A stretch of DNA of 64,000 bases, taken from positions 12,352 to 76,351 of the forward strand of contig JAYVHO010000011.1 in assembly GCA_043771175.1 (NCBI GenBank). The letters are read 5' to 3'. Position 1 is the stretch's first letter. Each line of letters starts with the position of its first letter. The position numbers and the translations under genes were made by a program. This document shows positions 1 to 64,000 of this stretch, one piece after another. Origin of the DNA: a bacterium (GTDB lineage Bacteria; Patescibacteriota; Minisyncoccia; Phycocordibacterales; UBA1006). The notes under the pieces were generated by a model. The model made no database searches. It was not told where the DNA came from and saw nothing but the letters and a program-made list of their open reading frames with translations.

Positions 1-5
1 TCCTA

Positions 6-1202
6 TTACGCAATGATTTTTGTAACAACTCCAGCTCCAACAGTTCGTCCTCCCTCACGGATGGTGAATCGTTGATTTTCTTCAATAACTACTGGTGCAA
101 CCAATTCTACGGTCAATTTAACGGTATCTCCAGGCATAACCATTTCTGTTCCCGCTGGAAGAGTAGTGGTTCCTGTTACGTCCGTTGTACGGATGTAGAA
201 CTGAGGTTTGTATCCAGCAAAGAATGGAGTATGACGTCCTCCTTCTTCTTTTTTAAGTACATATACTTCACACTCAAATTGAGTATAAGGTTTTACTGAT
301 TTTGGAGCAGCAAGAACTTGTCCACGATGGATATCTTCTTTCTTAACTCCACGAAGAAGAATTCCTGCGTTATCTCCTGCCATTCCTTGATCAAGTGACT
401 TGTTGAACATTTCAACTCCTGTTACGGTGGTTGATGCAGTGTCTTTAAGTCCTACGATTTCAATGGTTTCTCCAACTTTAACGATTCCTCGTTCAATACG
501 TCCGGTAACTACGGTTCCACGTCCTTCAATAGAGAAAATATCTTCTACTGGCATAAGGAATGGTTTTTCAATATCACGAACAGGTACTGGGAAGTATTCA
601 TCGCACGTATCGATCAATTTCTTAATCTTTTGTGCCCATGGATCTTCTGCAGTAGTAGATTCCAAAGCTCGTAACCCTGAACCAACAATGAAAGGAGTAG
701 TTTCTCCATCAAATCCATACTTGGTCAAAAGTTCTTTGATTTCCTCAATAACGAGTTCAATCATGTCAGTATCATCAACCATGTCTTCTTTGTTAATAAA
801 TACCATGAGTTTTGGAATACCAACTTGGCGAGCCAAAAGTACGTGTTCACGTGTTTGTGGCATCATTCCGTCAGTTGCAGCAACTACCAAGATCGCTCCA
901 TCCATTTGCGCAGCTCCCGTAATCATGTTTTTAATGTAGTCCTGGTGACCTGGTGCATCTACGTGAGCGTAGTGACGTCCTGGAGTCCAGTATTCAGAGT
1001 GGTGAAGAGCAATGGTAATACCACGTTCTCGTTCCTCTGGGGCGTTGTCAATTCCATCAACGTTTTCTACACGAGCTCCATATCCGTTTCCGAGCATATT
1101 AAGCACGTGAAGGATAGATGCTGTAGTAGTGGTTTTTCCATGATCGACGTGACCAATGGTACCAATATTTACGTGAGGTTTTGTTCTGTCAAAACTTGCC
1201 AT
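6..1202 (-). CDS. tuf: Elongation factor Tu
   Basis: [14 protein letters not shown] and NKED GTPase motifs, full-length EF-Tu collinearity; start moved to [10 protein letters not shown] (ATG 1202); TAA stop. Confidence 0.97.
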
Positions 1203-1290
1203 ATTGTTTGTGTTCCATATAGTAAATACTTGCTTGTGAATGAGAGTTTCCAGCGCATCCTGCGTCAACGTAAGAACAGTCCTACCCTGT

Positions 1291-1318
1291 CCGTCATCCC
1301 GCCATTAGCGGGATCCAG
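1291..1318 (-). repeat. Intergenic hairpin repeat, consensus copy
   Basis: CCGTCATCCCGC-CATTAG-CGGGATCCAG, reverse complement of CTGGATCCCG..CGGGATGACGG; 88 nt upstream of tuf ATG. Confidence 0.85.
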
Positions 1319-1387
1319 TTTGGGTTTTCCTGTCTTTGCTTGATGGATGTTAGACTTTCCTGCCAAACCAACCAATACTTTATATAT

Positions 1388-1412
1388 GGTGTGATTACCG
1401 TCAGGTAATCAA
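1388..1412 (+). repeat. Possible degenerate partner of hairpin repeat
   Basis: TGGTGTGATTACC-GTCA-GGTAATCAA keeps GAT..stem..AT frame with changed but complementary stem. Confidence 0.3.
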
Positions 1413-1462
1413 TTATTGTAATAACGCGCGCGTTTTGGAATTTCTCCCAAAAACGTATCCAC

Positions 1463-1490
1463 ATAATACCATATAATTATTATTTTTCAA
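1463..1490 (-). promoter_or_regulatory. Candidate promoter upstream of long tuf leader
   Basis: Minus strand TTGAAA-16 nt-TGGTATTAT (extended -10). Confidence 0.4.
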
Positions 1491-1491
1491 G

Positions 1492-1523
1492 GAAAAAGGA
1501 GCCATTCGCTGCGCGAATGACTC
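1492..1523 (-). terminator. Intrinsic terminator after 1526..2014
   Basis: GAGTCATTCGC-GCA-GCGAATGGCTC hairpin then CTTTTTCC on minus strand. Confidence 0.6.
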
Positions 1524-1525
1524 TC

Positions 1526-2014
1526 TTATTCCGGTATTTCTTTATATGGATCTATATATATGGCTGAATCAGGTATGACTACCTCTTTCTCCTCGGTTGA
1601 CTGCCCTTCTTTTGGTTTTATAGGAACAATAAGAATGTGAGTTTTTTCATTCTCAATTTCTTCTTGTTCAAGTTTTTTTAAATGAATATCTAGATTCTGT
1701 TCAAGAATTTCATATCCCTTTACAATTCTTTGAAGTAATCTTTTGTCTAAATCATTGCAAAAAACCCTAATACTTGTTTCTGATAATTTTGTACGTTCTT
1801 TGATTTGATTATAAAAATTTGGAACATCAGAAACGTCAAGTAATAAATACCCAACTTCACGCACAATTTCAAGTGCATCTTCTTCAGTAAAACCATGTTC
1901 TTGGCAAATAAGCAATATGGTTTCAATCCAATCTGTTTCTTCAATGACAGCAGTATCAAGTAAATTTTTTGCTAAAAGTTTTTCATTGATTTTAGAAATT
2001 TCATCAGCAATCAT
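1526..2014 (-). CDS. Hypothetical acidic protein (162 aa)
   Basis: Intact ORF with own -10 box; no recognisable domain. Confidence 0.55.
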   Translation of the reverse strand: MIADEISKINEKLLAKNLLDTAVIEETDWIETILLICQEHGFTEEDALEIVREVGYLLLDVSDVPNFYNQIKERTKLSETSIRVFCNDLDKRLLQRIVKGYEILEQNLDIHLKKLEQEEIENEKTHILIVPIKPKEGQSTEEKEVVIPDSAIYIDPYKEIPE

Positions 2015-2023
2015 AGTACATCA

Positions 2024-2032
2024 AGTATATCA
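2024..2032 (-). promoter_or_regulatory. Extended -10 box TGATATACT
   Basis: 9 nt before ATG 2014; its TGA is the stop codon of 2030..5608. Confidence 0.5.
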
Positions 2033-5000
2033 CTTCTTATCATCTTTCTTTTCATCTTTTTTATCCGGTGCTTCTGCTTTGATTTTAGTTTTATTAAAAC
2101 TTGATGCAACCCTATTTCCATCTTTATCAATTTCCATACCTTGTATTCTATCGGTGAATGCGATGTGCTTATCGCGATATGTAACATCTCTATTTAATTT
2201 ACTCTCCATAGAAACTGCTGCTTTTTGAACACCTTTTTGGACTATTGACCTTGCTCCATCTACAAATGCGCTTCCTGTTGGCACTGCATTTGCCAAGTTA
2301 TTTGACATATCTTTCAACTTCTTTTCTGCAAATGCTTTAGCATTATCAATTTCAAAACTGGCATCATTAAGTGCTTCTGCTGCCATTCTAAAGGTACCCA
2401 GTGTTGCCACTTCAGAAACTCTTCGTGAAATATTATTAATTTTTATCCTCTGATCTTGGGTATGTTTTTTAATATCTTTAAAATCACTCTTTGATTCCTC
2501 TCGTAATTGTTCTTCTTGCTTAGAAACGTTCATATTTTGTTTTTTATACTCAGTATTTTTTGATTCATATTCTTTAAGCTGAACTGCCATTTCATCTTTA
2601 TCTTTTCCAAATTGACGCTCAAGGAATTTATCATATTCTTCCTCTTTATCCTTTTTTTCGTTCATAATTATATTAAGTTTTTCATCAGCATTTTTAGTTT
2701 CTCTCTCTACTTTTTCTTTCAAGTTTTTAAGTCTTTCTTTTTCATCAACAGCGCGTTTCAGTGGAGCTGCATTTGCAGCAGCTGTAGCTTTTAGGGTTGT
2801 GATATCAGCATCAAATGTTGCAATTTTTGCATCATTGTCATTCATCTCAAGCCTATTTGCATCTATTTTAAGTTGTATTGCATCTTTTTCTGGTTGTGTT
2901 GGCGCAACCATTTTCATTTGCTGTAACTGAATATCTTTTTGTTCCAATGTATTCTTGCGGTTTAATAAATTATTTTTATCACCAAGATCTTTAATGCTTT
3001 TTTCAACAGTAATTCTTTGTGCATCCAGCAAATCAAATCTCGTACTTGCCGTATTAAAATCTGTTACTGCATTTGTAATCAAAGCACTTTTTGCAATTGC
3101 ATCATTTTGAGAATTAACAATTCTTTGCACTTGCTGTATTTTTTTTGTAATCGAACCACTATTTTGCTTAATTTCTTCTTCTCTTGTTCTTTTTTCAACT
3201 CCTTCAAACTTTTTTAACTTTTCAATTCTCTCATCCAGATACAGTGTTGGATCAGCTAAAATAGTATTAGCACCATGCGCTGTTTCAAGTGCAACCAATT
3301 TTGCTGCATCATCGCGCTTTGCTTTTTTTTCTTTTTTAATATCATCAGTATCTGTTACCAAATCTGCTACATTATATGTTTTATTTTCAGCAAAATCTTG
3401 AGTGAGTGATGCTTTTGCTTTTCCTATCATTTCTGCAAAGTCAATTTTTGATTGTCTATGCTCTCTCAGTTTTAATGCCTTTGCATTGCGTTCATCAGTT
3501 GTCACAGCAGGCATGTTATTAATTTCTGCTAATGCGAATTCAAACATTTTTCCTTGCGCAGTTTCAATATCAAGAATTCTCTTTATAACACTACTAAGCG
3601 GGTTTTTAATAGGATTTGCACGATAACCATCAACCGCATCTTTTATCCCATTGGTTGCAAAATCAAGTGTTGTATTATCTGAGTATCCTCCATCGATATT
3701 ACTGATTGAGTTTCTCATTTTTTGATTATTTTTATCAAATTCATTAAAGTTTTTTTCATTACCATTAAATGCAGTGTCAACGATATCTTTCTTTTCATCT
3801 TCCATATTCTTTTTTGCTTCATCTCGTTTTACACGTTTTTCTTTCATGGCAATATCAAACTCTTCTTGTTTATCTTTTTTAATTTCATCGGCAAGTTTTT
3901 GATAATATTCATCAACCTTATTACCATGTGCTATTAGCCCTCCTTCACGCCCTTCTTTTATGAACGAAGAAAGATTGTATCCATACCCAAGCGGAATTCT
4001 TCCAACATCCAAATAATCTTTTCCAAAGATTTTTGTACTTTCAAAATCAACACCAGTATCAAGTTTCATACCAACCTTTTCTCCATATTTTTTAAATCCA
4101 CCCAATTTTTTACCCAAATCACGTGCATCCCATGATCCTTCTTTCCCATATTTTTGCATGCTCTTCATAGTATTTCCGCGTAAAAGTTGAAGGCGATTTG
4201 AAATTGCATTTCCTTTACCCGTTGCCATATTCATACGAGCTTGTCGTGCAACAGCTGCACCTTGTCCAAGTGTTTTACTCCCTGCAAACGCTGCGCCAAG
4301 TGTTGACCGTGCTGCCAGTCCAGCCCCACCCATCACCAGTCCTCCCACTGCCCCCACCACGCTTTTAGCGCCAGATGCCAAAAATTCGCCAAATGATGTA
4401 GAAAACTTATCGGTAACTTTTTTTGTCATAATAACAATTCCAAAAACAATTATGAGTGGAATCATCCAAAAAATTAACTCTTTGAAAAGTACATCCGCTG
4501 AAGCCCCTGGAGCAATAGTTGCGCTTGAAGAGGTAAACACAATTAAGTTAATAGAAACCACAGTTAGATACATCATAAATAAAAACACCGCTGGCTGAAA
4601 TGCCATTTTTGCAAGATTTGAAGTATATGATTCAAATCCAATTTCTTTGAGTGCTGGTAGATCAAACATTTTTTTAAGCCACGGAATATTTACTGATGAT
4701 AAAAAAGCAAGCGGCGATGCAATCATTAAAAACCAAAGACCAAACGTTCGCGCAAAAAAATAAAATGCAATATTTAAAAACATGTATATCATAAAAATAT
4801 ACATAATACTTCCAATAATAAGATAACTATAAATTACTACCCAACTACTATTAAAAGCACTCAAAGTATTACTACTACCTCCAATGGCAGTAACCAACCT
4901 TAAGGCATTAGATTTATTGATAACAGCAGCAGTAATAGATCTGACTTTCAGTGGAAACCCTGCCCCATCAAATTTTGCAACGTTACCATCTACTGAAGGA

Positions 5001-5608
5001 ATATCGCTTTCTTGCAAATCCATCGCCCTATAAAAAACGCGCGCTGTAATGTTTCCTCCATCTATTACTACTTTCACAAAAAATAAACTAAAATTAATTA
5101 ACAGTGCAGCAATCGCGATACTAATTAACTGCTTTTTCCATGTATCTCCTCCTTTATTTACTATCATGTTCCCCGCAATAGTTAAAAGTATCATGATAAA
5201 AAAGATATTAATAAAGTCTCGTATCATCGCCCACCCCTGAGTAATCCACCCTTGCTGGTTATTATACGTTAAAGATTCCAATGTATATGCAATAATAATG
5301 TCCAATATCCAACCAGCAAATTTTACTAATGCTGCTGATGTTTGAAATATAATCCAAAAAATTCCAAATACGGTACACTGTACAATAGAAGTAAACACAC
5401 TAAATCCTTCACATTCAGTTGGCACCTGAGCATATGCAATGTTAACGTTGGTATTAATATGGAAACTCTTTGAAACCTTATTCTGAACTTCAATTTCTTT
5501 AATTTGAAGTGTCACCGGCGCCACCATAAACAGTGCCACACTTGCCATAAAAAATCCTGCCAACATTTTTGCAGAAATAATTTTTTTAAGCTTTGCAAAC
5601 ACGTTCAT
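2030..5608 (-). CDS. Large polytopic membrane protein with ~700-aa Lys/Glu-rich coiled-coil tail (possibly TrbL/VirB6-like)
   Basis: 1192-aa ORF; N-terminal signal-like segment, many hydrophobic helices in first ~440 aa, Gly/Ala-rich segment, then K/E/D/N-rich heptad-like sequence; TGA stop. Confidence 0.8.
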   Translation of the reverse strand: MNVFAKLKKIISAKMLAGFFMASVALFMVAPVTLQIKEIEVQNKVSKSFHINTNVNIAYAQVPTECEGFSVFTSIVQCTVFGIFWIIFQTSAALVKFAGWILDIIIAYTLESLTYNNQQGWITQGWAMIRDFINIFFIMILLTIAGNMIVNKGGDTWKKQLISIAIAALLINFSLFFVKVVIDGGNITARVFYRAMDLQESDIPSVDGNVAKFDGAGFPLKVRSITAAVINKSNALRLVTAIGGSSNTLSAFNSSWVVIYSYLIIGSIMYIFMIYMFLNIAFYFFARTFGLWFLMIASPLAFLSSVNIPWLKKMFDLPALKEIGFESYTSNLAKMAFQPAVFLFMMYLTVVSINLIVFTSSSATIAPGASADVLFKELIFWMIPLIIVFGIVIMTKKVTDKFSTSFGEFLASGAKSVVGAVGGLVMGGAGLAARSTLGAAFAGSKTLGQGAAVARQARMNMATGKGNAISNRLQLLRGNTMKSMQKYGKEGSWDARDLGKKLGGFKKYGEKVGMKLDTGVDFESTKIFGKDYLDVGRIPLGYGYNLSSFIKEGREGGLIAHGNKVDEYYQKLADEIKKDKQEEFDIAMKEKRVKRDEAKKNMEDEKKDIVDTAFNGNEKNFNEFDKNNQKMRNSISNIDGGYSDNTTLDFATNGIKDAVDGYRANPIKNPLSSVIKRILDIETAQGKMFEFALAEINNMPAVTTDERNAKALKLREHRQSKIDFAEMIGKAKASLTQDFAENKTYNVADLVTDTDDIKKEKKAKRDDAAKLVALETAHGANTILADPTLYLDERIEKLKKFEGVEKRTREEEIKQNSGSITKKIQQVQRIVNSQNDAIAKSALITNAVTDFNTASTRFDLLDAQRITVEKSIKDLGDKNNLLNRKNTLEQKDIQLQQMKMVAPTQPEKDAIQLKIDANRLEMNDNDAKIATFDADITTLKATAAANAAPLKRAVDEKERLKNLKEKVERETKNADEKLNIIMNEKKDKEEEYDKFLERQFGKDKDEMAVQLKEYESKNTEYKKQNMNVSKQEEQLREESKSDFKDIKKHTQDQRIKINNISRRVSEVATLGTFRMAAEALNDASFEIDNAKAFAEKKLKDMSNNLANAVPTGSAFVDGARSIVQKGVQKAAVSMESKLNRDVTYRDKHIAFTDRIQGMEIDKDGNRVASSFNKTKIKAEAPDKKDEKKDDKK

Positions 5609-5618
5609 ATATAGGTAC

Positions 5619-5627
5619 AGTATATCA
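5619..5627 (-). promoter_or_regulatory. Extended -10 box TGATATACT
   Basis: 10 nt before ATG 5608. Confidence 0.5.
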
Positions 5628-5817
5628 CTGTAAAATTATTAATTTGATTATATAATTTTGTTCTTTTACAAGATTTGCTTGCATACATACTTTTCCCCAT
5701 TTCTGTGGAAAACTTGACAAATCATCTTTTTTGGGCAATAATTAAACAACGACTATTTAAGTTAATTCTTAATTTGTTCTAAAAATTTTCAGGAAACCTA
5801 TAAAAAAATCATTAAAA

Positions 5818-6375
5818 ATGAAAAAATTACCTATAACTGTCCCCTCTGGTACAGATCTCGCTTTCGCCTTCTTTAAGAAGGCAACTACCGCATTGTTCAT
5901 GGTTATTTTTTTTGTTATTTTTGCTACTTCATGTAGTAAAAACGCCGACAATATAACCCCTATCACCGATTTAAATAACACAGTAAAAACTCAACCGTTA
6001 AAATTAGTTGAATCAAATTTTACATTTGATATACAAGCATATTTTATCGGAAAAAGAATTGATGATCAAACTATTGAGTACTTATATGATTTCAAAAGCA
6101 TGGGTGCGGCAAGTTGTACTGAAGAATTTACACTAATTACACGTTCATTGAGAATAAAAGTAAAACCAATTATTAAAACAACGACAAATATCGAAGGAAT
6201 ACCAATTCATATAGAATATTTTCCTGAAGAATTTGATGTATTTATTGATAATGCATTTTTTAATGAAGTATTTTATAAAAAAGCAAAATTTCTAATCATA
6301 ACTACAAAAAAAAGTAATATTGGTTCTAAATGCTTGCAAAGTTATTTTGTAAAAGACGGCATACCAATTTATTAA
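5818..6375 (+). CDS. Putative lipoprotein (185 aa)
   Basis: Hydrophobic N-terminus ending FATSC (lipobox-like Cys); opposite strand inside the envelope cluster. Confidence 0.55.
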   Translation: MKKLPITVPSGTDLAFAFFKKATTALFMVIFFVIFATSCSKNADNITPITDLNNTVKTQPLKLVESNFTFDIQAYFIGKRIDDQTIEYLYDFKSMGAASCTEEFTLITRSLRIKVKPIIKTTTNIEGIPIHIEYFPEEFDVFIDNAFFNEVFYKKAKFLIITTKKSNIGSKCLQSYFVKDGIPIY

Positions 6376-6431
6376 AAGTACTACGTCCTTTAAAAAACAG
6401 CAATTATTTGCTGTTTTTTAATGCACAATTT

Positions 6432-9400
6432 TTAATAAAATGAAACTTTAGATGGATCATAATCATTAATACTCTTACTAAAGTAGAAGGCGGAACAACT
6501 AAATCCTTTATATAATTCAGACACCTCTTTGGTAAATATACCTTTAATGGTGTTCCAATTCAGTACAGCGTTGAGAATAGGTATACCTGCAGCCCATGCA
6601 GATTTTGCACTCTTTTCAAGATCATCTTTACTAAGACCTTTGGAATCAAAATCTTTATCCCATTTTCTACCTAGAACCAAGCCTGTTTCTGCAGTTTGAT
6701 TATATGCAAGTGCACAATAGTATGCAATTTCACTATCCTTCATTTCAAGATCAAAATTTTGCGCGGATAAAGTATTTAATCTTTTTATTGCATCTTGCGT
6801 GTCTTTTTCATTTATTTTTGTTTGCACTGCATACTGTTCTGGAATATTGTATGTGATAGTTGTTGACTGTGAAGTACTACAACTATTAATTTGATCTTGT
6901 GTGGGAGTGCTACCTGGTGATAATTGATATTTACTTTGTAAGCATGATGTTAATGCTCCAAGATCTGAATAATTTATACCAGTTCCTGAGGTTGAAACGG
7001 AACCACTATTACCAAGTCCTGTCTTAACTAAAGTTATTGTTTGATTATTAAGTGTAAATTGTATGTCATTTCCCATTAATTCATCTCTTCCCTCGCCAGT
7101 TGAACCAAAATTTTGTTTCAAAAATTCTAAATCTTTGTTTTCATCAATATTATCCGTATTTATTGAATTATAGAAATTCATGACTATCGGTGAACCAGTA
7201 ATACTAAGAGGTAAATATTTTGATCTTTTACTTCCACAATCTTGAACAGATTTTTTTAATTGCTTATATAATGCAACTGTTTTTTTAGATTCGTAAGATG
7301 GGGAACCTTCATATCCAGTATCTGAAAAATATGGATAATATGAATAGATTTCGTTAATTAATGTAATTCTATCTTGTGCAGTTAATGCTTCACCTAACTC
7401 GTTCACCTCTGAGTCCCAAACTTCTTTGATTTTTTTAAGCCTTTCAAGGATAGTAAGCCTATTACTTAATGCCGAATTTAACGATTCCTTATTACTAAAC
7501 AAATTTTCGGACTGATTAACTAAACTTCTATATTTAAAATCATCTGCTGTTTTATAATATATATCTGTTGGTCGTATTTTTTGATTCATATAGTCAAGCA
7601 CCTTACCTGTACCTGAATCGAGTAAGCCTACAAAATTTTCTGCTTGATTAACTACTGTATCATCTTTATTGCTAAAAATTCTTGTCTGTACACGAGATCT
7701 TGCCCGTGTATATTTTGTAGTAAACCGTGCTTCCCATCCTTTATCCGGCCCTGGAACACATACATCTAACTTTCTAACAACATATATCGATTGTTCATTT
7801 AAGTTAATGATTGATTGAAATATGTTAATATCATTTTCAAGTTTTGTAATATTATTAAAACCACATTCCCCCATTGCACTCGACAGTTTTATTAGTTCTT
7901 CTGCATGTTCAACCATATCACCTTCAATTTGAGCTTTTTTCTTATCATCATTTGTTAATATTTTTTTTGGGTCTTCTATTCCTAACTTTTTCAAACATTC
8001 TATTGATTCTGGGGGTAAATCAGTAATCAACACTTGGCTTGCTTGTTCTCCTGTTATATATTGATCTTGATTAGTATCAGCATTTAATGCCTCAGGTGCT
8101 CTTTCTTGCAAATCAATCAAATCTTTATTCGAAATTACGTCAACTTTTTGTTTTATTGCGTCAATTGCTCCAGTTATTTTTTTCTTTGCCCATGCTTCGC
8201 CCAAAGGCACACCTTGCTTAATTACTTCATCTTTAAGTCTTGACACTGTATATGATAGCAAATCTTGCCATGTATCAACTTGTTGTGACTGTGTAATTGG
8301 GGTGTTAGTAACTTGTCTAAGCATTCCTTCGACAATAGTACCTGGTAGTGTGGTGGCATACACTGAGCACGTTTCTGCCAAATATTCTGGAGTGTATAAA
8401 CCTGGGTTAATACCATTTTGTTTAAATTCTACGGTTGGCAATTGAATAGGAGTAAATGTTTTTGGAGCAATTTGTCCTGGTGCCTGATATAAGTTTTCAT
8501 TAGAATAACCCCCATCACCATTTTGTGCATTAACCACAGTACTAAATGAAAGTTTTTCTTTCAAGAATTCTCCAAGATTATAGCCAAGTGTGCCCTTTAG
8601 TGTTGACTGCTGTGAAGCGTCGTCAGTTTTTGGAAGTGGGTCGGTTGCTTTTGGTGCACGTGGTTGCACCTTTGCTTTAAGTTTTAAACAAGTTTTTTGA
8701 GATTGAAAACCTTGATTGTTTGCAAGTTCTTGGGATAATTCTACCCTTTTTGCTAATAACTTTGTATAAATATCTTGTTGTGTATTAACATATTTACCAA
8801 GTAAATTATTATTCTCTTTTGTTGAAAGACTATATTTTGTCCAAAAATTTTTAAGGTTTTCTTTTCTAATTTTTATTTCATTTTCAGAGTTTCCATATCC
8901 TGCTCCATTTACAAAATATTTCCATTTGGTTTTATCTTTTAATATACTGCCTTCCAATGTATTAATTAGTTTTTGGTTTGGGTTTGTTGTAACGCCGGTA
9001 TAGTTTGAAACAAGACCCAAGACTACTTGCTTGGCGTAATATGAAGTTGGCTCTGCTATTTCTTTATTGATAAATGCATCCAACTCATCTCTAAACTGAG
9101 TTCGTTTAAGTTGCTCATAGGTGAGTTCTGTGTTTTGAACAAAAGATGGTTTCCCCTTAAAACCTGAGTACGCCCATGAAACTGTCTCTTGTATTGTTTT
9201 ATCTAGAAATGACTGTGCTAACTTAATAGCAATTGTTTTAAGAACTCCATTATTAAAGAATTCTTTTACTTCTATAACTTTTGATGTGGAACTGTTTGCA
9301 ACTTCAACCGGCTGCAATACTGCATTAAAAAAATCTTGGAATTGAGCTTCTGCCATTAAGTCTTTTTGAGTTCCCATAATACAAAAACTACAGACAATTA

Positions 9401-9473
9401 CAGATATAAACAGTGCTATAAATTTTTTCTTATATTCAGATGACATATATCTATTGCTTCTTAGCATATTCAA
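6432..9473 (-). CDS. Large secreted or surface protein (1013 aa), no recognised domain
   Basis: N-terminal KKKFIALFISVIVCSFCIMG signal/anchor; overlaps upstream gene by 23 nt. Confidence 0.8.
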   Translation of the reverse strand: MNMLRSNRYMSSEYKKKFIALFISVIVCSFCIMGTQKDLMAEAQFQDFFNAVLQPVEVANSSTSKVIEVKEFFNNGVLKTIAIKLAQSFLDKTIQETVSWAYSGFKGKPSFVQNTELTYEQLKRTQFRDELDAFINKEIAEPTSYYAKQVVLGLVSNYTGVTTNPNQKLINTLEGSILKDKTKWKYFVNGAGYGNSENEIKIRKENLKNFWTKYSLSTKENNNLLGKYVNTQQDIYTKLLAKRVELSQELANNQGFQSQKTCLKLKAKVQPRAPKATDPLPKTDDASQQSTLKGTLGYNLGEFLKEKLSFSTVVNAQNGDGGYSNENLYQAPGQIAPKTFTPIQLPTVEFKQNGINPGLYTPEYLAETCSVYATTLPGTIVEGMLRQVTNTPITQSQQVDTWQDLLSYTVSRLKDEVIKQGVPLGEAWAKKKITGAIDAIKQKVDVISNKDLIDLQERAPEALNADTNQDQYITGEQASQVLITDLPPESIECLKKLGIEDPKKILTNDDKKKAQIEGDMVEHAEELIKLSSAMGECGFNNITKLENDINIFQSIINLNEQSIYVVRKLDVCVPGPDKGWEARFTTKYTRARSRVQTRIFSNKDDTVVNQAENFVGLLDSGTGKVLDYMNQKIRPTDIYYKTADDFKYRSLVNQSENLFSNKESLNSALSNRLTILERLKKIKEVWDSEVNELGEALTAQDRITLINEIYSYYPYFSDTGYEGSPSYESKKTVALYKQLKKSVQDCGSKRSKYLPLSITGSPIVMNFYNSINTDNIDENKDLEFLKQNFGSTGEGRDELMGNDIQFTLNNQTITLVKTGLGNSGSVSTSGTGINYSDLGALTSCLQSKYQLSPGSTPTQDQINSCSTSQSTTITYNIPEQYAVQTKINEKDTQDAIKRLNTLSAQNFDLEMKDSEIAYYCALAYNQTAETGLVLGRKWDKDFDSKGLSKDDLEKSAKSAWAAGIPILNAVLNWNTIKGIFTKEVSELYKGFSCSAFYFSKSINDYDPSKVSFY

Positions 9474-10368
9474 TTATAACAGAAGTCAAAGCATGTAATG
9501 AGACGGAATACCTTACAAAACTTTTAGATAATGTAGTAATTGCTGCCATTCTTATTACCGTATCCGCTGATTCATCCAAAACAGCTCCGAGTTTTGAGCT
9601 CATTTCAAGGGAAGCATTAATTACTTCAGCATGATACCCAACCCAAGATTTTGGTGGCTTGGTATTAATAAGAACACTTTCAAAAACATCAATTTTACTT
9701 TTTATCTGCCTCATTAAAGCAATTTGATTTGTTTCGTCTGGGTCACCGTTTATTTGATCAATATCTGCTTCTGTAACTATATGAGTTTTAAAGTAGGGAA
9801 TTATTGTAAAAAGGTATTGATTATAATTTGGTTTATAGTCAGAGTTATATTTAATTTCATCTTCAGAATACTGCTTACCTACTTGAATATTTTTAATGCT
9901 ATCAATAACCCCATCACCTACATTTTGAAGATCTTCTTCAGAAGTTATATTCTTAGATAATTTATAAATATCTTGTGCAACTAATGCTGTTTTTGATTGC
10001 TCTAAATTAGAATATACAGACCCCTTTGATAAACTATCTGATTCAACATTCTCCACAAAAGCCTTATCACTCGTCCCCTCGCCATACGTCTGCGCAGAAG
10101 CGGGGTTTAATCCATAAATGTTTTCTTGCCAGTCAGGAACACCGTCTTTGTCGGTATCAAAGTTTTCAAAATCAATAGAATCAAGGGCTTTTTTAATTTC
10201 TGCATCCAGTTTGACATCTTCTTCTGAAGACACTACGTCAGGTGTTTGCACCGTTAATGCCAATTTTTCATTACGTTTTTGTACTACTAAAAAAATAGAA
10301 AGTGCAATAATAGCTGCGGTAATTCCCAATGTGATATATAAAAATTTACGCGCAGACTGTTTATCCAT
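9451..10368 (-). CDS. Membrane-anchored protein with thrombospondin-type-3-like Ca-binding motif
   Basis: N-terminal TM helix; DTDKDGVPDWQENIYGLNP matches DxDxDGxxDxxE repeat. Confidence 0.7.
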   Translation of the reverse strand: MDKQSARKFLYITLGITAAIIALSIFLVVQKRNEKLALTVQTPDVVSSEEDVKLDAEIKKALDSIDFENFDTDKDGVPDWQENIYGLNPASAQTYGEGTSDKAFVENVESDSLSKGSVYSNLEQSKTALVAQDIYKLSKNITSEEDLQNVGDGVIDSIKNIQVGKQYSEDEIKYNSDYKPNYNQYLFTIIPYFKTHIVTEADIDQINGDPDETNQIALMRQIKSKIDVFESVLINTKPPKSWVGYHAEVINASLEMSSKLGAVLDESADTVIRMAAITTLSKSFVRYSVSLHALTSVIIEYAKKQ

Positions 10369-10374
10369 GGTAAT

Positions 10375-10383
10375 AGTATATCA
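10375..10383 (-). promoter_or_regulatory. Extended -10 box TGATATACT, leaderless spacing
   Basis: 6 nt before ATG 10368. Confidence 0.55.
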
Positions 10384-10491
10384 CTGCAAAAATTGAAAAA
10401 TTAGACAAATAAAAAGGCTGCAGCAGGCATTTACACCTGAAACAACCTTTTCGTTGAGATATAAAAAGTATATATTTTTTTGTTGTCAAAT

Positions 10492-11256
10492 CTATATTCT
10501 TGTTACCACCTCATTCCCCTTTTCCGTAATAATCACCGTATGTTCAAAGTGAGCAGCTGGTTTTTTATCTTGTGTTATTACCGTATATTCATCATTTTGA
10601 AAAATAATATCCTCGGTTCCCAGAGTTAATTGTGGTTCAATAGCAATTACCATTCCAGGAACCAACATGATACCTCTCCCCCTGCGGCCATAATTGGGAA
10701 TAAATGGATCCTCGTGAATATATCGCCCCACACCGTGGCCTACCAACTCGCGAACAATTCCGGTACGCTTATTTACAAATTTTTCAATAGCACAGCCAAT
10801 ATCGCCAACGGTATTTCCTGGTAACGCTTGCATGATTCCTACTTCTAGAGCTTCTGCGGTGATGTTCACCAAATCCCTAACGTCTTTAGTTGATTTTCCC
10901 ACAATGATAGTTCTGGCGTGGTCGGTATAGGTGCTTTTCCACAACACGCCACAATCTATAGAAACAACGTCTCCTTCTTTGATAATTCTTTCACCAGGAA
11001 TTCCATGAACAATTTGTTCATTAATAGAAACACAGAGAGTTTTTGGATATGGTTTTGAAACACCTTCTGGGGTATAACCTTTAAATGCAGGAACGGCGCC
11101 ATGCTTTAAAATTTCTGCCTCCGCCAAGACATCTAGTTCATTGGTAGTCATACCAACTTTGGTATTATCTATAACATATTGCACCACGTGTGCCAAAATC
11201 TTGCCTCCTTCTCGTATAGCATCTAATTCTTCTTTTGTTTTTATGATAATTTTCAT
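10492..11256 (-). CDS. map: Methionine aminopeptidase type I
   Basis: MetAP fold motifs (VVSIDCG, GHGVG, IAIEP, FEHTV); start at MKIIIKTKEELD. Confidence 0.93.
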   Translation of the reverse strand: MKIIIKTKEELDAIREGGKILAHVVQYVIDNTKVGMTTNELDVLAEAEILKHGAVPAFKGYTPEGVSKPYPKTLCVSINEQIVHGIPGERIIKEGDVVSIDCGVLWKSTYTDHARTIIVGKSTKDVRDLVNITAEALEVGIMQALPGNTVGDIGCAIEKFVNKRTGIVRELVGHGVGRYIHEDPFIPNYGRRGRGIMLVPGMVIAIEPQLTLGTEDIIFQNDEYTVITQDKKPAAHFEHTVIITEKGNEVVTRI

Positions 11257-11315
11257 GTATGCACTGTACCAATAAAGTGGGTTTTTAGCAATTGGAATAA
11301 AAGAAACTATCATAT

Positions 11316-12260
11316 TTAGGTTTTTATAGTGGTTATGGGACGAGATTGAAGTATATATAGAATCTCATCTTTTATAGCCCATTCAACATCACATGCATAA
11401 CCGCTCATAATCTCTATATCTTTAACCGCTTTGGCAATTGAAGTAATATTTTCTTTACTAAGTACTCTAGAATTTGCTATATTATACGGCAATTCAATCC
11501 ATTCACTTCCGCCTCCATCTTTCGGATAAACACTCTTGTTTTTATGGTTTATAACTTCTTCTATAATTTGAAAGTTATCCTTTAACAAACCATAACTATC
11601 TGGAGTTACCATTCCAGAGACAACAGATTCTCCAAGCCCATAATTTGCTTCAATAAGCATCATGTTTTCATCTTCACTTATTGGGTGAACAGAAAATGCG
11701 ACACCTGCCTTTTCTGCAAAAATCATATTTTGAATAATAACAGCAACAGCGATGTCACTACCAAAACCGCTCCTTAACCCATAATGAATAGCTCGAGGAC
11801 CATAGAGTGAAGCCCAACATAACTTTAATTTATTTAGAATGTCCCATCTTTCAACATTTAAAAAGCTTTCAAGTTGACCTGCCCACGCATGATCGAGGCC
11901 ATCCTCTACTGTGGCCGAAGACCTAACTGCAACATTACCCAACCCTAGGTATGAAAATTGAGACATTATTGATTCAGCTATCTCGTTTGGGATTTTTGAA
12001 TCCATAATTAGTTTTTTTATATCAAGGGAGGCAGATTCAAGTGTATGTGGAATATTTAAGTTGATAGTGTTTAAGATTGACTTTATTTTTTGTTTCAGAT
12101 CTAGTGATATCATAAAGTCCTTAAACGCTTCTGTAGTAACCACAATACCATCAGGAACATTGAAGTTATGTCGACATAAGCAGCTTAATGACGCAGCTTT
12201 TCCTCCTACTTTCTTAGAATCTTCTAAAGATAAGTGTCTTAATGTTTTGGCATAGTACAT
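11316..12260 (-). CDS. Stand-alone PpsA/PPDK N-terminal ATP-grasp (nucleotide-binding) domain protein
   Basis: VGGKAASL, VAVRSSATVEDG, WASLYGPRAIHY, DVEWA..LQSRPIT collinear with PEP synthase N-domain. Confidence 0.85.
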   Translation of the reverse strand: MYYAKTLRHLSLEDSKKVGGKAASLSCLCRHNFNVPDGIVVTTEAFKDFMISLDLKQKIKSILNTINLNIPHTLESASLDIKKLIMDSKIPNEIAESIMSQFSYLGLGNVAVRSSATVEDGLDHAWAGQLESFLNVERWDILNKLKLCWASLYGPRAIHYGLRSGFGSDIAVAVIIQNMIFAEKAGVAFSVHPISEDENMMLIEANYGLGESVVSGMVTPDSYGLLKDNFQIIEEVINHKNKSVYPKDGGGSEWIELPYNIANSRVLSKENITSIAKAVKDIEIMSGYACDVEWAIKDEILYILQSRPITTIKT

Positions 12261-12268
12261 ATTTTCTT

Positions 12269-12967
12269 TTATTTTGTTTGAATATCGGGTCTTGATTGAA
12301 GTACTGGCTTGTTGTCAACATACGTACGAGAAATCATTGGGTGAGCTTCATCGGTCGGTCCATTTTCTGAATCTGGATGATATGTAACAACCACCAGACG
12401 TGTTTTTGAATAAAATGCATGATCAATATTTTCCTCCATAATTAAAAACCCTCCGGTCCTAAGCTCGTATGATTCTCCTCCCACATCACAGGATCCTTCA
12501 CCCTCAATTACAATCGCGCAACGAAGAGAAGGGTGTGTGTGACTATGTTGATTTATTCCTGCAGGGAAATACATAACATTTAAACAAGGCAAACCCATCT
12601 TTGGAGGATGAATTGCGATAGAGTCTTTGGCACCATCAATATATTTCAATCTACCGTCGCTTTCGATAGGGCCATTTATTTGAAAAGGTATGTCTTCCTC
12701 AGAAAGAATTACCCAGGACTGTGCCAGCGTTGTTGTGTTTATAATATTTAAAGGAATTACTGCTGTGGAGTTTTTTGCAATTGCATACAGTCCAAATAAT
12801 GTTTCCACTGAACCAGACTCCAGGCTAATAATATAAGCTGATTTCCATCTTGTTTTTTTATATTCAGAAAAATCAAAATTTTCAACAATACCTAATATTA
12901 ATACTGGATGAACATTTTCGACGATTAATGCTTCATGTTTGCAGAGTGAATTAAAAAACTTATACAT
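12269..12967 (-). CDS. Cupin-fold protein
   Basis: NQHSHTHPSLRCAIVIEGEG and GGFLIMEENIDHAF match the two cupin motifs. Confidence 0.7.
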   Translation of the reverse strand: MYKFFNSLCKHEALIVENVHPVLILGIVENFDFSEYKKTRWKSAYIISLESGSVETLFGLYAIAKNSTAVIPLNIINTTTLAQSWVILSEEDIPFQINGPIESDGRLKYIDGAKDSIAIHPPKMGLPCLNVMYFPAGINQHSHTHPSLRCAIVIEGEGSCDVGGESYELRTGGFLIMEENIDHAFYSKTRLVVVTYHPDSENGPTDEAHPMISRTYVDNKPVLQSRPDIQTK

Positions 12968-12976
12968 ATCTTTACT

Positions 12977-13510
12977 TTAATTTAAAACGTATTGCCATTC
13001 TTGTTGCCACATCCATGGCTCAACAACTACTTCTTCAAGTGGCTTATTATTACAAATACATTCAAGTCCATATTGTGTTGCACGATGGCCCACAATTACG
13101 ATTGTGAGATTATCATATCGTTCTTTTAATCCAGCAAGAAAATCAGACATTCGATTCAAGCAATCGGTATAACTTTCACCGTGTGGGTATGGTGCGAGAA
13201 CTGACTCAAGACGTTTGTCTTCCATTTCTTTCTTGCTACATCCATTCATATCTCCATAATTACATTCTCGTAGTCGCCAATCCATAATAATAGGTACATG
13301 ATGTTCTTCGAAGGCTAAAAGACCGGTCATATACGATCGCTGATGGTCTGAACAAAATACTATATCAAATTTTCTTTCACTAAAATAGTGTTTAGTTTCT
13401 TGTGCTTGTGTAAGACCAAGATCTGATAGTGGCACATTATTCCAACCGGAAGCTATCTTGTTTTCGTTATCAAGGGTTGTTTTATGGGAAATAAAAGTAA
13501 TGTTTATCAT
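12977..13510 (-). CDS. Histidine phosphatase (PGAM) superfamily protein
   Basis: FISHKTT..SGW..PLS..G..QA, SDHQRS, ECNYGDMNG, GHRATQ; RHG motif reads SHK. Confidence 0.75.
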   Translation of the reverse strand: MINITFISHKTTLDNENKIASGWNNVPLSDLGLTQAQETKHYFSERKFDIVFCSDHQRSYMTGLLAFEEHHVPIIMDWRLRECNYGDMNGCSKKEMEDKRLESVLAPYPHGESYTDCLNRMSDFLAGLKERYDNLTIVIVGHRATQYGLECICNNKPLEEVVVEPWMWQQEWQYVLN

Positions 13511-13524
13511 AATAATAAAGGTAA

Positions 13525-13692
13525 TTAATTTATAATTATATGGCCGTTTGTAGCATCTAAGGTGATACGAACACCATCTGGAATGACTTTAGTTGCATGC
13601 AAAGTAGCAATCCCACATGGAATTCCAAACTCCCTACAAACAACTGAGGCATGACTTAGCATACCACCTTCTTCAGTAATTACACCCGCTGA
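13525..13692 (-). other. In-frame continuation after TGA encoding the phosphohistidine motif of the PEP-utiliser swivel domain
   Basis: Same frame as 13693..14940: SAGVITEEGGMLSHASVVCREFGIPCGIATLHATKVIPDGVRITLDATNGHIIIN, TAA at 13525. Confidence 0.8.
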
Positions 13693-14940
13693 TCACTGAA
13701 TTGCATCCATCAAATCAAAATCTGTACCTATTGCAATCATAATATCTCCATTCAAAACCCTTTTTGCGTCTTCTTTTGAAAGTACTATTCTTGCCAAACC
13801 AGAAACAACGCCCTTTGACGCACATGTTGTCTTGATGGTTGTGCGATGCTCATATTTTTGCATAGTTGGAAGCAATGTCTCCTGTATGCATAAATATTCT
13901 GATCTAATAAATACAATCCCTTGTTGTTTACGTTCATAAATTATTTGATGGGAAACAAAATTTTTATCAATCAATAATGTAAGTAGCTCTGAAAGTAAGT
14001 AAAAATTTAAATCTTCTCTTTTAATGTTTAATCTTTGTGAAATCGCATCAAATATTGTAAATTTTATTGCAACAATCTTTCCTAAACGTGCCTTATTGTA
14101 GTCACGAAATGTACCAACTTCTCTCATCAATATAATTAACTCTTTAAGTTTTTCGTCTAAAATTAAATCTATCGTATTGCTATCTTTTAATATATCTTGC
14201 TTTTCTAGACTTACATTACTCAATGACCTTTCCATTTTTTCTTTATAATAATCAAGACTATATGGGGATTCTCCATATGCACAATGCATCCCAGAATACT
14301 TTTTATAATGAGCATTCAAAAGAATACTATATTCATCAATGAGCATACCTTCTTTTATTTTTTTTATTATTACTTCAAAATCTTCTTCCTCCTTTTGAAA
14401 CTCGGTTTTTTCATCAGTTGTTATTAGTTGAGATAGTAAAGACTCGCCATACTTTTCATAATAACCTTCTTCCTTTAGTTTTTGATCAATTGCAGTATAC
14501 AGCGCTCGCTCTATTTGCACTAAATTAACTTGATAAAGTTCACCTAATACTTTATCTTGGATATCAATTAGGGTATTTACTAACTTTATGATTTCACATT
14601 CAAAAAAATTAATTTCATGAAAATCATCTTCAAGTTTGTTAATATGAGTTCTATCAACTTTCATCATTTCTCTTGTCTGTTCAATAATATATGGATCGCC
14701 CATTTTATATCTCTGTGCAACAAGTGTTTCTAAAAATTCCCACTCCGACTTTGGTGCGTACGATAAAACTATTCCATCTTTCCACTCCACCCTTGTATTT
14801 CTAAAGCGAATTGAATTTATTCTAGGTAAGTGTCGATTATAAAGATTGTGTATAAATTCTGCACCTAAAAGATGCTCGACTTTTCGCATATTTATTAACT
14901 TCCATTCATCTTGTTCAAGATTTTGCTTATCACGAATCAT
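13693..14940 (-). CDS. Unknown N-domain plus first half of PEP-utilising enzyme mobile (swivel) domain, interrupted by in-frame TGA
   Basis: C-terminus ASKGVVSGLARIV..GDIMIAIGTDFDLMDAIQ then TGA; domain continues in frame. Confidence 0.8.
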   Translation of the reverse strand: MIRDKQNLEQDEWKLINMRKVEHLLGAEFIHNLYNRHLPRINSIRFRNTRVEWKDGIVLSYAPKSEWEFLETLVAQRYKMGDPYIIEQTREMMKVDRTHINKLEDDFHEINFFECEIIKLVNTLIDIQDKVLGELYQVNLVQIERALYTAIDQKLKEEGYYEKYGESLLSQLITTDEKTEFQKEEEDFEVIIKKIKEGMLIDEYSILLNAHYKKYSGMHCAYGESPYSLDYYKEKMERSLSNVSLEKQDILKDSNTIDLILDEKLKELIILMREVGTFRDYNKARLGKIVAIKFTIFDAISQRLNIKREDLNFYLLSELLTLLIDKNFVSHQIIYERKQQGIVFIRSEYLCIQETLLPTMQKYEHRTTIKTTCASKGVVSGLARIVLSKEDAKRVLNGDIMIAIGTDFDLMDAIQ

Positions 14941-15046
14941 AACAGTTTCTAATTACTTACAAATATATACTACATCTATTGAATATTCTTACATATTGAC
15001 ATTTATCAATAAATATATATTATTATATTAAACAAATATTAAAATT

Positions 15047-15484
15047 ATGGAAACACTGAAAATCAGAAAACAAAAAAAGCTAAATAAGGACGCAATTCTA
15101 ACGAAGGTTGCAAAGTTTGTTAAGATAAATAGGCTCGTATTTCACAAAAAATTTGATTTCCCGAAAGTCGCCGATTGCGAAGCTTATATTGAGATTCTCG
15201 AATATTCAACTCGAACCTCAACAAATCAGGTACTTGCAGACATACATCGAAAAAAAATGATTCGACCTCAAATTTCGGATGTTTTTTTCTTTTTGCTTGA
15301 CTGTTGTGAAATATTAAACCCAGGAAGACGAATTGTCTTTTTACATGAATATTTCCCTTGGTCCGGCTTCATGTTTTATGCTGTTGTTTCAACAACAGAA
15401 AAAGAGACACGACTGGACTTGGTTTCTCCAGGAGAATATTGGACCGAAGATTTTACGTTCGCCGCTATTAAACAAAGTGTTTAA
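15047..15484 (+). CDS. Hypothetical protein (145 aa)
   Basis: Intact ORF 18 nt upstream of the nucleotidyltransferase gene; no domain recognised. Confidence 0.5.
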   Translation: METLKIRKQKKLNKDAILTKVAKFVKINRLVFHKKFDFPKVADCEAYIEILEYSTRTSTNQVLADIHRKKMIRPQISDVFFFLLDCCEILNPGRRIVFLHEYFPWSGFMFYAVVSTTEKETRLDLVSPGEYWTEDFTFAAIKQSV

Positions 15485-15502
15485 CTAAAAAACCTTAAAC
15501 AA

Positions 15503-16216
15503 ATGAAAAAAATACATATCGTTGCAGGAGGGAAAGGCGAAAGAATTGCAGATTATTGTGATGTAGTTGGAGTAAAGGTTAAACATTTACTCCCAGTAGC
15601 AAATACTAATCTTCTCCTTAATAATTGTCAGCAAGCACTCTCTTCTTTTAAACATATCGTTGTTTCTGCTAGTTCTCAAAACGTAGGTTATTTTGAAAAT
15701 TTTTTTTATACAGAAAAAAGATTTCATAAGCAAGTAAGTCTTAGTATAGATTATCAATTAACTGGTCCACTTGGTCCAATTGCAAGAGAAATGTTTCGAT
15801 CAAAAAGTAAAACATTATTTCTAGCAACTGGTGACGCATATGCAGATTTTGAATGGGAAAGTTTAATTAAGTTTCATCAGAAAGTAAAAACACCAGTCAC
15901 CTTACTAGCCGCTGCTTCTGTGTCTGTTCCAAACGGTGCCGTGTTTACAGTTAGAAATGACGGTCTAATAACTGACTGGGAAAGAAAACTGATAACCAAC
16001 GAAACAGATTTAATAAATATTGGTTATTATTGCATTAATAACGATAAAGAAGTTAAGCAAATATTTAAGAAAATGACCCAACACAAAGAGGACGACTTTT
16101 TTAAAGAACTTATTTCAAAAGAATTAGTTTCGGCATATGTAATTCCTAATGCATTTAACGTAAATACACTCGAAGCATACCGTGCGTTACAAGAGTATAT
16201 CCTTATGAAAAAATAA
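15503..16216 (+). CDS. Nucleotidyltransferase (NTP_transferase family)
   Basis: N-terminal IVAGGKGERI resembles the sugar-phosphate nucleotidyltransferase G-x-G-x-R loop. Confidence 0.7.
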   Translation: MKKIHIVAGGKGERIADYCDVVGVKVKHLLPVANTNLLLNNCQQALSSFKHIVVSASSQNVGYFENFFYTEKRFHKQVSLSIDYQLTGPLGPIAREMFRSKSKTLFLATGDAYADFEWESLIKFHQKVKTPVTLLAAASVSVPNGAVFTVRNDGLITDWERKLITNETDLINIGYYCINNDKEVKQIFKKMTQHKEDDFFKELISKELVSAYVIPNAFNVNTLEAYRALQEYILMKK

Positions 16217-16231
16217 TCCGTTTAATGTTTT

Positions 16232-16258
16232 AAAAAGCCTAATATTATTAGGCTTTTT
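16232..16258. terminator. Bidirectional intrinsic terminator
   Basis: AAAAAGCCTAAT-ATT-ATTAGGCTTTTT between convergent genes. Confidence 0.7.
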
Positions 16259-16261
16259 AAA

Positions 16262-16855
16262 TTAAAACAACGCTTCACAGATACTCGCAAATACCTCTTC
16301 AACCGATCCATTGCCATCTATTTCATGAAAATGGTATTTTCTATAATCTTTGAGCAGTGAAAGTGCTGGCATGGTGTTAGTGTCAAACCATTCCAATCTA
16401 TTTTTAATGTATTCATCGCTATCGTCACTACGTCCACGAGATTTCATTCTTTTAAAACATTCTTCTTTTGAAGAATTAATATACACTACATGAATATTAA
16501 ACCTCTCAAAAAACTGTAAGGCTTGCTCTGCCACTAACACCTCTTCGCTTCTTCTACAAAACCCATCCATAATTAAATCTGAATCCTTTTTACAATCCGT
16601 CATAAGCCGGTGAGTCCATGACCAAATTGGTAAACACGCCGGCATGAGTCTCCCCTTTTCGATATTAAACTTTACAAGGTGCCCACCATAGGTGTCCATT
16701 TTTGCAGCTTCGCGAAGTAGTTCACCAGTTTCTATGGTTACCACATGACGTGCACGTTTTTGTAAAAAATGTTTCATTAAAAGAGATTGAGTTCCCTTTC
16801 CTGAACCTGATCGTCCAAAAAGTAAAATAGTAAATGGCTCTTGTGGTGCATGCAT
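16262..16855 (-). CDS. adk: Adenylate kinase family protein
   Basis: P-loop GRSGSGKGTQ, position after secY; start at ATG 16855 behind TGCTATACT. Confidence 0.85.
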   Translation of the reverse strand: MHAPQEPFTILLFGRSGSGKGTQSLLMKHFLQKRARHVVTIETGELLREAAKMDTYGGHLVKFNIEKGRLMPACLPIWSWTHRLMTDCKKDSDLIMDGFCRRSEEVLVAEQALQFFERFNIHVVYINSSKEECFKRMKSRGRSDDSDEYIKNRLEWFDTNTMPALSLLKDYRKYHFHEIDGNGSVEEVFASICEALF

Positions 16856-16866
16856 ATATTGAATTA

Positions 16867-16875
16867 AGTATAGCA
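16867..16875 (-). promoter_or_regulatory. Extended -10 box TGCTATACT
   Basis: 11 nt before adk ATG, right after the secY terminator. Confidence 0.45.
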
Positions 16876-16905
16876 AACAAAAAACACCATTTAGGTGTTT
16901 TTTGT
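16874..16905 (-). terminator. Intrinsic terminator after secY
   Basis: AAACACC-TAAAT-GGTGTTT hairpin then TTTTGTTTG on minus strand. Confidence 0.6.
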
Positions 16906-16935
16906 TTTAGCTGGATCTCCGCTTGCGGCGAATGA

Positions 16936-18210
16936 CTATAGATTTCCAAGCTCCAAATATGCATCAACTTTCTTGATAACATCAGTGATTACGTTAACCG
17001 CAATCAAAACTGATGTTCCTCCAATTGCAAAGAGGGCCATATTGGTAGCGTTTTGTACAATAACGGGAAGTACTGCAATGATCCCCAAGAATACGGCACC
17101 GAATACCGTAATTCGAGTAAGCACCTTTCCAATATATTCTGCCGTGTCTTCTCCTGGGCGAACGCCTGGGATAAACGCACCATTCTTTTGAAGATTTTCT
17201 GACATCGCTTCTACATCAACGGTAACCGCCGTGTAAAAAAATGTAAAGATTACTACTAAAAGAAAATATACTACCGGATACCAAATTTCTGTTTGAGAAA
17301 AATTAGTAAACGCTGTTGAAATTTTATACAGTGTTCCTGTGGTTGAAGATCCAACAATTAATTTAAGAATAAATTGTGGGAACAACAATATTGCTGGAGC
17401 AAAGATAATAGGCATTACTCCTGTCATGTTGATACGAAGAGGAATGTAACTGGCAACTCCTCCAAACATGGTTCCACTGCGCACTGCTTTGGCGTACGTT
17501 ATAGGAATGGGACGTTCTGCTTCTGTTACATAGGTAATACCTGCAATAATAACAAGAAGGAGAAGGGTAATTCCAATATAAAGTGGTAACATTTCTGGAG
17601 AATAGGTTTGAACTGCTTGAGAAACAACTCGTGGAAGTGATGCAACAATACCGGCAAATACCAACATTGATGTTCCATTTCCAATTCCGTATTCGTTCAA
17701 GAGTTCTCCTATCCACATAATAAGCATTGAACCAGCTGCCACAATAAGCATGTTGGTCATCATTACCATGGGTGTTAAGTTTGGAATTACTCCTTGTTTT
17801 GAAAGAAGAAGTAATAATGCCAAACCTTGAAGTAGTGCAATAGGAACGGTTGCAAGACGAGTAAAACTATTGAATTTCTTTCGTCCAATACTTCCTTCTT
17901 CGTGATACATCTTTTTAAGTGATGGAATCATCACCGTCATAAGTTGTAAAATAATTGAAGCGGTAATATATGGCCCAACTCCAATCATTCCAAGAGAAAG
18001 GGTTGAAAGACCTCCTCCTGAAAAGATATTAAGAAGTCCGAGGAATTGATTCGCGTTCAAGAAGTTTTGAATTTGCGTGGTGTCAATTCCAGGAATTGGG
18101 ATATTTGAAAGAAACCGAAGAGCAAAGAAACCAATCAAAATAGCCAAGAGTTTTAAGAGAATCCTTCTATCTTGAAACATTGCGGTAATTTTTGCTATGG
18201 CTGTATTCAT
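16936..18210 (-). CDS. secY: Preprotein translocase subunit SecY
   Basis: 424 aa, 10-TM SecY pattern, position after rplO. Confidence 0.96.
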   Translation of the reverse strand: MNTAIAKITAMFQDRRILLKLLAILIGFFALRFLSNIPIPGIDTTQIQNFLNANQFLGLLNIFSGGGLSTLSLGMIGVGPYITASIILQLMTVMIPSLKKMYHEEGSIGRKKFNSFTRLATVPIALLQGLALLLLLSKQGVIPNLTPMVMMTNMLIVAAGSMLIMWIGELLNEYGIGNGTSMLVFAGIVASLPRVVSQAVQTYSPEMLPLYIGITLLLLVIIAGITYVTEAERPIPITYAKAVRSGTMFGGVASYIPLRINMTGVMPIIFAPAILLFPQFILKLIVGSSTTGTLYKISTAFTNFSQTEIWYPVVYFLLVVIFTFFYTAVTVDVEAMSENLQKNGAFIPGVRPGEDTAEYIGKVLTRITVFGAVFLGIIAVLPVIVQNATNMALFAIGGTSVLIAVNVITDVIKKVDAYLELGNL

Positions 18211-18222
18211 ATAATTTCTTAC

Positions 18223-18672
18223 TTATTCTGTAATAATACCAGAAGCAGCAATAATTGCATCATGTGCAGCTTTTGAGATTTCAATATCCTCAAACGTAAG
18301 TTTTTTGGTTATTGTTCCATATGAAAGGAGTTTTATAGACTTCGTACGAAGTTCTTTAAAACTAATGATTCCTTTTTCATACAAAGTGATTGGATTTACG
18401 GTTTCTCCGGCGTTGTAGAATCTTTCTACTGAAGAAAGGTTAACCGCATGAGGACGTGCACGGTAGGCGCTTTGACTTGAACGTCCATTGGTACTTTGAC
18501 CACGGAGCTTAGGCAATCGTTTAATAATGTCACGCATTTCTGGACGCATTTTTGCTCCAGCTCGGGCAGTTTGTCCTTTTCCTCCTCGTCCTGAAGTTTT
18601 ACCGCGCTTTCCTCCTCGTCCTACGCGTTTAGCGTCGATTTGGTTGGTTGATCGTTTAATGGTGTTTAACAT
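18223..18672 (-). CDS. rplO: 50S ribosomal protein L15
   Basis: GRGGKRGKTSGRGGKGQ motif; operon position. Confidence 0.94.
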   Translation of the reverse strand: MLNTIKRSTNQIDAKRVGRGGKRGKTSGRGGKGQTARAGAKMRPEMRDIIKRLPKLRGQSTNGRSSQSAYRARPHAVNLSSVERFYNAGETVNPITLYEKGIISFKELRTKSIKLLSYGTITKKLTFEDIEISKAAHDAIIAASGIITE

Positions 18673-18680
18673 ACATTGAC

Positions 18681-19430
18681 TTATCGGTTAGGGGAACGAC
18701 TGTCGCGCATTTGACGTCCTTTTGCTTCTTCATCTCCTTCTGTGTACGCGGTCATTTTTGGTGCTCCGCGACTGATAATGAAAGGCTCCAGAGCTTTAAT
18801 AGTTGCGCGAGCAATGTTAAGACTGTTCTTTGATGGTGAAATTACTTTTCCGGTAAGATCTTGGATTCCTGCGAATTCCATAACCGTACGAAGTGATGAT
18901 CCCGCCACTAGTCCACGTCCATAGTTTGGACGAAGCTCAATTCGTGCTGAGTTTGACTTAGCAGAAACTGAGTGTTCAATAGAATGTTCATTGGTAAGCT
19001 TAAGAGTAACCATGTTCTTTCGAGCATCGTTATACGCTTTATCAATAGCTAAAGCAGTATCTTGTCCTTTTCCAACTCCAACTCCCACTGATCCTTTTTT
19101 GTTTCCAATAATTAAGGTAATTGAGAAACTAAATCGGCGTCCTCCTTTTACTACACGAGTAACACGACGAGCTGAGATCATTTTTTGATCAAATTCAGGC
19201 TTAACTTTTTCACGAGTCATTTTGCCTTTTGCTCCTCTTTTATCGCCATCTTTAGAAATACGAGCGCGTCCTGCACCTGCTGATCCACGTGGACCACCTG
19301 ATTGTGGACGGCGGCCACCTGGTGCTTGCGCGCGAGGTGCTGAAGATTGTGCAGGGGCAGCTGATGTAACAGGAGCAACTGGTGCTGCCGCTACAACTTC
19401 TGCATTGTTTGTTGTTTGTGATTCTTCCAT
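18681..19430 (-). CDS. rpsE: 30S ribosomal protein S5 with long Ala/Pro/Gly/Arg-rich N-terminal extension
   Basis: RVTRVVKGGRRFSF core; start ATG 19430 one nt after rplR stop; only 8 nt to rplO, so no rpmD. Confidence 0.93.
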   Translation of the reverse strand: MEESQTTNNAEVVAAAPVAPVTSAAPAQSSAPRAQAPGGRRPQSGGPRGSAGAGRARISKDGDKRGAKGKMTREKVKPEFDQKMISARRVTRVVKGGRRFSFSITLIIGNKKGSVGVGVGKGQDTALAIDKAYNDARKNMVTLKLTNEHSIEHSVSAKSNSARIELRPNYGRGLVAGSSLRTVMEFAGIQDLTGKVISPSKNSLNIARATIKALEPFIISRGAPKMTAYTEGDEEAKGRQMRDSRSPNR

Positions 19431-19431
19431 A

Positions 19432-19785
19432 TTAGAATGCAAGTCCGTTTTCACGAGCTTTGTCTGCAAGGGTTGCTATTCGACCGGTGTATTTAAATCC
19501 ACCTCTGTCAAATGAAACAGAAGTAATGTTGGCTTTCTTTGCATTTTCAGCAATTAACTTTCCAACCAATTCTGCTCGTTGTAACTTGGTGAGTTTTTCA
19601 GTAATATTCATATCATTTGCTGCAGCCAAGGTAATATTTTTACTATCATCAATGATTTGCGCATAGATAAATTTGTTTGAACGGTAAACGCTCAGACGTG
19701 GGCGAGCAGGAGTTCCAATTACTTGTGAACGAATGCGGCCATGGCGACGAATACGCTTCTCGTTTTTTGTACTTTTTTGTGTCAT
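19432..19785 (-). CDS. rplR: 50S ribosomal protein L18
   Basis: RRHGRIR..RLSVYRSNK..YAQIIDD pattern. Confidence 0.94.
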   Translation of the reverse strand: MTQKSTKNEKRIRRHGRIRSQVIGTPARPRLSVYRSNKFIYAQIIDDSKNITLAAANDMNITEKLTKLQRAELVGKLIAENAKKANITSVSFDRGGFKYTGRIATLADKARENGLAF

Positions 19786-19802
19786 ATAAATTTACGAGAA
19801 GA

Positions 19803-20339
19803 CTAAACGTTCTTCTTACCTTGTTTACGTCTGATAATTTCTCCGTCGTAGTGAAATCCTTTACCTTTATATGGTTCTGGTTTCTTCAAAGAACGAATCA
19901 TTGCAGCAAATTGCCCAACGTGTTCTTTATTGATTCCGGTAACCGTTAAGGTATTTTTTTCATTAGAAGCAGTGATCCCTGCAGGAATTGGTACAGAAAC
20001 TGGGTGTGAAAACCCAAGTGCCATATCAACATTTTTTCCTACAACATTTACCTTATATCCAATTCCATCAAGGATAAGCTTTTTGGTATAACCCTTTGCA
20101 ACTCCTTCGATCATATTTCGAACCAAAGCGGCGTAAGTTCCCAACAAAGCGCGTCCAAATACGGTTTCTTTTACGAGGGTAAATACTACTCCTTCTTCAG
20201 TAATAGTAACAGCAACTTCTTTGTGAACAAATGCTTGCGCGAGTTCACCCAAAGCTCCTTTTACGGTGATGGTATTTCCATCAATTTTTGCAGTTACTCC
20301 AGCTGGAATAACCATAGGTTTTTTAGCAAGACGTGACAT
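19803..20339 (-). CDS. rplF: 50S ribosomal protein L6
   Basis: MSRLAKKPMVIPAGV start; KGKGFHYDGE motif. Confidence 0.94.
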   Translation of the reverse strand: MSRLAKKPMVIPAGVTAKIDGNTITVKGALGELAQAFVHKEVAVTITEEGVVFTLVKETVFGRALLGTYAALVRNMIEGVAKGYTKKLILDGIGYKVNVVGKNVDMALGFSHPVSVPIPAGITASNEKNTLTVTGINKEHVGQFAAMIRSLKKPEPYKGKGFHYDGEIIRRKQGKKNV

Positions 20340-20343
20340 ATAA

Positions 20344-20736
20344 TTACCAAATTTGGAATAATACTTCTCCTCCAACATGTTCTGCCCGTGCTTGTTCGCC
20401 GGTCATAATACCTTTTGGAGTAGAGAGGATCACACGACCATATCCTTCTTTTATTTTAACGATTTCTTTCACACCCGTATATAAACGGCGAGAAAGTTTT
20501 GACATACGAAGAACATCGTGAATCTTGTGATTCCCTCGTTCATCATATGATAGTGTTACCTCAAGAATATCTCCGCCTTTTTTACGACTTTTCTTGTCGT
20601 ATGCGCTTATGTATTGCGCATCAAGGAGGGCCTTCATGATATTTTTCATGTATAAGGTGTACGGGATTTGCACAGTTTCTTTCTTTGCAATTCCTCCATT
20701 CTTGAGTGTGATGATTGCGTTGGCAATTTTATCCAT
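20344..20736 (-). CDS. rpsH: 30S ribosomal protein S8
   Basis: DKIANAIITLKNG..GGEVL pattern. Confidence 0.95.
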   Translation of the reverse strand: MDKIANAIITLKNGGIAKKETVQIPYTLYMKNIMKALLDAQYISAYDKKSRKKGGDILEVTLSYDERGNHKIHDVLRMSKLSRRLYTGVKEIVKIKEGYGRVILSTPKGIMTGEQARAEHVGGEVLFQIW

Positions 20737-20759
20737 ACTCTAATTATTGGTCAAGGTGA

Positions 20760-20945
20760 TTACCAAGATGACTTTCTAACCCCAGGCAGCATTCCTTCGT
20801 TTGCGAGTTCGCGGAAACAAATGCGGCAAAGGTCAAAATCACGTAGGTATCCTCTTCCACGTCCACAACGGAAACATCGATTTTTCTCACGAGAAGAAAA
20901 CTTTTGTTTCTTGAGGGAACGTGCAACTACTGACGTTTTTGACAT
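20760..20945 (-). CDS. rpsZ: 30S ribosomal protein S14, zinc-type (type Z)
   Basis: 61 aa, CFRCGR..CRICFR Cys pairs. Confidence 0.93.
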
Positions 20946-20963
20946 ATTTATATGTGGAAAATA

Positions 20964-21185
20964 CTACCATTCCGTCATCCCGTTGTATAACGGGATCCAA
21001 GTTTTATAGCATTTTCTGTAAGCGACCGAGTCGTAGCGCAGCTGCGACTCATTTAAATTTATAACGAAGACGATATCTTCATGATGAATAATATATTGGC
21101 ATATGGCACAAAGGTTACCCTTTGAAAACTTGGTACATTCCAAGCATCTTTGTGAGATTCCGCATGTAAAGATATGAAGCTCCAT
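20964..21185 (-). CDS. Possible small Cys-rich (CxxC..CxxC) protein or leader ORF
   Basis: MELHIFTCGISQRCLECTKFSKGNLCAICQ..; consensus promoter upstream; last 12 codons lie in the hairpin repeat. Confidence 0.3.
   Translation of the reverse strand: MELHIFTCGISQRCLECTKFSKGNLCAICQYIIHHEDIVFVINLNESQLRYDSVAYRKCYKTWIPLYNGMTEW
20972..21001 (-). repeat. Intergenic hairpin repeat, consensus copy
   Basis: CCGTCATCCCGTT-GTAT-AACGGGATCCAAG; 26 nt upstream of rpsZ ATG. Confidence 0.85.
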
Positions 21186-21204
21186 GGATCCTTCTTCGTT
21201 TGTA

Positions 21205-21233
21205 ATAGTAACAAATATAAAGGTTTTTGTCAA
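21205..21233 (-). promoter_or_regulatory. Sigma70-type promoter for small ORF and rpsZ sub-operon
   Basis: Minus strand TTGACA-17 nt-TACTAT. Confidence 0.6.
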
Positions 21234-21381
21234 AACACCCTCAATTATTACCTGTGTTGGTATATATATTAAAATGACATACACCAAATTTCGGGAAGTA
21301 AGAAGAAGATAATCAGTGACGATATTTATAGCATATAAAAAAGCAAACGTGCTGTTTTACTTTTTTGTTACCTTATGAATA

Positions 21382-21390
21382 TGTTAAAAT
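21382..21390 (+). promoter_or_regulatory. Extended -10 box TGTTAAAAT
   Basis: 6 nt before ATG 21397. Confidence 0.45.
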
Positions 21391-21396
21391 AATTCT

Positions 21397-22128
21397 ATGA
21401 AACCTCACCATAAAGAAAACACTATTTATACACTACTTCTGGTTGTAGTGCTGGGAATTATTGCGATATTTGCGGTCAATGCTGCCAAAGGACTTGATAG
21501 TATGCAACCACAAACACCAAAAGTATCTATCTCAACAACGTATCCTGAAATTATATCCAGCCCTCTTGCTGCACTCAATATTAACGAGTCAGACCTTACT
21601 GCTTGTACATCTGATCCTGCCACTTCAGATATTATTGACACTGACATATCAGAAGCTGGAGCCACGGGAACTCCACTGTTTTATATTTATTCTGACAAAA
21701 TTGCGTACAAAATTGTAGGAGCTATTCCAGCAGAAATGTTTACGGGCCTATTATCTGCAATTGAACAAGGACAAGACCTTCCCATTCCAGAAGATTCAAA
21801 AGACAACTTCCAAAAAGTTACATTTGATGACACTAATACATTTATTAAACAAAATGAAACTGACACACCACTACGAGTTGATTTAAAAACTCCAACAGTT
21901 ACTATTGTTGAATATGGTGATTTATCTTGCCCTGCGTGTAAGTATGCTCACTCAGAGCTTAAAAAAACATTAACTGACTCACCCAAAACACAATTTATAT
22001 TCCGCCATCATCCACTAACCAGTCTTCATGAATTTGCATACGATCAAGCAAAAGTTGCGATATGTTTGCAAAAAATCGCTGGACCAAAAATCTATTGGGA
22101 CTTTGTTGATCTTTCTTATAGAGAATAA
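21397..22128 (+). CDS. Membrane-anchored DsbA/thioredoxin-like protein, apparently permuted
   Basis: TM anchor; VEYGDLSCPACKY CxxC segment lies after a GATGTPLFYI..GAIPAEMF segment that normally ends the domain. Confidence 0.8.
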   Translation: MKPHHKENTIYTLLLVVVLGIIAIFAVNAAKGLDSMQPQTPKVSISTTYPEIISSPLAALNINESDLTACTSDPATSDIIDTDISEAGATGTPLFYIYSDKIAYKIVGAIPAEMFTGLLSAIEQGQDLPIPEDSKDNFQKVTFDDTNTFIKQNETDTPLRVDLKTPTVTIVEYGDLSCPACKYAHSELKKTLTDSPKTQFIFRHHPLTSLHEFAYDQAKVAICLQKIAGPKIYWDFVDLSYRE

Positions 22129-22143
22129 GTTTGCATTTATTTT

Positions 22144-22168
22144 AAAAACACCCTTTCGGGTGTTTTTA
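22144..22168. terminator. Bidirectional intrinsic terminator
   Basis: AAAAACACCC-TTTC-GGGTGTTTTTA. Confidence 0.7.
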
Positions 22169-22174
22169 AATTCG

Positions 22175-22207
22175 CCTGGATCCTGTTATTCAACAGGATG
22201 ACGGGCA
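22175..22207 (+). repeat. Intergenic hairpin repeat
   Basis: CCTGGATCCTGTT-ATTC-AACAGGATGACGGGCA (stem C>T with compensating G>A). Confidence 0.85.
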
Positions 22208-22221
22208 AGCAAGAAATCGAA

Positions 22222-22794
22222 TTACTTCTTTTTCTTGGTTGTTTCTTCTTCTTTCTTGAACGGGAATCCAAGATAGGTAAAGAATGCGATTGCTTCTGCT
22301 TTATTTTTTGCTGATGAAACAATGGTGATTGACATACCAAAGATATTAACAAGATCTTCTTCAGAACATTCTGGGAACACATTGTTTTCTTTGAGTCCTA
22401 CCGTCATGTTCCCCATTTTATCTACCGTAGAGGTTGAAATCCCACGGAAATCTTTTGTTCGAGGGAAAGAAATGTGAACAAGTTTATCAAAAAACGAATT
22501 CATTGATTCTCCACGAAGGGTTACTGCATAACCAACTGCATCACCTTGACGAAGTTTAAACCCAGCGATTGATTTTTTAGCAAGACGCTTGGTTGGCTTT
22601 TGTCCAGTAATTTTTGCAAGTCGATCATCTACAATGGTGTGAATTTGTGGATAGGTTCTTCCACGTCGTCCAGTTCCTACATTGATTACAATCTTTTCAA
22701 GCTTTGGGGCTTGCATAACATTTTTGTAACCTTGTGTATCTTTTAAAGCAACAAATGCTTCTTTAACTCTTTGTTTTGTTTGTGTGATTGCCAT
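22222..22794 (-). CDS. rplE: 50S ribosomal protein L5
   Basis: L5 core with Lys/Glu C-terminal tail; operon position. Confidence 0.95.
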   Translation of the reverse strand: MAITQTKQRVKEAFVALKDTQGYKNVMQAPKLEKIVINVGTGRRGRTYPQIHTIVDDRLAKITGQKPTKRLAKKSIAGFKLRQGDAVGYAVTLRGESMNSFFDKLVHISFPRTKDFRGISTSTVDKMGNMTVGLKENNVFPECSEEDLVNIFGMSITIVSSAKNKAEAIAFFTYLGFPFKKEEETTKKKK

Positions 22795-22799
22795 ACAGA

Positions 22800-23108
22800 T
22801 TATTTAAGAGCTGATCCAGAAGCTTTAGTAACACGAACTTTTTTTCCGTCTTGTACGGCGTAAGAAATTCTTGTTGGCTTATCTGTTTTTGGATCTTTGA
22901 TCATTACATTTGATATGTGAAGAGAACCTTCAACCTTGCGGAGTTCTCCTTTTTCTCCTTCTGCTTTTCCTTTAAAAGCTTTTGTTTTGAGATTTAATCC
23001 TCCAACAATAACTCTTGAATCAGCAATGAGTACCTTAGTCACAATTCCGCTTTTTCCTTTTTCTGATCCAGTAGTTACAACTACTGAATCTCCTTTTTTG
23101 ATCTTCAT
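22800..23108 (-). CDS. rplX: 50S ribosomal protein L24
   Basis: MKIKKGDSVVVTTGSEKGKSG KOW motif. Confidence 0.94.
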   Translation of the reverse strand: MKIKKGDSVVVTTGSEKGKSGIVTKVLIADSRVIVGGLNLKTKAFKGKAEGEKGELRKVEGSLHISNVMIKDPKTDKPTRISYAVQDGKKVRVTKASGSALK

Positions 23109-23123
23109 ATAATTATATTAAGA

Positions 23124-23492
23124 TTAGAGTACTTCAGGGGCCAAAGACGCGATCTTTTGAAAACCACGTTCTTGTATTTCCCTTGGAATTGGACCGAAGA
23201 TACGACCACCTATCGGTTCATTCTTTTTATCGATAATTACCACAGCGTTTTCATCAAAACGGATGTATGAACCATCTGCTCTGCGGTATGCATTTTTAAT
23301 GCGAACAATTACTCCACGAGTAACTTGCTTTTTCTTTACGGTCTTTCGAGGTTCTGCTGACTTAATAGAAAGTACAACAATGTCTCCAAGTGATGCGTAT
23401 CGTCTTTTTGATCCTCCAAGAACTTTAAAAACTTTTCCAAGCTTTGCTCCTGAGTTATCTGCGATCATTACGTTTGTTCCAGCTTGAATCAT
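23124..23492 (-). CDS. rplN: 50S ribosomal protein L14
   Basis: [17 protein letters not shown] start, 122 aa. Confidence 0.96.
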
Positions 23493-23494
23493 AA

Positions 23495-23740
23495 TTACAC
23501 TTTTCCAATTACCACAAATGACTTATCTTTTGAAATTGGGCGAGATTCTTGAATAGAAACTTTATCTCCAACTTCGTAAGTATTTGCTTCATCGTGAGCT
23601 TTAAACTTTTTCGACTTTTTAAAGTATTTTTTATACTTTTCATGTTTTACGAATCGCTCAACTAAAACTACTACAGTTTTGTCCATCTTGTCAGAAACTA
23701 CAGTGCCTTTGAGGACTCGCTTTCCGAGTGAAGTGTCCAT
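23495..23740 (-). CDS. rpsQ: 30S ribosomal protein S17
   Basis: [23 protein letters not shown]; start ATG 23740. Confidence 0.93.
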
Positions 23741-23741
23741 A

Positions 23742-23903
23742 TTATTTATTGAGCAAAGTAAAATGTTGCGCAATAGATTTCTTCAAAACTCGCGTTTGCT
23801 TGGCTTTTGTTAAAGCGTCTGCAAATGATGTGCGAATTTTTGCAAGTTCAATCTTTTTTGCGTTAAATTCTTCTTTGGTTAGGGTTACAATTTCTTTTTT
23901 CAT
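23742..23903 (-). CDS. rpmC: 50S ribosomal protein L29
   Basis: 53-aa ORF missing from the track ([24 protein letters not shown]..) between rplP and rpsQ. Confidence 0.85.
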
Positions 23904-23907
23904 AAAA

Positions 23908-24333
23908 TTACATATCAGTAGATGACACGATTTTGACAGTTACTGGTAGTTTTGTTCCGGCTTTACGAAGAGCTTCTTTGGCGATTGCTGGAGTAACATT
24001 AGCTACTTCAAACAAAATTCGTCCTGGAAGTACTTCAAAACAATATCCTTCTGGGTTTCCTTTTCCTTTACCCATACCTACTTGGTCTGCTTTTTTGGTA
24101 ACAGGACGGTCTGGGAACACGCGGATCCAATAACGTCCAGTTTTTCCAATGGTTCGAGAAACTACTTTACGTGCAGACTCTATCTGGTTAGACATAATTC
24201 TTGCAGATGAAGTAGCTTTCAACCCAAAGTCTCCAAATTGTAGATCAATACCTCTGGTATCTACTACTTCTTTGTTAGCATTTCTTCTACTAACTTGCCA
24301 TCTTCGGTGTTTTACTTTTTTTGGAAATAACAT
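23908..24333 (-). CDS. rplP: 50S ribosomal protein L16
   Basis: MLFPKKVKHRR start; GKGNPEGY motif. Confidence 0.95.
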   Translation of the reverse strand: MLFPKKVKHRRWQVSRRNANKEVVDTRGIDLQFGDFGLKATSSARIMSNQIESARKVVSRTIGKTGRYWIRVFPDRPVTKKADQVGMGKGKGNPEGYCFEVLPGRILFEVANVTPAIAKEALRKAGTKLPVTVKIVSSTDM

Positions 24334-24338
24334 ACAAA

Positions 24339-25034
24339 TTAAGCGTTTTTATTGTTAGCAGGAGCAGCTGAGATAGTGTTTACTAAAGAATCTCCTTTAT
24401 AAATCCATACCTTAATTCCAATTACACCGTAGCTAAGATTTGCTCTTTCTCTTGAAAAATCAATATCAGCGCGGATAAACTGAAGCGGAATAGATCCTTT
24501 GTGAATTTCTTCAACACGGGCCATATCAGAACCACCAAGTCGACCTGATAATACAATACGAACTCCCTTAACTCCACGTGCCTGCATAACTTTTTCAGTC
24601 ATTTGCTTCATAACACGACGGAAGGTCATTCTCTTTTCAAGCATTTCTGCAATTGTTTGTCCAACAATAGCAGCATCTGCTTCAGGGTTTCCAACTTCAA
24701 GAATATCTAAAACGATCTCTTGTGGTTGTGGAAGCTTTTTTTTGCGGATGAATGTAGCAATGTCCTGACGGAGCTTTGTTACACCATCGCCTGATCGTCC
24801 AATTACCATTCCAGGTCTACCAGTTCTAATGATAAGTTTGGTTTGTTTTTGTGAACGTTCAAATTCAAGTGATGAAACTTGCATACCTTTCATTCTCTTT
24901 TGGAGAAATTCACGTACCAATACATCAATTTTAAGGAGTCTTGTGTACTCTTTTCTATCTTGTCCAAACCATCGTGATTTCCAATCGCGAAGTTCAACAA
25001 GTCGGTGAGCGTAGGGGTGAACAGAATGTGACAT
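24339..25034 (-). CDS. rpsC: 30S ribosomal protein S3
   Basis: HPYAHRL..KH domain..GRLGG pattern. Confidence 0.95.
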   Translation of the reverse strand: MSHSVHPYAHRLVELRDWKSRWFGQDRKEYTRLLKIDVLVREFLQKRMKGMQVSSLEFERSQKQTKLIIRTGRPGMVIGRSGDGVTKLRQDIATFIRKKKLPQPQEIVLDILEVGNPEADAAIVGQTIAEMLEKRMTFRRVMKQMTEKVMQARGVKGVRIVLSGRLGGSDMARVEEIHKGSIPLQFIRADIDFSRERANLSYGVIGIKVWIYKGDSLVNTISAAPANNKNA

Positions 25035-25039
25035 ACAAA

Positions 25040-25369
25040 TTATGCTTTAATTCCCAACTCAATCGCAATTTGAGAGGTTCTCTTGTTAATGCGTGAACCA
25101 CGACCAAACGCGCGTGCGCGCATTCGTTTAAGGGTAGGACCCTTATCTACGGTGATAGTTTTTACCACCAATTGATCAGCAGATACTTTGAAGTTATTCA
25201 GAGCGTTTGCTACAGCAGAATCAAGAAGTTTTTCAAGTGGCAATGCCGCTCGTTTAATTACTTGACGAAGTACAATTTTTGCTTGTTCCGTACTTTTACC
25301 TCTGATGGCATCGGCTACGAGGCGCACCTTACGAGGAGATTGACGGTAATTTGTGAGATAAGCTTTCAT
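25040..25369 (-). CDS. rplV: 50S ribosomal protein L22
   Basis: SPRKVRLVADAIRGK motif. Confidence 0.94.
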   Translation of the reverse strand: MKAYLTNYRQSPRKVRLVADAIRGKSTEQAKIVLRQVIKRAALPLEKLLDSAVANALNNFKVSADQLVVKTITVDKGPTLKRMRARAFGRGSRINKRTSQIAIELGIKA

Positions 25370-25371
25370 AC

Positions 25372-25728
25372 TTATTTCTTAGCGGGAGCCTTTGCAGGTC
25401 CTGCTGAAGCCTTAGCTGCTTTTGCTGCAGAAATTTCTGCTTCCTTTCTCTTTTGATCAAGTTCCTTTTGCATTTTTCCTCCGTGACGATGGAACGTTCG
25501 AGTTGGAGAAAATTCTCCAAGACGGTGTCCAATCATATCTTCAGAAACAAGCACAGAAATGTGCTTCTTTCCGTTGTGAACGGCAAAGGTGAACCCAACC
25601 ATCTCAGGAGAAATCTGAGAGGCGCGCGCCCACGTTTTGATGGGTGCGGTGTCCGCTGGCTTACGTCCTACAATCTTTTTGATGAGGCGTTCGTCAACGT
25701 ATGGACCTTTCTTTGTTGATCGTGACAT
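25372..25728 (-). CDS. rpsS: 30S ribosomal protein S19 with Ala/Lys-rich C-terminal tail
   Basis: [28 protein letters not shown]. Confidence 0.95.
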
Positions 25729-25737
25729 ATGTTGTGT

Positions 25738-25781
25738 GGTTTGTTGTGTAATAGGATGTAAAAGATGCCTTACAACAAACC
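25738..25781 (-). promoter_or_regulatory. Leader hairpin 9 nt upstream of rpsS start
   Basis: GGTTTGTTGT..22-nt loop..ACAACAAACC (10 bp perfect plus extension). Confidence 0.4.
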
Positions 25782-25855
25782 GGTAAAATCTAATTTATAA
25801 TTTGCCAAGAGACACATTGTGCAACCTTACAGGAGTAGGGTTTACTGGCTTATGA

Positions 25856-25884
25856 ATGATACCTAAAAATTCCCGTAAAGTCAA
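25856..25884 (-). promoter_or_regulatory. Sigma70-type promoter of the rpsS operon
   Basis: Minus strand TTGACT-17 nt-TATCAT, about 125 nt before rpsS ATG. Confidence 0.6.
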
Positions 25885-25922
25885 TAAAAAAGCCCCCATT
25901 CGTAATTTGAATGGGGGCTTTT
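25884..25922. terminator. Bidirectional intrinsic terminator
   Basis: AAAAAAGCCCCCATT-9 nt-AATGGGGGCTTTT. Confidence 0.8.
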
Positions 25923-25941
25923 GGGGTTCATTTTGGCGAGG

Positions 25942-26535
25942 TTAGAGTTTTTGAAGCTCTATCTGCAATTTAGGCACCTGAATCATCAAGTTATCCATGT
26001 GACCTTTTACAAAAGATTCACACTGATAATTATTAATGCAGTACCAAACAGAGATAAACTCAAGACCCGATGCTTCTGTTGGGATCGCACCACTACCCTG
26101 GTTTTTCATCTCTTCTTCTCTTGCAAGCCAAAAACTTGCTTTGTTGGTCCAAATGCCGAAAACGTCACCTAAATAAATTTTATCAAGGGTGACCTCTTCA
26201 CCTTTTTTGGTACGGTTGTAGCCATGTTCACAACGACCAGCGTTGTTGAGCGTATTACTCATTAAATTAAGAAGTTTCAAAATATTTTCATATTTTTTAA
26301 TGTCCTTTTTTGTTTTGAAATACGTAATCGCTTCAGGTATCATGTTTATGTCCTGCCACTTACTGGTGAACTTAAACAAATACCAAATGGCGTAAATGTG
26401 ATTCTTTGCAGACGCAACATCTACAAAAAGTGTTTCAGCTTCTTTTGCAAAATTTCTAAGTTTGTCAGCATACATGCTGTTGAAGTTTTTTGTAAAAAAA
26501 AAGTCACTCACACCTGCAAAAGTTAAGTTTTTCAT
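25942..26535 (-). CDS. Hypothetical protein (197 aa)
   Basis: Intact ORF with consensus promoter and terminator; no domain recognised. Confidence 0.6.
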   Translation of the reverse strand: MKNLTFAGVSDFFFTKNFNSMYADKLRNFAKEAETLFVDVASAKNHIYAIWYLFKFTSKWQDINMIPEAITYFKTKKDIKKYENILKLLNLMSNTLNNAGRCEHGYNRTKKGEEVTLDKIYLGDVFGIWTNKASFWLAREEEMKNQGSGAIPTEASGLEFISVWYCINNYQCESFVKGHMDNLMIQVPKLQIELQKL

Positions 26536-26585
26536 TTTTTAAAGTGCCTTTTACAGCACGTCTAAATTGTTAAGTTATTATATAT

Positions 26586-26613
26586 ATTATAGCATATTTA
26601 ATAAATATGTCAA
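26586..26613 (-). promoter_or_regulatory. Near-consensus promoter for 25942..26535
   Basis: Minus strand TTGACA-16 nt-TGCTATAAT. Confidence 0.65.
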
Positions 26614-26614
26614 T

Positions 26615-28273
26615 TTAACCCAATTCTTTATAGTTTTGTGCTAAATCTAATAATTCTTCTGGTATTTTTGAGGTTACCAGAACATGTTCCCCTGTTTGAA
26701 TAAACAAATCTATATTTTGGGTTACTGGGGTGTGGTGACTTTGGGTTAAAATTTGTGCATCCTTAATTTTTTTTGAGAAAGAAATAATATCATCGTACCC
26801 AAGAGATGGCATGAGTTTTTCATATTCCTTAATTGTTGCTTGAATACTTTCAATATTTTTGTTGGTTTGAACTAAATTATTGTATTCAGATTCCAATAGC
26901 CCCTTCAATCTTAGATCTTCTATGTCTTTATCTTCTGATGTAAATCCACTCCACGCCCATTTGCTTACCGTTTGCTTTTGTGAATTTACTGAAATACTAT
27001 TTTGAAGCTCTTCTATTGTTAGAGTAACACGCTGCAAATCTTGTCGCTTTGTTTGCAGTTGTGAATTTACTGAATCAAATATAATGTATGGCTCACCTGA
27101 CCCCATGTGTATATATCCCGTGATTTCATTATTGATGCTTGGCTTTCGTGCCTCATATGAAGTTTTGAAAAATTCTAATGCTTTACTATCTTTATTCCAT
27201 GTTTCTTGGTGCCGCAGTATATCAAGTGGATTGCGTGGAATTCTTTGGACACCGTGTTCTGTTATATATTCATTTATTTTTCTTCTTATTTTTTGTTTGT
27301 TTTGTTCTTTTTCAAACTGATTGATTAAAAAGTTTTGTTTTGCTTCATTATTTTTGTCTGAATACTCATTATTCAAATTTTCTGCACCATCTATCTTTTT
27401 ATAGTAATCTGAAATCATAATCTTTACACTATTTTGTAGTGCTTGAGTTAATGCTTTATCTGCAATTTCTTTACCATAAGTATTGGTAATTTCATTAAAA
27501 TTACTTGGAATTAAATTAACCTGCTGAATATTTTCAATATTCCCATTCTTGATGTCATACCACATATTACCAATCATGATTTTTTCTCGTTCTGCTTTTT
27601 GATGATTATATCTTCCCACATTTTGTTCTAGAGTTTCTGGTGAATAATGCATTACGGGCAAAGCATTTTGAAACTGAATAGTGAGAGCCTCAAGAAGTTC
27701 TTCATGTTCATTTTTCTGAGTTATTTCTTCTATAATCTTCGGAATTTCAAGATGTATATTACCTGTAGTAAGATGATCAATCTCAATTTTAAGTGCGGTT
27801 ATTTCTTGATCAAGCATGAGAACTTCCTGTTCAAGTGTTTCAATTTCAGTATTTTTACGTCCTGATTCTTGGTTGAGCTTTTCAATTTCTTCAAAAATTT
27901 CAATAAAGTCTGTGCTGTTTTGAATATCTTGATTGGTTATGGTGGTATCTTTTATTTTTATTTGTTTAATATCACCTTGTATTTCTAAATGTATTTGATT
28001 AAGCATTTCGTCTATGGTTGTTTTTTCCTCTTGCAAGACTTCTCTTTCTTTATTTTTTTGTTCAATACTTGCTTGTTTTTCTACTACCGCACGATTTTTA
28101 TCTTCAATTTTTTTTATGATATCTTTTACTTTCGTTTGATTTTCTGCCGATTCCTTTTGAATTCTTTCTTGTACGTTTGCATCAACTTTTTGGTGTGCTT
28201 CTTTTCGTAATCGTTGAATTTTTTCAAATGAAGTTTCAGCAATATTATTTTCCTGAGCATTGTGTTGATCCAT
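26615..28273 (-). CDS. Hypothetical coiled-coil protein (552 aa)
   Basis: N-terminal ~190 aa K/E/Q-rich heptad-like, then globular C-terminal part; no domain recognised. Confidence 0.65.
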   Translation of the reverse strand: MDQHNAQENNIAETSFEKIQRLRKEAHQKVDANVQERIQKESAENQTKVKDIIKKIEDKNRAVVEKQASIEQKNKEREVLQEEKTTIDEMLNQIHLEIQGDIKQIKIKDTTITNQDIQNSTDFIEIFEEIEKLNQESGRKNTEIETLEQEVLMLDQEITALKIEIDHLTTGNIHLEIPKIIEEITQKNEHEELLEALTIQFQNALPVMHYSPETLEQNVGRYNHQKAEREKIMIGNMWYDIKNGNIENIQQVNLIPSNFNEITNTYGKEIADKALTQALQNSVKIMISDYYKKIDGAENLNNEYSDKNNEAKQNFLINQFEKEQNKQKIRRKINEYITEHGVQRIPRNPLDILRHQETWNKDSKALEFFKTSYEARKPSINNEITGYIHMGSGEPYIIFDSVNSQLQTKRQDLQRVTLTIEELQNSISVNSQKQTVSKWAWSGFTSEDKDIEDLRLKGLLESEYNNLVQTNKNIESIQATIKEYEKLMPSLGYDDIISFSKKIKDAQILTQSHHTPVTQNIDLFIQTGEHVLVTSKIPEELLDLAQNYKELG

Positions 28274-28281
28274 ATTTTATC

Positions 28282-28287
28282 ATTATA
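28282..28287 (-). promoter_or_regulatory. -10 box TATAAT, leaderless spacing
   Basis: 8 nt before ATG 28273. Confidence 0.45.
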
Positions 28288-28329
28288 TCTTATTTTGTAG
28301 TATAAAAAAATCCACCTCTTAAGGTAGAT

Positions 28330-29079
28330 TTATTTTGTTAAATATTTTTTAACCCAATTTTTCTCTTCTTCTTCTGTGGTTACTTTTTTGAAAAATGCTT
28401 TTTTACCTTTTACGCGAGCTTCGCATGCCGCCCATGTGGTGTGTTTTTCATATACGCCATCTAAGATTGAAAGATACCATCCATTTTTTGAAGAGGATTT
28501 TGTTTTGTGAGCATGGCTGGACTGCGCTAGCGGCGCAGTGACGGATAAAAATAATTGTTCAATGGTGATTGAATATTTTGAAAGTGAACCTTCGAATAAT
28601 TTCACATTATCTTTTTTTGAAAATCCCTGAGCAATATCATTCACGCGTTCATTCCCCACTACGCCAACATGTCCGTCAACGTGAATATAATCTATCTGAA
28701 CTTTTTTAAAAAGTTCAAGTTCTTCAGAAAGTGAAGTCCACAATTCTTTATTTTTTACTTCACTTCCGGTACTGGTAACCCAACCTTTTTGCTTCCAACC
28801 TTTCATCCATTTGGTTACACCATTGCGCACATATTCAGAATCTAAATATACATATATATGTATATCTTTAGAAAGTGAAAGTTCAGATAGTTTTCTAATT
28901 CCTTCGAGCAGCGCCAAAAGTTCTGTTTCGTTGTTGGTGGTGTGACGTAAATGTTCACCCATCTCAAAAACTTTTGAAGATTTTGTATCTACTAAAAGTG
29001 TTCCCCATCCACCAGCACCTGGATTTCCTGAACATGCGCCGTCCGTATAGATAATAATATTTTGGATTTCTTTATTCAT
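28330..29079 (-). CDS. rnhA: Ribonuclease HI with C-terminal hybrid-binding (Cauli_VI-like) domain
   Basis: IYTDGACSGNPG..TNNETELLAL..DSEY..HVDGH..N RNase H motifs; C-terminal WYLSILDGVYEKHTTWAACEARVKGKKAFFKKV. Confidence 0.88.
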   Translation of the reverse strand: MNKEIQNIIIYTDGACSGNPGAGGWGTLLVDTKSSKVFEMGEHLRHTTNNETELLALLEGIRKLSELSLSKDIHIYVYLDSEYVRNGVTKWMKGWKQKGWVTSTGSEVKNKELWTSLSEELELFKKVQIDYIHVDGHVGVVGNERVNDIAQGFSKKDNVKLFEGSLSKYSITIEQLFLSVTAPLAQSSHAHKTKSSSKNGWYLSILDGVYEKHTTWAACEARVKGKKAFFKKVTTEEEEKNWVKKYLTK

Positions 29080-30730
29080 TATATTCAATAATATCACGAA
29101 CAAACAAAACGTACTCGTTTCTAAAATTATCATACTCTGCACTTCCAATCATTCTCATATTTTTTTTTGTTTCTATTTTTTTCTCATCACCATAAAACCA
29201 TACGCCTCGTATTTTATCAGTAGCAGTTTCTATAAAAATTTCATAGTGAGTACTGTCACCTCCAAATGTTTTATACTGAATTATTTTTGCTGGAATGGTG
29301 GATACCAGTGGAGCTTTAAAATCTTGTCCGCATGGTTCTATAATTTTCATAATGTCTACGACTTTTTTTATATGAGATTTTTTTGAAATAATAAAATCAA
29401 TCTCTTCAATAATTTCTGCAACTTTTTTTTCAGTTAAAAAGTTTTCTACATCAGTAATCCATGTTATAAGATTTTCTTTTGAAAGTGCAAACCCTGCCGC
29501 CATGTGATGCCCTCCAAAAGAAATTAAATGCTGCGAAGTTGATTCTAGAATTTCTACTACAGAAATTCCGGGAACACTTCTACATGATCCGCGCACCACA
29601 CCTTCTTCATCAACCGCCCACACAAATACCGGCACTTCAAACATGTCGACAATTTTCCCCGCAATAATTCCCACCACTCCCAAATGCCATTTTTTATCTC
29701 CCACCACAATAATATTTTTTTTACTTAAAATATCTTTTTTCTTTTCTATCGACTTTACCACCTTTGCAGTTTCTAACTTTCTGGCTTGATTCAGAGCTAC
29801 AATTTTTCTGGCCAACACATCAGCCTCGTCGGGGTTTTGAGATAAAAATAATTGTATCGCCACATGAGCATGTTCCATACGTGATGCACTATTGATAAGG
29901 GGAACCAAAGAAAATGAAATGTCAGAAAATGATAGATTTTTAATTTTTGAGTAATATAAAAGTGACGTCAAACCAATCAGTTTGGTTTTTTGCAAAACCT
30001 TAAAACCATACATAGCAAAAATTCTATTTTGATTTTTCAGTGGCACTTGATCACCAATTGTTGCAATACACACCAAATCCAAAAACCATTTTTCTGCACC
30101 TTCTTTAATTTCAGTATTGCCAGATTCTCTCATGGCGTCATACATTGCGCGCCCCAACTGCCATGCAACAGATGCACCACATAACATGGTGTCACCGGTT
30201 CCCAGTTTTGGATTTACCACGGCGTATGCAGATGGAAGAGGAAGCACAGAACTTGCCTCGTGGTGATCCGTAACAATTACATCAATTCCAAAAGTTTTTG
30301 CGTACTCAATAGTCTCATGACATTTAATTCCCACATCCACGGTAATAATTAAACTGACCCCTTTGGCGTGGGCTTCATCTACTGCGTAATTATGAAACCC
30401 ATACCCTTGGGTATGTCTATTTGGAATGGCAACATCCACATCAATATTGATAGATTTAAAATAACGCCACAGGGTAATAGTCGAGCAGATTCCGTCGCAG
30501 TCATAATCTCCGGCAATCATGATTCGTTCTTTATGTTTCACGGCTTCGAGAATTCGATGAATTGCTTTTTCTACACCACCCATTTTGTATGGACTTTCAA
30601 TATCTTCAAATGTTAAATCTAAGTGTTTTTCAGATGTTTCAATACCACGAGACTTCAATATAAATTCTATTGCTTCTAAATTTCCTGGGTTTTCAAGATA
30701 GTCTTTTTCTGGCATTACGTAACGTTTCAT
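29072..30730 (-). CDS. recJ: Single-stranded-DNA-specific exonuclease RecJ
   Basis: DHH (AGDYDCDGI, DHH) and DHHA1 (GGHHMAAGF) motifs; start set to ATG 30730 behind TATACT; ORF extension to 30832 starts inside a repeat. Confidence 0.9.
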   Translation of the reverse strand: MKRYVMPEKDYLENPGNLEAIEFILKSRGIETSEKHLDLTFEDIESPYKMGGVEKAIHRILEAVKHKERIMIAGDYDCDGICSTITLWRYFKSINIDVDVAIPNRHTQGYGFHNYAVDEAHAKGVSLIITVDVGIKCHETIEYAKTFGIDVIVTDHHEASSVLPLPSAYAVVNPKLGTGDTMLCGASVAWQLGRAMYDAMRESGNTEIKEGAEKWFLDLVCIATIGDQVPLKNQNRIFAMYGFKVLQKTKLIGLTSLLYYSKIKNLSFSDISFSLVPLINSASRMEHAHVAIQLFLSQNPDEADVLARKIVALNQARKLETAKVVKSIEKKKDILSKKNIIVVGDKKWHLGVVGIIAGKIVDMFEVPVFVWAVDEEGVVRGSCRSVPGISVVEILESTSQHLISFGGHHMAAGFALSKENLITWITDVENFLTEKKVAEIIEEIDFIISKKSHIKKVVDIMKIIEPCGQDFKAPLVSTIPAKIIQYKTFGGDSTHYEIFIETATDKIRGVWFYGDEKKIETKKNMRMIGSAEYDNFRNEYVLFVRDIIEYNE

Positions 30731-30736
30731 AGGTGA

Positions 30737-30742
30737 AGTATA
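30737..30742 (-). promoter_or_regulatory. -10 box TATACT, leaderless spacing
   Basis: 6 nt before recJ ATG 30730. Confidence 0.45.
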
Positions 30743-30825
30743 CGCCCACACGCCTGCACTTTGCAAACGGGTGGTGGAGTTTTCCAAATCATATAAGTCA
30801 TCCAATTCTAGATAATAATTTCTTT

Positions 30826-30903
30826 CCGTCATACCATTGTATAACGGTATCCAGTTTTCTTTTATTCCGCCTGGATCCCGTTATTCAACGGGATGACGAA
30901 CAG
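30826..30903. repeat. Inverted doublet of the hairpin repeat
   Basis: CCGTCATACCATTGTATAACGGTATCCAG, 12-nt spacer, CCGCCTGGATCCCGTTATTCAACGGGATGACGAACAG. Confidence 0.85.
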
Positions 30904-30947
30904 AATCAGCGACACAACAAGTAGAGTAGCAGGAGGTGACGCAAATG

Positions 30948-32096
30948 TTATAGAGCGAGATGACGGTCAATTGTAGAAATTCCAACCAGTGTTCCTTCTG
31001 CAAGATAATCCAACAGTGCCCCACCACCTGTTGAAACAAAAATATTTTTCTTAGCAACTATTTCCTCTGGCAACATATCCAGAGTGTCACCTCCTCCAAT
31101 CACCATTGGAATTTCTAAGTTCATGATTTCTTGTACAAGCTGTATCGTACCTTTTGTAAATCCCTCTGGAGTGTTTCCCAGTGGTCCATTCCAGAAAATT
31201 TTTGAGACATTACCAAAATGTTCTTTTGCAAAATCTTCTACAAATTTTGGTGAAACATCATATATTGAATCAGTAGAGCCAACTTCTTTTATTTGCGTTT
31301 CTTGATGTGGTAAGTTTTTGGTGATTACCAAAGCAGGAACAATAATTCTGTCATCGGTTGGAATTTGATCAGTGGTCAAGTTTCTGTCGGTCAGAGAATT
31401 TCCAATATTGATTCCTCGTGCTTCATAGACAGGGTGTGCTAAAGCACCTCCTAGCAAAACATATGAAACATCTGAATCACTTAAAAATCTTTTAAGAAGT
31501 GGCAGCTTGGTTGATAATTTATTGCCTCCCAAAACTACACCAATATTTCCAACTACATTTTTGAAATCTGAAATCTTTGAAATTTCCAAAGAAAGTCCTT
31601 CTCCCATGAATGACGGACGAAGCTCGGCCACGCCAACTACACTGGCGTGGTTTCTGTGAGAAACAGAAAATGCATCGTTAACAAACACCTCACACAGCGA
31701 TGCAAAAAATTCTGCTGCCTCTGCGGAATTTTCTGTTTCACCTGGAAGCGACCGCGTGTTTTGAATCAGAAGAATTTCTCCTTCCTCCATGTCATCAATC
31801 ACCTCATATAAACCAGTACTGAGTTTTTTGAAAAACCCAACATATACCTCATAGAGTTCAAAAATTGGAATTAACTCTTCTGTGCTTCTTTGTCCATCAT
31901 CACCCAAATGGGTTGCCAAAATAACTTTGGCTCCGTGGGCGGAAAGTTTTCTGATGGTTTCAATACATCGCTCAATACGCAACATTGCAATTCCCTTTTC
32001 ATTTTTTTCAAGAGTTTCATGACTGATATTCCCGTCAAATCTCACGAGCACTTTTTTTCCTTTACAAGTTTGATAGAGTTCTTTAATGGTATTCAT
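30948..32096 (-). CDS. pgk: Phosphoglycerate kinase
   Basis: KVLVRFDGN.., ATHLG, GGGDT and TGGGAL motifs; start ATG 32096. Confidence 0.92.
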   Translation of the reverse strand: MNTIKELYQTCKGKKVLVRFDGNISHETLEKNEKGIAMLRIERCIETIRKLSAHGAKVILATHLGDDGQRSTEELIPIFELYEVYVGFFKKLSTGLYEVIDDMEEGEILLIQNTRSLPGETENSAEAAEFFASLCEVFVNDAFSVSHRNHASVVGVAELRPSFMGEGLSLEISKISDFKNVVGNIGVVLGGNKLSTKLPLLKRFLSDSDVSYVLLGGALAHPVYEARGINIGNSLTDRNLTTDQIPTDDRIIVPALVITKNLPHQETQIKEVGSTDSIYDVSPKFVEDFAKEHFGNVSKIFWNGPLGNTPEGFTKGTIQLVQEIMNLEIPMVIGGGDTLDMLPEEIVAKKNIFVSTGGGALLDYLAEGTLVGISTIDRHLAL

Positions 32097-32100
32097 ATAA

Positions 32101-32823
32101 TTAGATAAGTGAGTTAATAAATTTTCCAAGCTCAACTGGCTTGGTAGAAAGTGATCCAATCAAAAAACCTTCAACATCAAATTGATGAAGTTCTTGGGGT
32201 GAAAATTCTGACACAGAGCCTCCATACAAAATCCTGTTCGTGCTGGTAATTTCTTTAATTTTTAAAATCGTTGCCGTGCAGTGTCTAACTGCATCTGCAT
32301 GAGAAATTAAACTTTGCTCATCTTTGTTGGTAGAAATTAACCACTGAGGTTCATACGTAACATATGTCACAAAGTTTTTGGTTACAATTTTACTTGCAAT
32401 TTTCTCAACTTCACGGTAGAAAATATCCATTGCTTTTAAAGAAGGATCTGTTTCTCCAACACAAATTAAAACAGTTACATTATCTGGAACACAATCAAGT
32501 GTTTGAAGCATAGTTTCTAAAGTCATTCCAGATCTTCGCTCATCGCTGTGACCAATCAATCCACAATTAATTTGAAAATCTTTCATGTGCCGTGGATCCA
32601 CAGAACCAGTTCCCCCACCTTGAGTGATTTTAAGACCTTGAATTCCACAATGAAATCCGTTATTTTTTTCTTTACTTTCTGCGACTACTGTGGATAAAAA
32701 AAGTGGTGAGACAAACATGGTTGCCCCCATAACTGCGTTATTTACGATGATGGACATGACGTCAATGTACTCACTACTGTTACTAAACGAGTTCTTGGGA
32801 TTGAGAAATATTTTATATGACAT
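32101..32823 (-). CDS. tpiA: Triosephosphate isomerase (divergent)
   Basis: LNPKN, GHSDERR, YEPQW, GGSV motifs collinear with TIM; adjacent to pgk. Confidence 0.78.
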   Translation of the reverse strand: MSYKIFLNPKNSFSNSSEYIDVMSIIVNNAVMGATMFVSPLFLSTVVAESKEKNNGFHCGIQGLKITQGGGTGSVDPRHMKDFQINCGLIGHSDERRSGMTLETMLQTLDCVPDNVTVLICVGETDPSLKAMDIFYREVEKIASKIVTKNFVTYVTYEPQWLISTNKDEQSLISHADAVRHCTATILKIKEITSTNRILYGGSVSEFSPQELHQFDVEGFLIGSLSTKPVELGKFINSLI

Positions 32824-32829
32824 ATATAT

Positions 32830-32835
32830 AGTATA
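32830..32835 (-). promoter_or_regulatory. -10 box TATACT, leaderless spacing
   Basis: 6 nt before tpiA ATG 32823. Confidence 0.45.
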
Positions 32836-32970
32836 TTCTCCAAAAAATAAGTGGCAAGAAAACTCAGATATGATATTATATTTCTAAGTCATGGTTGTCA
32901 GCCGTGATCATTACAACAAAATTTTACAGAGTATGTGTTATCTCAACAATGTGCATATTCTCAACTTAAT

Positions 32971-34197
32971 ATGATTGACCTCAAAGCATTAAAAGCTACT
33001 CTTGAGCTTCTTGAAACCGAGAAGAGCATCCCAAGAGAAAAAGTTATCGAAGCCATTGAATACGCTTTGGCTGCCGCTTATAAAAAAGATTACGGAAAAA
33101 AAGGACAAGTAATACGATGTACCTTCAACCAAGAAAATGGAGAAATGGAATTTGTTCAGGTAAAAACAGTTGTTGATGAAACTACCGTTCGCCCAGAACT
33201 TACCGCCGAAGACTTGGAATCTATCAAAGAAGGAACATTTGATGAAGCACTCGATGAGGAAGACGAGAGACCTCGTTTTGATCAAGAAAAGCACATCCTT
33301 ATCAATGACGCAAAAAAGATAAAAGGAGCCGCGGCTCTAGAAGATGAAATTATATTTCCTCTTGAAACACCCGAAACGAGTTTTGGAAGAATCGCAGCAC
33401 AAACTGCCAAGCAAGTAATCATCTCAAGAATTAAAGATGCCGAACGAGAAACCGTGGCAATTGAATACCATGACAAGATTGGAAATATTTTACACGGTGT
33501 TATTACCAAATATGACCGAGGTACCGTATATATTGAATTTCCTCGAGCACTGGGAGTTTTGGCCCGCGATGAACAAATCCCAGGAGAATTTTATAAACCG
33601 GGACAACGCATCAAAGCATATTTGCAAGATGTAGAAAATAGTTACAAAGGAGTTCTTCTTAAACTCTCACGCTCACATCCACTGTTTGTTGAAGCACTCT
33701 TTACCCTAGAATCTCCAGAAGTTTCTGCGGGGATTGTTGAAATAAAATCAATTGCCCGAGAACCAGGTTCACGTAGCAAAATTGCGGTTTCATCAAATGA
33801 CACAGCTATTGATCCGGTTGGATCATGTATTGGTCAACGCGGTAGCCGCGTGAGTTCTATCACCACAGAACTCAACGGAGAAAAAATTGATATTATTCCA
33901 TGGTCAGAAGAAGCCACAGAATTTATTGCAAATGCTCTGGCTCCAGCTTCTGTTCTTTCCGTTACGATAGATGAAGAAAACCACACAGCTCATATTGATG
34001 TTGTGGAAGATCAACTTTCACTGGCAATTGGAAAAGGAGGACAAAATGTTCGTCTTGCGGTGAAGCTCACTGGTTGGAGAATTGATATCAATGGAATTAC
34101 GCCAGATGATAATTCAATCAATGAACTTGTTGATTCTCTCATTCCCGAAGAAGCAGAAGATGAAGCAACAGATTTAGAAAATAACTCAACTAACTAA
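32971..34197 (+). CDS. nusA: Transcription termination/antitermination factor NusA
   Basis: N-terminal domain, S1 and two KH motifs (GSCIGQRGSRV, LAIGKGGQNVRLA). Confidence 0.94.
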   Translation: MIDLKALKATLELLETEKSIPREKVIEAIEYALAAAYKKDYGKKGQVIRCTFNQENGEMEFVQVKTVVDETTVRPELTAEDLESIKEGTFDEALDEEDERPRFDQEKHILINDAKKIKGAAALEDEIIFPLETPETSFGRIAAQTAKQVIISRIKDAERETVAIEYHDKIGNILHGVITKYDRGTVYIEFPRALGVLARDEQIPGEFYKPGQRIKAYLQDVENSYKGVLLKLSRSHPLFVEALFTLESPEVSAGIVEIKSIAREPGSRSKIAVSSNDTAIDPVGSCIGQRGSRVSSITTELNGEKIDIIPWSEEATEFIANALAPASVLSVTIDEENHTAHIDVVEDQLSLAIGKGGQNVRLAVKLTGWRIDINGITPDDNSINELVDSLIPEEAEDEATDLENNSTN

Positions 34198-34200
34198 TAT

Positions 34201-34740
34201 ATGAATCTTTGGCATGACATCTCACGAGGAGAAAATATCCCACAAGAAATCAATGTCATCATTGAGATTGGAAAGGGTTCTCCTAATAAATATGAAATAG
34301 ACAAGGAGACCGGTCTTATCAAACTTGACCGCGCAAATTATTCTAGTGCCCCTTATCCATTTGATTACGGATTTGTTCCGCAAACATTATGGGAAGATGG
34401 AGATGCGCTGGATGTAATACTTCTTACTACATTCCCTTTAGTTACGGGAATATTAGTAAATGCACGACCAGTTGCTGTTATGAATATGATTGATGGAGGT
34501 GAGTCAGATTATAAAATAATTGCAGTACCAGTTGACGACAAGCGCTGGGATGATGTACACGACCTTGCTGATATCAACAAACACAACCTCAAAGAATTTA
34601 CTCACTTTTTTGAAACTTACAAAGAACTCAAAAAAGGAGAAAAAGGAACGGTGGTGATTGAAGGAATTTTTGGAAAAACTCAAGCTCTTGAGGCAATCCA
34701 AAAATCTGTTGAGCTGTACAATGAAAAATTCAAAAAATAA
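34201..34740 (+). CDS. ppa: Inorganic pyrophosphatase
   Basis: EIGKGSPNKYEIDKETG..LDR..YPFDYGF..DGDALD family I PPase motifs. Confidence 0.95.
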   Translation: MNLWHDISRGENIPQEINVIIEIGKGSPNKYEIDKETGLIKLDRANYSSAPYPFDYGFVPQTLWEDGDALDVILLTTFPLVTGILVNARPVAVMNMIDGGESDYKIIAVPVDDKRWDDVHDLADINKHNLKEFTHFFETYKELKKGEKGTVVIEGIFGKTQALEAIQKSVELYNEKFKK

Positions 34741-34773
34741 AAAAAACCCAGAAGCTCAGCTTCTGGGTTTTTT
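34741..34773. terminator. Bidirectional intrinsic terminator
   Basis: AAAAAACCCAGAAGC-TCA-GCTTCTGGGTTTTTT. Confidence 0.85.
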
Positions 34774-34788
34774 GATATCAAATTGGTC

Positions 34789-35175
34789 TTACAATATGTA
34801 AAACAATGCAGCACCAACAACATAGAACGAAATCGATGCCGTTAGTATTACAGCAAGTTTAATTAACTTATCATAATATTTTTGCATCATTTCCATGTCA
34901 CAGTAATGATGTGAAATAATCTTACGGCTGAAATTCATCGCAATGTATATTCCAACGAGACCGATAATTTGAATAATAACACCAAACCATGCATCATAGG
35001 GAATATTAGGTGAACGCATACCAATTGATGTTAGTATCCACGGCATAAAGAATACTATCGTTGCAACGAGTGCAACTGCTGTCAAAAAACCAGACAATTT
35101 ATTTGCGAAATAATTATCGCTAAAAAATTGTGGGTGTTTACTATCACCTTCTGTGTGTAAAATGAAATTTTTCAT
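34789..35175 (-). CDS. Hypothetical membrane protein (128 aa)
   Basis: Three hydrophobic helices; no domain recognised. Confidence 0.5.
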   Translation of the reverse strand: MKNFILHTEGDSKHPQFFSDNYFANKLSGFLTAVALVATIVFFMPWILTSIGMRSPNIPYDAWFGVIIQIIGLVGIYIAMNFSRKIISHHYCDMEMMQKYYDKLIKLAVILTASISFYVVGAALFYIL

Positions 35176-35263
35176 TGATTGAGCTCAAGGAAGAGCCATC
35201 TTTTATTTATGTAAATAACAATTAAATATATAATATCACACATATTTGTATTTGTCAATAATA

Positions 35264-35288
35264 CAAAAACTCCCTTGCGGGAGTTTTT
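35264..35288 (-). terminator. Intrinsic terminator
   Basis: AAAAACTCCC-GCAA-GGGAGTTTTT on minus strand. Confidence 0.7.
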
Positions 35289-35330
35289 ACGATGTGCGAT
35301 ATAATTGTGCGCGCACTGAACCGTTTGAGA

Positions 35331-35609
35331 CTATTGTTTAGCTGGAGTTGCTGCTGGTGCTGCAACTGTTGCGTCTACTGCTGCAGCTGGAGCCATAGCG
35401 CCATCTACTGGTGCTGATGTATCTGCTGGAGCCATAGTTCCGTCAACTGGAGCCATAGTTCCATCTACTGGAGTAGTGGTGGTTTCAGTTACTGGAGTTT
35501 CTGGAGTCTCAGTTCCTTTCTTTGATGAGCGAATTACGAACACAAGAATTACCACGATTGCAATCACGATAATTACTGCTAGTACTGCGCTTCCTTTTAC
35601 TGCTTTCAT
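35331..35609 (-). CDS. Small membrane-anchored protein with Ala/Pro/Thr-rich repeats
   Basis: N-terminal TM helix, then TPETPVTETTTTPVDGTMAPVDGTMAP.. Confidence 0.5.
   Translation of the reverse strand: MKAVKGSAVLAVIIVIAIVVILVFVIRSSKKGTETPETPVTETTTTPVDGTMAPVDGTMAPADTSAPVDGAMAPAAAVDATVAAPAATPAKQ
35389..35469. repeat. Tandem 21-bp repeats (MAPVDGT units) inside CDS
   Basis: GGAGCCATAG(C/T)(G/T)CC(A/G)TC(T/A)ACT three times plus one diverged unit. Confidence 0.8.
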
Positions 35610-35813
35610 AATATTTTTTAGAATTAGTGTACAAAGAGAACCGATGTTCTTATATAATTACACATCGACCGTGTACCATACCAGTATACAATATAAGAAA
35701 ATTGGGTCAATCATCTATCCCCATAACACCATATAAAATAAAAAAATAAAGAAAAATGGTCTTTACAAGTTGGCATTTTATCGCTACACTTGCTGGGCAA
35801 TTAATTATATATT

Positions 35814-36896
35814 ATGTCTATGAAATTTACTTCAACTAATAAAGAAAACAAAGAACTCTGTTCTTCACTTTTGAGTGTTTCAATTGATTGGTCAGAAATT
35901 GAACCTCTCAAAAAACCAGCAATTACCAACATTGGAAAACATATTTCAATGGATGGTTTCCGTGCTGGTCATGTCCCAGAAGCCATGCTTCTTAAAAAAA
36001 TACCAACATCACACCTATTATCTGAAATGGCAGATATGGCGATTCAATCAATTTACGTTGACTTGATTAAGGAGCACAACATTACTCCTATTGGAAAACC
36101 AGTTATTACGCTTAAGAAACTTGTTGAAGGAAACACTTTTGAATTTACTATTGAAAGCGATACGTTACCAGTGGTTACCCTTCCCAAAACTCTTGAAAAA
36201 GATGCCAAGAAATTCCTTAGTCCAAAAATTAGTAATCGTGTTCTTAAAAAAGACATAGAAGATGCACTTATTGAACTTCAAAAAATGAGAATCCAACATG
36301 AAACAAAAGAAATTCCAGAAGTATTACCTCCACTGGATGATGAGTTTGCAAAAGGACTTGGAAAGTTCACTACATTAGATGAAGTACGCGCCGCTTTAAA
36401 AGAAAATATTGAACATGAAAAAATTCATCATGAAATTGATAAACGTCATGGAGAGTTTTATGATCATTTGGTAGAATCTTGTAACTTTGCCATTCCACAA
36501 AGTATGATCAATTTTGAAATCGATAAACGTATTGCTCAACTTGAACATGATACGTCTATGGCTGGTCACACGCTTGAAGATTATCTGTTAAGCATTCAAA
36601 AAACTAAAGAACAAATTATTGAAGATATTCGTCCAAATGCAGAAAAATCTGCAAAACTTGAACTTATCTTTAATGAAATTGCTACCATAAACAATATTGT
36701 TCCTGATCAAAAAAATGTAGACTTGGAAGTTCAAGCATCAGCAAACAGATATAAAGATTCAAAAGACTTTGATATTGACCGTGCTCGTGATTATTTCTTT
36801 ACCGTTCACAAGAATCGTGCTGTTATTGCATTCTTGGATAAACTAGGAGATTTACCACATATTCACGCTGAGGAACACACTGAAGTAGAAGAATAA
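35814..36896 (+). CDS. tig: Trigger factor (short form)
   Basis: MDGFRAGHVP signature, C-terminal arm-like region, upstream of clpP. Confidence 0.8.
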   Translation: MSMKFTSTNKENKELCSSLLSVSIDWSEIEPLKKPAITNIGKHISMDGFRAGHVPEAMLLKKIPTSHLLSEMADMAIQSIYVDLIKEHNITPIGKPVITLKKLVEGNTFEFTIESDTLPVVTLPKTLEKDAKKFLSPKISNRVLKKDIEDALIELQKMRIQHETKEIPEVLPPLDDEFAKGLGKFTTLDEVRAALKENIEHEKIHHEIDKRHGEFYDHLVESCNFAIPQSMINFEIDKRIAQLEHDTSMAGHTLEDYLLSIQKTKEQIIEDIRPNAEKSAKLELIFNEIATINNIVPDQKNVDLEVQASANRYKDSKDFDIDRARDYFFTVHKNRAVIAFLDKLGDLPHIHAEEHTEVEE

Positions 36897-36903
36897 TCTA
36901 ATT

Positions 36904-36931
36904 AAAAATCACAGTTAAAGCTGTGGTTTTT
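36904..36931 (+). terminator. Intrinsic terminator after tig
   Basis: ATCACAG-TTAAAG-CTGTGGTTTTT. Confidence 0.55.
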
Positions 36932-36946
36932 AATTGGAAAAGTCCT

Positions 36947-37057
36947 CCCGTACGTCATCTCGTTATATAACGAGAATCAGGCTATTTATTTCTGTTAATA
37001 TGCCCGGCATACCCTTTTGCAAAGTTGGATCCCGCCACTGGCGGGATGACAGACAGG
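36947..37057. repeat. Inverted doublet of the hairpin repeat
   Basis: CCCGTACGTCATCTCGTTATATAACGAGAATCAGG, 42-nt spacer, GTTGGATCCCGCCACTGGCGGGATGACAGACAGG. Confidence 0.8.
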
Positions 37058-37086
37058 TCCCCCTTTTCAAATTCATGTTATCAACG

Positions 37087-37092
37087 TATGAT
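37087..37092 (+). promoter_or_regulatory. -10 box TATGAT
   Basis: 8 nt before clpP ATG; TTTTCA 17 nt upstream. Confidence 0.45.
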
Positions 37093-37100
37093 ACATATAT

Positions 37101-37682
37101 ATGTTAATACCAACCGTACTAGAAAAAACCGTGAATGGTGAACGTTCCTACGACATTTACTCACGATTACTCCGTGATCGAATTTTATTTCTTGGAGATG
37201 AAATCAATGAACACACTACCAGTCTTATTATTGCTCAACTACTATTCCTAGAAGCTGAAGATCCTAAAAAAGATATTCATCTTTATATTAACAGTCCAGG
37301 AGGGATTGTTTCGGGAACCCTTGCTATTATTGACACTATGAACCATATCAAACCAGATGTTTCAACCATTTGTATGGGAATGGCGGCGTCAGGTGGTGCA
37401 TGGATATTATGTTCTGGTGCTAAAGGAAAAAGATACGCACTTCCTCATGCACAAATAATGTTCCATCAACCTTTAGGTGGTGCACAAGGTCAAGCGTCTG
37501 ATATTGAAATCACCGCTCGGCTTATCATGAGACAAAAAGAACTTCTCACTAAAATGCTGGCAAAAAATACTGGAAAATCAGTTGAAACAGTAAGAAAAGA
37601 TATTGACCGAGATTACTGGATGGATTCTGAAGAAGCTAAAAAATACGGAGCGATTGATGAAATTTTCAAAGCTAAAAAATAA
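37101..37682 (+). CDS. clpP: ATP-dependent Clp protease proteolytic subunit
   Basis: [10 protein letters not shown].., catalytic MGMAAS and HQP motifs. Confidence 0.96.
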
Positions 37683-37687
37683 ATCCT

Positions 37688-37813
37688 CATTCGTCTTACT
37701 GTTGCATAACAGTATCCAGTATTAAAAGAGCACAAGCAATTGTGTTCTTTTTTCTATCGTACGAAATTAGGAATTTGCTGGATCCCGTGATTCAACGGGA
37801 TGACGGGCAGTGG
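37688..37813. repeat. Inverted doublet of the hairpin repeat flanking the clpP terminator
   Basis: CATTCGTCTTACTGTTGCATAACAGTATCCAG, 56 nt, TGCTGGATCCCGTGATTCAACGGGATGACGGGCAGTGG. Confidence 0.8.
37727..37753 (+). terminator. Intrinsic terminator after clpP
   Basis: AGAGCACAA-GCAA-TTGTGTTCTTTTTT. Confidence 0.75.
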
Positions 37814-37936
37814 AGCAGTAAGATTCACTCTCAGATAATTGCTGACTTCCCTTTTTACTGTTATTATCATGAAGAGAACTTCCAGAAATTAACCGCTTCT
37901 CATTTATTACCGGATACCAAATACATTTATTTATTT

Positions 37937-39454
37937 ATGAATTTACTTCTCATCTTAGGAGGAGTGATTACCGGAGGAATTATTGGTTATTTTATATGGT
38001 TCGTACGATATACAACCCTTTCAAAAAATACCGATATCGATATTCAAACAAAATCACTCAGAGCCAAACAAGAAATACAAAATTTGCTTGATGAAGCAAA
38101 AGAAAAAGCCGAAAAAATTATAGAAGACGCTCGCGAAAAGCAAGAAAAACGAGAGCAAGAACTCATTTCTATTCAAGAAAAATACCTTCAAAAAGAAGAA
38201 GTTTTAGAAAACAGAAGAGTAGAAATTGACACCTTTGAAAAATCCCTTAAAGAAAAAGTTGAAGAGATTGAATCGCTTAAAGTTGAGGCTCGCGAAAAGA
38301 TCAATGAACGAAAAGAAAAAATTGAAGAGATTTCAAAAATGTCATCTGAAAAAGCCCTTGAACTCCTCAAAACGGAAGTTTCTAAAAACAATGAAGAAGA
38401 TCTTGCAAAATTGCATGCAACCTTTGAATTGAATAAAAAAGATGAACTTCAAAAGCGCGCTCAAGATATTTTAGTTTCTACTATTCATCGCCTAGCATCT
38501 TCAACAGCATCAGAAATCACCATCACAACCGTACAAATTCCCAATGATGAAATTAAAGGAAAAATTATAGGACGTGAAGGAAGAAATATCAGAACCTTTG
38601 AACGAACTCTTGGTGTGGAATTACTAGTTGATGACACCCCTGGCGCTATCATAATCTCTTCATTTGACCCGATTCGTCGCCAAATTGCACGCGTAGCACT
38701 GGAAAATCTCATTCATGATGGCCGGATTCAACCTGCAAAAATTGAAGAATTTGCAGAAAAAGCAAAGGAAGAAATTCACACTATTATTAAACAAAAAGGC
38801 GAAGAAGCATGCTTAGAACTGGGAATTTATAATTTTGACCCACGACTGGTAGCTATTATTGGAAGACTCTTTTTTAGAACGAGTTACGGACAAAATGTAC
38901 TTAATCACAGCATAGAAATGGCGCACTTGGCGGGAATGTTGGCAGAAGAACTAGGAGCTGATGTATACATTTGTAAAGCAGCGGCTCTGGTTCATGATAT
39001 TGGAAAAGCGCTTGACCATGAATTTCAAGGTTCACATATTGAAATTGGAATTAAAGTATTACGCAAATTTGGTGCTGATGAACGAATCATTACTGCCATG
39101 AAGTCTCATCATGATGATTATCCTCACGAAACCATAGAAGCGGTAATTATTCACACCTGTGACATGATCTCTGGATCTCGCCCTGGGGCACGCAGAGATA
39201 CCGTAGAAAACTATATTAAACGCCTTACTGACTTAGAAAATATTGCACATAATACTCCGGGTATTGATAAAGCTTACGCATTGTCTGCGGGGCGTGAAAT
39301 CCGCGTGTTTGTAAATCCTGTTGAGGTTTCTGACTTGGATAGTTTCCATATTGCACGCAATTTGGCCAAGGCTATTGAGTCAAACCTTAATTACCCTGGT
39401 GAAATTAAAATCACTTTGATACGAGAAAACAGAATTATTGAATACGCTCGGTAA
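37937..39454 (+). CDS. rny: Ribonuclease Y
   Basis: N-terminal TM, coiled coil, KH (GKIIGREGRNIR), HD (HSIEMA..LVHDIGK); start ATG 37937. Confidence 0.94.
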   Translation: MNLLLILGGVITGGIIGYFIWFVRYTTLSKNTDIDIQTKSLRAKQEIQNLLDEAKEKAEKIIEDAREKQEKREQELISIQEKYLQKEEVLENRRVEIDTFEKSLKEKVEEIESLKVEAREKINERKEKIEEISKMSSEKALELLKTEVSKNNEEDLAKLHATFELNKKDELQKRAQDILVSTIHRLASSTASEITITTVQIPNDEIKGKIIGREGRNIRTFERTLGVELLVDDTPGAIIISSFDPIRRQIARVALENLIHDGRIQPAKIEEFAEKAKEEIHTIIKQKGEEACLELGIYNFDPRLVAIIGRLFFRTSYGQNVLNHSIEMAHLAGMLAEELGADVYICKAAALVHDIGKALDHEFQGSHIEIGIKVLRKFGADERIITAMKSHHDDYPHETIEAVIIHTCDMISGSRPGARRDTVENYIKRLTDLENIAHNTPGIDKAYALSAGREIRVFVNPVEVSDLDSFHIARNLAKAIESNLNYPGEIKITLIRENRIIEYAR

Positions 39455-39567
39455 ATAATAAAAAGTATATTTATCCACTCGTCAATAGCACCTTTTTAAA
39501 ACCCTTAGTTTATAATGTATATAAGCACGTGTCGATGTGCATGAGAATTAATCAAAGTCTACACATT

Positions 39568-39840
39568 ATGAAAAAACAAGATATCATCAACATGTTCGCA
39601 GAAATGCTCGATATAACCAAAGTTAAATCAACTGAAGTTGTTGAAACTCTTTTTGACACAATTTCTAAGGAAATGAAAAAAGGAGGAAGCGTTGATATCG
39701 CAGGATTTGGAAGTTTCACCGCAGCTGAAGTAAATGCTTCAGTTAAGAGAAATCCAAAGACCGGAGCAGCTGTTAACGTTCCTGCTCACAAGAAGCCTAA
39801 GTTCCGCCCTGCTAAGGCTCTTAAAGAACTCGTGTACTAA
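39568..39840 (+). CDS. hup: DNA-binding protein HU
   Basis: GFGSF..RNPKTG..V..A..P.F.P..ALK pattern, 90 aa. Confidence 0.93.
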   Translation: MKKQDIINMFAEMLDITKVKSTEVVETLFDTISKEMKKGGSVDIAGFGSFTAAEVNASVKRNPKTGAAVNVPAHKKPKFRPAKALKELVY

Positions 39841-39866
39841 TCTACACCAGTCAACTTTTAATTATG

Positions 39867-39901
39867 AAAAGGACGGTCGCCATAGGCGACCGTCCTTTTC
39901 T
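39867..39901 (+). terminator. Intrinsic terminator after hup
   Basis: AAAAGGACGGTCGCC-ATA-GGCGACCGTCCTTTTC. Confidence 0.85.
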
Positions 39902-40125
39902 ATTACACAAATTTTTATATCTTTTGACTGATTTCAATCTCAATACGTCCATCTTCTTGTTTAGTTAGTCTAGAAACACATTCGTGTTGATCACGATTTT
40001 TTAAAATTACTGCATCAAAGATTATTCGTCTGTATGACCGTTTTTGGAAACCATAAATAGAAATTCCTTGACAACTTCTTTAGTTTTTTCATTACGTAAA
40101 AAACCTCCATTACTGGAAGTTTTTT

Positions 40126-40199
40126 TGGTGCGGGCAGAGAGAATCGAACTCTCCTCCCCTGCTTGGAAGGCAGGTATTCTACCACTAAACCATGCCCGC
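40126..40199 (-). tRNA. tRNA-Gly (anticodon TCC), CCA encoded
   Basis: Manual cloverleaf: GCGGGCA acceptor, anticodon loop CTTCCAA, T-arm GAGAG-TTCGATT-CTCTC, 3' ACCA. Confidence 0.9.
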
Positions 40200-40263
40200 A
40201 TGTTTTGTGTGAAACCAGTATAGCAAAATTTGGCAAAAAGAAAAGGGCCATCTTGGCCCTTTC

Positions 40264-40866
40264 TTAAAAATCAATGGGATCTAACCCAAACTCTTCTTTA
40301 ATAATTTCTACAATTTGTTGATAAAGTTCTTTTTTTGTAGTCGACAAATTGTTTACAACAATGTAATCCGCTGCTTTTTCACCATCAATGGTTTCTGTTA
40401 CAGCCTTTTTTAACCTTTCATTCATGGATTCTTCGCTGGTGTCTCCTCTTGTTTCAAGCCTCTTCTTAAGAGTATTGATCAAATTATCCTTCGCAGTGAT
40501 AAAAACAAGAATAAGGTCTCTTTTCATATTTTCCTTTAATTCTATAGCTCCTTGAATATCCACATCAAGAAGTAAAATCTTACCTTCTGATTGGACACGA
40601 TGAACTTCAGATTTTGATGTTCCATAAAATTGACCTCGATATACTTCTTGATACTCAAGCATGTCTCCATCCTGAACCCTACTAAAAAACTGATTATGGT
40701 CAAGGTAATAATATGCATCATGTTTATCTCCAGCCCTATGTAATCGAGTTGTACACGAAACAGAAAATCCAAATTTACCAGGATAATGTGTTTCAATAAA
40801 AGTAACCAGTGTACTTTTCCCACCACCAGAAGGTGCCGTTACTGCGAGGGTTTTTTTATGATTCAT
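40264..40866 (-). CDS. gmk: Guanylate kinase
   Basis: P-loop APSGGGKST, TTR, YYY..F and E..YG motifs; start ATG 40866. Confidence 0.92.
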   Translation of the reverse strand: MNHKKTLAVTAPSGGGKSTLVTFIETHYPGKFGFSVSCTTRLHRAGDKHDAYYYLDHNQFFSRVQDGDMLEYQEVYRGQFYGTSKSEVHRVQSEGKILLLDVDIQGAIELKENMKRDLILVFITAKDNLINTLKKRLETRGDTSEESMNERLKKAVTETIDGEKAADYIVVNNLSTTKKELYQQIVEIIKEEFGLDPIDF

Positions 40867-40960
40867 TTCTTGCAATTTTTAGTTTAAAAAATATTTGAAT
40901 AACTATACCATATACCGCCAAAAACACCACATTTCTGTAGTGTTTATGGTGAAACAGTTT

Positions 40961-41314
40961 TTATTTCTTTGCATCAAGTTTATCCAAACCAAGTCCTTTA
41001 AAGAGAAAATATATTACGGCTGCAATGATAGCAAAATCAACTATCGCACTGACAAAACTTCCCCATCGTATTGCCGTTGTCCCAATCGAGATAATATGAG
41101 AAGAAAGGTCAGATGCACCTCCAAGAATAAGTCCTATCAGTGGATTAATCACATCATCCACTAATGATGAAACAGTCTTAGAAACAGCACCACCTAATAT
41201 AAACCCAACAGCAAGTCCCACTACCCCTTGTTCTTTAATAAAAGTCATAAAACCAGCCATTTTTGACTTTGCTTTTGCAGCATGCCCACCAATCATTTCT
41301 TCCATATGTTTCAC
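40961..41314 (-). CDS. mscL: Large-conductance mechanosensitive channel
   Basis: FIKEQGVVGLAVGFILGGA..INPLIG MscL pattern; true start may be ATG 41260. Confidence 0.85.
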   Translation of the reverse strand: MKHMEEMIGGHAAKAKSKMAGFMTFIKEQGVVGLAVGFILGGAVSKTVSSLVDDVINPLIGLILGGASDLSSHIISIGTTAIRWGSFVSAIVDFAIIAAVIYFLFKGLGLDKLDAKK

Positions 41315-41406
41315 ATATTACTTATATATTTGTATTATATCTCAAAGTCTTTGTTCGATTACCCTTTTCTTTAGTCTGTATATATGTTAGTATGAAAACA
41401 CAATTT

Positions 41407-41479
41407 CGGGGTGTGGTGTAACGGCTAACATGCTGGTTTTGGGTACCAGTGACTCCGGGTTCGAATCCCGGCACCCCGA
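41407..41479 (+). tRNA. tRNA-Pro (anticodon TGG), no encoded CCA
   Basis: Manual cloverleaf: CGGGGTG acceptor, anticodon loop TTTGGGT, T-arm CCGGG-TTCGAAT-CCCGG. Confidence 0.9.
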
Positions 41480-41488
41480 CTAATTAAC

Positions 41489-41845
41489 TTAAATCACTTC
41501 CACAAAAGTGATTTTTGTTTTGTGTTTAAAAATAAGCACCCTGACCCCGTATATTTTAATTGAAAATGAACAATATGTTTTCCATAATTTTTCTTTAAAG
41601 ACAGACTTGATTCTTTGGATCTTATTCTTGTCTATGGCACCAAGTGGGTCAACATGATCCTCAAGGTCATTATGAACAATCAGGGACTTTACTTCATATA
41701 TATACAAAGTTTTGTCCTTAATAGAAACAATATCTATCTCCCCTTTTTGACCATAAACATTTCTCTCAACAATAATGTGTCCTTTAAAAATCAGTGCGTC
41801 TGCAACCATATCTTCTGCCTTGTTTCCTTTATCACGTGTATGCAT
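41489..41845 (-). CDS. yraN: YraN family (UPF0102) endonuclease-like protein
   Basis: KGNKAEDMVADAL..ERNV..KGEIDIV..YIYEVK pattern. Confidence 0.8.
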   Translation of the reverse strand: MHTRDKGNKAEDMVADALIFKGHIIVERNVYGQKGEIDIVSIKDKTLYIYEVKSLIVHNDLEDHVDPLGAIDKNKIQRIKSVFKEKLWKTYCSFSIKIYGVRVLIFKHKTKITFVEVI

Positions 41846-41851
41846 TTCTTA

Positions 41852-41857
41852 ATTATA
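41852..41857 (-). promoter_or_regulatory. -10 box TATAAT, leaderless spacing
   Basis: 6 nt before ATG 41845. Confidence 0.5.
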
Positions 41858-41862
41858 CTTTT

Positions 41863-42111
41863 TGTCCATTATTGTTACTATTAATTTCTAACAGACTTAC
41901 TTGTTATTTTATTATGGACAAAAAGACATTTTACTATTGGACATTATAAAGGACATAAAAAAGTTATCCACATTTTATGGGTTTATACACCCACTTATCC
42001 ACAGTGATTTTTATAAACTGTTCAAAACTGTGGATAAACCTGTTTATAACCCATTTTCAAATGGACATATGTCCTTTATCTTAGCTCATTATGTCCAATA
42101 TATTATGGACA
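41863..42111. repeat. Array of TGGACA/TGTCCA iterons including palindrome GGACATATGTCC
   Basis: Sites at 41863, 41915, 41938, 41951, 42062, 42069, 42092 and 42106; palindrome 42063..42074. Confidence 0.75.
41964..42037. promoter_or_regulatory. Cluster of three perfect DnaA boxes (TTATCCACA)
   Basis: 41964..41972 (+), 41995..42003 (+), 42029..42037 (-); weaker TTATAAAC-type sites flank box 3. Confidence 0.8.
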
Positions 42112-42155
42112 TAACGGTCATAATATTCTCCACTTTCTTTTTTATATTTATACGC

Positions 42156-42161
42156 TATACT
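42156..42161 (+). promoter_or_regulatory. -10 box TATACT for the tRNA operon
   Basis: 11 nt before tRNA-Gly 5' end. Confidence 0.45.
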
Positions 42162-42172
42162 GTTTTTACTCA

Positions 42173-42243
42173 GCGGGTATGGTTTAGTGGTAGAATGCGT
42201 CCTTGCCAAGGACGAGACAGGAGTTCGATTCTCCTTACCCGCA
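42173..42243 (+). tRNA. tRNA-Gly (anticodon GCC), no encoded CCA
   Basis: Manual cloverleaf: GCGGGTA acceptor, anticodon loop TTGCCAA, T-arm AGGAG-TTCGATT-CTCCT. Confidence 0.9.
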
Positions 42244-42266
42244 CATTGAAGCACTAGCTTCAATAG

Positions 42267-42338
42267 GCACCTGTAGTGGAATGGATATCACGACTGACTT
42301 CGGATCAGTTATTCTAGGTTCGAATCCTAGCAGGTGCA
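42267..42338 (+). tRNA. tRNA-Arg (anticodon TCG), no encoded CCA
   Basis: Manual cloverleaf: GCACCTG acceptor, anticodon loop CTTCGGA, T-arm CTAGG-TTCGAAT-CCTAG. Confidence 0.88.
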
Positions 42339-42355
42339 CTACGATACTCATTAAT

Positions 42356-43828
42356 ATGTTTAATCTCCCTCTTAAAGTTAAAGAACTTGCTCTTTTATTT
42401 CATTCTCATAACTATGAGCTTTTTTTAGTTGGCGGCTCTGTGCGAGATCTACTAATGGATAAAGAACCAAAAGATTACGACTTTACCACCAATGTTTCAC
42501 CAGAAACCATTATCGAGTTAGCGGAAGAAGTTGGGATCAAAGCGGTGTACACCAACACATTTGGCACCGTAACATATGTATTTGAAGAAGAGCCTCTCTT
42601 GTCCCCTCTTCGTGAGTTTCAAATCACTCCTTACAGAAGCGAATCTGTTTATTCTGATGGACGTCATCCAGATACTATTACATGGGCAAATACTGTAGAA
42701 GAAGATCTCAGTAGGAGAGATTTTACTATCAACGCAATTGGTTATAATATGGCAACTGACACACTGATTGACCCTTTTAATGGACAATCTGATATTCTAT
42801 CACGGACACTTTCTGCGGTTGGTGACCCAGATACACGATTCAAAGAAGACTATTTACGTATTTTACGACTTATTCGGTTTACTGCTTCCCTTGATTTTGT
42901 AATTTCACGTGAAACACATGCTGCAGTATTGCCTCTTGTGGCTTTTTTAAAGGACTTATCGGGAGAACGCATACGTGATGAGTTTTTTAAAATGATTGAA
43001 AGCAATAACCCTGAAAATGCTATGAATGTACTTTGTGAAACAGGAGCTTTAGAAGTTCTATTTCCAGAAATTTTTGAAGGGGTTGGGTGCGATCAATCAC
43101 GTAGTCATATATATGATGTGTTTACTCATTGTGTTAAAGCACTTCAAAATGCTGCGGACAACCACTTTCCGTTACATGTGCGACTGGCAGCATTACTTCA
43201 TGATGTGGGAAAACCACGAACAAAGCGCTACGATCCAGCACAGAAACTGTACACTTTTTACGGACACGAAGTAGTTGGTGCAAAAATGTCCGATAAAATC
43301 CTTAAGCGACTTAAAGCTCCACTGGAAACACACGAAAAAGTTGTTACACTGGTCCGTTATCACATGTTTTTATCGGACACAGAAAAAGTAACTCACAGCG
43401 CAGCACGCAGGCTTGTCCGTAATGTAGGCATAGAACTTATTTGGGATCTTATCAATATTAGGAAATGTGACCGAAAGGGGATGGGGAAGACAGAGGAACC
43501 TATTCGACTGCGACAGTTTGAGGTTATGATTGAAGAGGTAATACGTGACCCAGTGTCCGTAAAGCAACTGGCCATTAACGGACATCATCTTATGAACACT
43601 CTTAGTATAAAGCCAGGACCACGCATTGGGTGGACACTACTTGCACTCCTTGAGGAGGTGATTGAAGATCCTTCAAAAAACACCTTGGAATATCTTCTTG
43701 AAAGAGCAGGGGGGTTGGCACGTGAAACTGATCAAAATCTCAGAAAGCTTGGTGAAGAGGGCAGGGAAGCAAAAGACCAAAAAGACGAAGAAGAACGCAA
43801 TATTATCAAAAAAGAGTATCATGTGTAA
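42356..43828 (+). CDS. cca: CCA-adding enzyme / tRNA nucleotidyltransferase with HD domain
   Basis: LVGGSVRDLLM..DYDF, RRDFTINA, ED.LRILR, HDVGK motifs; start ATG 42356. Confidence 0.9.
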   Translation: MFNLPLKVKELALLFHSHNYELFLVGGSVRDLLMDKEPKDYDFTTNVSPETIIELAEEVGIKAVYTNTFGTVTYVFEEEPLLSPLREFQITPYRSESVYSDGRHPDTITWANTVEEDLSRRDFTINAIGYNMATDTLIDPFNGQSDILSRTLSAVGDPDTRFKEDYLRILRLIRFTASLDFVISRETHAAVLPLVAFLKDLSGERIRDEFFKMIESNNPENAMNVLCETGALEVLFPEIFEGVGCDQSRSHIYDVFTHCVKALQNAADNHFPLHVRLAALLHDVGKPRTKRYDPAQKLYTFYGHEVVGAKMSDKILKRLKAPLETHEKVVTLVRYHMFLSDTEKVTHSAARRLVRNVGIELIWDLINIRKCDRKGMGKTEEPIRLRQFEVMIEEVIRDPVSVKQLAINGHHLMNTLSIKPGPRIGWTLLALLEEVIEDPSKNTLEYLLERAGGLARETDQNLRKLGEEGREAKDQKDEEERNIIKKEYHV

Positions 43829-43842
43829 CAAAAAAACAAATG

Positions 43843-43878
43843 AAAGAGCCGGACGCGCAAAGCGCGTCCGGCTCTTTC
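43843..43878. terminator. Bidirectional intrinsic terminator
   Basis: AGAGCCGGACGCG-CAAAG-CGCGTCCGGCTCT. Confidence 0.8.
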
Positions 43879-44663
43879 TATATCTCAATAATGAGTTGAA
43901 CCGGGCAGTGATCAGAACCTAAAATAGTTGTGAGATGCTCGCAAGAAACGACATGTTCAAAGAGGGGATTACTTGTCAGTGCGTAATCAATTCTCCATCC
44001 AACATTTCGGTCTCGTGCACGAGTTTTTTGATCCCAATAGGTATATGAATCAAGTTGTGTCTTGTGTAACTCTCTAAAGGTATCTTTATATCCTAACGCA
44101 AGCAGTTCATCTATTTTTACACGTTCTTGTGGTAAAAACCCAACGTTTTTCTCATTTTCTTTTGGACGAGCCAGATCTATTGCGGTATGAGCGATATTTA
44201 AATCACCCAATATCATGGTTTTTGGGTGATCCACCAGAAACTTTTTCTGCCAATCTAACAGTGCGTCATAAAACGCTAGTTTATATACCAATTTCTCTGG
44301 TTCACCCCCACCATTAGGAAAGTATCCATTTATTAGTGAAAAACCATCAAAATGAATAGTTATAAGTCGTCCTTGCTCATCAAGATTTTGATATGGCGCA
44401 GGAAAGGATGTTTCACAAGACACCAATGGCAGTTTTGAATATGCAGCGGTGCCGCTGTAACCCTTTTTGAAAAGTGGACTATGAAACAAAGCCACGTAAC
44501 CATTTTTATTTAAAATAATATCATCTAGTTGTTCTTTATGAGCTTTAGTTTCTTGAATTAAAAGAATATCTGGGTTATGAGAAAAAATCTCATCTAATGC
44601 ACCTTTTGTTTGTGATGCGCGTATTCCGTTTACATTCCAAGAAATAATTTTTATCTGTTTCAT
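43878..44663 (-). CDS. xth: Exodeoxyribonuclease III
   Basis: ISWNVNGIRA, LIQETK, GDLNIAH, SDHCPV motifs. Confidence 0.95.
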   Translation of the reverse strand: MKQIKIISWNVNGIRASQTKGALDEIFSHNPDILLIQETKAHKEQLDDIILNKNGYVALFHSPLFKKGYSGTAAYSKLPLVSCETSFPAPYQNLDEQGRLITIHFDGFSLINGYFPNGGGEPEKLVYKLAFYDALLDWQKKFLVDHPKTMILGDLNIAHTAIDLARPKENEKNVGFLPQERVKIDELLALGYKDTFRELHKTQLDSYTYWDQKTRARDRNVGWRIDYALTSNPLFEHVVSCEHLTTILGSDHCPVQLIIEI

Positions 44664-44669
44664 ATAATA

Positions 44670-44675
44670 ATTCTA
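44670..44675 (-). promoter_or_regulatory. -10 box TAGAAT, leaderless spacing
   Basis: 6 nt before xth ATG. Confidence 0.45.
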
Positions 44676-44708
44676 ACGCAAAATCAAAAAATTGCACTTA
44701 GTAGTCTT

Positions 44709-44790
44709 CCTTGTCCATCATATCGCTTGAAACGGTATCCAGATTTTTTTCAATTTCGTCAGGATCCCACTTTTTCAGTGGGATGACAAA
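44709..44790. repeat. Inverted doublet of the hairpin repeat
   Basis: CCTTGTCCATCATATCGCTTGAAACGGTATCCAG, 14 nt, CGTCAGGATCCCACTTTTTCAGTGGGATGACAAA. Confidence 0.75.
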
Positions 44791-44801
44791 AAAGTAAAAA
44801 C

Positions 44802-45464
44802 TTATTTCTTCTGAAACCCTGTTAATGAAATAACCAATTCTTCTCCTGGATCAGTGCGCGAGTCAAATGTATGTTCCTCATGAAACATTTCATTAAAGTT
44901 TCTCAAATATCTATTTTTAAGATATTTTTCTGGGTATATACGATGAGAAATACCAAATTTTGTAAATTCTTGAACAAATAAATCTTCTTTATTTGGTGCG
45001 TATCCATAAATTTTACTGGTCTTTGTGGAATATGAAACATGTAAATAATATCCATCGGGCTTTAATACTCGCTCAATTTCTTTAAAAATATTTACCATTT
45101 CGGTATCTTGAGCATAAGTAAGAATGCCACCATCACACACCAAATCAAAAGAAGCATCTACAAATGGAATTTGATCGGCGTTTGCAACCATGACTCCTAT
45201 ATTTTTTATTCTATGATTTTTAATATCTTCTTTTAATTCTTTAATCACTTGCATATTGGTATCTATACCAAATAATTTATGACGAGTATTTTTAAGCGCA
45301 AGCAGTGAAAGCCCATGACCAACACCAAGCTCTAAAGTATACGGATTATTTATACTAAGACTTTCTATCACCCGTGTAATTTCTTTATGATAGGGAATAT
45401 GACTCCAAATATCAGATCCCGTTCTATACGCGTTATCAAAATAAATATCAGTAGCGTCATTCAT
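44802..45464 (-). CDS. Class I SAM-dependent methyltransferase
   Basis: LELGVGHGLS motif I, FDLVCDGG; start ATG 45464. Confidence 0.8.
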   Translation of the reverse strand: MNDATDIYFDNAYRTGSDIWSHIPYHKEITRVIESLSINNPYTLELGVGHGLSLLALKNTRHKLFGIDTNMQVIKELKEDIKNHRIKNIGVMVANADQIPFVDASFDLVCDGGILTYAQDTEMVNIFKEIERVLKPDGYYLHVSYSTKTSKIYGYAPNKEDLFVQEFTKFGISHRIYPEKYLKNRYLRNFNEMFHEEHTFDSRTDPGEELVISLTGFQKK

Positions 45465-45473
45465 GTTACATAC

Positions 45474-45482
45474 ATTATGCCA
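45474..45482 (-). promoter_or_regulatory. Extended -10 box TGGCATAAT
   Basis: 9 nt before ATG 45464. Confidence 0.45.
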
Positions 45483-45494
45483 CACCAAAAAGCC

Positions 45495-46409
45495 TTATCT
45501 TTTGTGGAACTTTTTGTGAATGTCTAAAAGATGCTTGTCCGTTACGTGAGTATAAATTTGTGTAGTTCCTATGTGTGCATGACCCAACATAGCTTGAACA
45601 CTGCGTAAATCTGCGCCATTTTCAAGGAGATTAGTAGCAAAGGAGTGTCTGAATACATGAGGCGTTACTCGTTTTGAAATACCAGCTTTTATGGCATAAA
45701 ATGCTACGACGCGCTCAACAGAGCGAGGCGTTAATCTTCCTGGTGATGTTTTATGTAATGTTCGTTGTGAAACATCTCTGAACATCGGTTCCGCCATATC
45801 TTTTCTCTGTTTTAAATATGCCACCAAAGAATCTTTTGCCTCGGGAGAAATAAATACCACGCGAACTTTTTCTCCTTTACCCCGAATAGAAAATTCAGAG
45901 CGCGTTAAATCAAGATCTCGGTTTAATGAACAGAGTTCAGAGACACGTAATCCTGTTGAATATAATAGTTCAAGCATTGCCTTATCCCGCAAACCTTTTT
46001 CTGTATCTTTTTCTGGAGCTTCTAAAATTCTTTGAAGCTCATCAAACGTGAGAAAATCAATATCGCGCTCGCCAACTTTTGCCAGCTCTATCATTTCTGG
46101 ACGCGCTGATGCAATACCGCGTTTCATAAGAAACTTCAAAAGCATACGCAGAGCAATTAAATAATAATTCTGTGTTTTCTTTTTCATAGTATCTTGCGTT
46201 TGTCCTTTACGCGCAGCGCCTTTTTTTCTGTTTAACAAGCTTCTAAATGATCTGATTGATTCTTCGGTAATATCTACAGCATGTTTAACATTCATAGTGG
46301 TGATGTATTCTTTTAAATATCTCTCATAATTTTCAAGTGTTTTTAAACTTCTCCCTTTTTCTATTTCAAGATATTCCAAAAAACTTCGAAGTGCTGTATA
46401 TATTTCCAT
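45495..46409 (-). CDS. xerC: Tyrosine recombinase XerC/XerD family
   Basis: R..HVFRHSFATNLLENGADLRSVQAMLGH..TTQIYTHV catalytic motifs. Confidence 0.93.
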   Translation of the reverse strand: MEIYTALRSFLEYLEIEKGRSLKTLENYERYLKEYITTMNVKHAVDITEESIRSFRSLLNRKKGAARKGQTQDTMKKKTQNYYLIALRMLLKFLMKRGIASARPEMIELAKVGERDIDFLTFDELQRILEAPEKDTEKGLRDKAMLELLYSTGLRVSELCSLNRDLDLTRSEFSIRGKGEKVRVVFISPEAKDSLVAYLKQRKDMAEPMFRDVSQRTLHKTSPGRLTPRSVERVVAFYAIKAGISKRVTPHVFRHSFATNLLENGADLRSVQAMLGHAHIGTTQIYTHVTDKHLLDIHKKFHKR

Positions 46410-46416
46410 GTTTCAC

Positions 46417-46425
46417 ATTTTACCA
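46417..46425 (-). promoter_or_regulatory. Extended -10 box TGGTAAAAT, leaderless spacing
   Basis: 7 nt before ATG 46409. Confidence 0.5.
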
Positions 46426-46504
46426 TATTGTGCGACGTATTGACTTTCATACAAAAAAATGTTTTATTAAAGAAAACTTTTTAAAACATTTAAAACATTA
46501 GAAC

Positions 46505-47014
46505 ATGAAAAATTTGTTTTCTACTATGGTAATCATATTTTTATTTTTTCATTTTGTCTTTGGTCAATCAAGTTATTTGGTGAATACCAAATCAGAAAAC
46601 ATGCTGCGTTTCAAAAAAACTCAGTATGACATTAAGAAAGTTGGAGAAGAATTAAGCTTTCAGCCACTTATGGTAAATGGCTGCAAGCTTCAAGAAAGCG
46701 CCTCAGGGCCTTCTAAAACTGAAGTTCGTAGCTTCACCAAAGAAGTAGAACTTACTACGATAACCAATAATACTGAGGACTTTCAAAATAGGGGTTTTGA
46801 AATCTCAGAAGCCATTGTAATTATGGGAGTTCTTTCAAAAACTCAGGAAATCTATAAAAAAGAACGATACGTTTTGATTCCCATTCAGTATAGCCTTTGT
46901 TTTGAAAAACGATATTTGGTCATGTATTGTTTTGGTAAGAAAACTCGGGCAGTTTTCATGCCAACATATCCAACCATTATGAGAGAAGGCGACTATATTA
47001 TCCTTAAAAAATAA
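46505..47014 (+). CDS. Hypothetical secreted protein (169 aa)
   Basis: N-terminal signal-like MKNLFSTMVIIFLFFHFVFG; no domain recognised. Confidence 0.5.
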   Translation: MKNLFSTMVIIFLFFHFVFGQSSYLVNTKSENMLRFKKTQYDIKKVGEELSFQPLMVNGCKLQESASGPSKTEVRSFTKEVELTTITNNTEDFQNRGFEISEAIVIMGVLSKTQEIYKKERYVLIPIQYSLCFEKRYLVMYCFGKKTRAVFMPTYPTIMREGDYIILKK

Positions 47015-47070
47015 GGATAGTAATTAAGAAAAAGCAAGTACAAATATTACTTGCTTTTTTTATATATCCA

Positions 47071-47079
47071 TGGTATCGT
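47071..47079 (+). promoter_or_regulatory. Extended -10-like box TGGTATCGT
   Basis: 7 nt before rpsO ATG. Confidence 0.4.
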
Positions 47080-47086
47080 ATCTCAT

Positions 47087-47353
47087 ATGTTAACCAAGCG
47101 GGTAAAACAAACAGTAATCAAGAAGTTCCAAGTAAGTCCAGAAGATACTGGGTCTGCAGAAGCTCAAATTGGGCTCCTCAGCCGCAGAATTGATGAACTT
47201 GCTCTTCACCTCAAGAAGCATACTAAAGATATTCACTCACGAAAGGGATTGATTGGTTTAGTTGCAGACAGAAGAAGACACCTCAAATATCTTGAAAGAA
47301 CTGATAAAAAAAGTTTTGTAGCAATTAATAAAGCTATCGGACTTAAAAAATAA
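47087..47353 (+). CDS. rpsO: 30S ribosomal protein S15
   Basis: TGSAEAQIGLLSRRI..L..HLK.H.KD.HS.RGL pattern. Confidence 0.93.
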   Translation: MLTKRVKQTVIKKFQVSPEDTGSAEAQIGLLSRRIDELALHLKKHTKDIHSRKGLIGLVADRRRHLKYLERTDKKSFVAINKAIGLKK

Positions 47354-47355
47354 TA

Positions 47356-47381
47356 AAACCCCGCATTTTTGCGGGTTTTTA
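47356..47381 (+). terminator. Intrinsic terminator after rpsO
   Basis: AAAACCCCGC-ATTTTT-GCGGGTTTTT. Confidence 0.8.
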
Positions 47382-47392
47382 TTATATATTTA

Positions 47393-47424
47393 CTTCGTCA
47401 TCCTGTTGTATAGAAGGATCCAGG
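47393..47424 (-). repeat. Intergenic hairpin repeat (partly degenerate)
   Basis: CTTCGTCATCCTGTTGTATAGAAGGATCCAGG; possible second degenerate copy near 47443..47492. Confidence 0.7.
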
Positions 47425-47536
47425 TTCTCATATGTTATTATTATCATATCTCGCATTATTTATTTTTATTATCGCGAGAATTTTACAGACTACGCCCATA
47501 TTTTTTACACTATATTTCGTAGTTTCATAACTTTTT

Positions 47537-48271
47537 ATGTTACAAACACATGAACGTGTTGTATTTTTAATTGATGCACAAAACTGCTATCATACAACAC
47601 AAAACCTTTTCCATAGAAACCCAAACTTTCTGGGAATTATTAAAGAAGTACTTGGCGACAGGGCACTTCTGCGCGCACTTGCCTATGTTATTTCAACAGA
47701 AGCAGGGGACGAAAATGCATTCTTTGATGCACTTACTTCAAATGGAGTCGAGCTTCGTAAAAAAGACTTACAGGTTTTTTACGATGGAGCTAAAAAGGGT
47801 GACTGGGATGTTGGTATGGCGATTGATGCGGTAATCCTTGCACAGAAAGCAGATACTATTATTTTAGTAACGGGTGACGGTGACTTTGTTCCACTGGTTG
47901 ATTATTTACGTCATCAAGGGGTGCGTGTTGAGATTGCATCTTTTATTCAAAGAACTTCACAAAAACTCGTTGATGTTTCTCATCAATTTCATAATCTTTC
48001 TGAAAATCCTTCTAAATTTGTTATTGGGTACGCTAATAACAAAAACCAAAATGGATTCAAAAAGAAACCTCAAGTGAATCAGCAGCCTGCCGTACAAAAC
48101 ACTCAACCTGTTTCACAACCCACACCCGCTAAAAAACATATTCAGCAACCACCTCAGGCTTCAGTATCAGAAAATATCAAAAAAGAAGTTTCTGATACCG
48201 TAGTAACCAAAATGGTAATCACACAGCCAAAAAAACAATATAAACACAAGCAAAAACAAAACCCGCAGTAA
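47537..48271 (+). CDS. NYN/LabA-like domain protein with Gln/Pro-rich tail
   Basis: VFLIDAQN.., GDWDVGMAIDA, LVTGDGDFVPLV motifs. Confidence 0.8.
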   Translation: MLQTHERVVFLIDAQNCYHTTQNLFHRNPNFLGIIKEVLGDRALLRALAYVISTEAGDENAFFDALTSNGVELRKKDLQVFYDGAKKGDWDVGMAIDAVILAQKADTIILVTGDGDFVPLVDYLRHQGVRVEIASFIQRTSQKLVDVSHQFHNLSENPSKFVIGYANNKNQNGFKKKPQVNQQPAVQNTQPVSQPTPAKKHIQQPPQASVSENIKKEVSDTVVTKMVITQPKKQYKHKQKQNPQ

Positions 48272-48283
48272 TGCGGGTTTTTA
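48257..48283. terminator. Bidirectional intrinsic terminator
   Basis: AAAACCCGCA-GTAA-TGCGGGTTTTT; loop contains the TAA stop. Confidence 0.8.
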
Positions 48284-49246
48284 TATTTCCCGTATCACAT
48301 CAAACCCATTCATGCTCCCCGTAATTGCAAGTCCATGACATTCTTGTGCAATGTGTTGTGATTTTATTTTTCCCGCAAGCACATTAAGCGTGGCGCCTGA
48401 GCCTGCAAAATCGTCTATGAGTAAAATTTTTTGATATTGTGTGTCTTTATAATACTTTGGAATAATCATAGTATTTTGAGCGTTTAAGATACGATCATTG
48501 ATGTCTTTAAGAGATTTTTGCTGCACCATGATAGGTGTTTTTATTTTCTCAATTTCTATAATTGGAAGTGTGAGATTTAAAACATTCTTGAGAACATCCA
48601 TTGCTTGGACTTCTCGCTTTAGTGTTGGTGGAATAAACGCCACAGCATCAATAGCATTATTTGAAATATAGGTAATTACGTCTTGCTTAATATAATTGAA
48701 AACCTCAACTAATATTTCCCTATTTTGTGTTTGTTTTCCATGAAACAACATTTGTGAAAGTTTTGTTTTACCAAATACAGGAATACTATACGGTTGCAAA
48801 TACACCAAAGAATCCAATTGCACATTGCCAGGAAATGAAGCTTTTATTTTTTGAGTTGCATTAATAATGTTACCAGTACTATATTTTTTATATTCTTGCT
48901 CATATTCATGAGCTTTCTCTGGCACATTAAACCCTCGTTTTTCACACCACATAACAAATGCAGATATTCCTTCTTGTTTTTGCCCATCGGGAGTAATCAT
49001 GTAAAAATTTGAAACTAGATCAGGCAAATCATTGTATTCTTTGCTTATTCTAGCGATGCTATGTTTTTGAATACGATAATACACTTTTGGAGCACTTCCA
49101 ATTTTTTCTACCACGCCTTCTTGGGTAAGTTTTTTAAGAACCCTGTGTACCATTACCAAACCAACACCAATTTTCTGGCTTAATATGCCGGGTTTTTCTT
49201 GGGGAACCATTGAAAGATATTCAATTATTTTCTCTTCCGTGTTCAT
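48281..49246 (-). CDS. Winged-helix plus phosphoribosyltransferase-fold protein (PurR-like or ComF-like)
   Basis: N-terminal wHTH (GILSQKIGVGLVMVHRVLKKL), C-terminal PRT motif ILLIDDFAGSGATL; start ATG 49246. Confidence 0.7.
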   Translation of the reverse strand: MNTEEKIIEYLSMVPQEKPGILSQKIGVGLVMVHRVLKKLTQEGVVEKIGSAPKVYYRIQKHSIARISKEYNDLPDLVSNFYMITPDGQKQEGISAFVMWCEKRGFNVPEKAHEYEQEYKKYSTGNIINATQKIKASFPGNVQLDSLVYLQPYSIPVFGKTKLSQMLFHGKQTQNREILVEVFNYIKQDVITYISNNAIDAVAFIPPTLKREVQAMDVLKNVLNLTLPIIEIEKIKTPIMVQQKSLKDINDRILNAQNTMIIPKYYKDTQYQKILLIDDFAGSGATLNVLAGKIKSQHIAQECHGLAITGSMNGFDVIREI

Positions 49247-49253
49247 GGTACAT

Positions 49254-49259
49254 AGTATA
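49254..49259 (-). promoter_or_regulatory. -10 box TATACT, leaderless spacing
   Basis: 7 nt before ATG 49246. Confidence 0.45.
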
Positions 49260-49494
49260 TAGTGAATTATATACCATGTCAAATCACTAGCTATAAATTA
49301 AATGATTTCTCGCGATAGAGATTACAAAAGAATAGTTAGTTACTTGCCTATAAAGAAATCAATTTATAAACATATTGTTTCTTAACAAAAGATACTCTTT
49401 TTTATAAACAAATTTTATACGCTGTCAAATATGCTATAGTAATTTCATACTAATAATTATTGTCTTTTCACGAGATTGCTTTGGTTTAGGTCAT

Positions 49495-49525
49495 CGCTGG
49501 ATCCCGCTAGGGCGGGATGACGTGG
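49495..49525 (+). repeat. Intergenic hairpin repeat, consensus copy
   Basis: CGCTGGATCCCGC-TAGG-GCGGGATGACGTGG; 41 nt upstream of pnp ATG. Confidence 0.85.
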
Positions 49526-49566
49526 TCAATAACCCCGAGTGCATACGTGAGAAGATAATAACAAAT

Positions 49567-51711
49567 ATGAAACAAGAAACCTATGAATTCAAGCATTCAC
49601 TATTGGGGGATAAACCTGTAGTGGTAACGCTTTCTGATTTATCTGATCAGGCGGATTCAAGCCTTATGATTTCTCATAACGACACCGTATTACACGTGTC
49701 AGTGTGCATGGGAAATGATGCAGAGAAAAACCCTGGGTATTTAAATTTAACCGTTGAATATCAAGAACGATATTATGCAACGGGAAGAATTTTAGGAGCT
49801 CGCTATACGCGTCGCGAAGGTGCTCCATCAATCAGATCAACTATTGTGGCGCGTATTATTGACCGCACTATTCGTCCCTTGATTCCACAAACTATAAAAA
49901 ATAGCATGCAAGTTGCGGTGACCACCATGTCTATGGGAGACAGCGACCCAAGTGTTTTGGCGGTACTTGGAGCTTCAATTGCACTGACGCGCAGCAGTAT
50001 TCCATTTAGCGGACCGGTTTCTGCACTTTCAATGATTCAAGAAACAACAGATTCAACAAAGCATTATTTTGTTCGCAAACCAGAAACAGAAGAAGCCACT
50101 TATATTGACGCAATTATCTGTGGAAACAAAGATGGTATTGATATGATCGAAGCTTCATTTAAAGAAATTCCAGAGTCTCTTGTTGCGGGAATTATAAAAG
50201 AATCAGAAGAATTCACCGCGGCTTTAAATGCTTGGCAAACAAGTATTCCGTCAGGAAAATCAAAAATGGTGTTGCCTGAAGCTATTATTGATGAACGTAT
50301 CACCGAATTTTTTATAGGAGCTGGGCATAGTATTATTTTAAATAATTTGTTTACTAATTTTGAAATGAATACAAAAGACAGACTTTCAAATCTTACCTCA
50401 GAAATATTGAAAGTATTTGAAGAGTTAATTGGTATTGAAGAGTTTCCACCTCTCAAGCGCCAACTTCTGGATATCCTCGACACAGAGATAGACAACCATA
50501 TTCACACACAAGGAATAGAAAAGAAAACACGCTGTGATGGACGCAATATGAATCAAGTTCGCGCATTGTATGCACAAGCTGGAGCAGGATTACCTCGAGT
50601 GCATGGATCGGGAATTTTTTACCGAGGAGAAACACACGTGCTGGCAACGGCAACCCTTGCTGGACCTGAAGGATATTTATTTGAAGAAAATATGGAACGC
50701 CAAGGCGACAAACGATTTTTCCTTCATTACAACTTTCCACCATATTCAGTAGGAGAAACCGGACGTTTTGGTGGCGCAAATAGAAGAAGTATTGGTCATG
50801 GAATGTTGGCAGAAAAAGCACTCCTTGCCGTAATTCCAAAAGAGATTGATTTTCCTTACACTATCAGAATTGTGAGTGAATGTATGGCATCAAATGGATC
50901 AACATCTCAAGGAACTATTTGTGCAGGAACCTTGGCACTTATGGATGCAGGAGTTCCCATTTCTGCACCCGTAGTAGGAATTTCTGTAGGACTTTTATAC
51001 CAAGATGAAAAAAATTATGCACTTTTAACTGATATCCAAGGACCAGAGGATCACTATGGTGATATGGACTTCAAAATTGCGGGAACTAAAAATGGTATTA
51101 CCGCCATTCAGCTTGATATTAAACTCTCGGGTGTTTCATCAAAAATATTACTCGAAGGTGTCAAGGAATCACGTGTAGCACATGAAACATTATTGAAATC
51201 AATTACCGATATTATCTCAGAGCCTCGTAAAGAACTTTCACAATATGCACCACGCATAGAAGTGATTATGGTTCCCGAAGAAAAAATTGGAAAAGTTATT
51301 GGACCAAAAGGTGAAACCATTCAAGGACTTCAAAAAGAAACCGGAACCATTATTACCGTCAAAGATGATGGAACGGTTATTATTTCAGGTTCACAAGATG
51401 GCGCCAAAGCTGCCCGAGCATTTATTGAAACACTTACCAAAGAATGGAAAATTGGCGACAAAACAGAAGGTGTTATTGTTAAAATCTTAGATGAAATAGG
51501 AGCTATTGTTGAATTTGCCAAGGGAATTGACGGCATGGTTCATATTTCTGAGATTGGAAACTTCCGTGTTCGCGCGGTATCTGATGTCCTCAAAGAAGGA
51601 ATGATTGTGCCTGTTACGATTATCAACATTGACTATCAACGAGGGAAAATTTCGCTTTCAATTAAAAAAGACAATCCTGACTTTATTAAACTTGAAGAAG
51701 TTAAGAAGTAA
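49567..51711 (+). CDS. pnp: Polyribonucleotide nucleotidyltransferase (PNPase)
   Basis: Two RNase PH domains, KH (GKVIGPKGETI) and S1 (GEGVIVKILD..GAIVEF) domains. Confidence 0.96.
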   Translation: MKQETYEFKHSLLGDKPVVVTLSDLSDQADSSLMISHNDTVLHVSVCMGNDAEKNPGYLNLTVEYQERYYATGRILGARYTRREGAPSIRSTIVARIIDRTIRPLIPQTIKNSMQVAVTTMSMGDSDPSVLAVLGASIALTRSSIPFSGPVSALSMIQETTDSTKHYFVRKPETEEATYIDAIICGNKDGIDMIEASFKEIPESLVAGIIKESEEFTAALNAWQTSIPSGKSKMVLPEAIIDERITEFFIGAGHSIILNNLFTNFEMNTKDRLSNLTSEILKVFEELIGIEEFPPLKRQLLDILDTEIDNHIHTQGIEKKTRCDGRNMNQVRALYAQAGAGLPRVHGSGIFYRGETHVLATATLAGPEGYLFEENMERQGDKRFFLHYNFPPYSVGETGRFGGANRRSIGHGMLAEKALLAVIPKEIDFPYTIRIVSECMASNGSTSQGTICAGTLALMDAGVPISAPVVGISVGLLYQDEKNYALLTDIQGPEDHYGDMDFKIAGTKNGITAIQLDIKLSGVSSKILLEGVKESRVAHETLLKSITDIISEPRKELSQYAPRIEVIMVPEEKIGKVIGPKGETIQGLQKETGTIITVKDDGTVIISGSQDGAKAARAFIETLTKEWKIGDKTEGVIVKILDEIGAIVEFAKGIDGMVHISEIGNFRVRAVSDVLKEGMIVPVTIINIDYQRGKISLSIKKDNPDFIKLEEVKK

Positions 51712-51713
51712 TA

Positions 51714-51741
51714 TAAAAAAATCCCTCATGGGATTTTTTTA
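51714..51741. terminator. Bidirectional intrinsic terminator
   Basis: AAAAAAATCCC-TCAT-GGGATTTTTTT. Confidence 0.75.
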
Positions 51742-53076
51742 TATCTCTTGCTCTTTTAGTGTAGTTAAAAAATTCTTATCATAAGATATTCCACATTGCG
51801 TTTTTGAAATACACACTGAATAGAGTGTTTTTGTTTCATCAATTTTGTATTCAAATACTTGTTCATCAATCAAGAGGGTTGCGGTAATTTTTTGATTTGC
51901 TGGTAAACGCAAAAATTCAGCCATGATTTGATTTTGATATGTTAAATATGAACTTGCATCAGTGACGGTAAATAATATTCCACGAGGCTGTTTTGGAGCT
52001 TGAATGATATATAAATCTTCTATACCAGCTGCCACACGTGTTGATTCTTGTATTCCTTGATTATTAAGATAAATTTTTCGAAGAAGCAATTCTGCTTCTC
52101 CTGCAGATGGTTCAAACATCACTATTTTATTTGAGTTTTTTACCAGTTCAAGCACGGGAGCCTTTAAATAAATTCCTGACTGCACTGTAACGGGCTTTGG
52201 GTTTATCAGGGAAACAGTATCAGTTAAAAACAACACCATAATGGCAACAATCCCAAAAAATACAATAAGTATAGAAAGTTGTTTATCTATTTTATCTTTT
52301 TTTGATTGCTCAAATAATGTGTAAAATTTTTCTTTTTCTCGTGCTTCACGCAGAAGCAGCGCAATTTTACCAGGACTACTTTCTCCTGTTATATAAGAAA
52401 GCTCTTTGGTTAATGTTTCAATTTCAAGAGCTGGTGTGATGTGAAGTGGATTATTTGAAAGTTCTTTTTTAAACGCGACAAACTGTTCATTTTCCTTTGC
52501 GTAGCCTCGCTGCACCATGATGCGTAAAATTTCTGCTGTAAGATCAGGGATATCATTATTATGTGAACCTGACATAGCGGCGTGGCCATCATATGGAACA
52601 TTGTGAAAGTGAAGTGTTCGCAGTGATCCTGCTTCTTTGTGAGAGATTTTTTCAATAGACGGGTCATTACTGAGTTCAATTAAAAATGTATCGGTGAATT
52701 TCTCAAGCATATCCCATGCAAATGCCTCAATACCAAACATGCTATTTTTTTCCTCATAAGTATGGTCAGAGCTGTGATACAAATACGGTGCAATCATGAT
52801 GTGAGGCACTTTAGTGAGCACATGAGACTGTATCACCATAGCAGAACCAACACCATGAGAAATGATAAGAAATGGGTCACGAAGCGATCTGGTAATGAGT
52901 TCAAATTCAAGTTTTTGAGCATCAAACGCCTCTTTGGTAGCAACTTCCGTCAAGTCAATCAAAAATGATTTTACATCAAAAATCTCCTGTAATTTCTGAG
53001 CAACATCTTGATACCAAAGCTTTTGTGCAGGCTCACAGTTTGCCTCTGTCACAATAAATACTTGATTGATCATCAT
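51739..53076 (-). CDS. Bipartite membrane protein: possible alpha/beta-hydrolase-like N-domain, one TM, extracytoplasmic C-domain
   Basis: IISHGVGSA and later DGH weakly resemble a hydrolase triad; TM LSILIVFFGIVAIMVLFL; start ATG 53076 behind TATACT. Confidence 0.6.
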   Translation of the reverse strand: MMINQVFIVTEANCEPAQKLWYQDVAQKLQEIFDVKSFLIDLTEVATKEAFDAQKLEFELITRSLRDPFLIISHGVGSAMVIQSHVLTKVPHIMIAPYLYHSSDHTYEEKNSMFGIEAFAWDMLEKFTDTFLIELSNDPSIEKISHKEAGSLRTLHFHNVPYDGHAAMSGSHNNDIPDLTAEILRIMVQRGYAKENEQFVAFKKELSNNPLHITPALEIETLTKELSYITGESSPGKIALLLREAREKEKFYTLFEQSKKDKIDKQLSILIVFFGIVAIMVLFLTDTVSLINPKPVTVQSGIYLKAPVLELVKNSNKIVMFEPSAGEAELLLRKIYLNNQGIQESTRVAAGIEDLYIIQAPKQPRGILFTVTDASSYLTYQNQIMAEFLRLPANQKITATLLIDEQVFEYKIDETKTLYSVCISKTQCGISYDKNFLTTLKEQEI

Positions 53077-53082
53077 GGTCAT

Positions 53083-53088
53083 AGTATA
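53083..53088 (-). promoter_or_regulatory. -10 box TATACT, leaderless spacing
   Basis: 6 nt before ATG 53076. Confidence 0.45.
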
Positions 53089-53234
53089 TCGTATTTTTGA
53101 CAAAAATTTCTAATATCTCTTTAAAACGTTTTTAAAAAATGTAAAGACTTGCACCAAAATGAAGTGTGATACCATTTGTTCACGAGTCAGAAATTTCCGC
53201 ATGACCACCACTCCCGCATTCTGAAACGCTAAAG

Positions 53235-54341
53235 GTGTACGTGACACACATTCTTTATTTACGGCTTATTTTTTTTAAACCACACACAATTAAAAGAATT
53301 TTTAGTGACCTTATAAAAAAACCTTACCCCATAAGACTCGTTCTTGGGTTGGGGTGTATATTATCTGCTGGAACCATTATTTTAATACATTCTACCCAAG
53401 CGCAAGCAGATGACATCTCTGTTAATAATGATGTTAAGCTAATTTCAAAAGATAGCTTACTCATGGATCCATCTATGACCCCCGTAGAATTGCCCCTAAT
53501 TTTAAGTTCTCGTGATTTTGAATCTATTTCTGAGGATGGAATCATTGATCCTGATGATGAAGAATATGGAGATATTACTACTTATATAGTAGCGACAGGA
53601 GATACACTTTCTCGTCTTTCACAAAAATTTGATGTCACCGTAAATACTATTCGCTGGCAAAATGGACTTACCAAAACTGCGTCACTTTCTGTGGGGCAAG
53701 AGCTTTTAATTCTTCCCGTAGATGGAATTACTCACACCGTAAAAAGCGGTGAAACGGTATCAAAAATTGCACAGTTATATAAAGCAGACGAAGGAGAAAT
53801 TAGAGATTTTAACAATCTAGAAATTGATGCAGGTATACAAGTTGGGGAAAAAATTATTATTCCTGGAGCAGAACCGTTACTTGCACCCCTAATTAAAAAA
53901 ATCACCAAGAAAAAAATTCTTGAGAAAGTTGCTAAAAAACAAATAAAATCTTCTGAAAACAAAAACTCTTCATATCGTCATCCACTGGCTGGACGCGGCG
54001 TAAAAACCCAAGGATATCATGGACGATTCCGCGCTATTGATATTGGTGCACCTATTGGAACCCCAGTAGTAGCGTCAATGAGTGGAACGGTCATTATCTC
54101 ATCATCTGGAGGATGGGGAGGAGGATATGGAAATTATGTTGTAATGGAACACCCAAACGGATCACAAACACTATATGCTCATAATTCACGACTGTATGTT
54201 CGTGTTGGTGAATATGTTTCCGCTGGGTCAGTAATTGCTGATTCTGGAAATTCTGGACGCTCAACCGGACCACACCTTCACTTTGAAATCCGTAATGGCC
54301 CCGCAATTCCATGTGTTTCATTTGGAATGCCATCTTGTTAA
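53235..54341 (+). CDS. LysM-domain M23 family metallopeptidase
   Basis: Two LysM repeats (YIVATGDTLSRLS.., HTVKSGETVSKIA..), M23 motifs HxxxD-like and GPHLHFEI; GTG start uncertain. Confidence 0.88.
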   Translation: MYVTHILYLRLIFFKPHTIKRIFSDLIKKPYPIRLVLGLGCILSAGTIILIHSTQAQADDISVNNDVKLISKDSLLMDPSMTPVELPLILSSRDFESISEDGIIDPDDEEYGDITTYIVATGDTLSRLSQKFDVTVNTIRWQNGLTKTASLSVGQELLILPVDGITHTVKSGETVSKIAQLYKADEGEIRDFNNLEIDAGIQVGEKIIIPGAEPLLAPLIKKITKKKILEKVAKKQIKSSENKNSSYRHPLAGRGVKTQGYHGRFRAIDIGAPIGTPVVASMSGTVIISSSGGWGGGYGNYVVMEHPNGSQTLYAHNSRLYVRVGEYVSAGSVIADSGNSGRSTGPHLHFEIRNGPAIPCVSFGMPSC

Positions 54342-54351
54342 AAACCACCTC

Positions 54352-55884
54352 TTATAAATGAGGTGGTTTTCTTTGTTGGAGAGCTTCAAGAATATGATGT
54401 TTTTCTATGATTTCTGATCCTTCAATATCAGATATAGTGAGAGCCAATTTATATATTTTTAAGAATACTCTTGGAGAAAGTTCGAGTTTTTCACAAGAAG
54501 AAATAAGGAGTGATTTTGCGTCAGGATTGATTGATATTTCTTGAAGGTGTTTTAGTGAAAGTTCACTATTGGGAATATATTTTTTAAATAATTCAAAAGA
54601 ACGTTTGTTTATTTTTTCTCGAGCCTGAGTAACTTTATCACGATATTCTTTAGTAAGTTTTTTGCTAGCATTGTCATCAATAGTACGAAGTGGAATATGT
54701 AACACTGGTATCCACATATCAATACGATCCATAATAGGTCCTGATAGCTTCTTTCTATATTTCAAAAGCTGCATTTGCGTACAGGTGCATGCTTTGTGTT
54801 CAGAGAATCTAAATCCACACGGGCATGGATTCATAGCACAGACCAGTAAAAACCGTGCTGGCAATTGAATACTTTGTTTGGCTCGTGAAATGGTAATATA
54901 TTTATCTTCCAGTGGTTGGCGAAGTGATTCAAGAACTCTCGTTTCAAATTCAGGAAACTCATCCATAAATAACATGCCATTATGTGCCAAAGAAATCTCA
55001 CCAGGGCGCACCAGTGTTCCACCACCTAACATGGCAACATAGCTGGATGTATGATGTGGAGCACGCAATGGTGCGCGAGTCATGAGTGTTTCTGGGTTTT
55101 CACTGCTATATGAGTGCATTTCATAGGTTTCTAGTGCTTGTGTTTGGGTAAGGGGTGGCAACAAATCATATAAAGCACGTGCCAACATGGTTTTTCCGGT
55201 TCCTGGTGGCCCGTAAAAACTGCAGTTGTGCTGTCCAATCACCGCAATTAAAGAACTTCGCAGTGCATGATCCTGACCTACAATATCGCCAATTTCAAAA
55301 TTAATAGGCATATCATGGTCGTTTGCCAAGATACTTTCTGAAACTAATACCATTTCTTCTTCTTTAATATGTGCAATCAGTTGCGTAATATGAGAAAATC
55401 CATAAATTTTAAGTTCAGAAAAAACACTCAAAACGTGAACGTGTGATTGTGGAACATATAATGTTGTTTTTCCTTCTTTTATGGAGGTATAGGCAAATGA
55501 AAGAATTCCCTTTATTGGTAAGATTTCACCAGAAAGATTTAGCTCGCCACACATAACAATGTGTTCATCAACCATAAATCCTTCCAGTGCGCTTAAAAAT
55601 GCCACCGCAATGGGTACGTCATAATGTGAACCTACTTTTTTAATATCACTGGGTGATAGTGATATCGTTGTTTTTAAATCACCCTGTTTGGGTGTTTTGA
55701 GATTATTATTTTTGAGTGCTCCATGAATTCGTTCACTGGATTCTTTAACATTGGTGTCGGCCAAACCAACTACCGAATAACTAAACAAATTTTTAGAAAC
55801 GTCTGCTTCTACGCAAACTAAATTACCTCCACAAATACTCGGCTGTATAGTAAACACACGAGCGTATGAGATTTTTTTTGACAT
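54352..55884 (-). CDS. comM: Mg-chelatase-like AAA+ protein YifB/ComM
   Basis: Lon-like N-domain, Walker A GPPGTGKT, LFMDEFPEF, C-terminal ChlI-like region. Confidence 0.93.
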   Translation of the reverse strand: MSKKISYARVFTIQPSICGGNLVCVEADVSKNLFSYSVVGLADTNVKESSERIHGALKNNNLKTPKQGDLKTTISLSPSDIKKVGSHYDVPIAVAFLSALEGFMVDEHIVMCGELNLSGEILPIKGILSFAYTSIKEGKTTLYVPQSHVHVLSVFSELKIYGFSHITQLIAHIKEEEMVLVSESILANDHDMPINFEIGDIVGQDHALRSSLIAVIGQHNCSFYGPPGTGKTMLARALYDLLPPLTQTQALETYEMHSYSSENPETLMTRAPLRAPHHTSSYVAMLGGGTLVRPGEISLAHNGMLFMDEFPEFETRVLESLRQPLEDKYITISRAKQSIQLPARFLLVCAMNPCPCGFRFSEHKACTCTQMQLLKYRKKLSGPIMDRIDMWIPVLHIPLRTIDDNASKKLTKEYRDKVTQAREKINKRSFELFKKYIPNSELSLKHLQEISINPDAKSLLISSCEKLELSPRVFLKIYKLALTISDIEGSEIIEKHHILEALQQRKPPHL

Positions 55885-55887
55885 TTA

Positions 55888-56148
55888 TTATTTAACGGAT
55901 GATTCAAGCTCCTTGATTTTCGCTTTAACTTGCATAAGGCGCTCCTCAAGAGAAGTCACAATAGCAACACTGCGTCCTTCTGCTTCAAAACGATCCGCTT
56001 GAACGGTTTCATCTTCTTCGTTATCGTCATAATCAGGCGCGGTTGCTATCCAGTCTTCTCCATCAAGCTTTCGTCCATATTTTGAAAGAAGAGTTTCAAT
56101 TTCTTGTTGTTCTTCATATAATCGTGTCAAAAATTCTTTGATATCCAT
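55888..56148 (-). CDS. Small acidic hypothetical protein (86 aa)
   Basis: Intact ORF with strong promoter, 3 nt upstream of comM. Confidence 0.55.
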   Translation of the reverse strand: MDIKEFLTRLYEEQQEIETLLSKYGRKLDGEDWIATAPDYDDNEEDETVQADRFEAEGRSVAIVTSLEERLMQVKAKIKELESSVK

Positions 56149-56155
56149 AAGGGTG

Positions 56156-56183
56156 ATTGTACCAATCTACCGTATACTGTCAA
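56156..56183 (-). promoter_or_regulatory. Near-consensus promoter, leaderless spacing
   Basis: Minus strand TTGACA-16 nt-TGGTACAAT, 7 nt before ATG 56148. Confidence 0.65.
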
Positions 56184-56290
56184 GCGATTTCAAAATCTGG
56201 GTAAAAACCTGATTCCGCAGAAAGTTTAAAATATTTTATAAAAAAAAGTAAGAGAAAAAGTAACAAGTTTTTTTGTTACTCCTTGTCTGT

Positions 56291-56296
56291 TATGAT
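56291..56296 (+). promoter_or_regulatory. -10 box TATGAT, leaderless spacing
   Basis: 6 nt before pcrA ATG 56303. Confidence 0.45.
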
Positions 56297-56302
56297 AATA
56301 CG

Positions 56303-58243
56303 ATGAGTAAATTTCTTGAATCACTGAACGATGAACAAAAAGAAGCCGTTATACATACAGAAGGAGCTCTTTTGATTGTTGCAGGAGCTGGGACCGGTAA
56401 AACCAAAACGTTAACCTCTCGTATTGCATATTTGATTGAGCAAGGGGTTAATCCTCAATCAATCTTGGCTGTTACCTTTACCAACAAAGCAGCAAAAGAA
56501 ATGAGAGAGAGGATTAATCACATTACAAATACACCCTATTCAAATTCGCCACTTCTTATGACGTTTCACTCGTTAGGTGTGTATATCTTGCGAAACTTTG
56601 GACAACAATTTGGAATTCCCAAAAATTTCAGAATTATTGATATTGATGACACTGAGTCATTATTAAAAGAAGCAGTATTAAAGCTTGATTTGAATCCAAA
56701 ACAATATGATCCACGAACCCTTCAAAAATATATTTCAAAACTTCGCAATGAAAACAAAGATCCTAACGATTTAGAAGATATTAGATACGGCGGAAAACCG
56801 CTTGATGGGATTATTAAAAAAGTATACCCAATCTATCAAGATCTTAAGAAGCGTGATAAAGCTTACGATTTTGATGACTTAATTGTGGTAACGCGGGATC
56901 TTATTAAAAAAAATCCAGAACTTCAAAAAATATTAAATGACCGCTGGAAATATGTTCATATTGACGAGTATCAAGACACTAATGAAATGCAGTATGAATT
57001 GGCAGATTTGTTAGTAAAATCTCATGGAAATATTTGTGTAGTAGGAGATGGAGATCAAACTATTTATTCATGGCGTGGCGCAACCATTAGAAATATTCTT
57101 AAGTTTTCAGAAGATTTTCCTGGGGCCAAGCAAGTAATTTTAAAAAATAATTATCGTTCAACAAAACATATTTTAGATGCAGCACAGGCGGTAGTTTCCA
57201 AAAACGTTGCTAGAATCGACAAAGAACTTATTTCAACTAAAGAAGATGGTAAAAAAATTAATCTTGCAATGTATAGGAACGACAAAGAAGAAGCAGAATC
57301 AGTAGTAAAAACTATCAAAGAATTATTGGGACGAGGAATTTCTGAAAAAGATATTGCGGTATTATACAGAACCAACGCTCAATCTCGCGCTATGGAAGAG
57401 GCAGCTATTCATGGCGGTATTAATTACAGCATTACGGGAATTAGATTCTTTGATAGAAAAGAAATTAAAGATATTGTTTCATATTTGAGACTGTTAATTG
57501 AGCCAGGAAATTTAATTGATATTAAACGGGTGGTTAATACTCCAACACGTGGTATAGGCCCTGCGGCGCTGGCTAAAATAATTTCTGGAGATTTAAATGG
57601 ACTTTCCCCTAAGGCTCGCGTTGGGTATGAAGATTTTAACGCGGTTATTTTACACTGTAAAAAATATCTGCAGTCTCATCCACTCCATGAAACCTTGTTT
57701 GAACTTCTTAAAAAATCAAAGTTTTTGGAACAATACCATGAATCAAATCCTGAAGATTTGGAACGACTTCAAAATATCGATGAACTCGTCAACTACGCAT
57801 CACAATTTTCTGACCTACCCGCAGAAGAAGCACTTGTATTAATGCTTGATGAAGTTATGTTAATGTCAGGAACAGAACAATCTCGTGGCAAGAAAGATGA
57901 AAAAGTAGATATGAATAGTGTTAGTTTTATGACCATTCACAGCGCAAAAGGTCTTGAGTTTACTGCGGTATTTATTGTGGGGCTGGAAGATGGAATTTTC
58001 CCAAGTGCTCGGGTTGAAACAAAAGAATTAGAAGAAGAACGCAGACTGATGTATGTTGCTATTACACGTGCTAAAGAAGAATTATATCTTTCATATTGTT
58101 CAATGCGTCGTATATACGGACAGATGACATTCTCAATGCCATCTCAATTTATTTCAGAGATACCGAAGGATTTACTTGAATCAACGATTATTAAAAAAAG
58201 TTATGATTCCAGTATGCCTACTATTTATTTTGATGATTTTTAA
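56303..58243 (+). CDS. pcrA: ATP-dependent DNA helicase PcrA/UvrD family
   Basis: LNDEQKEAV, AGAGTGKTKT, DEYQDTN, VGDGDQTIYSWRGA, TIHSAKGLEF motifs. Confidence 0.95.
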   Translation: MSKFLESLNDEQKEAVIHTEGALLIVAGAGTGKTKTLTSRIAYLIEQGVNPQSILAVTFTNKAAKEMRERINHITNTPYSNSPLLMTFHSLGVYILRNFGQQFGIPKNFRIIDIDDTESLLKEAVLKLDLNPKQYDPRTLQKYISKLRNENKDPNDLEDIRYGGKPLDGIIKKVYPIYQDLKKRDKAYDFDDLIVVTRDLIKKNPELQKILNDRWKYVHIDEYQDTNEMQYELADLLVKSHGNICVVGDGDQTIYSWRGATIRNILKFSEDFPGAKQVILKNNYRSTKHILDAAQAVVSKNVARIDKELISTKEDGKKINLAMYRNDKEEAESVVKTIKELLGRGISEKDIAVLYRTNAQSRAMEEAAIHGGINYSITGIRFFDRKEIKDIVSYLRLLIEPGNLIDIKRVVNTPTRGIGPAALAKIISGDLNGLSPKARVGYEDFNAVILHCKKYLQSHPLHETLFELLKKSKFLEQYHESNPEDLERLQNIDELVNYASQFSDLPAEEALVLMLDEVMLMSGTEQSRGKKDEKVDMNSVSFMTIHSAKGLEFTAVFIVGLEDGIFPSARVETKELEEERRLMYVAITRAKEELYLSYCSMRRIYGQMTFSMPSQFISEIPKDLLESTIIKKSYDSSMPTIYFDDF

Positions 58244-58250
58244 CAAACAA

Positions 58251-58279
58251 AAAAGGCACTCAATGCGAGCGCCTTTTTA
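58251..58279 (+). terminator. Intrinsic terminator after pcrA
   Basis: AAAAAGGCACTC-AATG-CGAGCGCCTTTTT (imperfect stem). Confidence 0.6.
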
Positions 58280-58458
58280 ATGCAACAAAACCCTAACCAC
58301 TCACCCTTCTCCATAAGAGAGGATTTACTCATTTTATATTTCCTGAAAATTTAGCGAAACTAATAATTTCTCATGAGTTCGTAAATTTCTTACAATATAC
58401 CAAAGTATGTTTTTTTGTCAATCATTTGCATTTTTTAAAACTGAATATGACTATGCGT

Positions 58459-58464
58459 TATACT
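58459..58464 (+). promoter_or_regulatory. -10 box TATACT, leaderless spacing
   Basis: 7 nt before pilB ATG 58472. Confidence 0.5.
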
Positions 58465-58471
58465 GTATGAT

Positions 58472-60616
58472 ATGGCTGATACGAACAATACAATTTCATA
58501 TCAATTACCCAGAAGAAGCACGCTAGTTGATGAACAATCTGATCTTCGCAAACTTCAAGAAGAGGATTTATTAAAATCCCAAGCACCACTGCTTGGGATG
58601 ACCTATATTAATTTAAAAGCAACTCCGCTGACCAATGATGCACTGGGTTCTATTTCAGAAGAAACCGCACGCGCTGCACATTGCGCTGGTTTCAAATTAC
58701 TTAATAAAGAATTTTATGTGGCTCTGCGATTTCCAGAAAACACCACCTGGAAAGAACTTGAGCAAGAGCTTTTAAAAAAATATACCCTTCACATATTTTT
58801 AACATCAGAAGAAAGTCTTAATTTTGCATGGAACCATTACGCAGATATCAGCAAAGCAACTCGCTCAAGAGAATCACTTATTGACCTTTCGGAAGAAAGT
58901 ATTGCAGATATTGAAGCAAAAATCTCAACCAACAGTGATATACTTTCACTTTTTTCTACCATTTCAGAACAAGATCCACAAAGAATTTCTCGCATGATAG
59001 AAATTTTAATGGGAAGCGCAATCGCTACAAAATCTTCTGATATTCATGCAGAACCTACGGAAGATCATGTACGTATACGATATCGCCAAGATGGTGTATT
59101 GCAAGATGTATTAACCCTGTCACGTGAAACATATAAACAAATTATTTCTCGCATCAAAGTATTATCTGGATTAAAAATTACCAGAACCAACGAAGCACAA
59201 GACGGACGCTTTTCTATAAAATCTCATGAGAAAGATGTTGAAGTGCGTGTTTCAACCGTGCCCAGCGCCTATGGGGAAAGTCTAGTCATGCGTGTTTTGG
59301 ATCCTGAAGGTTTGCAGGTTGATTTAACATCACTCGGTTTTAACCAATCACTATTACCGCATCTTTTAAAAGAAATTATTCGCCCTGACGGACTGATTCT
59401 TACCTGTGGACCAACGGGTTCAGGTAAAACCACCACACTGTATTCTTTTTTAAAACATATTTATAGTCCAGATTCAAAAATTATCACCATTGAAGATCCT
59501 ATTGAGTATCATCTTGATGGTATTGAGCAAACCCAAGTTGAAACAGAAAAAGGATACACTTTTTTGTTGGGGCTTCGCTCTGCGCTTCGCCAAGACCCTG
59601 ATATTATCATGGTAGGAGAAATTCGTGATGGAGAAACAGCACAAACGGCAATTAATGCGTCACTGGCCGGCCACATGGTATTTTCAACACTCCACACCAA
59701 TTCCGCAGCGGGTGCTATTCCTCGTCTTCTTGATTTAAAAGTTTCTGGTGGAACACTTCGCTCGGCTCTTCACACCGTACTTGCGCAACGTCTTGTCAGA
59801 AAACTCTGTGAACATTGTAAAGCTCCATACACCACTTCGCCTGACGAAACAGAAACTATTCAAAGAATTATTGATAATGCCAGTGAATCAAAAGAATTAC
59901 TATCATATTTACCAGAAAAATTTACTCACGAGGGTGGTTCATTTACGTTCTTTAAACATGTTGGATGTCCACAGTGTGATGGTACTGGCTATAAAGGAAG
60001 AATTGGTATTTATGAAGGAATTTTAATGACTAAAAAAATAGAAGATTTACTGGAAAATAATAATATCCCCAGCGAACGTGATGTATGGGAAGCCGCAAAA
60101 GATCAAAGTATTTTAACGATGGGTGAAGATGCTGTCATAAAACTTCTTGGCGGAATAACGTCATACGAAGAAGCCGAGCGTGTAGTAGATTTAACCGGAT
60201 ATGGTCATATTTATGCAGAAAAAGAAATTATATCGTCACAAACATTTGCGCAAATAGAACATGAGGTTGAACATCATACAGAATCAAAAAATACAGAAAC
60301 ATACAAAGAGTCAGCAACACCTTTTGAACTTCTCATGAGCTATCTTGAACTACTCATTACCCAACAAATACAAAACCCACAAACAAACATTGTTCGACAA
60401 ATTGAATTAGTAAAACATGCTCTTAAAGAACTTGCGGATCACAACACAGAAGTTACTCTTCAAGCGCGCCACAACGACAACTCAGTGAATCATGAAGTTG
60501 ATACTCTTTTAAATTTTTTAGATGCATTATCTCTGCACCAACAAAAAAATCCGCACATAGGTGCGCAGCAAGAATTGAGTAATGTACAGTTGCATTTATC
60601 TGACTTACAAAAGTAA
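58472..60616 (+). CDS. pilB: Type IV pilus / type II secretion assembly ATPase (PilB/GspE family) with ~130-aa C-terminal extension
   Basis: Walker A GPTGSGKTTT, Asp/His boxes, CEHCK..CPQCDGTGYKGR tetracysteine motif. Confidence 0.9.
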   Translation: MADTNNTISYQLPRRSTLVDEQSDLRKLQEEDLLKSQAPLLGMTYINLKATPLTNDALGSISEETARAAHCAGFKLLNKEFYVALRFPENTTWKELEQELLKKYTLHIFLTSEESLNFAWNHYADISKATRSRESLIDLSEESIADIEAKISTNSDILSLFSTISEQDPQRISRMIEILMGSAIATKSSDIHAEPTEDHVRIRYRQDGVLQDVLTLSRETYKQIISRIKVLSGLKITRTNEAQDGRFSIKSHEKDVEVRVSTVPSAYGESLVMRVLDPEGLQVDLTSLGFNQSLLPHLLKEIIRPDGLILTCGPTGSGKTTTLYSFLKHIYSPDSKIITIEDPIEYHLDGIEQTQVETEKGYTFLLGLRSALRQDPDIIMVGEIRDGETAQTAINASLAGHMVFSTLHTNSAAGAIPRLLDLKVSGGTLRSALHTVLAQRLVRKLCEHCKAPYTTSPDETETIQRIIDNASESKELLSYLPEKFTHEGGSFTFFKHVGCPQCDGTGYKGRIGIYEGILMTKKIEDLLENNNIPSERDVWEAAKDQSILTMGEDAVIKLLGGITSYEEAERVVDLTGYGHIYAEKEIISSQTFAQIEHEVEHHTESKNTETYKESATPFELLMSYLELLITQQIQNPQTNIVRQIELVKHALKELADHNTEVTLQARHNDNSVNHEVDTLLNFLDALSLHQQKNPHIGAQQELSNVQLHLSDLQK

Positions 60617-60645
60617 TACTCGACAAGACTATCATTTCAATTATC

Positions 60646-60654
60646 TGGTATAAT
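60646..60654 (+). promoter_or_regulatory. Perfect extended -10 promoter TGGTATAAT
   Basis: 30 nt after pilB stop; no ORF of meaningful size follows. Confidence 0.6.
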
Positions 60655-60660
60655 AATGAA

Positions 60661-60871
60661 GTACACAGAAATGTATATTAAAAACCTACACATGAGTTTC
60701 TTAGCCATCCCATCCTCTAACAGATGCTTTGATAGTAGATGAGGATAAACACAGCCGAGGCCACATTGTCCTTTCTAATGTCTCAGACTTTCGCCGATGA
60801 CTAAGAAACTCACACATAGGTTATATGTATGTTCACCAGAAATTCCTCTTTATTTCAATAAAGGGGTTTTT
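60661..60871 (+). ncRNA. Candidate ~210-nt structured small RNA, unclassified
   Basis: Bounded by TGGTATAAT promoter and terminator; 12-bp perfect long-range helix 60693..60704 / 60801..60812 plus ACCT/AGGT extension. Confidence 0.4.
60845..60871 (+). terminator. Intrinsic terminator of candidate sRNA
   Basis: CCTCTTTA-TTTCAA-TAAAGGGG then TTTTT. Confidence 0.7.
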
Positions 60872-60942
60872 CTGTCACAATTAAGTTATATAAGATTGAA
60901 TATATCCTAGCATGGATTGTTTTATTTGTCAACTAAACAGTC

Positions 60943-60951
60943 TGCTATACT
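60943..60951 (+). promoter_or_regulatory. Extended -10 box TGCTATACT
   Basis: 13 nt before ruvB ATG. Confidence 0.5.
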
Positions 60952-60964
60952 TTACTAATTATAT

Positions 60965-61933
60965 ATGGCAAATCAAAAAGATGTTTCAAAAATTTCAGAT
61001 CATGACCTACGCCCTACATCATGGACTGACTATATTGGTCAAGACATGATTAAAAAAAATCTTTTAATTTTACTAGAAGCTGCCAGCTCACGCAGTGTTT
61101 CGCCTGATCATATTTTATTGTATGGACAACCAGGACTTGGTAAAACAACTCTGGCAAATTTGATTGCAAAACATTTAGGCACTAATTTAATTCAAACCAC
61201 GGGACCAGTAATTGAAAAGGCAAGTGATTTGACCAGTACATTGTCATCATTATCAGCTGGTGATGTGCTATTTATTGATGAAATTCACCGCTTACCAAAA
61301 AGCGTAGAAGAAATTTTATATCCTGCAATGGAATCTGGCACACTGGACATTATGGTTGGAAAAGGTCCATCAGCACGTACCGTACATATTGAACTGCAGC
61401 CATTCACCTTAATTGGCGCAACCACACGACTATCAGAACTCTCTTCACCACTAAGAAGTCGCTTCTCGGGGGGAATTTTTAAGCTTGAGCCGTATACTAC
61501 TGACGAATTAAGTCAGATCCTTATGCGCACAGCACAAATGTTACAACTACCCCACGACCATGAGGTGTTACAACATATTGCCAAGCGCTCACGCAGAACC
61601 CCAAGAACCGCAAATTATTATCTGCGTCGCGTTGGAGACTTGGCTCATATTCGTGGGATTAACATTACAGAAGATATTATCAATGAAGCGTTAACCATGT
61701 TAGGGATTTCTGAAGAAGGATTGACATTAGTTGATCAAGAATATATCCGCGCAGTACGTGATAAGTTTTCTGGTGGTCCGGTTGGAGTAAAAACTATTGC
61801 AGCGTCAATTGGTGAAGAATCCAGAACCGTTGAAGATGTTATTGAACCGTACCTGTTGTATGAAGGAATTATTGAAAAAACTTCATCAGGAAGAAAACTT
61901 ACCACACGTGGGTATGGGTTTAATATAAAGTAA
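60965..61933 (+). CDS. ruvB: Holliday junction branch migration helicase RuvB
   Basis: GQPGLGKTTLA Walker A, LFIDEIHRL, TTR sensor motifs. Confidence 0.96.
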   Translation: MANQKDVSKISDHDLRPTSWTDYIGQDMIKKNLLILLEAASSRSVSPDHILLYGQPGLGKTTLANLIAKHLGTNLIQTTGPVIEKASDLTSTLSSLSAGDVLFIDEIHRLPKSVEEILYPAMESGTLDIMVGKGPSARTVHIELQPFTLIGATTRLSELSSPLRSRFSGGIFKLEPYTTDELSQILMRTAQMLQLPHDHEVLQHIAKRSRRTPRTANYYLRRVGDLAHIRGINITEDIINEALTMLGISEEGLTLVDQEYIRAVRDKFSGGPVGVKTIAASIGEESRTVEDVIEPYLLYEGIIEKTSSGRKLTTRGYGFNIK

Positions 61934-61946
61934 TATTACCCACATG

Positions 61947-62243
61947 CCCGTCGTCCCGCTATATAACGAGTGACGTCATTTTTAGATGGATACAACTTTG
62001 TATTTCTCTTTTAATATAACCATCTCCACCAAATAAACATTTCTTTCCAAACTTCATCCTAAACGGCAAGCGAGATTAAAGAGAAATGCAGATGATAAAT
62101 CTAAGCATTTCTCTTAATAATCGAGTCCGAGCCTAGGGCGGTAGACCCACTGGTTATGGAAGTGATTTGTGGAGGTTAAGGCTTTAATGGGTAAGTACAA
62201 AAATAAATAGCCTGGATCCCGTTCTTCAACGGGATGACGGACA
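61947..62243. repeat. Widest inverted doublet of the hairpin repeat, enclosing a 234-nt structured spacer
   Basis: Degenerate CCCGTCGTCCCGCTATATAACGAGTGACG at 61947..61975; consensus GCCTGGATCCCGTTCTTCAACGGGATGACGGACA at 62210..62243. Confidence 0.7.
61982..62209 (+). other. Structured non-coding spacer (possible sRNA or MITE interior)
   Basis: GAGAAATGC-15 nt-GCATTTCTC hairpin with extension; outer CTCCAC(C)AAAT / ATTTGTGGAG pairing; only ORFs of 16 aa or fewer. Confidence 0.3.
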
Positions 62244-62269
62244 AAAGGCACGCGGAAAAAATTTTATTC

Positions 62270-62278
62270 TGTTATAAT
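62270..62278 (+). promoter_or_regulatory. Extended -10 box TGTTATAAT, leaderless spacing
   Basis: 6 nt before yebC ATG 62285. Confidence 0.5.
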
Positions 62279-62284
62279 TTTTAC

Positions 62285-62821
62285 ATGTCAGGACATAATA
62301 AATGGTCACAAATTAAAAATGCCAAAGCCAAAACAGATGGTGCGCGCTCAAAAGTGTTTGCTAAAATGGTAAAACTGTTATCTGTTGAGTCAAAAAAGGC
62401 GGGAGGTGATGTAAATTCACCTGGGCTTCGTAATGCTATTGAAAAAGCACGCAAAGTAAATATGCCTATGGATAATATTGACCGAGCTGTTAAAAAGGGA
62501 ACGGATGGTAGTGAATCACTTGAAAAAGTTATCTATGAGATTTATGGGCCAGAAGGTTCACAGATTATTGTAACAGCACTTACTGATAGTACTAACAGAA
62601 CCAATCAAGAGATTAAACATCTCGTTTCAAAAAATGGAGCATCTATGGGCGGAGCAGGTTCTGTGATGTGGAATTTTACCTTTGATGTACAAACCAGTGA
62701 ATACACCCCTCAAACCAGTATGGAAATTTCTGATTCTGCAGAAGAAACACTCAATAATCTTCTTTCATTACTTGATGATCATGATGACGTTGAAGATATT
62801 TTCACAAATATTTCAGAATAA
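62285..62821 (+). CDS. yebC: YebC/PmpR family protein (short, 178 aa)
   Basis: MSGHNKWSQIKNAKAKTDGARSKVFAK.. signature N-terminus; between ruvB and ruvC. Confidence 0.9.
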   Translation: MSGHNKWSQIKNAKAKTDGARSKVFAKMVKLLSVESKKAGGDVNSPGLRNAIEKARKVNMPMDNIDRAVKKGTDGSESLEKVIYEIYGPEGSQIIVTALTDSTNRTNQEIKHLVSKNGASMGGAGSVMWNFTFDVQTSEYTPQTSMEISDSAEETLNNLLSLLDDHDDVEDIFTNISE

Positions 62822-62823
62822 TT

Positions 62824-63303
62824 ATGAAAATTATTGGAATTGACCCCGGATACGAGCGTCTTGGTATTGCACTCATAGAATCTACATCACGTATTTCTTC
62901 TATATATATCAATTCACAGTGTTTTAAAACCAAAAAAGAGCTTGATTTTAACCAAAGACTCTCAGAAATTGTTTCACATGTTACAGAACTTATTTTACAA
63001 GAACAACCAGAAGCCTTAGTTATTGAGCTTTTATTTTTTAATACTAATCAAAAAACCGCATTATTTGTTTCAGAAGTACGTGGCGCATTAAAAGGAATTG
63101 CTATTTTATATAAGGTAAAAATATTTGAATTAACCCCTTTACAAATCAAAAGTGCAATAACTGGGCATGGTCAAGCGTCTAAAGATTCTGTAGCGTTTAT
63201 GATTCCAAAACTCATTAAATTACCTGACAAAAAAATGATTGATGATGAGATGGACGCGATTGCTATTGCACTTGCGGGGATTGCTCATTTTTCGTTATAT
63301 TAA
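62824..63303 (+). CDS. ruvC: Crossover junction endodeoxyribonuclease RuvC
   Basis: MKIIGIDPGYERLG.., E..F.., DEMDAIAIAL catalytic acidic residues. Confidence 0.92.
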   Translation: MKIIGIDPGYERLGIALIESTSRISSIYINSQCFKTKKELDFNQRLSEIVSHVTELILQEQPEALVIELLFFNTNQKTALFVSEVRGALKGIAILYKVKIFELTPLQIKSAITGHGQASKDSVAFMIPKLIKLPDKKMIDDEMDAIAIALAGIAHFSLY

Positions 63304-63379
63304 CTATTTACACATAATAAATTATATGTTTTTGCCATATTTTTGTGGTAAAATTATACAAACAATAAAACACTTTTTT

Positions 63380-64000
63380 ATGATAGAACACCTCAAAAAA
63401 CACAAAAAACTGGTTTTTAGAAAATGGTCAGACAACCCAATTGTTCGCTTTTTTGAATCCATGATTATTATCAGCGTTTCTGGTATTTTTCTATTAGTAG
63501 GAATGCTTTTTTTATGGGTATCACTATTACAAGTTCCACCGCTTGAAGGGTTTCATGAACGTATTGTTTCAAATTCAACAAAAATATATGATCGCACCGG
63601 AAAAGTTGTTTTATATGACATTTTTGAAAACGCACAAAGAACCATTGTTCCTCTGGATAAAATCTCTCCACTTATACTCAAAGCGGTTATTTCAACGGAA
63701 GATAGAAATTTCTATACTCACCACGGAATTGATATAAAATCTACCGCTCGCGCTATTACTTATACTGCACTCAACAAATTAGGAATCAATAAAAATCTTG
63801 CCGTACAAGGTGGATCAACCATCACTCAACAAGTTTTAAAAAACACCGTATTAACCACCGACAGAACCGTGACGAGAAAAATTAAGGAATGGTTTTTGGC
63901 GGTACGTCTGGAACAAAAACTTTCAAAAAATGAAATCATTGAACATTATTTAAATGAAATTCCGTTTGGAGGATCATTATATGGAATAGAAGAAGCTGCA
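63380..64000 (+). CDS. Class A penicillin-binding protein, N-terminal glycosyltransferase (GT51) part, truncated by window end
   Basis: Open frame to window edge: TM anchor, STEDRNFYTHHGID, GGSTITQQ, RKIKEW motifs; absent from ORF track (no stop). Confidence 0.9.
   Translation, partial: MIEHLKKHKKLVFRKWSDNPIVRFFESMIIISVSGIFLLVGMLFLWVSLLQVPPLEGFHERIVSNSTKIYDRTGKVVLYDIFENAQRTIVPLDKISPLILKAVISTEDRNFYTHHGIDIKSTARAITYTALNKLGINKNLAVQGGSTITQQVLKNTVLTTDRTVTRKIKEWFLAVRLEQKLSKNEIIEHYLNEIPFGGSLYGIEEAA

Follow-up and report, generated by a model that had tools for sequence, protein, structure and literature searches.

CGTC-tagged hairpin repeats, probably of the dRS3/SRM type, have spread recently in a Paceibacteria genome

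The window, a 64,000-nucleotide stretch of DNA from a Paceibacteria (Candidate Phyla Radiation, CPR) genome, carries tuf and ribosomal-protein genes, pgk, recJ, tig, clpP, rny, xth, pnp, ruvB and yebC, and beside these genes lie copies of a short hairpin repeat. A first-pass annotation of the sequence had proposed a dispersed repeat family of this kind, and the family is real. A covariance model (R1), trained on 15 copies from that annotation and run on the window with filters off, found 16 matches, comprising 10 good copies, 5 degenerate copies and 1 new, probable copy (28513-28549, minus strand, E = 1e-4) inside a gene. All 10 copies described as well conserved were found by R1 at their positions, and the E values of the 15 recovered copies ranged from 3e-11 to 4e-6. 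The degenerate copies proposed at 30826, 36947, 37688, 44709 and 61947 were also recovered, but the one proposed at 1388 is an unrelated 20-nt palindrome with no R1 support. The motif GGATCCCGY..RCGGGATGAC has six exact matches in the window and none in 100 shuffles, and GGGATGACG has six matches where 0.12 are expected. A search of the window against Rfam at the gathering threshold returned four tRNAs only and no repeat match, and nothing relevant was found between 36850 and 37950 at E <= 1. The same contig has three further copies directly to the left of the window, giving 19 copies in 82 kb. The units, which we assign with good probability to the SRM/CGTC-REP type discussed below, are as follows (strand is the orientation of CGTC; scores are R1 bits).

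1292..1318, plus strand: single unit between a 162-aa gene and tuf; CGTC ATCCCGC CATTA GCGGGAT CCAG; 43.7 bits, E 1.6e-9; ssDNA hairpin -7.7 kcal/mol, z -4.6; matched by the published SRM search string
16911..16937, minus strand: possible relic, AGTC AT...AT CCAG, in the adk-secY gap; matched by the published SRM string only, with no R1 match at E <= 10; status uncertain
20973..20999, plus strand: unit 27 nt upstream of rpsZ, on the left of a widely spaced tags-out pair with 22177; 49.8 bits; hairpin -7.7 kcal/mol, z -4.5
22177..22203, minus strand: unit 18 nt past the rplE stop; 49.1 bits; compensated stem variant CCTGTT/AACAGG; right member of the wide pair
28518..28543, minus strand: probable intragenic unit in an RNase HI-like gene (28330-29079); CGTC ACTGCGC CGCTA GCGCAGT CCAG; 25.6 bits, E 1.2e-4; hairpin -8.3 kcal/mol; probably the weakest member of the set
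30827..30853, plus strand: left half of the pgk-recJ head-to-head (tags-out) doublet; 46.8 bits
30872..30898, minus strand: right half of the pgk-recJ doublet, 18-nt spacer; 49.4 bits
36953..36979, plus strand: left half of the tig-clpP doublet; TCTCGTT/AACGAGA stem, TCA tail; 41.2 bits
37026..37051, minus strand: right half of the tig-clpP doublet, 46-nt spacer; TGTC tag, CCCGCC/GGCGGG stem; 41.1 bits
37692..37718, plus strand: left half of the clpP-rny doublet, 9 nt past the clpP stop; 41.5 bits
37779..37805, minus strand: right half of the clpP-rny doublet, 60-nt spacer; 44.9 bits
44716..44741, plus strand: degenerate unit with a CATC tag, left half of the doublet between a methyltransferase gene and xth; 36.3 bits
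44760..44788, minus strand: right half of the same doublet, 18-nt spacer; TGTC tag, CCCAC/GTGGG stem, 5-nt loop; 33.5 bits; matched by the published SRM string
47396..47422, plus strand: single unit just past the rpsO terminator (47360-47375); 39.8 bits
49497..49522, minus strand: single unit upstream of pnp; 7-bp stem, 4-nt loop; 31.3 bits
61949..61975, plus strand: decayed unit 15 nt past the ruvB stop, 3' arm and tail degraded; left member of a loose pair with 62213; 33.4 bits
62213..62239, minus strand: unit upstream of yebC, nearest to the consensus of the window units; 49.9 bits; hairpin -7.6 kcal/mol

Each unit is about 40 nt long. A short, conserved leader (yTGyC) is followed by the unpaired CGTC tag, the stem with its loop, and an unpaired CCAG tail; on the strand opposite to that of the first-pass consensus the unit reads (yTGyC)CGTC-AT-CCCGTT-loop4-AACGGG-AT-CCAG; the consensus is CTTGTC CGTC ATCCCGTT GTAT AACGGGAT CCAGGC. 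The stem has 7 to 8 bp, always opening with A-T and then T-A, and the loop has 4 to 5 nt, the main type combining an 8-bp stem with a 4-nt loop and the CCCGC type a 7-bp stem with a 5-nt loop. As had been claimed, the stem co-varies beside fixed unpaired flanks. Among the 19 distinct copies, the first base of the tag is C or T and the next three are conserved at 95% (G), 100% (T) and 100% (C); the stem base is conserved at 89% (A) and 95% (T), and the tail after the palindrome at 89% (C), 95% (C) and 89% (A). The unpaired GTC is more strongly conserved than the stem. In the stem alignment 89.5% of cells are paired and seven of the eight pairs have changes on both sides, with 17 compensatory cells against 4.4 +/- 1.6 after shuffling (0 of 500 shuffles reach 17), although the alignment tested had been fitted to the covariance model. 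Pairing drops to 20-45% in slid registers. Folded as ssDNA, the units reach -7.6 to -9 kcal/mol (z -3.2 to -4.6).

Fifteen of the 16 copies are intergenic, while non-coding DNA makes up 10.8% of the window (binomial P = 4.7e-14). The first-pass claim that every copy is intergenic therefore stands apart from the new match, which lies in frame within the RNase HI-like gene, in a linker that is 4 aa longer than in relatives. Many copies are 0-60 nt from stop codons or within operons (e.g., tuf-rpsJ-rplC, rplE and clpP), several of them inside ribosomal-protein operons. The five close pairs all consist of a plus-strand unit followed by a minus-strand unit with the tags outward (head-to-head), with tail-to-tail gaps of 18, 46, 60, 18 and 237 nt; there is in addition one wide pair, whose members are 1.2 kb apart, in place of the six close doublets originally counted. 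Terminator calling classed none of the units as terminator-like, and they lack a T-run; true terminators adjoin units, and that of clpP sits between the two halves of the clpP-rny doublet. We confirm that units create false N-terminal extensions. For rny, gene calls of 570 aa and 505 aa exist for identical DNA, the false 570-aa call originating from unit 37779..37805, and RecJ is 586 aa here versus 540-550 aa in relatives, the ATG of unit 30827..30853 giving the false start.

Comparison of filled and empty sites in relatives, which had been suggested as a check, revealed an empty site. Unit 22177 corresponds to a clean 46-nt insertion that is missing from a relative (L195) whose L5 protein is 95% identical, although a GA(A)TTT motif at the two junctions makes the alignment there ambiguous; what was inserted is a single unit, not a doublet. 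No units were found in the syntenic loci of five relatives, and the tig-clpP gap measures 204 nt here versus about 30 nt in relatives. Because syntenic relatives are without copies and a 95%-identical relative has an empty site, the expansion is recent and lineage specific, as is the single-unit insertion itself. Three copies (36953, 44716 and 61949) are visibly decaying; most stay near the consensus, with 89-100% conservation at the positions that matter for function.

The first-pass annotation knew of no described family with this sequence. Such a family has, however, been described: as CGTC-tagged REPs (PMC3733652) and as dRS3/NTS and SRM repeats (PMC11893778). We consider it probable that the window repeats belong to the CGTC-tagged REP superfamily, type CGTC-1, which is equivalent to the dRS3/NTS of Neisseria, to RPE-6 of Rickettsia and to SRM. 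Di Nocera, De Gregorio & Rocco (2013, BMC Genomics 14:522; PMC3733652) defined CGTC-1 by a CGTC/TGTC tag, an 8-bp stem opening with AT, a 4-nt loop, a CCA tail and a predominance of head-to-head dimers, tail-to-tail dimers being rare and head-to-tail dimers negligible; TGTC and CCTC are the variants of the CGTC tag. The window consensus agrees in tag, 8-bp A-T/T-A stem, loop, tail, head-to-head dimers and mostly intergenic placement, and the two sets share occasional in-frame intragenic units and the absence of an adjacent transposase. They differ in the inner stem, CCCGTT/AACGGG here being AT-richer than the usual CCCGGC/GCCGGG, and in the host, since that survey found the repeats only in Proteobacteria, Chlorobi, Bacteroidetes, Spirochaetes and Thermotogae (PMC3733652). 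The family is already known, therefore, but its occurrence in a tiny CPR bacterium was unreported before. RPE-6, which is CGTC-1 (PMC3733652), has the same tag and hairpin, and Rickettsia palindromic elements can sit in frame in the genes of a small-genome symbiont, as does the probable unit in the RNase HI-like linker; they are, however, 100-150 bp long and often intragenic, whereas the repeats here are about 40 nt and almost all intergenic.

The likeness to dRS3/NTS/SRM lies in the shared architecture CGTCAT-palindrome-ATCYRG, and the consensus parallels the NTS sequence CGTCATTCCCGCGMAVGCGGGAATCYRG (PMC11893778). Copy density is comparable to or higher than that in pathogenic Neisseria, although the window is without large NIME-like clusters. 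The published SRM string, HGTCWYN(0-2)YYVSBRHN(0-5)WNVSBRGN(0-2)RNCYNB, matches only 2 of the 16 window copies. The other 14 fail at one stem position: where a purine (R) is required, CCCGTT and CCCGCC stems carry a pyrimidine, T or C. The string was put together by hand from 29 genomes to help searching and does not define the motif functionally. Chenal et al. (2025, Nat Commun 16:2388; PMC11893778) linked SRM/NTS to the SsnA family of small GIY-YIG nucleases, which bind and cut these repeats only as ssDNA, and whose genes typically lie between two units with tags outward. This ssDNA-only action fits the first-pass proposal that selection acts on a single-strand hairpin rather than on a duplex site. 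Mutagenesis of SsnA targets showed that cleavage depends critically on the three nucleotides 5' of the palindrome, and binding on the C that directly follows it (PMC11893778). These positions coincide with the conserved positions of the window units, which lends indirect support to recognition by a cognate Ssn. In Neisseria, the biological role of the system is to restrict transforming ssDNA.

In other, unrelated contigs, exact window-type repeats are physically linked to Ssn-like genes. The pattern CTGGATCCCG-N6-9-CGGGATGACG occurs at at least 119 genome loci, mostly in Proteobacteria, with doublets and arrays, and the exact window type CGTCATCCCGTT-N4-AACGGGATCC at 62 metagenome loci of 38-64% GC. 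A single-domain GIY-YIG ORF (PF01541) of about 95 aa is present at 5 of the 62 metagenome loci and at 2 of the at least 119 genome loci, directly flanked on both sides by R1 units with tags outward (e.g., units at 6208+ and 6586- around an ORF at 6253-6558 in L121, and at 1068+ and 1416- around 1113-1412 in L188). The ssn homolog family itself has at least 8,000 matches. Neither the window nor contig positions 3473-85250 yielded an ssn-like ORF or any other ORF of GIY-YIG type; 19% of SRM-rich genomes are without an ssn homolog (PMC11893778).

By analogy with these systems, the active form of the repeat would be the ssDNA hairpin of the CGTC strand; other members of the family are bound by a small single-domain Ssn nuclease, which cuts them a few nucleotides 5' of the hairpin. 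The genome would encode, or would recently have encoded, a matching Ssn; copies would be cut when replication, repair or DNA uptake exposes them as ssDNA; and this cutting, directly or through repair, may spread them. Any effects on mRNA would be by-products of the position of several copies in ribosomal-protein operons. Since SsnA became inactive when the palindrome was changed despite a retained hairpin (PMC11893778), the stem variants of the window may be poor substrates for one single enzyme.

Other explanations have to be weighed against this nuclease-based reading. In form the repeats resemble the GTAG REPs and REPINs of E. coli and Pseudomonas, being short tagged hairpins, intergenic, arranged in inverted doublets and recognised, by analogy, as ssDNA; like REPINs, the 30821-30904 doublet has an alternative fold into a single long hairpin (-18 kcal/mol). 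Mobilisation by a RAYT (IS200/IS605-type Y1 transposase) encoded elsewhere in the genome, the link drawn in the first-pass annotation, is nevertheless very unlikely. The tag at the hairpin foot is CGTC, not GTAG; in the survey that defined the family, CGTC units flanked no Y1 transposase gene of any CGTC-bearing species (PMC3733652), and the gene that is flanked at other loci encodes a GIY-YIG nuclease rather than an HUH Y1 transposase. Moreover, the empty site points to insertion of one unit rather than a doublet, and no Y1 transposase gene is among the Pfam-annotated genes in 82 kb of the contig, in keeping with the earlier observation that the window has no RAYT-like gene. Even less probable, to the point of being negligible, is that the units are the terminal inverted repeats of a Correia-like MITE or of a cargo-bearing composite such as the 1.2-kb dsbA-like segment at 20973-22177. 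There a tags-out pair does bracket a gene that breaks the otherwise universal rplE-rpsZ adjacency, but the dsbA-like gene is ancestral and not cargo, because it occupies the same position in the unit-free relatives L197 and L195. A Correia-like MITE would enclose a conserved body and carry a target-site duplication; the gaps that hold units resemble one another over only 27-32 nt, and the spacers of different doublets are unrelated in sequence. Together these observations refute a MITE or composite for the window.

It is also unlikely that the units act mainly at the RNA level, as 3' stabilising hairpins, RNase III or other processing sites, or terminators selected through neighbouring transcripts. 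Their proximity to stop codons and their presence in operons mean that many must be transcribed, and the REP hairpins of E. coli stabilise upstream mRNA (cited in PMC3733652). However, relatives with the same gene order do without the units, which are thus no required regulatory feature; the units stand beside true terminators, not in place of them, and have no T-run; and each doublet contains both orientations. The GTC tag outdoes the stem in conservation, whereas an RNA stability hairpin would not need a tag, there is no Rfam family match, and SsnA does not bind the RNA form (PMC11893778). Somewhat less improbable, but still doubtful, is that the copies are orphan relics that entered horizontally with an ssn cassette since lost, and are now neutral or serve as targets of recombination or integration. 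Horizontal spread is implied by the same unit occurring in very different organisms (38-64% GC), the 82 kb contain no ssn gene, three copies are decaying, and dRS3 is a known integration target, that of the IS110-type recombinase of the Nf prophage (PMC11893778). The strong conservation of most copies speaks against relics, and the insertion missing from the relative with the 95%-identical L5 argues for recent activity. Further, no IS110-type or phage integrase gene adjoins any copy, and the one tyrosine recombinase gene of the window is a conserved XerC/D-like gene also present in repeat-free relatives.

In summary, our findings extend to the CPR a repeat family long enigmatic under the names dRS3 and CGTC REP, whose link to site-specific ssDNA nucleases was made only recently. 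The general view of the CGTC/SRM family does not change, but a Neisseria-like repeat density is attainable in a genome of about 1 Mb, even inside ribosomal-protein operons, and AT-rich variants are under-counted by the published SRM string. For annotation, the units create false start codons and over-long gene calls (rny, recJ, yebC and pnp), and they are break points of short-read assemblies. If a matching Ssn exists, its target stem CCCGTT/AACGGG would represent a further specificity class in an enzyme family proposed as a source of ssDNA tools. It is conceivable, though we would not call it likely, that an ultra-small episymbiotic CPR genome has recently been colonised, at about 230 copies/Mb, by an AT-rich Ssn/SRM class missed by search strings, which either gates the recombination or salvage of incoming ssDNA or proliferates without a resident ssn. 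If so, Ssn/SRM could control the fate of such DNA in CPR bacteria, which depend on DNA uptake, while proliferation without a resident ssn would point to a new mobilisation route for CGTC repeats.

The dispersed hairpin repeat reported in the first-pass annotation is real and was correctly described. Its core, GGATCCCGY..RCGGGATGAC, has six exact matches in the window and none in 100 dinucleotide-preserving shuffles, and GGGATGACG has six matches against 0.12 expected. A covariance model (R1) was built from an alignment of 15 of the annotated copies with an 8-bp stem, and the whole window was searched with filters off. R1 recovered all 10 copies regarded as well conserved and five of the six regarded as degenerate, at 31-50 bits (E 3e-11 to 4e-6); the sixth, at 1388, was undetected and must be withdrawn. 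The next-best match was a new copy at 28513-28549(-) (25.6 bits, E = 1e-4), below which matches were noise or the palindromic core on the opposite strand. The withdrawn copy and a candidate that may be a decayed unit are as follows.

1388-1407, upstream of tuf: TGATTACCGTCAGGTAATCA, a perfect palindrome of 20 nt that precedes CGCGCGCG and has no relation to the repeat family
16911-16937 (-), in the adk-secY gap: candidate decayed unit, whose AGTCATTCGCCGCAAGCGGAGATCCAG fits the published search string for the Ssn-related motif (SRM) but not R1

With a corrected gene map, 15 of the 16 units lie in the non-coding 10.8% of the window (P = 4.7e-14). The claim that all copies are intergenic therefore stands except for 28513-28549(-), which is within an RNase HI-like gene. 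The window has five close pairs, and in each the tags point outward, a '+' unit being followed by a '-' unit in CGTC orientation. There was no signal of strand bias relative to replication: eight units are '+' and eight '-', and single units likewise occur in both orientations.

28518-28543, within the RNase HI-like gene 28330-29079 (-): SRM-like unit, in frame, detected by R1, LSVTAPLAQSSHA

A conserved extra domain (GWYLSI.DG..EKHTTW..CEARVKGK..FKKV) lies at the C-terminus of the RNase HI-like protein. The linker of this protein exceeds that of relatives by 4 aa and encodes the SRM-like hairpin. This linker probably holds an in-frame copy, an arrangement reminiscent of the RPE insertions of Rickettsia.

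Compensatory changes in the stem were confirmed with 19 distinct copies, comprising those of the window and three more on the same contig; these statistics come from an alignment fitted to R1. Of the stem cells, 89.5% are paired, and seven of the eight stem pairs show changes on both sides. There are 17 compensatory cells as compared to 4.4 +/- 1.6 in shuffles, a number reached by none of 500, and displacing the 3' partner by 1-3 columns lowers pairing to 20-45%. Single units folded as ssDNA form the hairpin expected, with energies of -7.6 to -9 kcal/mol and z of -3.2 to -4.6. The complementary-strand consensus reads CTTGTC CGTC ATCCCGTT GTAT AACGGGAT CCAGGC, with the highest conservation in the G-T-C of the tag (95/100/100%) and in the Cs directly after the palindrome (89/95%).

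The first-pass annotation knew of no described repeat family with this sequence. In a scan of one genome per species, however, CTGGATCCCG-N6-9-CGGGATGACG was present at at least 119 loci; those listed come almost entirely from Proteobacteria (Alpha-, Beta- or Gamma-), the remainder being Binatia and a single Microgenomates MAG. At these loci a unit typically reads CGTCATCCCGGC-loop-GCCGGGATCCAG, and both inverted doublets and tandem arrays occur. A sequence so widespread would be expected to be known already, and the window repeat is indeed a member of the CGTC-tagged REP superfamily of Di Nocera et al. 2013 (PMC3733652). Members have 4-5 nt loops and an unpaired tail fitting CCA, occur mostly as head-to-head dimers with the tags outside, and have 'no dedicated transposase'; type CGTC-1, which takes in Neisseria dRS3 and Rickettsia RPE-6, has an 8-bp stem and a 4-nt loop. 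All of these features are present in the window units. No Rfam family matches the units.

In Chenal et al. 2025 (PMC11893778), roughly half of the copies of dRS3 were reclassified as a 28-nt element, the NTS (CGTCATTCCCGCGMAVGCGGGAATCYRG). It is bound by SsnA, a 94-aa single-domain GIY-YIG protein that cuts just 5' of the NTS. SsnA binds and cleaves only ssDNA, and only the NTS strand, and is inactive on dsDNA and RNA. The first-pass annotation was correct in inferring a single-strand hairpin. Mutagenesis in the same study showed that the G-T-C of the tag and the Cs after the palindrome are critical for SsnA cleavage and binding, and these nucleotides are the most conserved positions of the window copies. 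SsnA homologs number thousands across phyla, their genes are typically flanked by SRM, and an ssn homolog is present in 81% of SRM-rich genomes (PMC11893778).

The exact window-type sequence, CGTCATCCCGTT-N4-AACGGGATCC, was found at 62 metagenome loci of 38-64% GC, among which there were no close relatives of the window organism (top ribosomal-protein identity, 72%). Local jackhmmer searches detected ORFs of about 95 aa with a GIY-YIG domain (PF01541) in 5 of these 62 loci (391 kb in total) and in 2 of the at least 119 genome loci. R1 places units directly on either side of these ORFs, with tags outward, for example in loci L121 and L188.

L121: unit 6208+, GIY-YIG ORF 6253-6558, unit 6586- (R1)
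L188: unit 1068+, GIY-YIG ORF 1113-1412, unit 1416- (R1)

This linkage makes the window-type unit an SRM in the functional sense. The published degenerate SRM string, a hand-made search aid, fits just 2 of the 16, since stems of CCCGTT or CCCGCC carry a pyrimidine at a position where it demands a purine. The likely partner of the repeat family is, instead of a RAYT, an ssDNA nuclease of the GIY-YIG type. No Ssn/GIY-YIG gene was found in the window and two 10-kb contig extensions by regular expression or by jackhmmer seeded with Ssn-like ORFs from elsewhere. As the first-pass annotation had noted for RAYT-like genes in the window, no Y1/RAYT gene, and no GIY-YIG or IS110-type gene, is present there or in contig positions 3473-85250. 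An Ssn-family protein search gave none from CPR among the best 120 of at least 8000 matches (E < 1e-10).

The window comes from a metagenome scaffold of 99.8 kb (ENA ERZ28573538, BioSample SAMN19433714). The best matches of ClpP and L5 are to Paceibacterota/Parcubacteria, and rplO comes straight after rpsE, without the intervening rpmD (L30) (window 18223-19379). Absence of L30 is typical of CPR bacteria and fits this assignment. Units number 19 in the 82 kb of contig read (~230 per Mb) and are found even in the gaps separating tuf, rpsJ and rplC, as well as after rplE. R1 had no matches in relatives' loci with the same gene order (L124/L125 and L126/L127, whose ClpP is 76-79% identical, L197/L198, L195/L196 and L199/L200). 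The tig-clpP gap is ~30 nt in relatives as compared to 204 nt in the window. In L195, the nearest relative available (from ERR12037365; L5 95% identical), the site after rplE is empty, and the window has a single clean insertion of 46 nt, GATTTCTTGCTTGCC-CGTC...CCAG-GCG, between TAATTC and ATTTAAAAACACCC. What was inserted is a single unit, not a doublet; single units, and not doublets alone, were therefore inserted recently in this lineage. Same-population contigs from other samples are all 99.7-100% identical to the window contig and thus carry no filled/empty information on strain polymorphism. The same population is present in SRR14689442, SRR23617300 and ERZ27315211. Its short contigs from other sequencing runs begin or end within units (L003, ending at 10600 of L001; L132, starting at 9390 of L130; and L004), so the repeats break short-read assemblies.

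The REPIN/RAYT connection drawn in the first-pass annotation is not supported: the tag is wrong, every linked locus has another partner gene, and the survey of the family found no Y1 association (PMC3733652). Likeness to the terminal repeats of Correia-like MITEs was likewise not upheld, as similarity ends at the 27-32 nt unit. A cargo or composite element, formed by the tags-out pair 20973/22177 around a dsbA-like gene, was rejected because this gene is placed identically in relatives without units.

21397-22128 (+): dsbA/thioredoxin-like gene, on the opposite strand, between rplE (22222-22794) and rpsZ (20760-20945)

The gene separates rplE from rpsZ, which normally adjoin in the spc operon, and does so in L197/L198 and L195 as well; the arrangement is therefore ancestral to the clade and unrelated to the repeats.

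It is very improbable that the units are mainly terminator or RNA-level elements. They have no T-run, real terminators adjoin them, and relatives manage without them. A terminator-like hairpin at 37724-37755 lies between the halves of the clpP-rny doublet, and another, at 36905-36935, immediately precedes the tig-clpP doublet; the clpP terminator of relatives follows the gene directly. The unpaired tag is also more strongly conserved than the stem, and Rfam offers no match. RNA-level side effects are possible, as several units are certainly transcribed. That the units are orphan relics left after loss of ssn is unlikely, if slightly less so; although decay is visible in some copies, both the recent insertion and the conservation of the key positions speak against it.

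The ribosomal protein genes fall into two blocks, tuf-rpsJ-rplC-rplD-rplW-rplB lying ~25 kb from rpsS-rplV-rpsC-...-rplE. Near the former are large genes (1192, 1004 and 1349 aa) that have no Pfam domain.

L128 10813-15155, left of the window: first ribosomal block
Window 22222-25728: second ribosomal block

The rnpA, dnaA and dnaN genes, at 14920-18434 of L130, are found some 4.5-8 kb beyond the right end of the window, making it origin-proximal; there are no repeat units in the 10 kb around dnaA. The GC skew of the '+' strand is negative across 1-32 kb, where most genes are '-'.

Patescibacteria are not mentioned in PMC3733652 or PMC11893778, and the literature searched yielded no relevant paper. 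A cluster of three GC-rich-type units was observed at 3781-3943 of L016, a CPR MAG contig (Microgenomates bacterium UTCPR1, 45% GC); if this contig is binned correctly, repeats in CPR may not be unique to the window organism. In summary, what is new is a CPR/Paceibacteria host for the CGTC-tagged repeat family, the density of units in a tiny genome, an AT-rich stem class missed by the published SRM search string and, probably, the in-frame copy in the RNase HI-like linker.

Follow-up and report, generated by a model that had tools for sequence, protein, structure and literature searches.

A chromosomal T4SS of Patescibacteria that comprises VirB4, TrsD, PrgI and VirB6, is encoded near dnaA and mostly lacks a relaxase has been described (Quinonero-Coronel et al., 2025, PMC12102498), and its role has been stated to be unknown (PMC11665869). 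The conjugation machinery of single-membrane bacteria, the MPF-FATA class, is a relative of this system. In its canonical form in Paceibacteria the operon has the order rsmA - a - b/c - VirB6 - d - PrgI(VirB3) - TrsD - VirB4 - f - pilin/SLT-like - h - yidC/dnaA. A second system of interest is the rvh T4SS of Rickettsiales, which is functional, has its genes in dispersed chromosomal islands, and whose VirB6 paralogues carry very large C-terminal extensions (PMC2653234, PMC7648143).

Here we analyze a cluster of genes located between map and tuf in a window of 64,000 nucleotides, within ~91 kb of one contig of a metagenome-assembled genome that were examined. The cluster consists of four co-oriented genes (g1-g4), a lipoprotein-like gene on the opposite strand and three identical GTGATATACT boxes (Table 1), just as an earlier note on this DNA had described. 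The 23-nt overlap between g1 and g2 reported there, in contrast, is probably an artefact of taking the longest open reading frame (6432-9473, minus strand, 1013 aa, TTG start), since the public gene call starts g2 at 9446 (ATG, 4 nt past the g1 stop, 1004 aa) and the consensus N-terminus of the g2 family fits this start. Searches of Pfam, NCBIfam and PHROGs gave no direct family match for any of the five proteins.

Table 1. Features of the g1-g4 cluster (positions in the window)
Feature	Position	Strand	Remarks
g1	9451..10368	-	305 aa, predicted bitopic membrane protein, TM 11-29; ORF
TSP3-like motif, g1 residues 71-82	10123..10158	-	codons of DTDKDGVPDWQE, a TSP3-like calcium-binding motif; invariant family columns
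g2	6432..9446	-	1004 aa; public gene call on source contig
g3	2030..5608	-	1192 aa, predicted extended VirB6/TrbL-type polytopic channel subunit
g3 N-domain, residues 1-470	4199-5608	-	
g3 Lys/Glu/Asp/Asn-rich tail, residues 561-1192	2033-3928	-	
g4	1526..2014	-	162 aa, acidic; ORF
Lipoprotein-like gene	5818..6375	+	185 aa; ORF
GTGATATACT box before g1	10375..10384	-	TG-extended -10 element, end 6 nt before ATG
GTGATATACT box before g3	5619..5628	-	end 10 nt before ATG
GTGATATACT box before g4	2024..2033	-	end 9 nt before ATG; g3 stop codon TGA inside
Intrinsic-terminator-like hairpin	1499..1523	-	11 pairs, 6 G-C, T-rich tail

In the largest protein, g3, a simple hydrophobicity count finds nine hydrophobic segments within residues 16-395; they are followed by a segment with 17% Gly (residues 440-560) and a charged tail (residues 560-1192: K 14%, E 9%, D 10%, N 8%). 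Its N-domain (approximately residues 70-455) has about 50 homologous proteins in Paceibacteria. While g3 itself matches no Pfam or NCBIfam model, six of 48 relatives match Pfam TrbL, one of them above the gathering score (P0049, 32.1 bits, cut-off 25.9). A fold search of the PDB with an AF2 model of g3 (pLDDT 74, pTM 0.68) returned chains of R388 TrwI/VirB6 as all of the top five matches, with probabilities of up to 0.98, weak E-values of 0.011-0.058 and TM-scores of at most 0.44. In hhalign the g3 family aligned over a common region with both TrwI (P = 0.0019) and pCF10 PrgH (P = 0.0014), at probabilities of only 14-18%, whereas the controls VirB5, VirB8 and PrgL gave P values of 0.24-0.75. 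The family-invariant residues W126, N134, I171, N172, F173, S174 and R287 are all retained in g3. Sequence and model thus place g3 among the polytopic membrane subunits of T4SSs that make up the VirB6/TrbL family. The earlier note had guessed at such a relationship and had proposed fold and profile searches; transitive sequence homology, the TrwI/VirB6 chains that head the PDB matches, relatives that reach Pfam TrbL and very strong synteny all bear it out.

This synteny is seen in 61 related species-level loci of Paceibacteria. In 58 of them the g3 homologue lies directly upstream of PrgI(VirB3)-TrsD-VirB4, with VirB4 no more than 8 kb downstream, and in 55 of these 58 the a and b/c genes precede the VirB6 homologue. 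Profiles built from the canonical Paceibacteria T4SS operons matched the three remaining proteins of the cluster. The profile of the a genes matched g1 (8.8e-28), that of the b/c genes g2 (3.3e-29) and that of the d family g4 (3.7e-9). By these profile matches, g1 is the orthologue of a, with which the canonical operon begins, g2 that of the large b/c protein or proteins whose coding region lies directly 5' of VirB6, and g4 that of the small d gene, which comes next after VirB6. Since g3 is of the VirB6 type and g1, g2 and g4 are matched by the canonical profiles, the four genes together make up, at the level of sequence, the 5' portion of the T4SS operon known from Patescibacteria.

The protein encoded by g1 has a single N-terminal TM segment, and the TSP3-type Ca-binding motif that had been pointed out in it proved to be an invariant hallmark of its family: D71, D79, W80 and E82 are invariant in the alignment, and 14 of 30 members match Pfam TSP3_bac. 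For g2, which has an N-terminal signal or anchor, is mostly alpha-helical and contains conserved cysteines and motifs, HMMER found 171 relatives, among which residues 5-280 and 530-685 form conserved blocks. Its AF2 model (pLDDT 63.6) is good for residues 530-770, and a fold search with it returned generic helical bundles only, with no informative match. The g4 protein has a net charge of -17 and no predicted signal or TM segment, and no Pfam domain was found in the d family. None of g1, g2 and g4 shows detectable similarity to PrgC/D/E/F/G/K/L of pCF10 or to VirB5 and VirB8 of R388. Because they resemble none of the characterized T4SS proteins they were compared with, the roles proposed for them below derive from position and topology.

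The earlier note had stated that no VirB4-type ATPase is nearby. This holds inside the window, where neither tblastn nor profile searches detected VirB4, PrgI or TrsD; it does not hold for the contig, which encodes all three ~73 kb from g3. The genes form a second locus (locus B) beside dnaN/dnaA, which starts ~7 kb beyond the window, with VirB4 ~15 kb beyond it, and which comprises VirB4 (P-loop_TraG, 89 bits), PrgI (37 bits), a TraC-like/TrsD protein, f, two pilin/SLT-like proteins and h. Its order is rearranged to VirB4-PrgI-TrsD, and the usual slot of the operon between uvrD and yidC is occupied by other genes. The secretion ATPase gene pilB, in turn, lies 48 kb from the cluster, as had been stated (T2SSE ORF at 58472-60616). 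The sister genome GCA_036405175.1 has the same split layout, showing that the canonical operon is broken in this lineage, with g1-g4 (locus A) between map and tuf and the rest beside dnaN/dnaA. What is specific to this lineage is thus the split alone and not, as had been proposed, the apparatus, since g1-g4 are orthologous to the first four genes of an operon that is conserved across Paceibacteria and described for Patescibacteria in PMC12102498. Taken together, we consider it very probable that the cluster is the membrane-channel/surface half of the known Patescibacteria T4SS, split from its ATPase half, and hence a rearranged member of this family rather than a new apparatus.

Three other explanations of the cluster were weighed. 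Locus A might have become autonomous, an apparatus of the surface or for attachment that has ceased to cooperate with the VirB4 machine, which is essentially how the earlier note had read it. Such an apparatus would consist of a polytopic anchor with a long coiled-coil tail, accompanied by surface proteins. Its detachment from VirB4 by ~73 kb, its three identical promoters, which the locus B genes do not share, the added lipoprotein gene, which canonical operons lack, and an evolution much faster than that of the ATPase half would all fit. However, on the sequence examined (~91 kb for the window's contig), each canonical family occurs once over the two loci in both sister genomes, the exception being the pilin/SLT-like gene, which is duplicated in the window's genome. 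Moreover, there is no second VirB6 beside VirB4 on the sequence examined, the same four families share an operon with VirB4 in 58 of 61 other species, and T4SS genes that are dispersed yet work together are known in Rickettsia, as stated in PMC12102498. We therefore regard an autonomous apparatus as improbable.

Comparison of the two sister genomes bears on whether the cluster could be a decaying, non-functional remnant left after the operon broke up. VirB4 and EF-Tu are 90% and 91% identical between them, while the values for the cluster are 51% (g3), 47% (g4), 39% (g1), 30% (g2) and 21% (lipoprotein), g1 and g2 being the fastest to diverge among g1-g4. The disrupted operon and the low identity of g2 and g1 would be in line with decay, an explanation that nevertheless appears very improbable to us, because both genomes carry the long ORFs (1192, 1004, 305 and 162 aa) uninterrupted, family-invariant residues are retained, the orthologous genes have kept similarly spaced promoter boxes, and the ATPase half is intact, too. 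Both halves of the T4SS rather appear to be maintained, judging from their sequences. The lipoprotein-like gene has kept its position in the sister genome, and its lipobox-like ...FATSC is retained there as TSC; no match to it was found in canonical T4SS loci. Finally, we give hardly any credence to the possibility that the cluster arrived among the operons for ribosomal proteins as part of a mobile conjugative element. Neither a relaxase, an integrase or a coupling protein nor repeat boundaries are present in the window, which is otherwise housekeeping, the map-to-tuf synteny is identical in a genome with T4SS proteins of only 30-51% identity, and across Paceibacteria the homologues are chromosomal and origin-proximal. 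These points outweigh the facts that VirB6-type genes are typical of conjugative elements and that the G+C content at the cluster (0.30-0.35) is slightly below the window average of ~0.36.

How the split-off half is transcribed is suggested by its boxes. The window contains exactly four copies of GTGATATACT, compared to 0.09 expected, and none of 100 shuffles reached four. Three precede g1, g3 and g4, and the fourth (58935, plus strand) is inside the T2SSE/pilB ORF and has no start codon after it. In the sister genome the orthologue of g1 has the identical 10-mer, also 6 nt before the ATG, that of g3 has ATGATATACT (7 nt) and that of g4 CTGATATACT (11 nt), so that the 9-mer TGATATACT is found 6-11 nt from the ATG in six of six cases. 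No GTGATATACT box precedes g2, which is why g2 is probably co-transcribed with g1, and the terminator-like hairpin directly 3' of the g4 stop closes the cluster before tuf. These observations are consistent with the three transcription units with one shared box that had been proposed.

It is possible, but in our view unlikely, that GTGATATACT marks out a small regulon as a dedicated site at which a special sigma factor or a regulator would act, rather than merely being a strong general promoter. The excess of exact copies and the presence of TGATATACT before all three units in both genomes could be explained in this way, as could the other variants, such as TGCTACAAT, TGTTATAAT and TGCTAAACT, at seven locus B genes. 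Yet the box has the textbook form of an extended -10 element, TG-n-TATAnT, and its distance of 6-10 nt from the ATG is that of the -10-like elements of most other genes on the contig: TAnnnT ends 4-12 nt before the start, with a peak at 6, in 27 of 44 called genes, and 13 of these 27 elements are TG-extended. The only extra exact copy in the window is the one inside pilB, there is no enrichment of TGATATACT in the window when one mismatch is tolerated (22 versus 19.8 expected), and the cluster has no associated regulator gene. The box can best be taken for a strong form of the extended -10 promoter in general use on this contig, and not for a special regulon signal. The near absence of Shine-Dalgarno sites (an SD-like motif in only 1 of 44 called genes) together with the widespread TG-extended -10 elements makes leaderless transcripts likely. 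Transcription would then start at, or a few nt from, the ATG, giving three leaderless units (g1-g2, g3 and g4) that would end at the terminator after g4.

From gene complement and conservation, we propose that both loci still contribute to a single machine. VirB6 (g3) would form the membrane channel or the base of a stalk, and its tail could be either cytoplasmic or extracellular. Based on position and topology, g1 and g2 may provide an extracellular, wall-crossing or host-contacting part, while g4 may be cytoplasmic, with the tail of VirB6 or the ATPase as its possible target. The energy would come from VirB4, TrsD and PrgI. Proposed roles of the Patescibacteria T4SS are effector delivery to a host and the uptake of DNA or nucleotides.

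Compared to the Patescibacteria T4SS as presented in the available part of PMC12102498, the system has the same VirB6, PrgI/VirB3, TrsD, VirB4 and pilin/SLT-like components, part of it adjoins dnaA/dnaN, and no relaxase is found on the sequence examined here; g1-g4 correspond to the genes upstream of PrgI in the canonical operon. It differs in that it occupies two loci ~73 kb apart, that its VirB6 half is found between map and tuf and not beside rsmA and the origin, that the VirB4-PrgI-TrsD order is rearranged and that there is an extra lipoprotein gene on the opposite strand. The same part of that text does not list the families of TSP3-motif, giant helical and small acidic proteins among the components of the T4SS, and a text search gave no mention of TSP3.

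With R388 TrwI and Agrobacterium VirB6 (Pfam TrbL, PF04610), g3 shares the predicted nature of a polytopic inner-membrane subunit; TrwI provides the best fold matches to the model of its N-domain and a weak but specific profile match over the same helices. However, g3 is 3.5 times longer than TrwI (1192 versus 342 aa), adds an N-terminal signal or anchor, the Gly/Ala-rich segment and a ~630-aa charged tail, has no direct Pfam match, and is without VirB5, VirB7, VirB9 or VirB10 partners here. TraG of the F plasmid is an extended VirB6 whose large hydrophilic C-terminal domain acts in mating-pair stabilization and is thought to contact the partner cell. In architecture, g3 would resemble it by combining an N-terminal polytopic VirB6-like domain with a large hydrophilic C-terminal part.

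The PrgH-PrgI-PrgJ genes of the enterococcal plasmid pCF10, which belong to a monoderm MPF-FATA conjugation system, have the order VirB6-like, VirB3-like PrgI and VirB4 that is also that of the canonical Paceibacteria operon; PrgI is found by Pfam in locus B, and PrgH is matched by the g3 family in hhalign, as given above. In contrast to the system described here, pCF10 has a relaxase and a coupling protein as well as LPXTG adhesins. Its PrgC/D/E/F/G/K/L show no resemblance to g1, g2 or g4, and the VirB6 gene has no linkage to PrgI and VirB4 in the present system. The scattered genes and the extended VirB6, finally, recall the rvh T4SS, with the tails likened by size and not by sequence. The rvh system is a diderm P-type T4SS with several VirB6 paralogues, whereas the present one would be a monoderm-type system that combines a single VirB6 with different partner proteins.

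We located the four minus-strand ORFs g1 to g4 and the plus-strand, lipoprotein-like ORF by ORF calling, and the co-oriented genes, the opposite-strand ORF and the three identical promoter boxes are present as the earlier note had described them. The 1013-aa form of g2 does exist as an ORF with a TTG start. However, the 23-nt overlap with g1 that had been claimed for it is probably not genuine, since the public gene call places the start at an ATG 4 nt past the g1 stop codon and the N-terminus of the g2 family is consistent with this start. Scans of all five proteins against Pfam, NCBIfam and PHROGs gave no usable match.

Coordinates and properties of the features discussed (window positions unless another sequence is named; L003 and L090, window contig with flanks; L001, sister genome GCA_036405175.1)
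Feature	Position	Size	Properties
g1	9451-10368 (-)	305 aa	One TM helix, residues 11-29; DTDKDGVPDWQE at residues 71-82
g2	6432-9446 (-)	1004 aa (public gene call, ATG at 9446); 1013 aa (TTG start at 9473)	
g3	2030-5608 (-)	1192 aa	Nine hydrophobic segments, residues 16-395; 17% Gly in 440-560; K/E/D/N-rich tail
g4	1526-2014 (-)	162 aa	TM segment absent; net charge -17
Lipoprotein-like ORF	5818-6375 (+)		Hydrophobic residues 18-36, then ATS-C; TSC kept in sister orthologue
g3 stop in g4 box	2030-2033		aagaaG-TGA-TATACT
Fourth copy of box	58935-58944 (+)		~460 nt inside 714-aa T2SSE/pilB-like ORF
uvrD-yidC slot	56273-63303 and beyond		T2SSE(pilB-like)-ruvB-yebC-ruvC-PBP; rsmA missing there
Block between adk and map	11316-16216	~5 kb	PPDK_N-like gene, cupin, His_Phos phosphatase, 415-aa domain-less gene, two small plus-strand ORFs
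Palindromic repeat, half copies	1299-1311; 37032-37044		Upstream of tuf; after trigger-factor gene
Palindromic repeat, full copies	L090 ~2225-2345; ~4175-4325		Flank VirB4: VirB4/f divergent region; VirB4-PrgI gap
Locus B, one strand	L090		VirB4 (607 aa) - PrgI - TraC-like/TrsD - 646-aa gene
Locus B, divergent	L090		f - 769-aa protein (weak SLT_2) - 761-aa protein - h - dnaN - dnaA
VirB4 of locus B	~78.7-80.5 kb (window-equivalent)		
Pilin/SLT-like gene pair	L090 5355-9974	769, 761 aa	
Sister locus A			map-g1-g2-lipoprotein-g3-g4-tuf
Sister locus B			TrsD-PrgI-VirB4 // f-SLT-like-h, beside yidC/dnaA
Large domain-less protein	L003 20260-23579; L001 20279-23642	>1349 aa; 1776 aa in sister	Left of window
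VirB6 operon part, second genome	CAZSFP010000002.1 (L041) 12400-20744		rsmA-a-b/c-VirB6-d
VirB6-like match, Bacteroidota MAG	480-kb contig (L064) 9908-11044		Beside 2394-aa ORF
UvrD helicase with intein	Paceibacteria contig (L005) 1-1049		Pfam Intein_splicing

The suggestion that the 1192-aa protein resembles VirB6/TrbL gains support, and we assign g3 as a predicted VirB6/TrbL-type subunit. This assignment is based on four lines of evidence, namely TrbL matches within its family, fold matches to TrwI, profile-profile alignments and synteny. With its nine hydrophobic segments g3 is polytopic and exceeds the at least five transmembrane helices expected of VirB6/TrbL proteins (PF04610). Residues 1-470 are homologous to ~50 Paceibacterota/Parcubacteria proteins, and the membrane motifs of this family are sharply conserved, W126, N134, I171, N172, F173, S174 and R287 being invariant. 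Searched against Pfam at E-values up to 1, g3 itself had no match; the TrbL model is matched by 6 of the 48 family members, one of them above the gathering score (32.1 bits, cut-off 25.9). The AF2 model of the N-terminal domain is a helical membrane bundle (pLDDT 74, pTM 0.68, most helices with pLDDT >85). TrwI/VirB6 chains of R388 take the first five places among its PDB matches (probability 0.75-0.98), although these matches are weak (E 0.011-0.058, TM-score at most 0.44). In hhalign the family profile aligns over the same helices to R388 TrwI (P = 0.0019) and to pCF10 PrgH (P = 0.0014), while the controls VirB5, VirB8 and PrgL gave P 0.24-0.75. The Pfam, fold and hhalign results are each weak on their own, but they are consistent with each other and with the synteny. 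The tail of g3 is common only to one other family member (P0002), which is 51% identical. A long C-terminal tail is not peculiar to g3, as the proteins of the family span 660-1213 aa and one of 1182 aa is encoded within a canonical operon. Applied to the g3 tail, the positive-inside rule gave an ambiguous membrane orientation.

The synteny analysis combined the neighbourhoods of distant homologues with a one-genome-per-species scan, in which 80 loci were kept from 281 relatives. It reveals a canonical Paceibacteria T4SS operon of fixed order, whose 5' part reads uvrD - rsmA - 'a' - 'b/c' - VirB6-like - 'd' - (e) and whose 3' part reads PrgI - TraC-like/TrsD - VirB4 - f - pilin-like - h - R3H/yidC/rnpA/dnaA, the letters being families that flank VirB6 and VirB4. 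The 'a' proteins have ~290 aa and a faint TSP3_bac match, 'b/c' 500-1200 aa and 'd' 130-200 aa. VirB4 lies at most 8 kb downstream of the VirB6-like gene in 58 of the 61 loci with enough sequence, and 'a' and 'b/c' lie upstream of it in 55/58. Profiles of the canonical genes match g1 (8.8e-28), g2 (3.3e-29) and g4 (3.7e-9), and tblastn also ties g1 and g2 to their counterparts in the canonical operon. Judged by homology and gene order, the g1-g4 cluster (locus A) is the front part of this conserved T4SS operon. The earlier note had suggested that the apparatus may be lineage-specific; it is instead the known T4SS of Patescibacteria in rearranged form, and PMC12102498 describes this operon as chromosomal, origin-proximal and mostly relaxase-free.

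Three further loci came to light in the survey. In a second, unrelated genome (L041) the VirB6 part of the operon stands without PrgI-TrsD-VirB4 within 8 kb, which may be an independent split. A contig labelled Urechidicola sp. (L064) contains a VirB6-like match near which the other T4SS families were not found; the likely explanations are that the contig was mis-binned, that the gene was transferred horizontally or that it is a distant paralogue. Finally, the UvrD helicase beside the canonical operon has an intein in one Paceibacteria genome.

VirB4 and VirB3 are co-encoded with VirB6 at the family level; for g3, VirB4, PrgI and TrsD are found ~73 kb away on the same contig. The earlier note had seen no VirB4 near the cluster. 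This is correct inside the window, where tblastn and profile searches did not find VirB4, PrgI or TrsD, but not beyond its edge, and the statement that no ATPase is nearby was an artefact of that edge. A match of the 'h' profile just past the edge, beside dnaN, led to locus B on the same 99.8-kb contig. In it Pfam recognizes VirB4 (P-loop_TraG, 89.4 bits) and PrgI (36.9 bits), next to which a TraC-like protein is encoded, and the canonical profiles match VirB4 (1027 bits), TrsD (4.6e-69), PrgI (6.9e-36), f (1.9e-47) and h (1.3e-37). Locus B has the VirB4 with adjoining TrsD and PrgI/VirB3 that is expected of an MPF-FATA-like T4SS of Patescibacteria. Relaxase-like annotations are absent from the ~91 kb of the window contig that were inspected. 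Locus B adjoins dnaN/dnaA. Locus A, between map and tuf and ~60 kb from dnaA, lacks the proximity to the origin (dnaA, dnaN, rnpA, ksgA) that is typical of such systems but does not define them. In other Paceibacteria, rsmA and the entire T4SS operon occupy the slot between uvrD and R3H/yidC/rnpA/dnaA, which holds other genes in the window genome (table). The sister genome has the same two loci, ~67 kb apart. From the two loci in both genomes we infer that this lineage has a single T4SS gene set in two pieces.

Several other features of the contig were noted. The pilin/SLT-like gene of locus B is duplicated; the sister has one such gene, of 762 aa, to which the copies of 769 and 761 aa are 42% and 36% identical, and both copies diverge rapidly. 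A G+C-rich palindromic intergenic repeat of ~50 nt, GTCAYCCCGCCACTAGCGGGRTCCA plus its complement, occurs in this A+T-rich genome and is REP- or MITE-like or, possibly, a regulatory hairpin. The ~5-kb block that separates adk from map, two genes adjoining each other in the sister, is an insertion in the tail of the spc ribosomal operon. Downstream of the S10 operon, a response regulator and DUF192 lies the gene for a very large domain-less protein, and a TATACT ends 6 nt before its ATG.

The remaining proteins of locus A offer fewer clues. The DTDKDGVPDWQE segment of g1 fits the predicted calcium-binding motif D-x-D-x-D-G-x-x-D-x-x-E of bacterial TSP3 repeats (PF18884). This motif is the invariant core of the g1 family (D71, D79, W80 and E82 in 30 aligned members), of which 14/30 match Pfam TSP3_bac (best E 6.6e-9), g1 itself being below the reporting threshold. 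According to its family alignment and AF2 model, g2 is helical, with a signal or anchor and conserved cysteines. The model, built from 61 sequences, has a pLDDT of 63.6, and Foldseek matched it to generic helical bundles and designed proteins only, which gives no functional reading. A word-indexed homologue search with g2 returned g2 alone; its relatives came from the full HMMER search. The g1, g2 and g4 family profiles showed no similarity in hhalign to pCF10 PrgC/D/E/F/G/K/L or R388 VirB5/VirB8; an apparent hit between g1 and PrgL was discounted, as the alignment spans the TM helix only. PDB sequence searches with g2, g3 and the family profiles A1/A4/A5 yielded coiled-coil or chance matches only.

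The promoter box, GTGATATACT, is found four times in the 64 kb, compared to 0.09 expected. It includes TG-A-TATACT, and three copies end shortly upstream of an ATG, at 6 nt for g1, 10 nt for g3 and 9 nt for g4, with no SD-like motif between TATACT and these ATGs. The box thus has the predicted form of an extended -10 promoter for leaderless mRNAs. The fourth copy is not followed by a start codon in the next 30 nt and may be a chance occurrence or an internal promoter. In the sister genome the 9-mer TGATATACT is found 6, 7 and 11 nt before the ATGs of the g1, g3 and g4 orthologues, the full 10-mer being retained before g1. There the g3 stop is separate and the g4 box intergenic; in the window genome the stop is built into the box. 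Based on the box positions, on g2, which starts 4 nt past g1 and lacks a box of its own, and on a strong terminator 3' of g4, we predict three transcription units: g1-g2, g3 and g4.

That the exact 9-mer precedes all three units in both genomes could mean that they are under coordinated control through the box. We consider this improbable. The genes of locus B have other TG-extended -10 variants 6-9 nt from their ATGs. A TAnnnT ends 4-12 nt before the start, most often at 6 nt, in 27 of the 44 called genes on the contig (window and flanks; L003/L088/L090); TG-extended forms make up 13 of these 27, and an SD-like motif precedes 1/44 genes. In view of these elements and the locus B variants, the box appears to be the ordinary promoter of this contig in a near-consensus version, positioned for leaderless or near-leaderless mRNAs. 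It does not mark a T4SS regulon across both loci, as GTGATATACT is absent from locus B. The rarity of SD-like motifs and the placement of the -10-like elements suggest that leaderless mRNAs are widespread in this Paceibacteria lineage, a description of which was not found in a literature search.

The ORFs of both halves are intact in the window and sister genomes. Housekeeping proteins of the two are 74-95% identical (EF-Tu 91, S10 95, DnaA 89). The ATPase half is comparable (VirB4 90, PrgI 74, TrsD 76%); f (60%), h (59%) and the SLT-like proteins (36-42%) are lower, and so is locus A, with g3 at 51, g4 at 47, g1 at 39, g2 at 30 and the lipoprotein at 21%. If the surface or host-contact end is encoded by locus A, one would expect the motor to be conserved and the exposed parts to evolve fast, and 30-51% identity in the envelope half versus 90% in the ATPase half fits the pattern expected of host-contact parts. 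Going by topology, g3 would form a membrane channel, g1, bitopic and with a predicted calcium-binding motif, and g2 would be its extracellular partners, and g4 would be cytoplasmic. A tentative and on balance unlikely extension of this scheme is that g1, g2 and g4 functionally replace the VirB8, VirB5 and adhesin components and, together with the ~630-aa charged VirB6 tail, build the wall-spanning, host-contacting conduit of the epibiont, a contact module that in this lineage is uncoupled from the ATPase module and controlled by identical leaderless promoters of its own. If true, this module would sit among ribosomal-protein operons, and neither its evolution nor its expression would need to be tied to that of the motor.

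The sole Patescibacterium tested genetically cannot grow as an epibiont without its T4SS, and PMC12102498 and PMC11665869 describe the role of the system as completely unknown; effector delivery and DNA/nucleotide uptake are mentioned in the literature on these systems. Our results indicate that VirB6 and its partners can stand ~70 genes from virB4, where surveys of 20 CDS either side of virB4 miss them. Moreover, dozens of Paceibacteria species have three conserved, unnamed families that accompany VirB6, one of TSP3-motif anchors, one of giant helical secreted proteins and one of small acidic proteins. In the survey of PMC12102498 VirB8 homologues are few and adhesins are not reported, which makes these families candidates for the VirB8 and adhesin roles. 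The apparently leaderless extended -10 starts, in a lineage almost without Shine-Dalgarno sequences, bear on gene calling in these genomes.

These findings do not overturn current views but refine a recently described system. What they add is modest: the two-locus architecture conserved in two genomes, the three unnamed families as core neighbours of VirB6 across Paceibacteria, the rate contrast between the halves and the leaderless promoter pattern.

Follow-up and report, generated by a model that had tools for sequence, protein, structure and literature searches.

An in-frame TGA in the phosphohistidine swivel domain of a predicted split phosphotransferase of a Paceibacterota bacterium, most likely a young pseudogene

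The window considered here, i.e., the whole stretch of 64,000 nucleotides that was analysed, has a G+C content of 36%. Its minus strand carries an open reading frame (ORF) of 415 amino acids at 13693..14940, with the terminus ...GTDFDLMDAIQ followed by a TGA (TCA at 13693-13695 when read on the plus strand). This 415-residue product is the form annotated by gene callers. Past the TGA, the frame continues unshifted for 55 codons, SAGVITEEGGMLSHASVVCREFGIPCGIATLHATKVIPDGVRITLDATNGHIIIN, up to a TAA at 13525-13527. The interrupted gene and its surroundings contain the following features:

13693..14940, minus strand: upstream part of the interrupted gene, encoding the helical substrate-binding region and the first third of the swivel domain
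13693..13695, minus strand: in-frame TGA in the context CAG-TGA-TCA
13525..13692, minus strand: in-frame remainder of 55 codons plus TAA, encoding the remaining part of the swivel domain; His codon at 13651-13653
12977..13510, minus strand: histidine-phosphatase superfamily gene between the interrupted gene and the PPDK_N gene (PF00300, 97.5 bits)
12269..12967, minus strand: cupin-domain gene, also between the interrupted gene and the PPDK_N gene (PF07883, 35.8 bits)
11316..12260, minus strand: intact ATP-grasp (PPDK_N) partner gene of 314 amino acids (PF01326, 268 bits)
15047..16216, plus strand: two genes of 145 and 237 amino acids, examined by family searches
16229..16261, no strand: perfect 16-nt inverted repeat (palindrome) between the convergent adk and 237-amino-acid genes
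11252..16263, no strand: lineage-specific block between adk and map (~5.0 kb, six genes), delimited by blastn against a relative

The TGA corresponds to residue 416 of the read-through product. It lies inside the swivel domain because a match to the PEP-utilizers mobile domain (PF00391) extends from residue 397 to residue 466 and so spans this position. The match of the read-through translation covers positions 3-72 of the 72 in the profile and scores 58.8 bits against a cut-off of 23.1 (E = 4e-16). With a TGA at codon 416, the domain is not encoded by any single uninterrupted frame, and judging from the profile match the continuation of the swivel domain across the TGA is far beyond chance. 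The remainder of the gene keeps the invariant motif TEEGG.LSHA..V.RE, and no second stop or frameshift is present in the gene besides the TGA. The initial annotation of this DNA had claimed that the frame runs on past the TGA to the TAA at 13525 and that the catalytic histidine is downstream of the TGA. The translation and the PF00391 match bear out the first claim; the second is also correct, the histidine codon at 13651-13653 being 3' of the TGA.

PF00391 is the sole Pfam match on the read-through protein, which ends with the swivel domain. The histidine of the GG-x-(T/L)-S-H-A motif is present as TEEGGMLSHAS. In most of the related loci, a PPDK_N gene is located directly beside the homologue. 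Matches to the NCBIfam models of PpsA, rifampicin phosphotransferase (RPH) and PigC-type proteins are all far below their cut-offs; for example, the PpsA models TIGR01418 and NF005057 give 77-83 bits where the cut-offs are 740 and 598, and the RPH model NF041857 gives 60 bits against a cut-off of 999. The ATP-grasp partner scores well against both the RPH and the PpsA models.

A structure model of the closest homologue (P0002; pLDDT 93.4) stood in for the window protein. The top matches in a Foldseek search with this model are 5fbt and 5hv1, both of which are Listeria RPH (E ~1e-15, ~15% identity), and the match spans the helical substrate-binding domain together with the swivel domain. Sequence alignment to RPH covers the last ~170-240 residues. 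In the P0002 model, the TGA column is the final residue of a helix (residues 420-428), beyond which come a strand (431-434), a helix that starts with His442 and three further strands. The fold of the family is closest to that of the Listeria monocytogenes RPH (PDB 5fbt and 5hv1; NF041857). However, RPH and the window gene are only ~15% identical, and RPH has all three domains in a single chain, whereas here the ATP-grasp domain is in the separate 314-amino-acid gene. The swivel phosphohistidine domain with GG-x-(T/L)-S-H-A is also common to PpsA (pyruvate, water dikinase; PDB 8a8e and 2ols). PpsA itself was rejected as the identity of the protein, the bit scores being far below the cut-offs and the window protein being without the C-terminal PEP/pyruvate-binding domain that PpsA has. 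Because PPDK_N is encoded separately and the fold of the P0002 model is closest to RPH, we predict that the interrupted gene and the PPDK_N gene together specify a split RPH-like or PpsA-like phosphotransferase.

The six genes of the block are those for the 237- and 145-residue proteins on the plus strand and, on the minus strand, the interrupted gene, the histidine phosphatase (His_Phos_1), the cupin and PPDK_N. Family searches gave a weak nucleotidyl-transferase match for the 237-residue protein and no match for the 145-residue protein, and the NCBIfam matches of the histidine-phosphatase gene are all below their cut-offs. A close relative, GCA_036405175.1 (a 668-kb contig with a SecY that is 83% identical), does not have the block and has ~60 nt in its place; its genes are otherwise arranged alike from S19 to a large gene of 1213 amino acids, but map comes directly after adk. 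A closer relative, with an 88% identical SecY, is seen only on a 1.9-kb Logan contig (P0123). The blastn alignment to this relative stops at window position 16264, the end of adk, and resumes at 11251, the start of map, the break points on the relative's locus (L070) being 12162 and 12222. Therefore, the ~5.0 kb in between is considered lineage-specific. The G+C content is 33.3% for the block and 31.5% for the interrupted gene. The borders of the block have no terminal repeats or mobile-element marks, only the terminator-like palindrome, and this 16-nt inverted repeat probably acts as a terminator in both directions and delimits the block on one side. The block may have been gained recently. 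Since a relative with an 83% identical SecY is without the block, the interrupted gene is an accessory one that this clade can do without.

Homologues were sought among ~5.8 billion protein clusters from a collection of ~15 billion proteins that includes the Logan and ENA assemblies. The matches consist of the truncated product itself and then of intact Patescibacteria proteins of ~485 amino acids with 38-47% identity. The genome from which the window comes is absent from the GTDB representative set, in which the best match is 43% identical. The window gene was aligned with 119 homologues (120 sequences), and all 119 are uninterrupted. The TGA fills exactly one column of the alignment, in which the homologues have R (60), L (22), I (13), K (9), M (4), Q (4), T (3), V (3) or A (1); G, W or C occurs in none of them. 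The solved PEP synthases have R or K at this position, which in PpsA is part of ...AMKRAAAIVTDEGG.... The codons found at the column in related genomes include AGA, CGA, CGT and AAA, with AGA in the closest reference-genome locus. TGA is one substitution away from AGA, CGA or the leucine codon TTA. Because AGA and CGA are found at the column and are both common in the window (228 and 145 uses, respectively), a single substitution would be enough to create the TGA. The initial annotation, which relied on an alignment to PpsA and rifampicin phosphotransferase, had placed the TGA at exactly one variable residue position. That alignment was correct, and the comparison of codons among the orthologues gives a sense codon in every homologue, most often for arginine.

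Residues T, E, E, G, G, L, S, H and A of TEEGGMLSHAS are invariant or nearly so among the 120 sequences, and the window gene keeps all of the invariant residues 3' of the TGA (T, E, E, G, G, L, S, H, A, R and E). At the near-invariant columns 3' of the TGA it departs at 2-3 of 20-22, a count that puts it in the top 1-5 of the 119 homologues. At those 5' of the TGA it departs at two of 59, which 26 of the 119 homologues reach. The excess of departures after the TGA involves small numbers and would be a weak hint of relaxed constraint.

We consider it very probable that the organism uses the standard code and that the TGA arose by a real and recent nonsense mutation in an accessory gene that can be dispensed with. 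The gene would encode one half of a two-gene enzyme, with the substrate-binding region and the phosphohistidine swivel, and the gene at 11316..12260 would encode the ATP-grasp half. A sense codon one step away, such as AGA or CGA for arginine or TTA for leucine, would have become TGA; translation would then halt at codon 416, and the swivel domain would lose one strand, the helix with the catalytic histidine and three further strands. The role of the swivel-domain histidine is established in PpsA, PPDK and RPH, and so the truncated product would presumably be unable to take phosphate from the ATP-grasp domain and deliver it to a substrate, and would have lost its function. Since such a product could not carry phosphate, the gene would be a young pseudogene or a null allele that is fixed or dominant in the population. 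The mutation appears to be recent because the downstream catalytic motif is intact and other lesions are absent. The intact 55 codons downstream would fit a recent mutation and would also fit continued selection on a read-through product.

Fresh inactivation by a nonsense substitution was the first of two alternatives in the initial annotation, and it is supported by the sense codons at the column, by the otherwise intact gene and by the relative without the block. The situation resembles that of the Salmonella nonsense pseudogenes or 'pseudo-pseudogenes' (PMC9122581), in which likewise one in-frame stop interrupts a non-essential gene that is intact elsewhere. As in ordinary bacterial nonsense pseudogenes, the stop is one substitution from the sense codon of the homologues. 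The present gene differs from the Salmonella readthrough pseudogenes in being from a metagenome-assembled member of the Paceibacterota, and in that the context of its stop is not C-rich.

Another possibility is that the TGA comes from an error of sequencing or consensus calling, or that it segregates in the population beside an intact allele. We consider this unlikely. The site at 13693-13695 was read directly in two assemblies, an ENA scaffold, BUSI22-1_SAMN19433714_METAG-scaffold_113 (99.8 kb, ggKbase-style), and a Logan contig from SRR23617300. The two agree on the TGA and match the window at 100% over 17-21 kb. Two samples are reported for the Logan contig, and the 415-amino-acid product is encoded in exactly this form by four contigs. 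A third assembly, the k141 contig of ERZ27315211, was tried as an independent strain and rejected as such: its gene calls differ, yet its DNA is 100% identical to that of scaffold_113 (compared on the right flank). Because all of the assemblies are 100% identical and represent one population, they provide no independent strain. What favors an error or a variant is precisely this origin of every record from one population, together with the fact that a metagenome consensus can hide polymorphism. However, the TGA is not an assembler artefact, and the collection of ~15 billion proteins, in which the Logan and ENA assemblies are included, has no intact 471-amino-acid allele of the gene.

The remaining explanations, in which the UGA is translated, depend in part on how this organism and its relatives use TGA. 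The 62 ORFs of at least 100 amino acids in the window end in TAA (53), TAG (7) or TGA (2), and the two with TGA are the interrupted gene and a gene of 1192 amino acids. TGA ends about three of the 95 genes on the scaffold and none of 24 genes in GCA_036405175.1; other relatives with a low G+C content have similarly few, e.g., one of 24 and one of 20. On the extended scaffold, an R3H/Jag-like gene 3' of yidC ends in TGA two residues past the end of the R3H profile match (positions 2-59 of 60), and the TGA is followed by AT-rich non-coding sequence and then by TAA TAA. Because the R3H/Jag-like gene ends there at its natural C-terminus, TGA would be a working stop. The capacity to terminate at UGA is weakly documented because TGA stops are so rare. 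No release-factor gene is present in the ~81 kb of scaffold that was searched; presumably the organism has RF2.

The second alternative in the initial annotation was that the UGA is decoded. A near-cognate tRNA (tRNA-Trp, -Arg or -Cys) or a suppressor would read the UGA and yield enough enzyme for selection, and decoding might be easier if UGA terminates weakly in a clade with so few UGA stops. We think that this is very unlikely, and the claim received no positive support from the analysis. The fully intact catalytic motif downstream, the intact PPDK_N partner gene and the rarity of TGA stops (none of 24 in the relative) would agree with decoding, but the R3H/Jag-like gene ends in TGA at its natural C-terminus, the unusual substitutions are slightly more frequent downstream than upstream of the TGA, and no tRNA-UCA was found in the ~81 kb of scaffold. 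Low-level readthrough of nonsense pseudogenes is documented in Salmonella (PMC9122581), but there the read-through stops are enriched for C at positions -1 and +4, where U makes up 0% and 12.5%, respectively. The interrupted gene has G at -1 and U at +4. The resulting G-UGA-U context is the same as that of the genuine TGA stops, AG-TGA-T being common to all three TGAs, and by comparison with Salmonella it would not be the leaky kind.

A stimulatory RNA structure is not apparent either. The initial annotation had pointed to a hairpin, GGTATG-CTAAGT-CATGCC, about 30 nt downstream of the TGA. The hairpin does exist in a 66-nt local fold, but it does not stand as a significant structure. The minimum-energy fold of the 101-nt region does not contain it and has a z-score of -1.02 relative to shuffled sequences (32 of 200 shuffles are at least as stable), and the hairpin overlies the most conserved codons of the domain, those for GG-M-L-S-H-A; on these grounds it was rejected as a recoding signal. 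The remark that the hairpin does not look like a canonical bacterial SECIS holds, and Rfam gives no match to a SECIS or any other family at the TGA, either at the gathering threshold or at E values up to 10. In the 101-nt fold, the UGA itself is part of a 9-bp stem; this stem is partly made by the mutation and is overall not significant.

Re-initiation was considered as another functional route. An internal ATG is located at 13660-13662, after GAAGGTGG, and its methionine is unique to the window sequence among the 120 aligned. This route was rejected because the 45-residue product would lack the invariant TEEGG strand and because only two of 62 genes here are preceded by an SD-like motif.

A genetic code with UGA as a sense codon, either in the organism itself or in the donor of the block (code 25, Gly, or code 4, Trp), is highly improbable and was rejected. 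According to a Codetta survey (PMC8629427), the only known bacterial UGA reassignments are to Gly, in Absconditabacteria and Gracilibacteria, or to Trp. The code-25 Gracilibacteria and Absconditabacteria are, like the present organism, Patescibacteria (CPR) with a low G+C content in which TGA is rare as a stop, and the gene is in a lineage-specific, possibly acquired block. However, SecY places the organism in Candidatus Paceibacterota, and not in the code-25 clades. Reassigned genomes have in-frame TGAs in most of their genes, hundreds of them in the code-25 clades. Here, no second interrupted gene is apparent in the window (62 ORFs of at least 100 amino acids, ~19,000 codons), the block has one in-frame TGA in ~1,500 codons, and the gene lengths match those of the relative's orthologues over 21 kb. 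In addition, the column has neither G nor W, and the conserved R3H gene is ended by TGA. One other observation might be read in favor of a reassigned code, namely that the 1192-amino-acid gene is followed by two TGAs and then by an ORF in the same frame. The second stop after this gene was discarded as proof that TGA is a stop, it being also a TGA with the next ORF in the same frame; the 162-residue protein that follows has no homologues in the searches except itself.

Selenocysteine at the UGA is close to excluded and was rejected: although the UGA is within an enzyme domain with a small hairpin ~30 nt downstream, none of the 119 homologues has Cys or Sec at the column, which in the P0002 model would be a variable residue on a surface helix and not a redox site, the hairpin is not significant and is too far downstream for a bacterial SECIS, Rfam and ARAGORN detect no SECIS or tRNA-Sec (the Rfam matches in the window are four ordinary tRNAs only), and no selA, selB, selC or selD was seen in the ~81 kb of scaffold.

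Thus, the feature is most likely an ordinary young pseudogene that an uncultured CPR bacterium carries in an accessory block. In practice, it matters for annotation: the 415-amino-acid database entry represents a swivel-domain protein cut short and needs to be flagged as a pseudogene, and reading it as a new domain architecture, or as a sign of an alternative code, would be a mistake. A more speculative scenario, to which we give only a very slim chance, is that UGA termination is weak in this clade, that readthrough keeps a working phosphotransferase and that UGA is drifting toward an unassigned or sense codon. Termination at UGA might be weak because members of the clade almost never end their genes with it. 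If readthrough in this UGA-avoiding clade were true, the gene would be a testable intermediate of stop-codon reassignment in the Patescibacteria and a natural snapshot of UGA drift outside the known code-25 CPR clades.

The S10 ribosomal-protein operon of this organism is in two pieces (minus strand of the window, from 25728 to 10492; locus L065, cited beside the window, 14407-18749). One run consists of S19-L22-S3...L15-secY-adk...map, and the second, tuf-S10-L3-L4-L23-L2, is located about 10 kb further downstream, past four large genes without a family match. In the relative GCA_036405175.1, too, S19 is not preceded by L2; the genes before it are RecJ, RNase H and one of 224 aa. Therefore, the split of the S10 operon is common to the clade. 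Three features of the region are:

21397-22128, plus strand: DsbA/thioredoxin-like gene flanked by the L5 and S14 ribosomal genes, in the opposite orientation
16229-16261: perfect 16-nt inverted repeat, arms TTTAAAAAGCCTAATA / TATTAGGCTTTTTAAA, between the convergent adk and 237-aa genes
11313 (start), minus strand: map ORF as listed, 273 aa

The DsbA/thioredoxin-like gene is also present in the relative (its locus L070, 6228-6956).

The adk-map interval holds a block of about 5.0 kb with six genes (window 11252-16263). The close relative GCA_036405175.1 does not have the block, and about 60 nt are found at the corresponding place. No flanking repeats and no integrase were found at the block. 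The inverted repeat probably serves as a bidirectional terminator. At the other edge, the listed map ORF is extended at its N-terminus by 19 residues, which overlap with the intergenic region (window 11256-11313, minus strand). Because the homology of map with the relative begins at 11251, we predict that translation probably starts at the ATG of 11254-11256 instead, which would give a product beginning MKIIIKTKEEL....

One of the block genes encodes a histidine-phosphatase family protein (window 12977-13510, minus strand). The catalytic motif of this family is normally R-H-G-x-x-x-x-N, whereas this protein has F-I-S-H-K-T-T-L-D-N at the same position, with Arg replaced by Ser and Gly by Lys. 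The protein is possibly a diverged representative of the family, or one that has lost its activity.

The 1192-aa gene (2030..5608) encodes a coiled-coil, low-complexity product, and its 3' end reads AAG TGA TAT ACT TGA TGT ACT ATG (window 2015-2032, minus strand). Two TGAs at the end of the gene are followed, with the frame unchanged, by a 162-aa ORF (1526..2014), whose protein matched only itself in the protein collection. The 1192-aa and 162-aa frames may be two genes or parts of a single one.

Of the 62 genes in the whole window that encode 100 aa or more, only two carry GGAG, GAGG or AGGA in the 25 nt before the start codon, and so Shine-Dalgarno sequences seem to be little used in this organism. 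The commonest stop codon is TAA (window, the accompanying loci L065 and L067, and L070). In the same set, TGA stops account for about three of the 95 genes on the scaffold that contains the window and for none of the 24 in the relative; TGA as a stop is very rare clade-wide.
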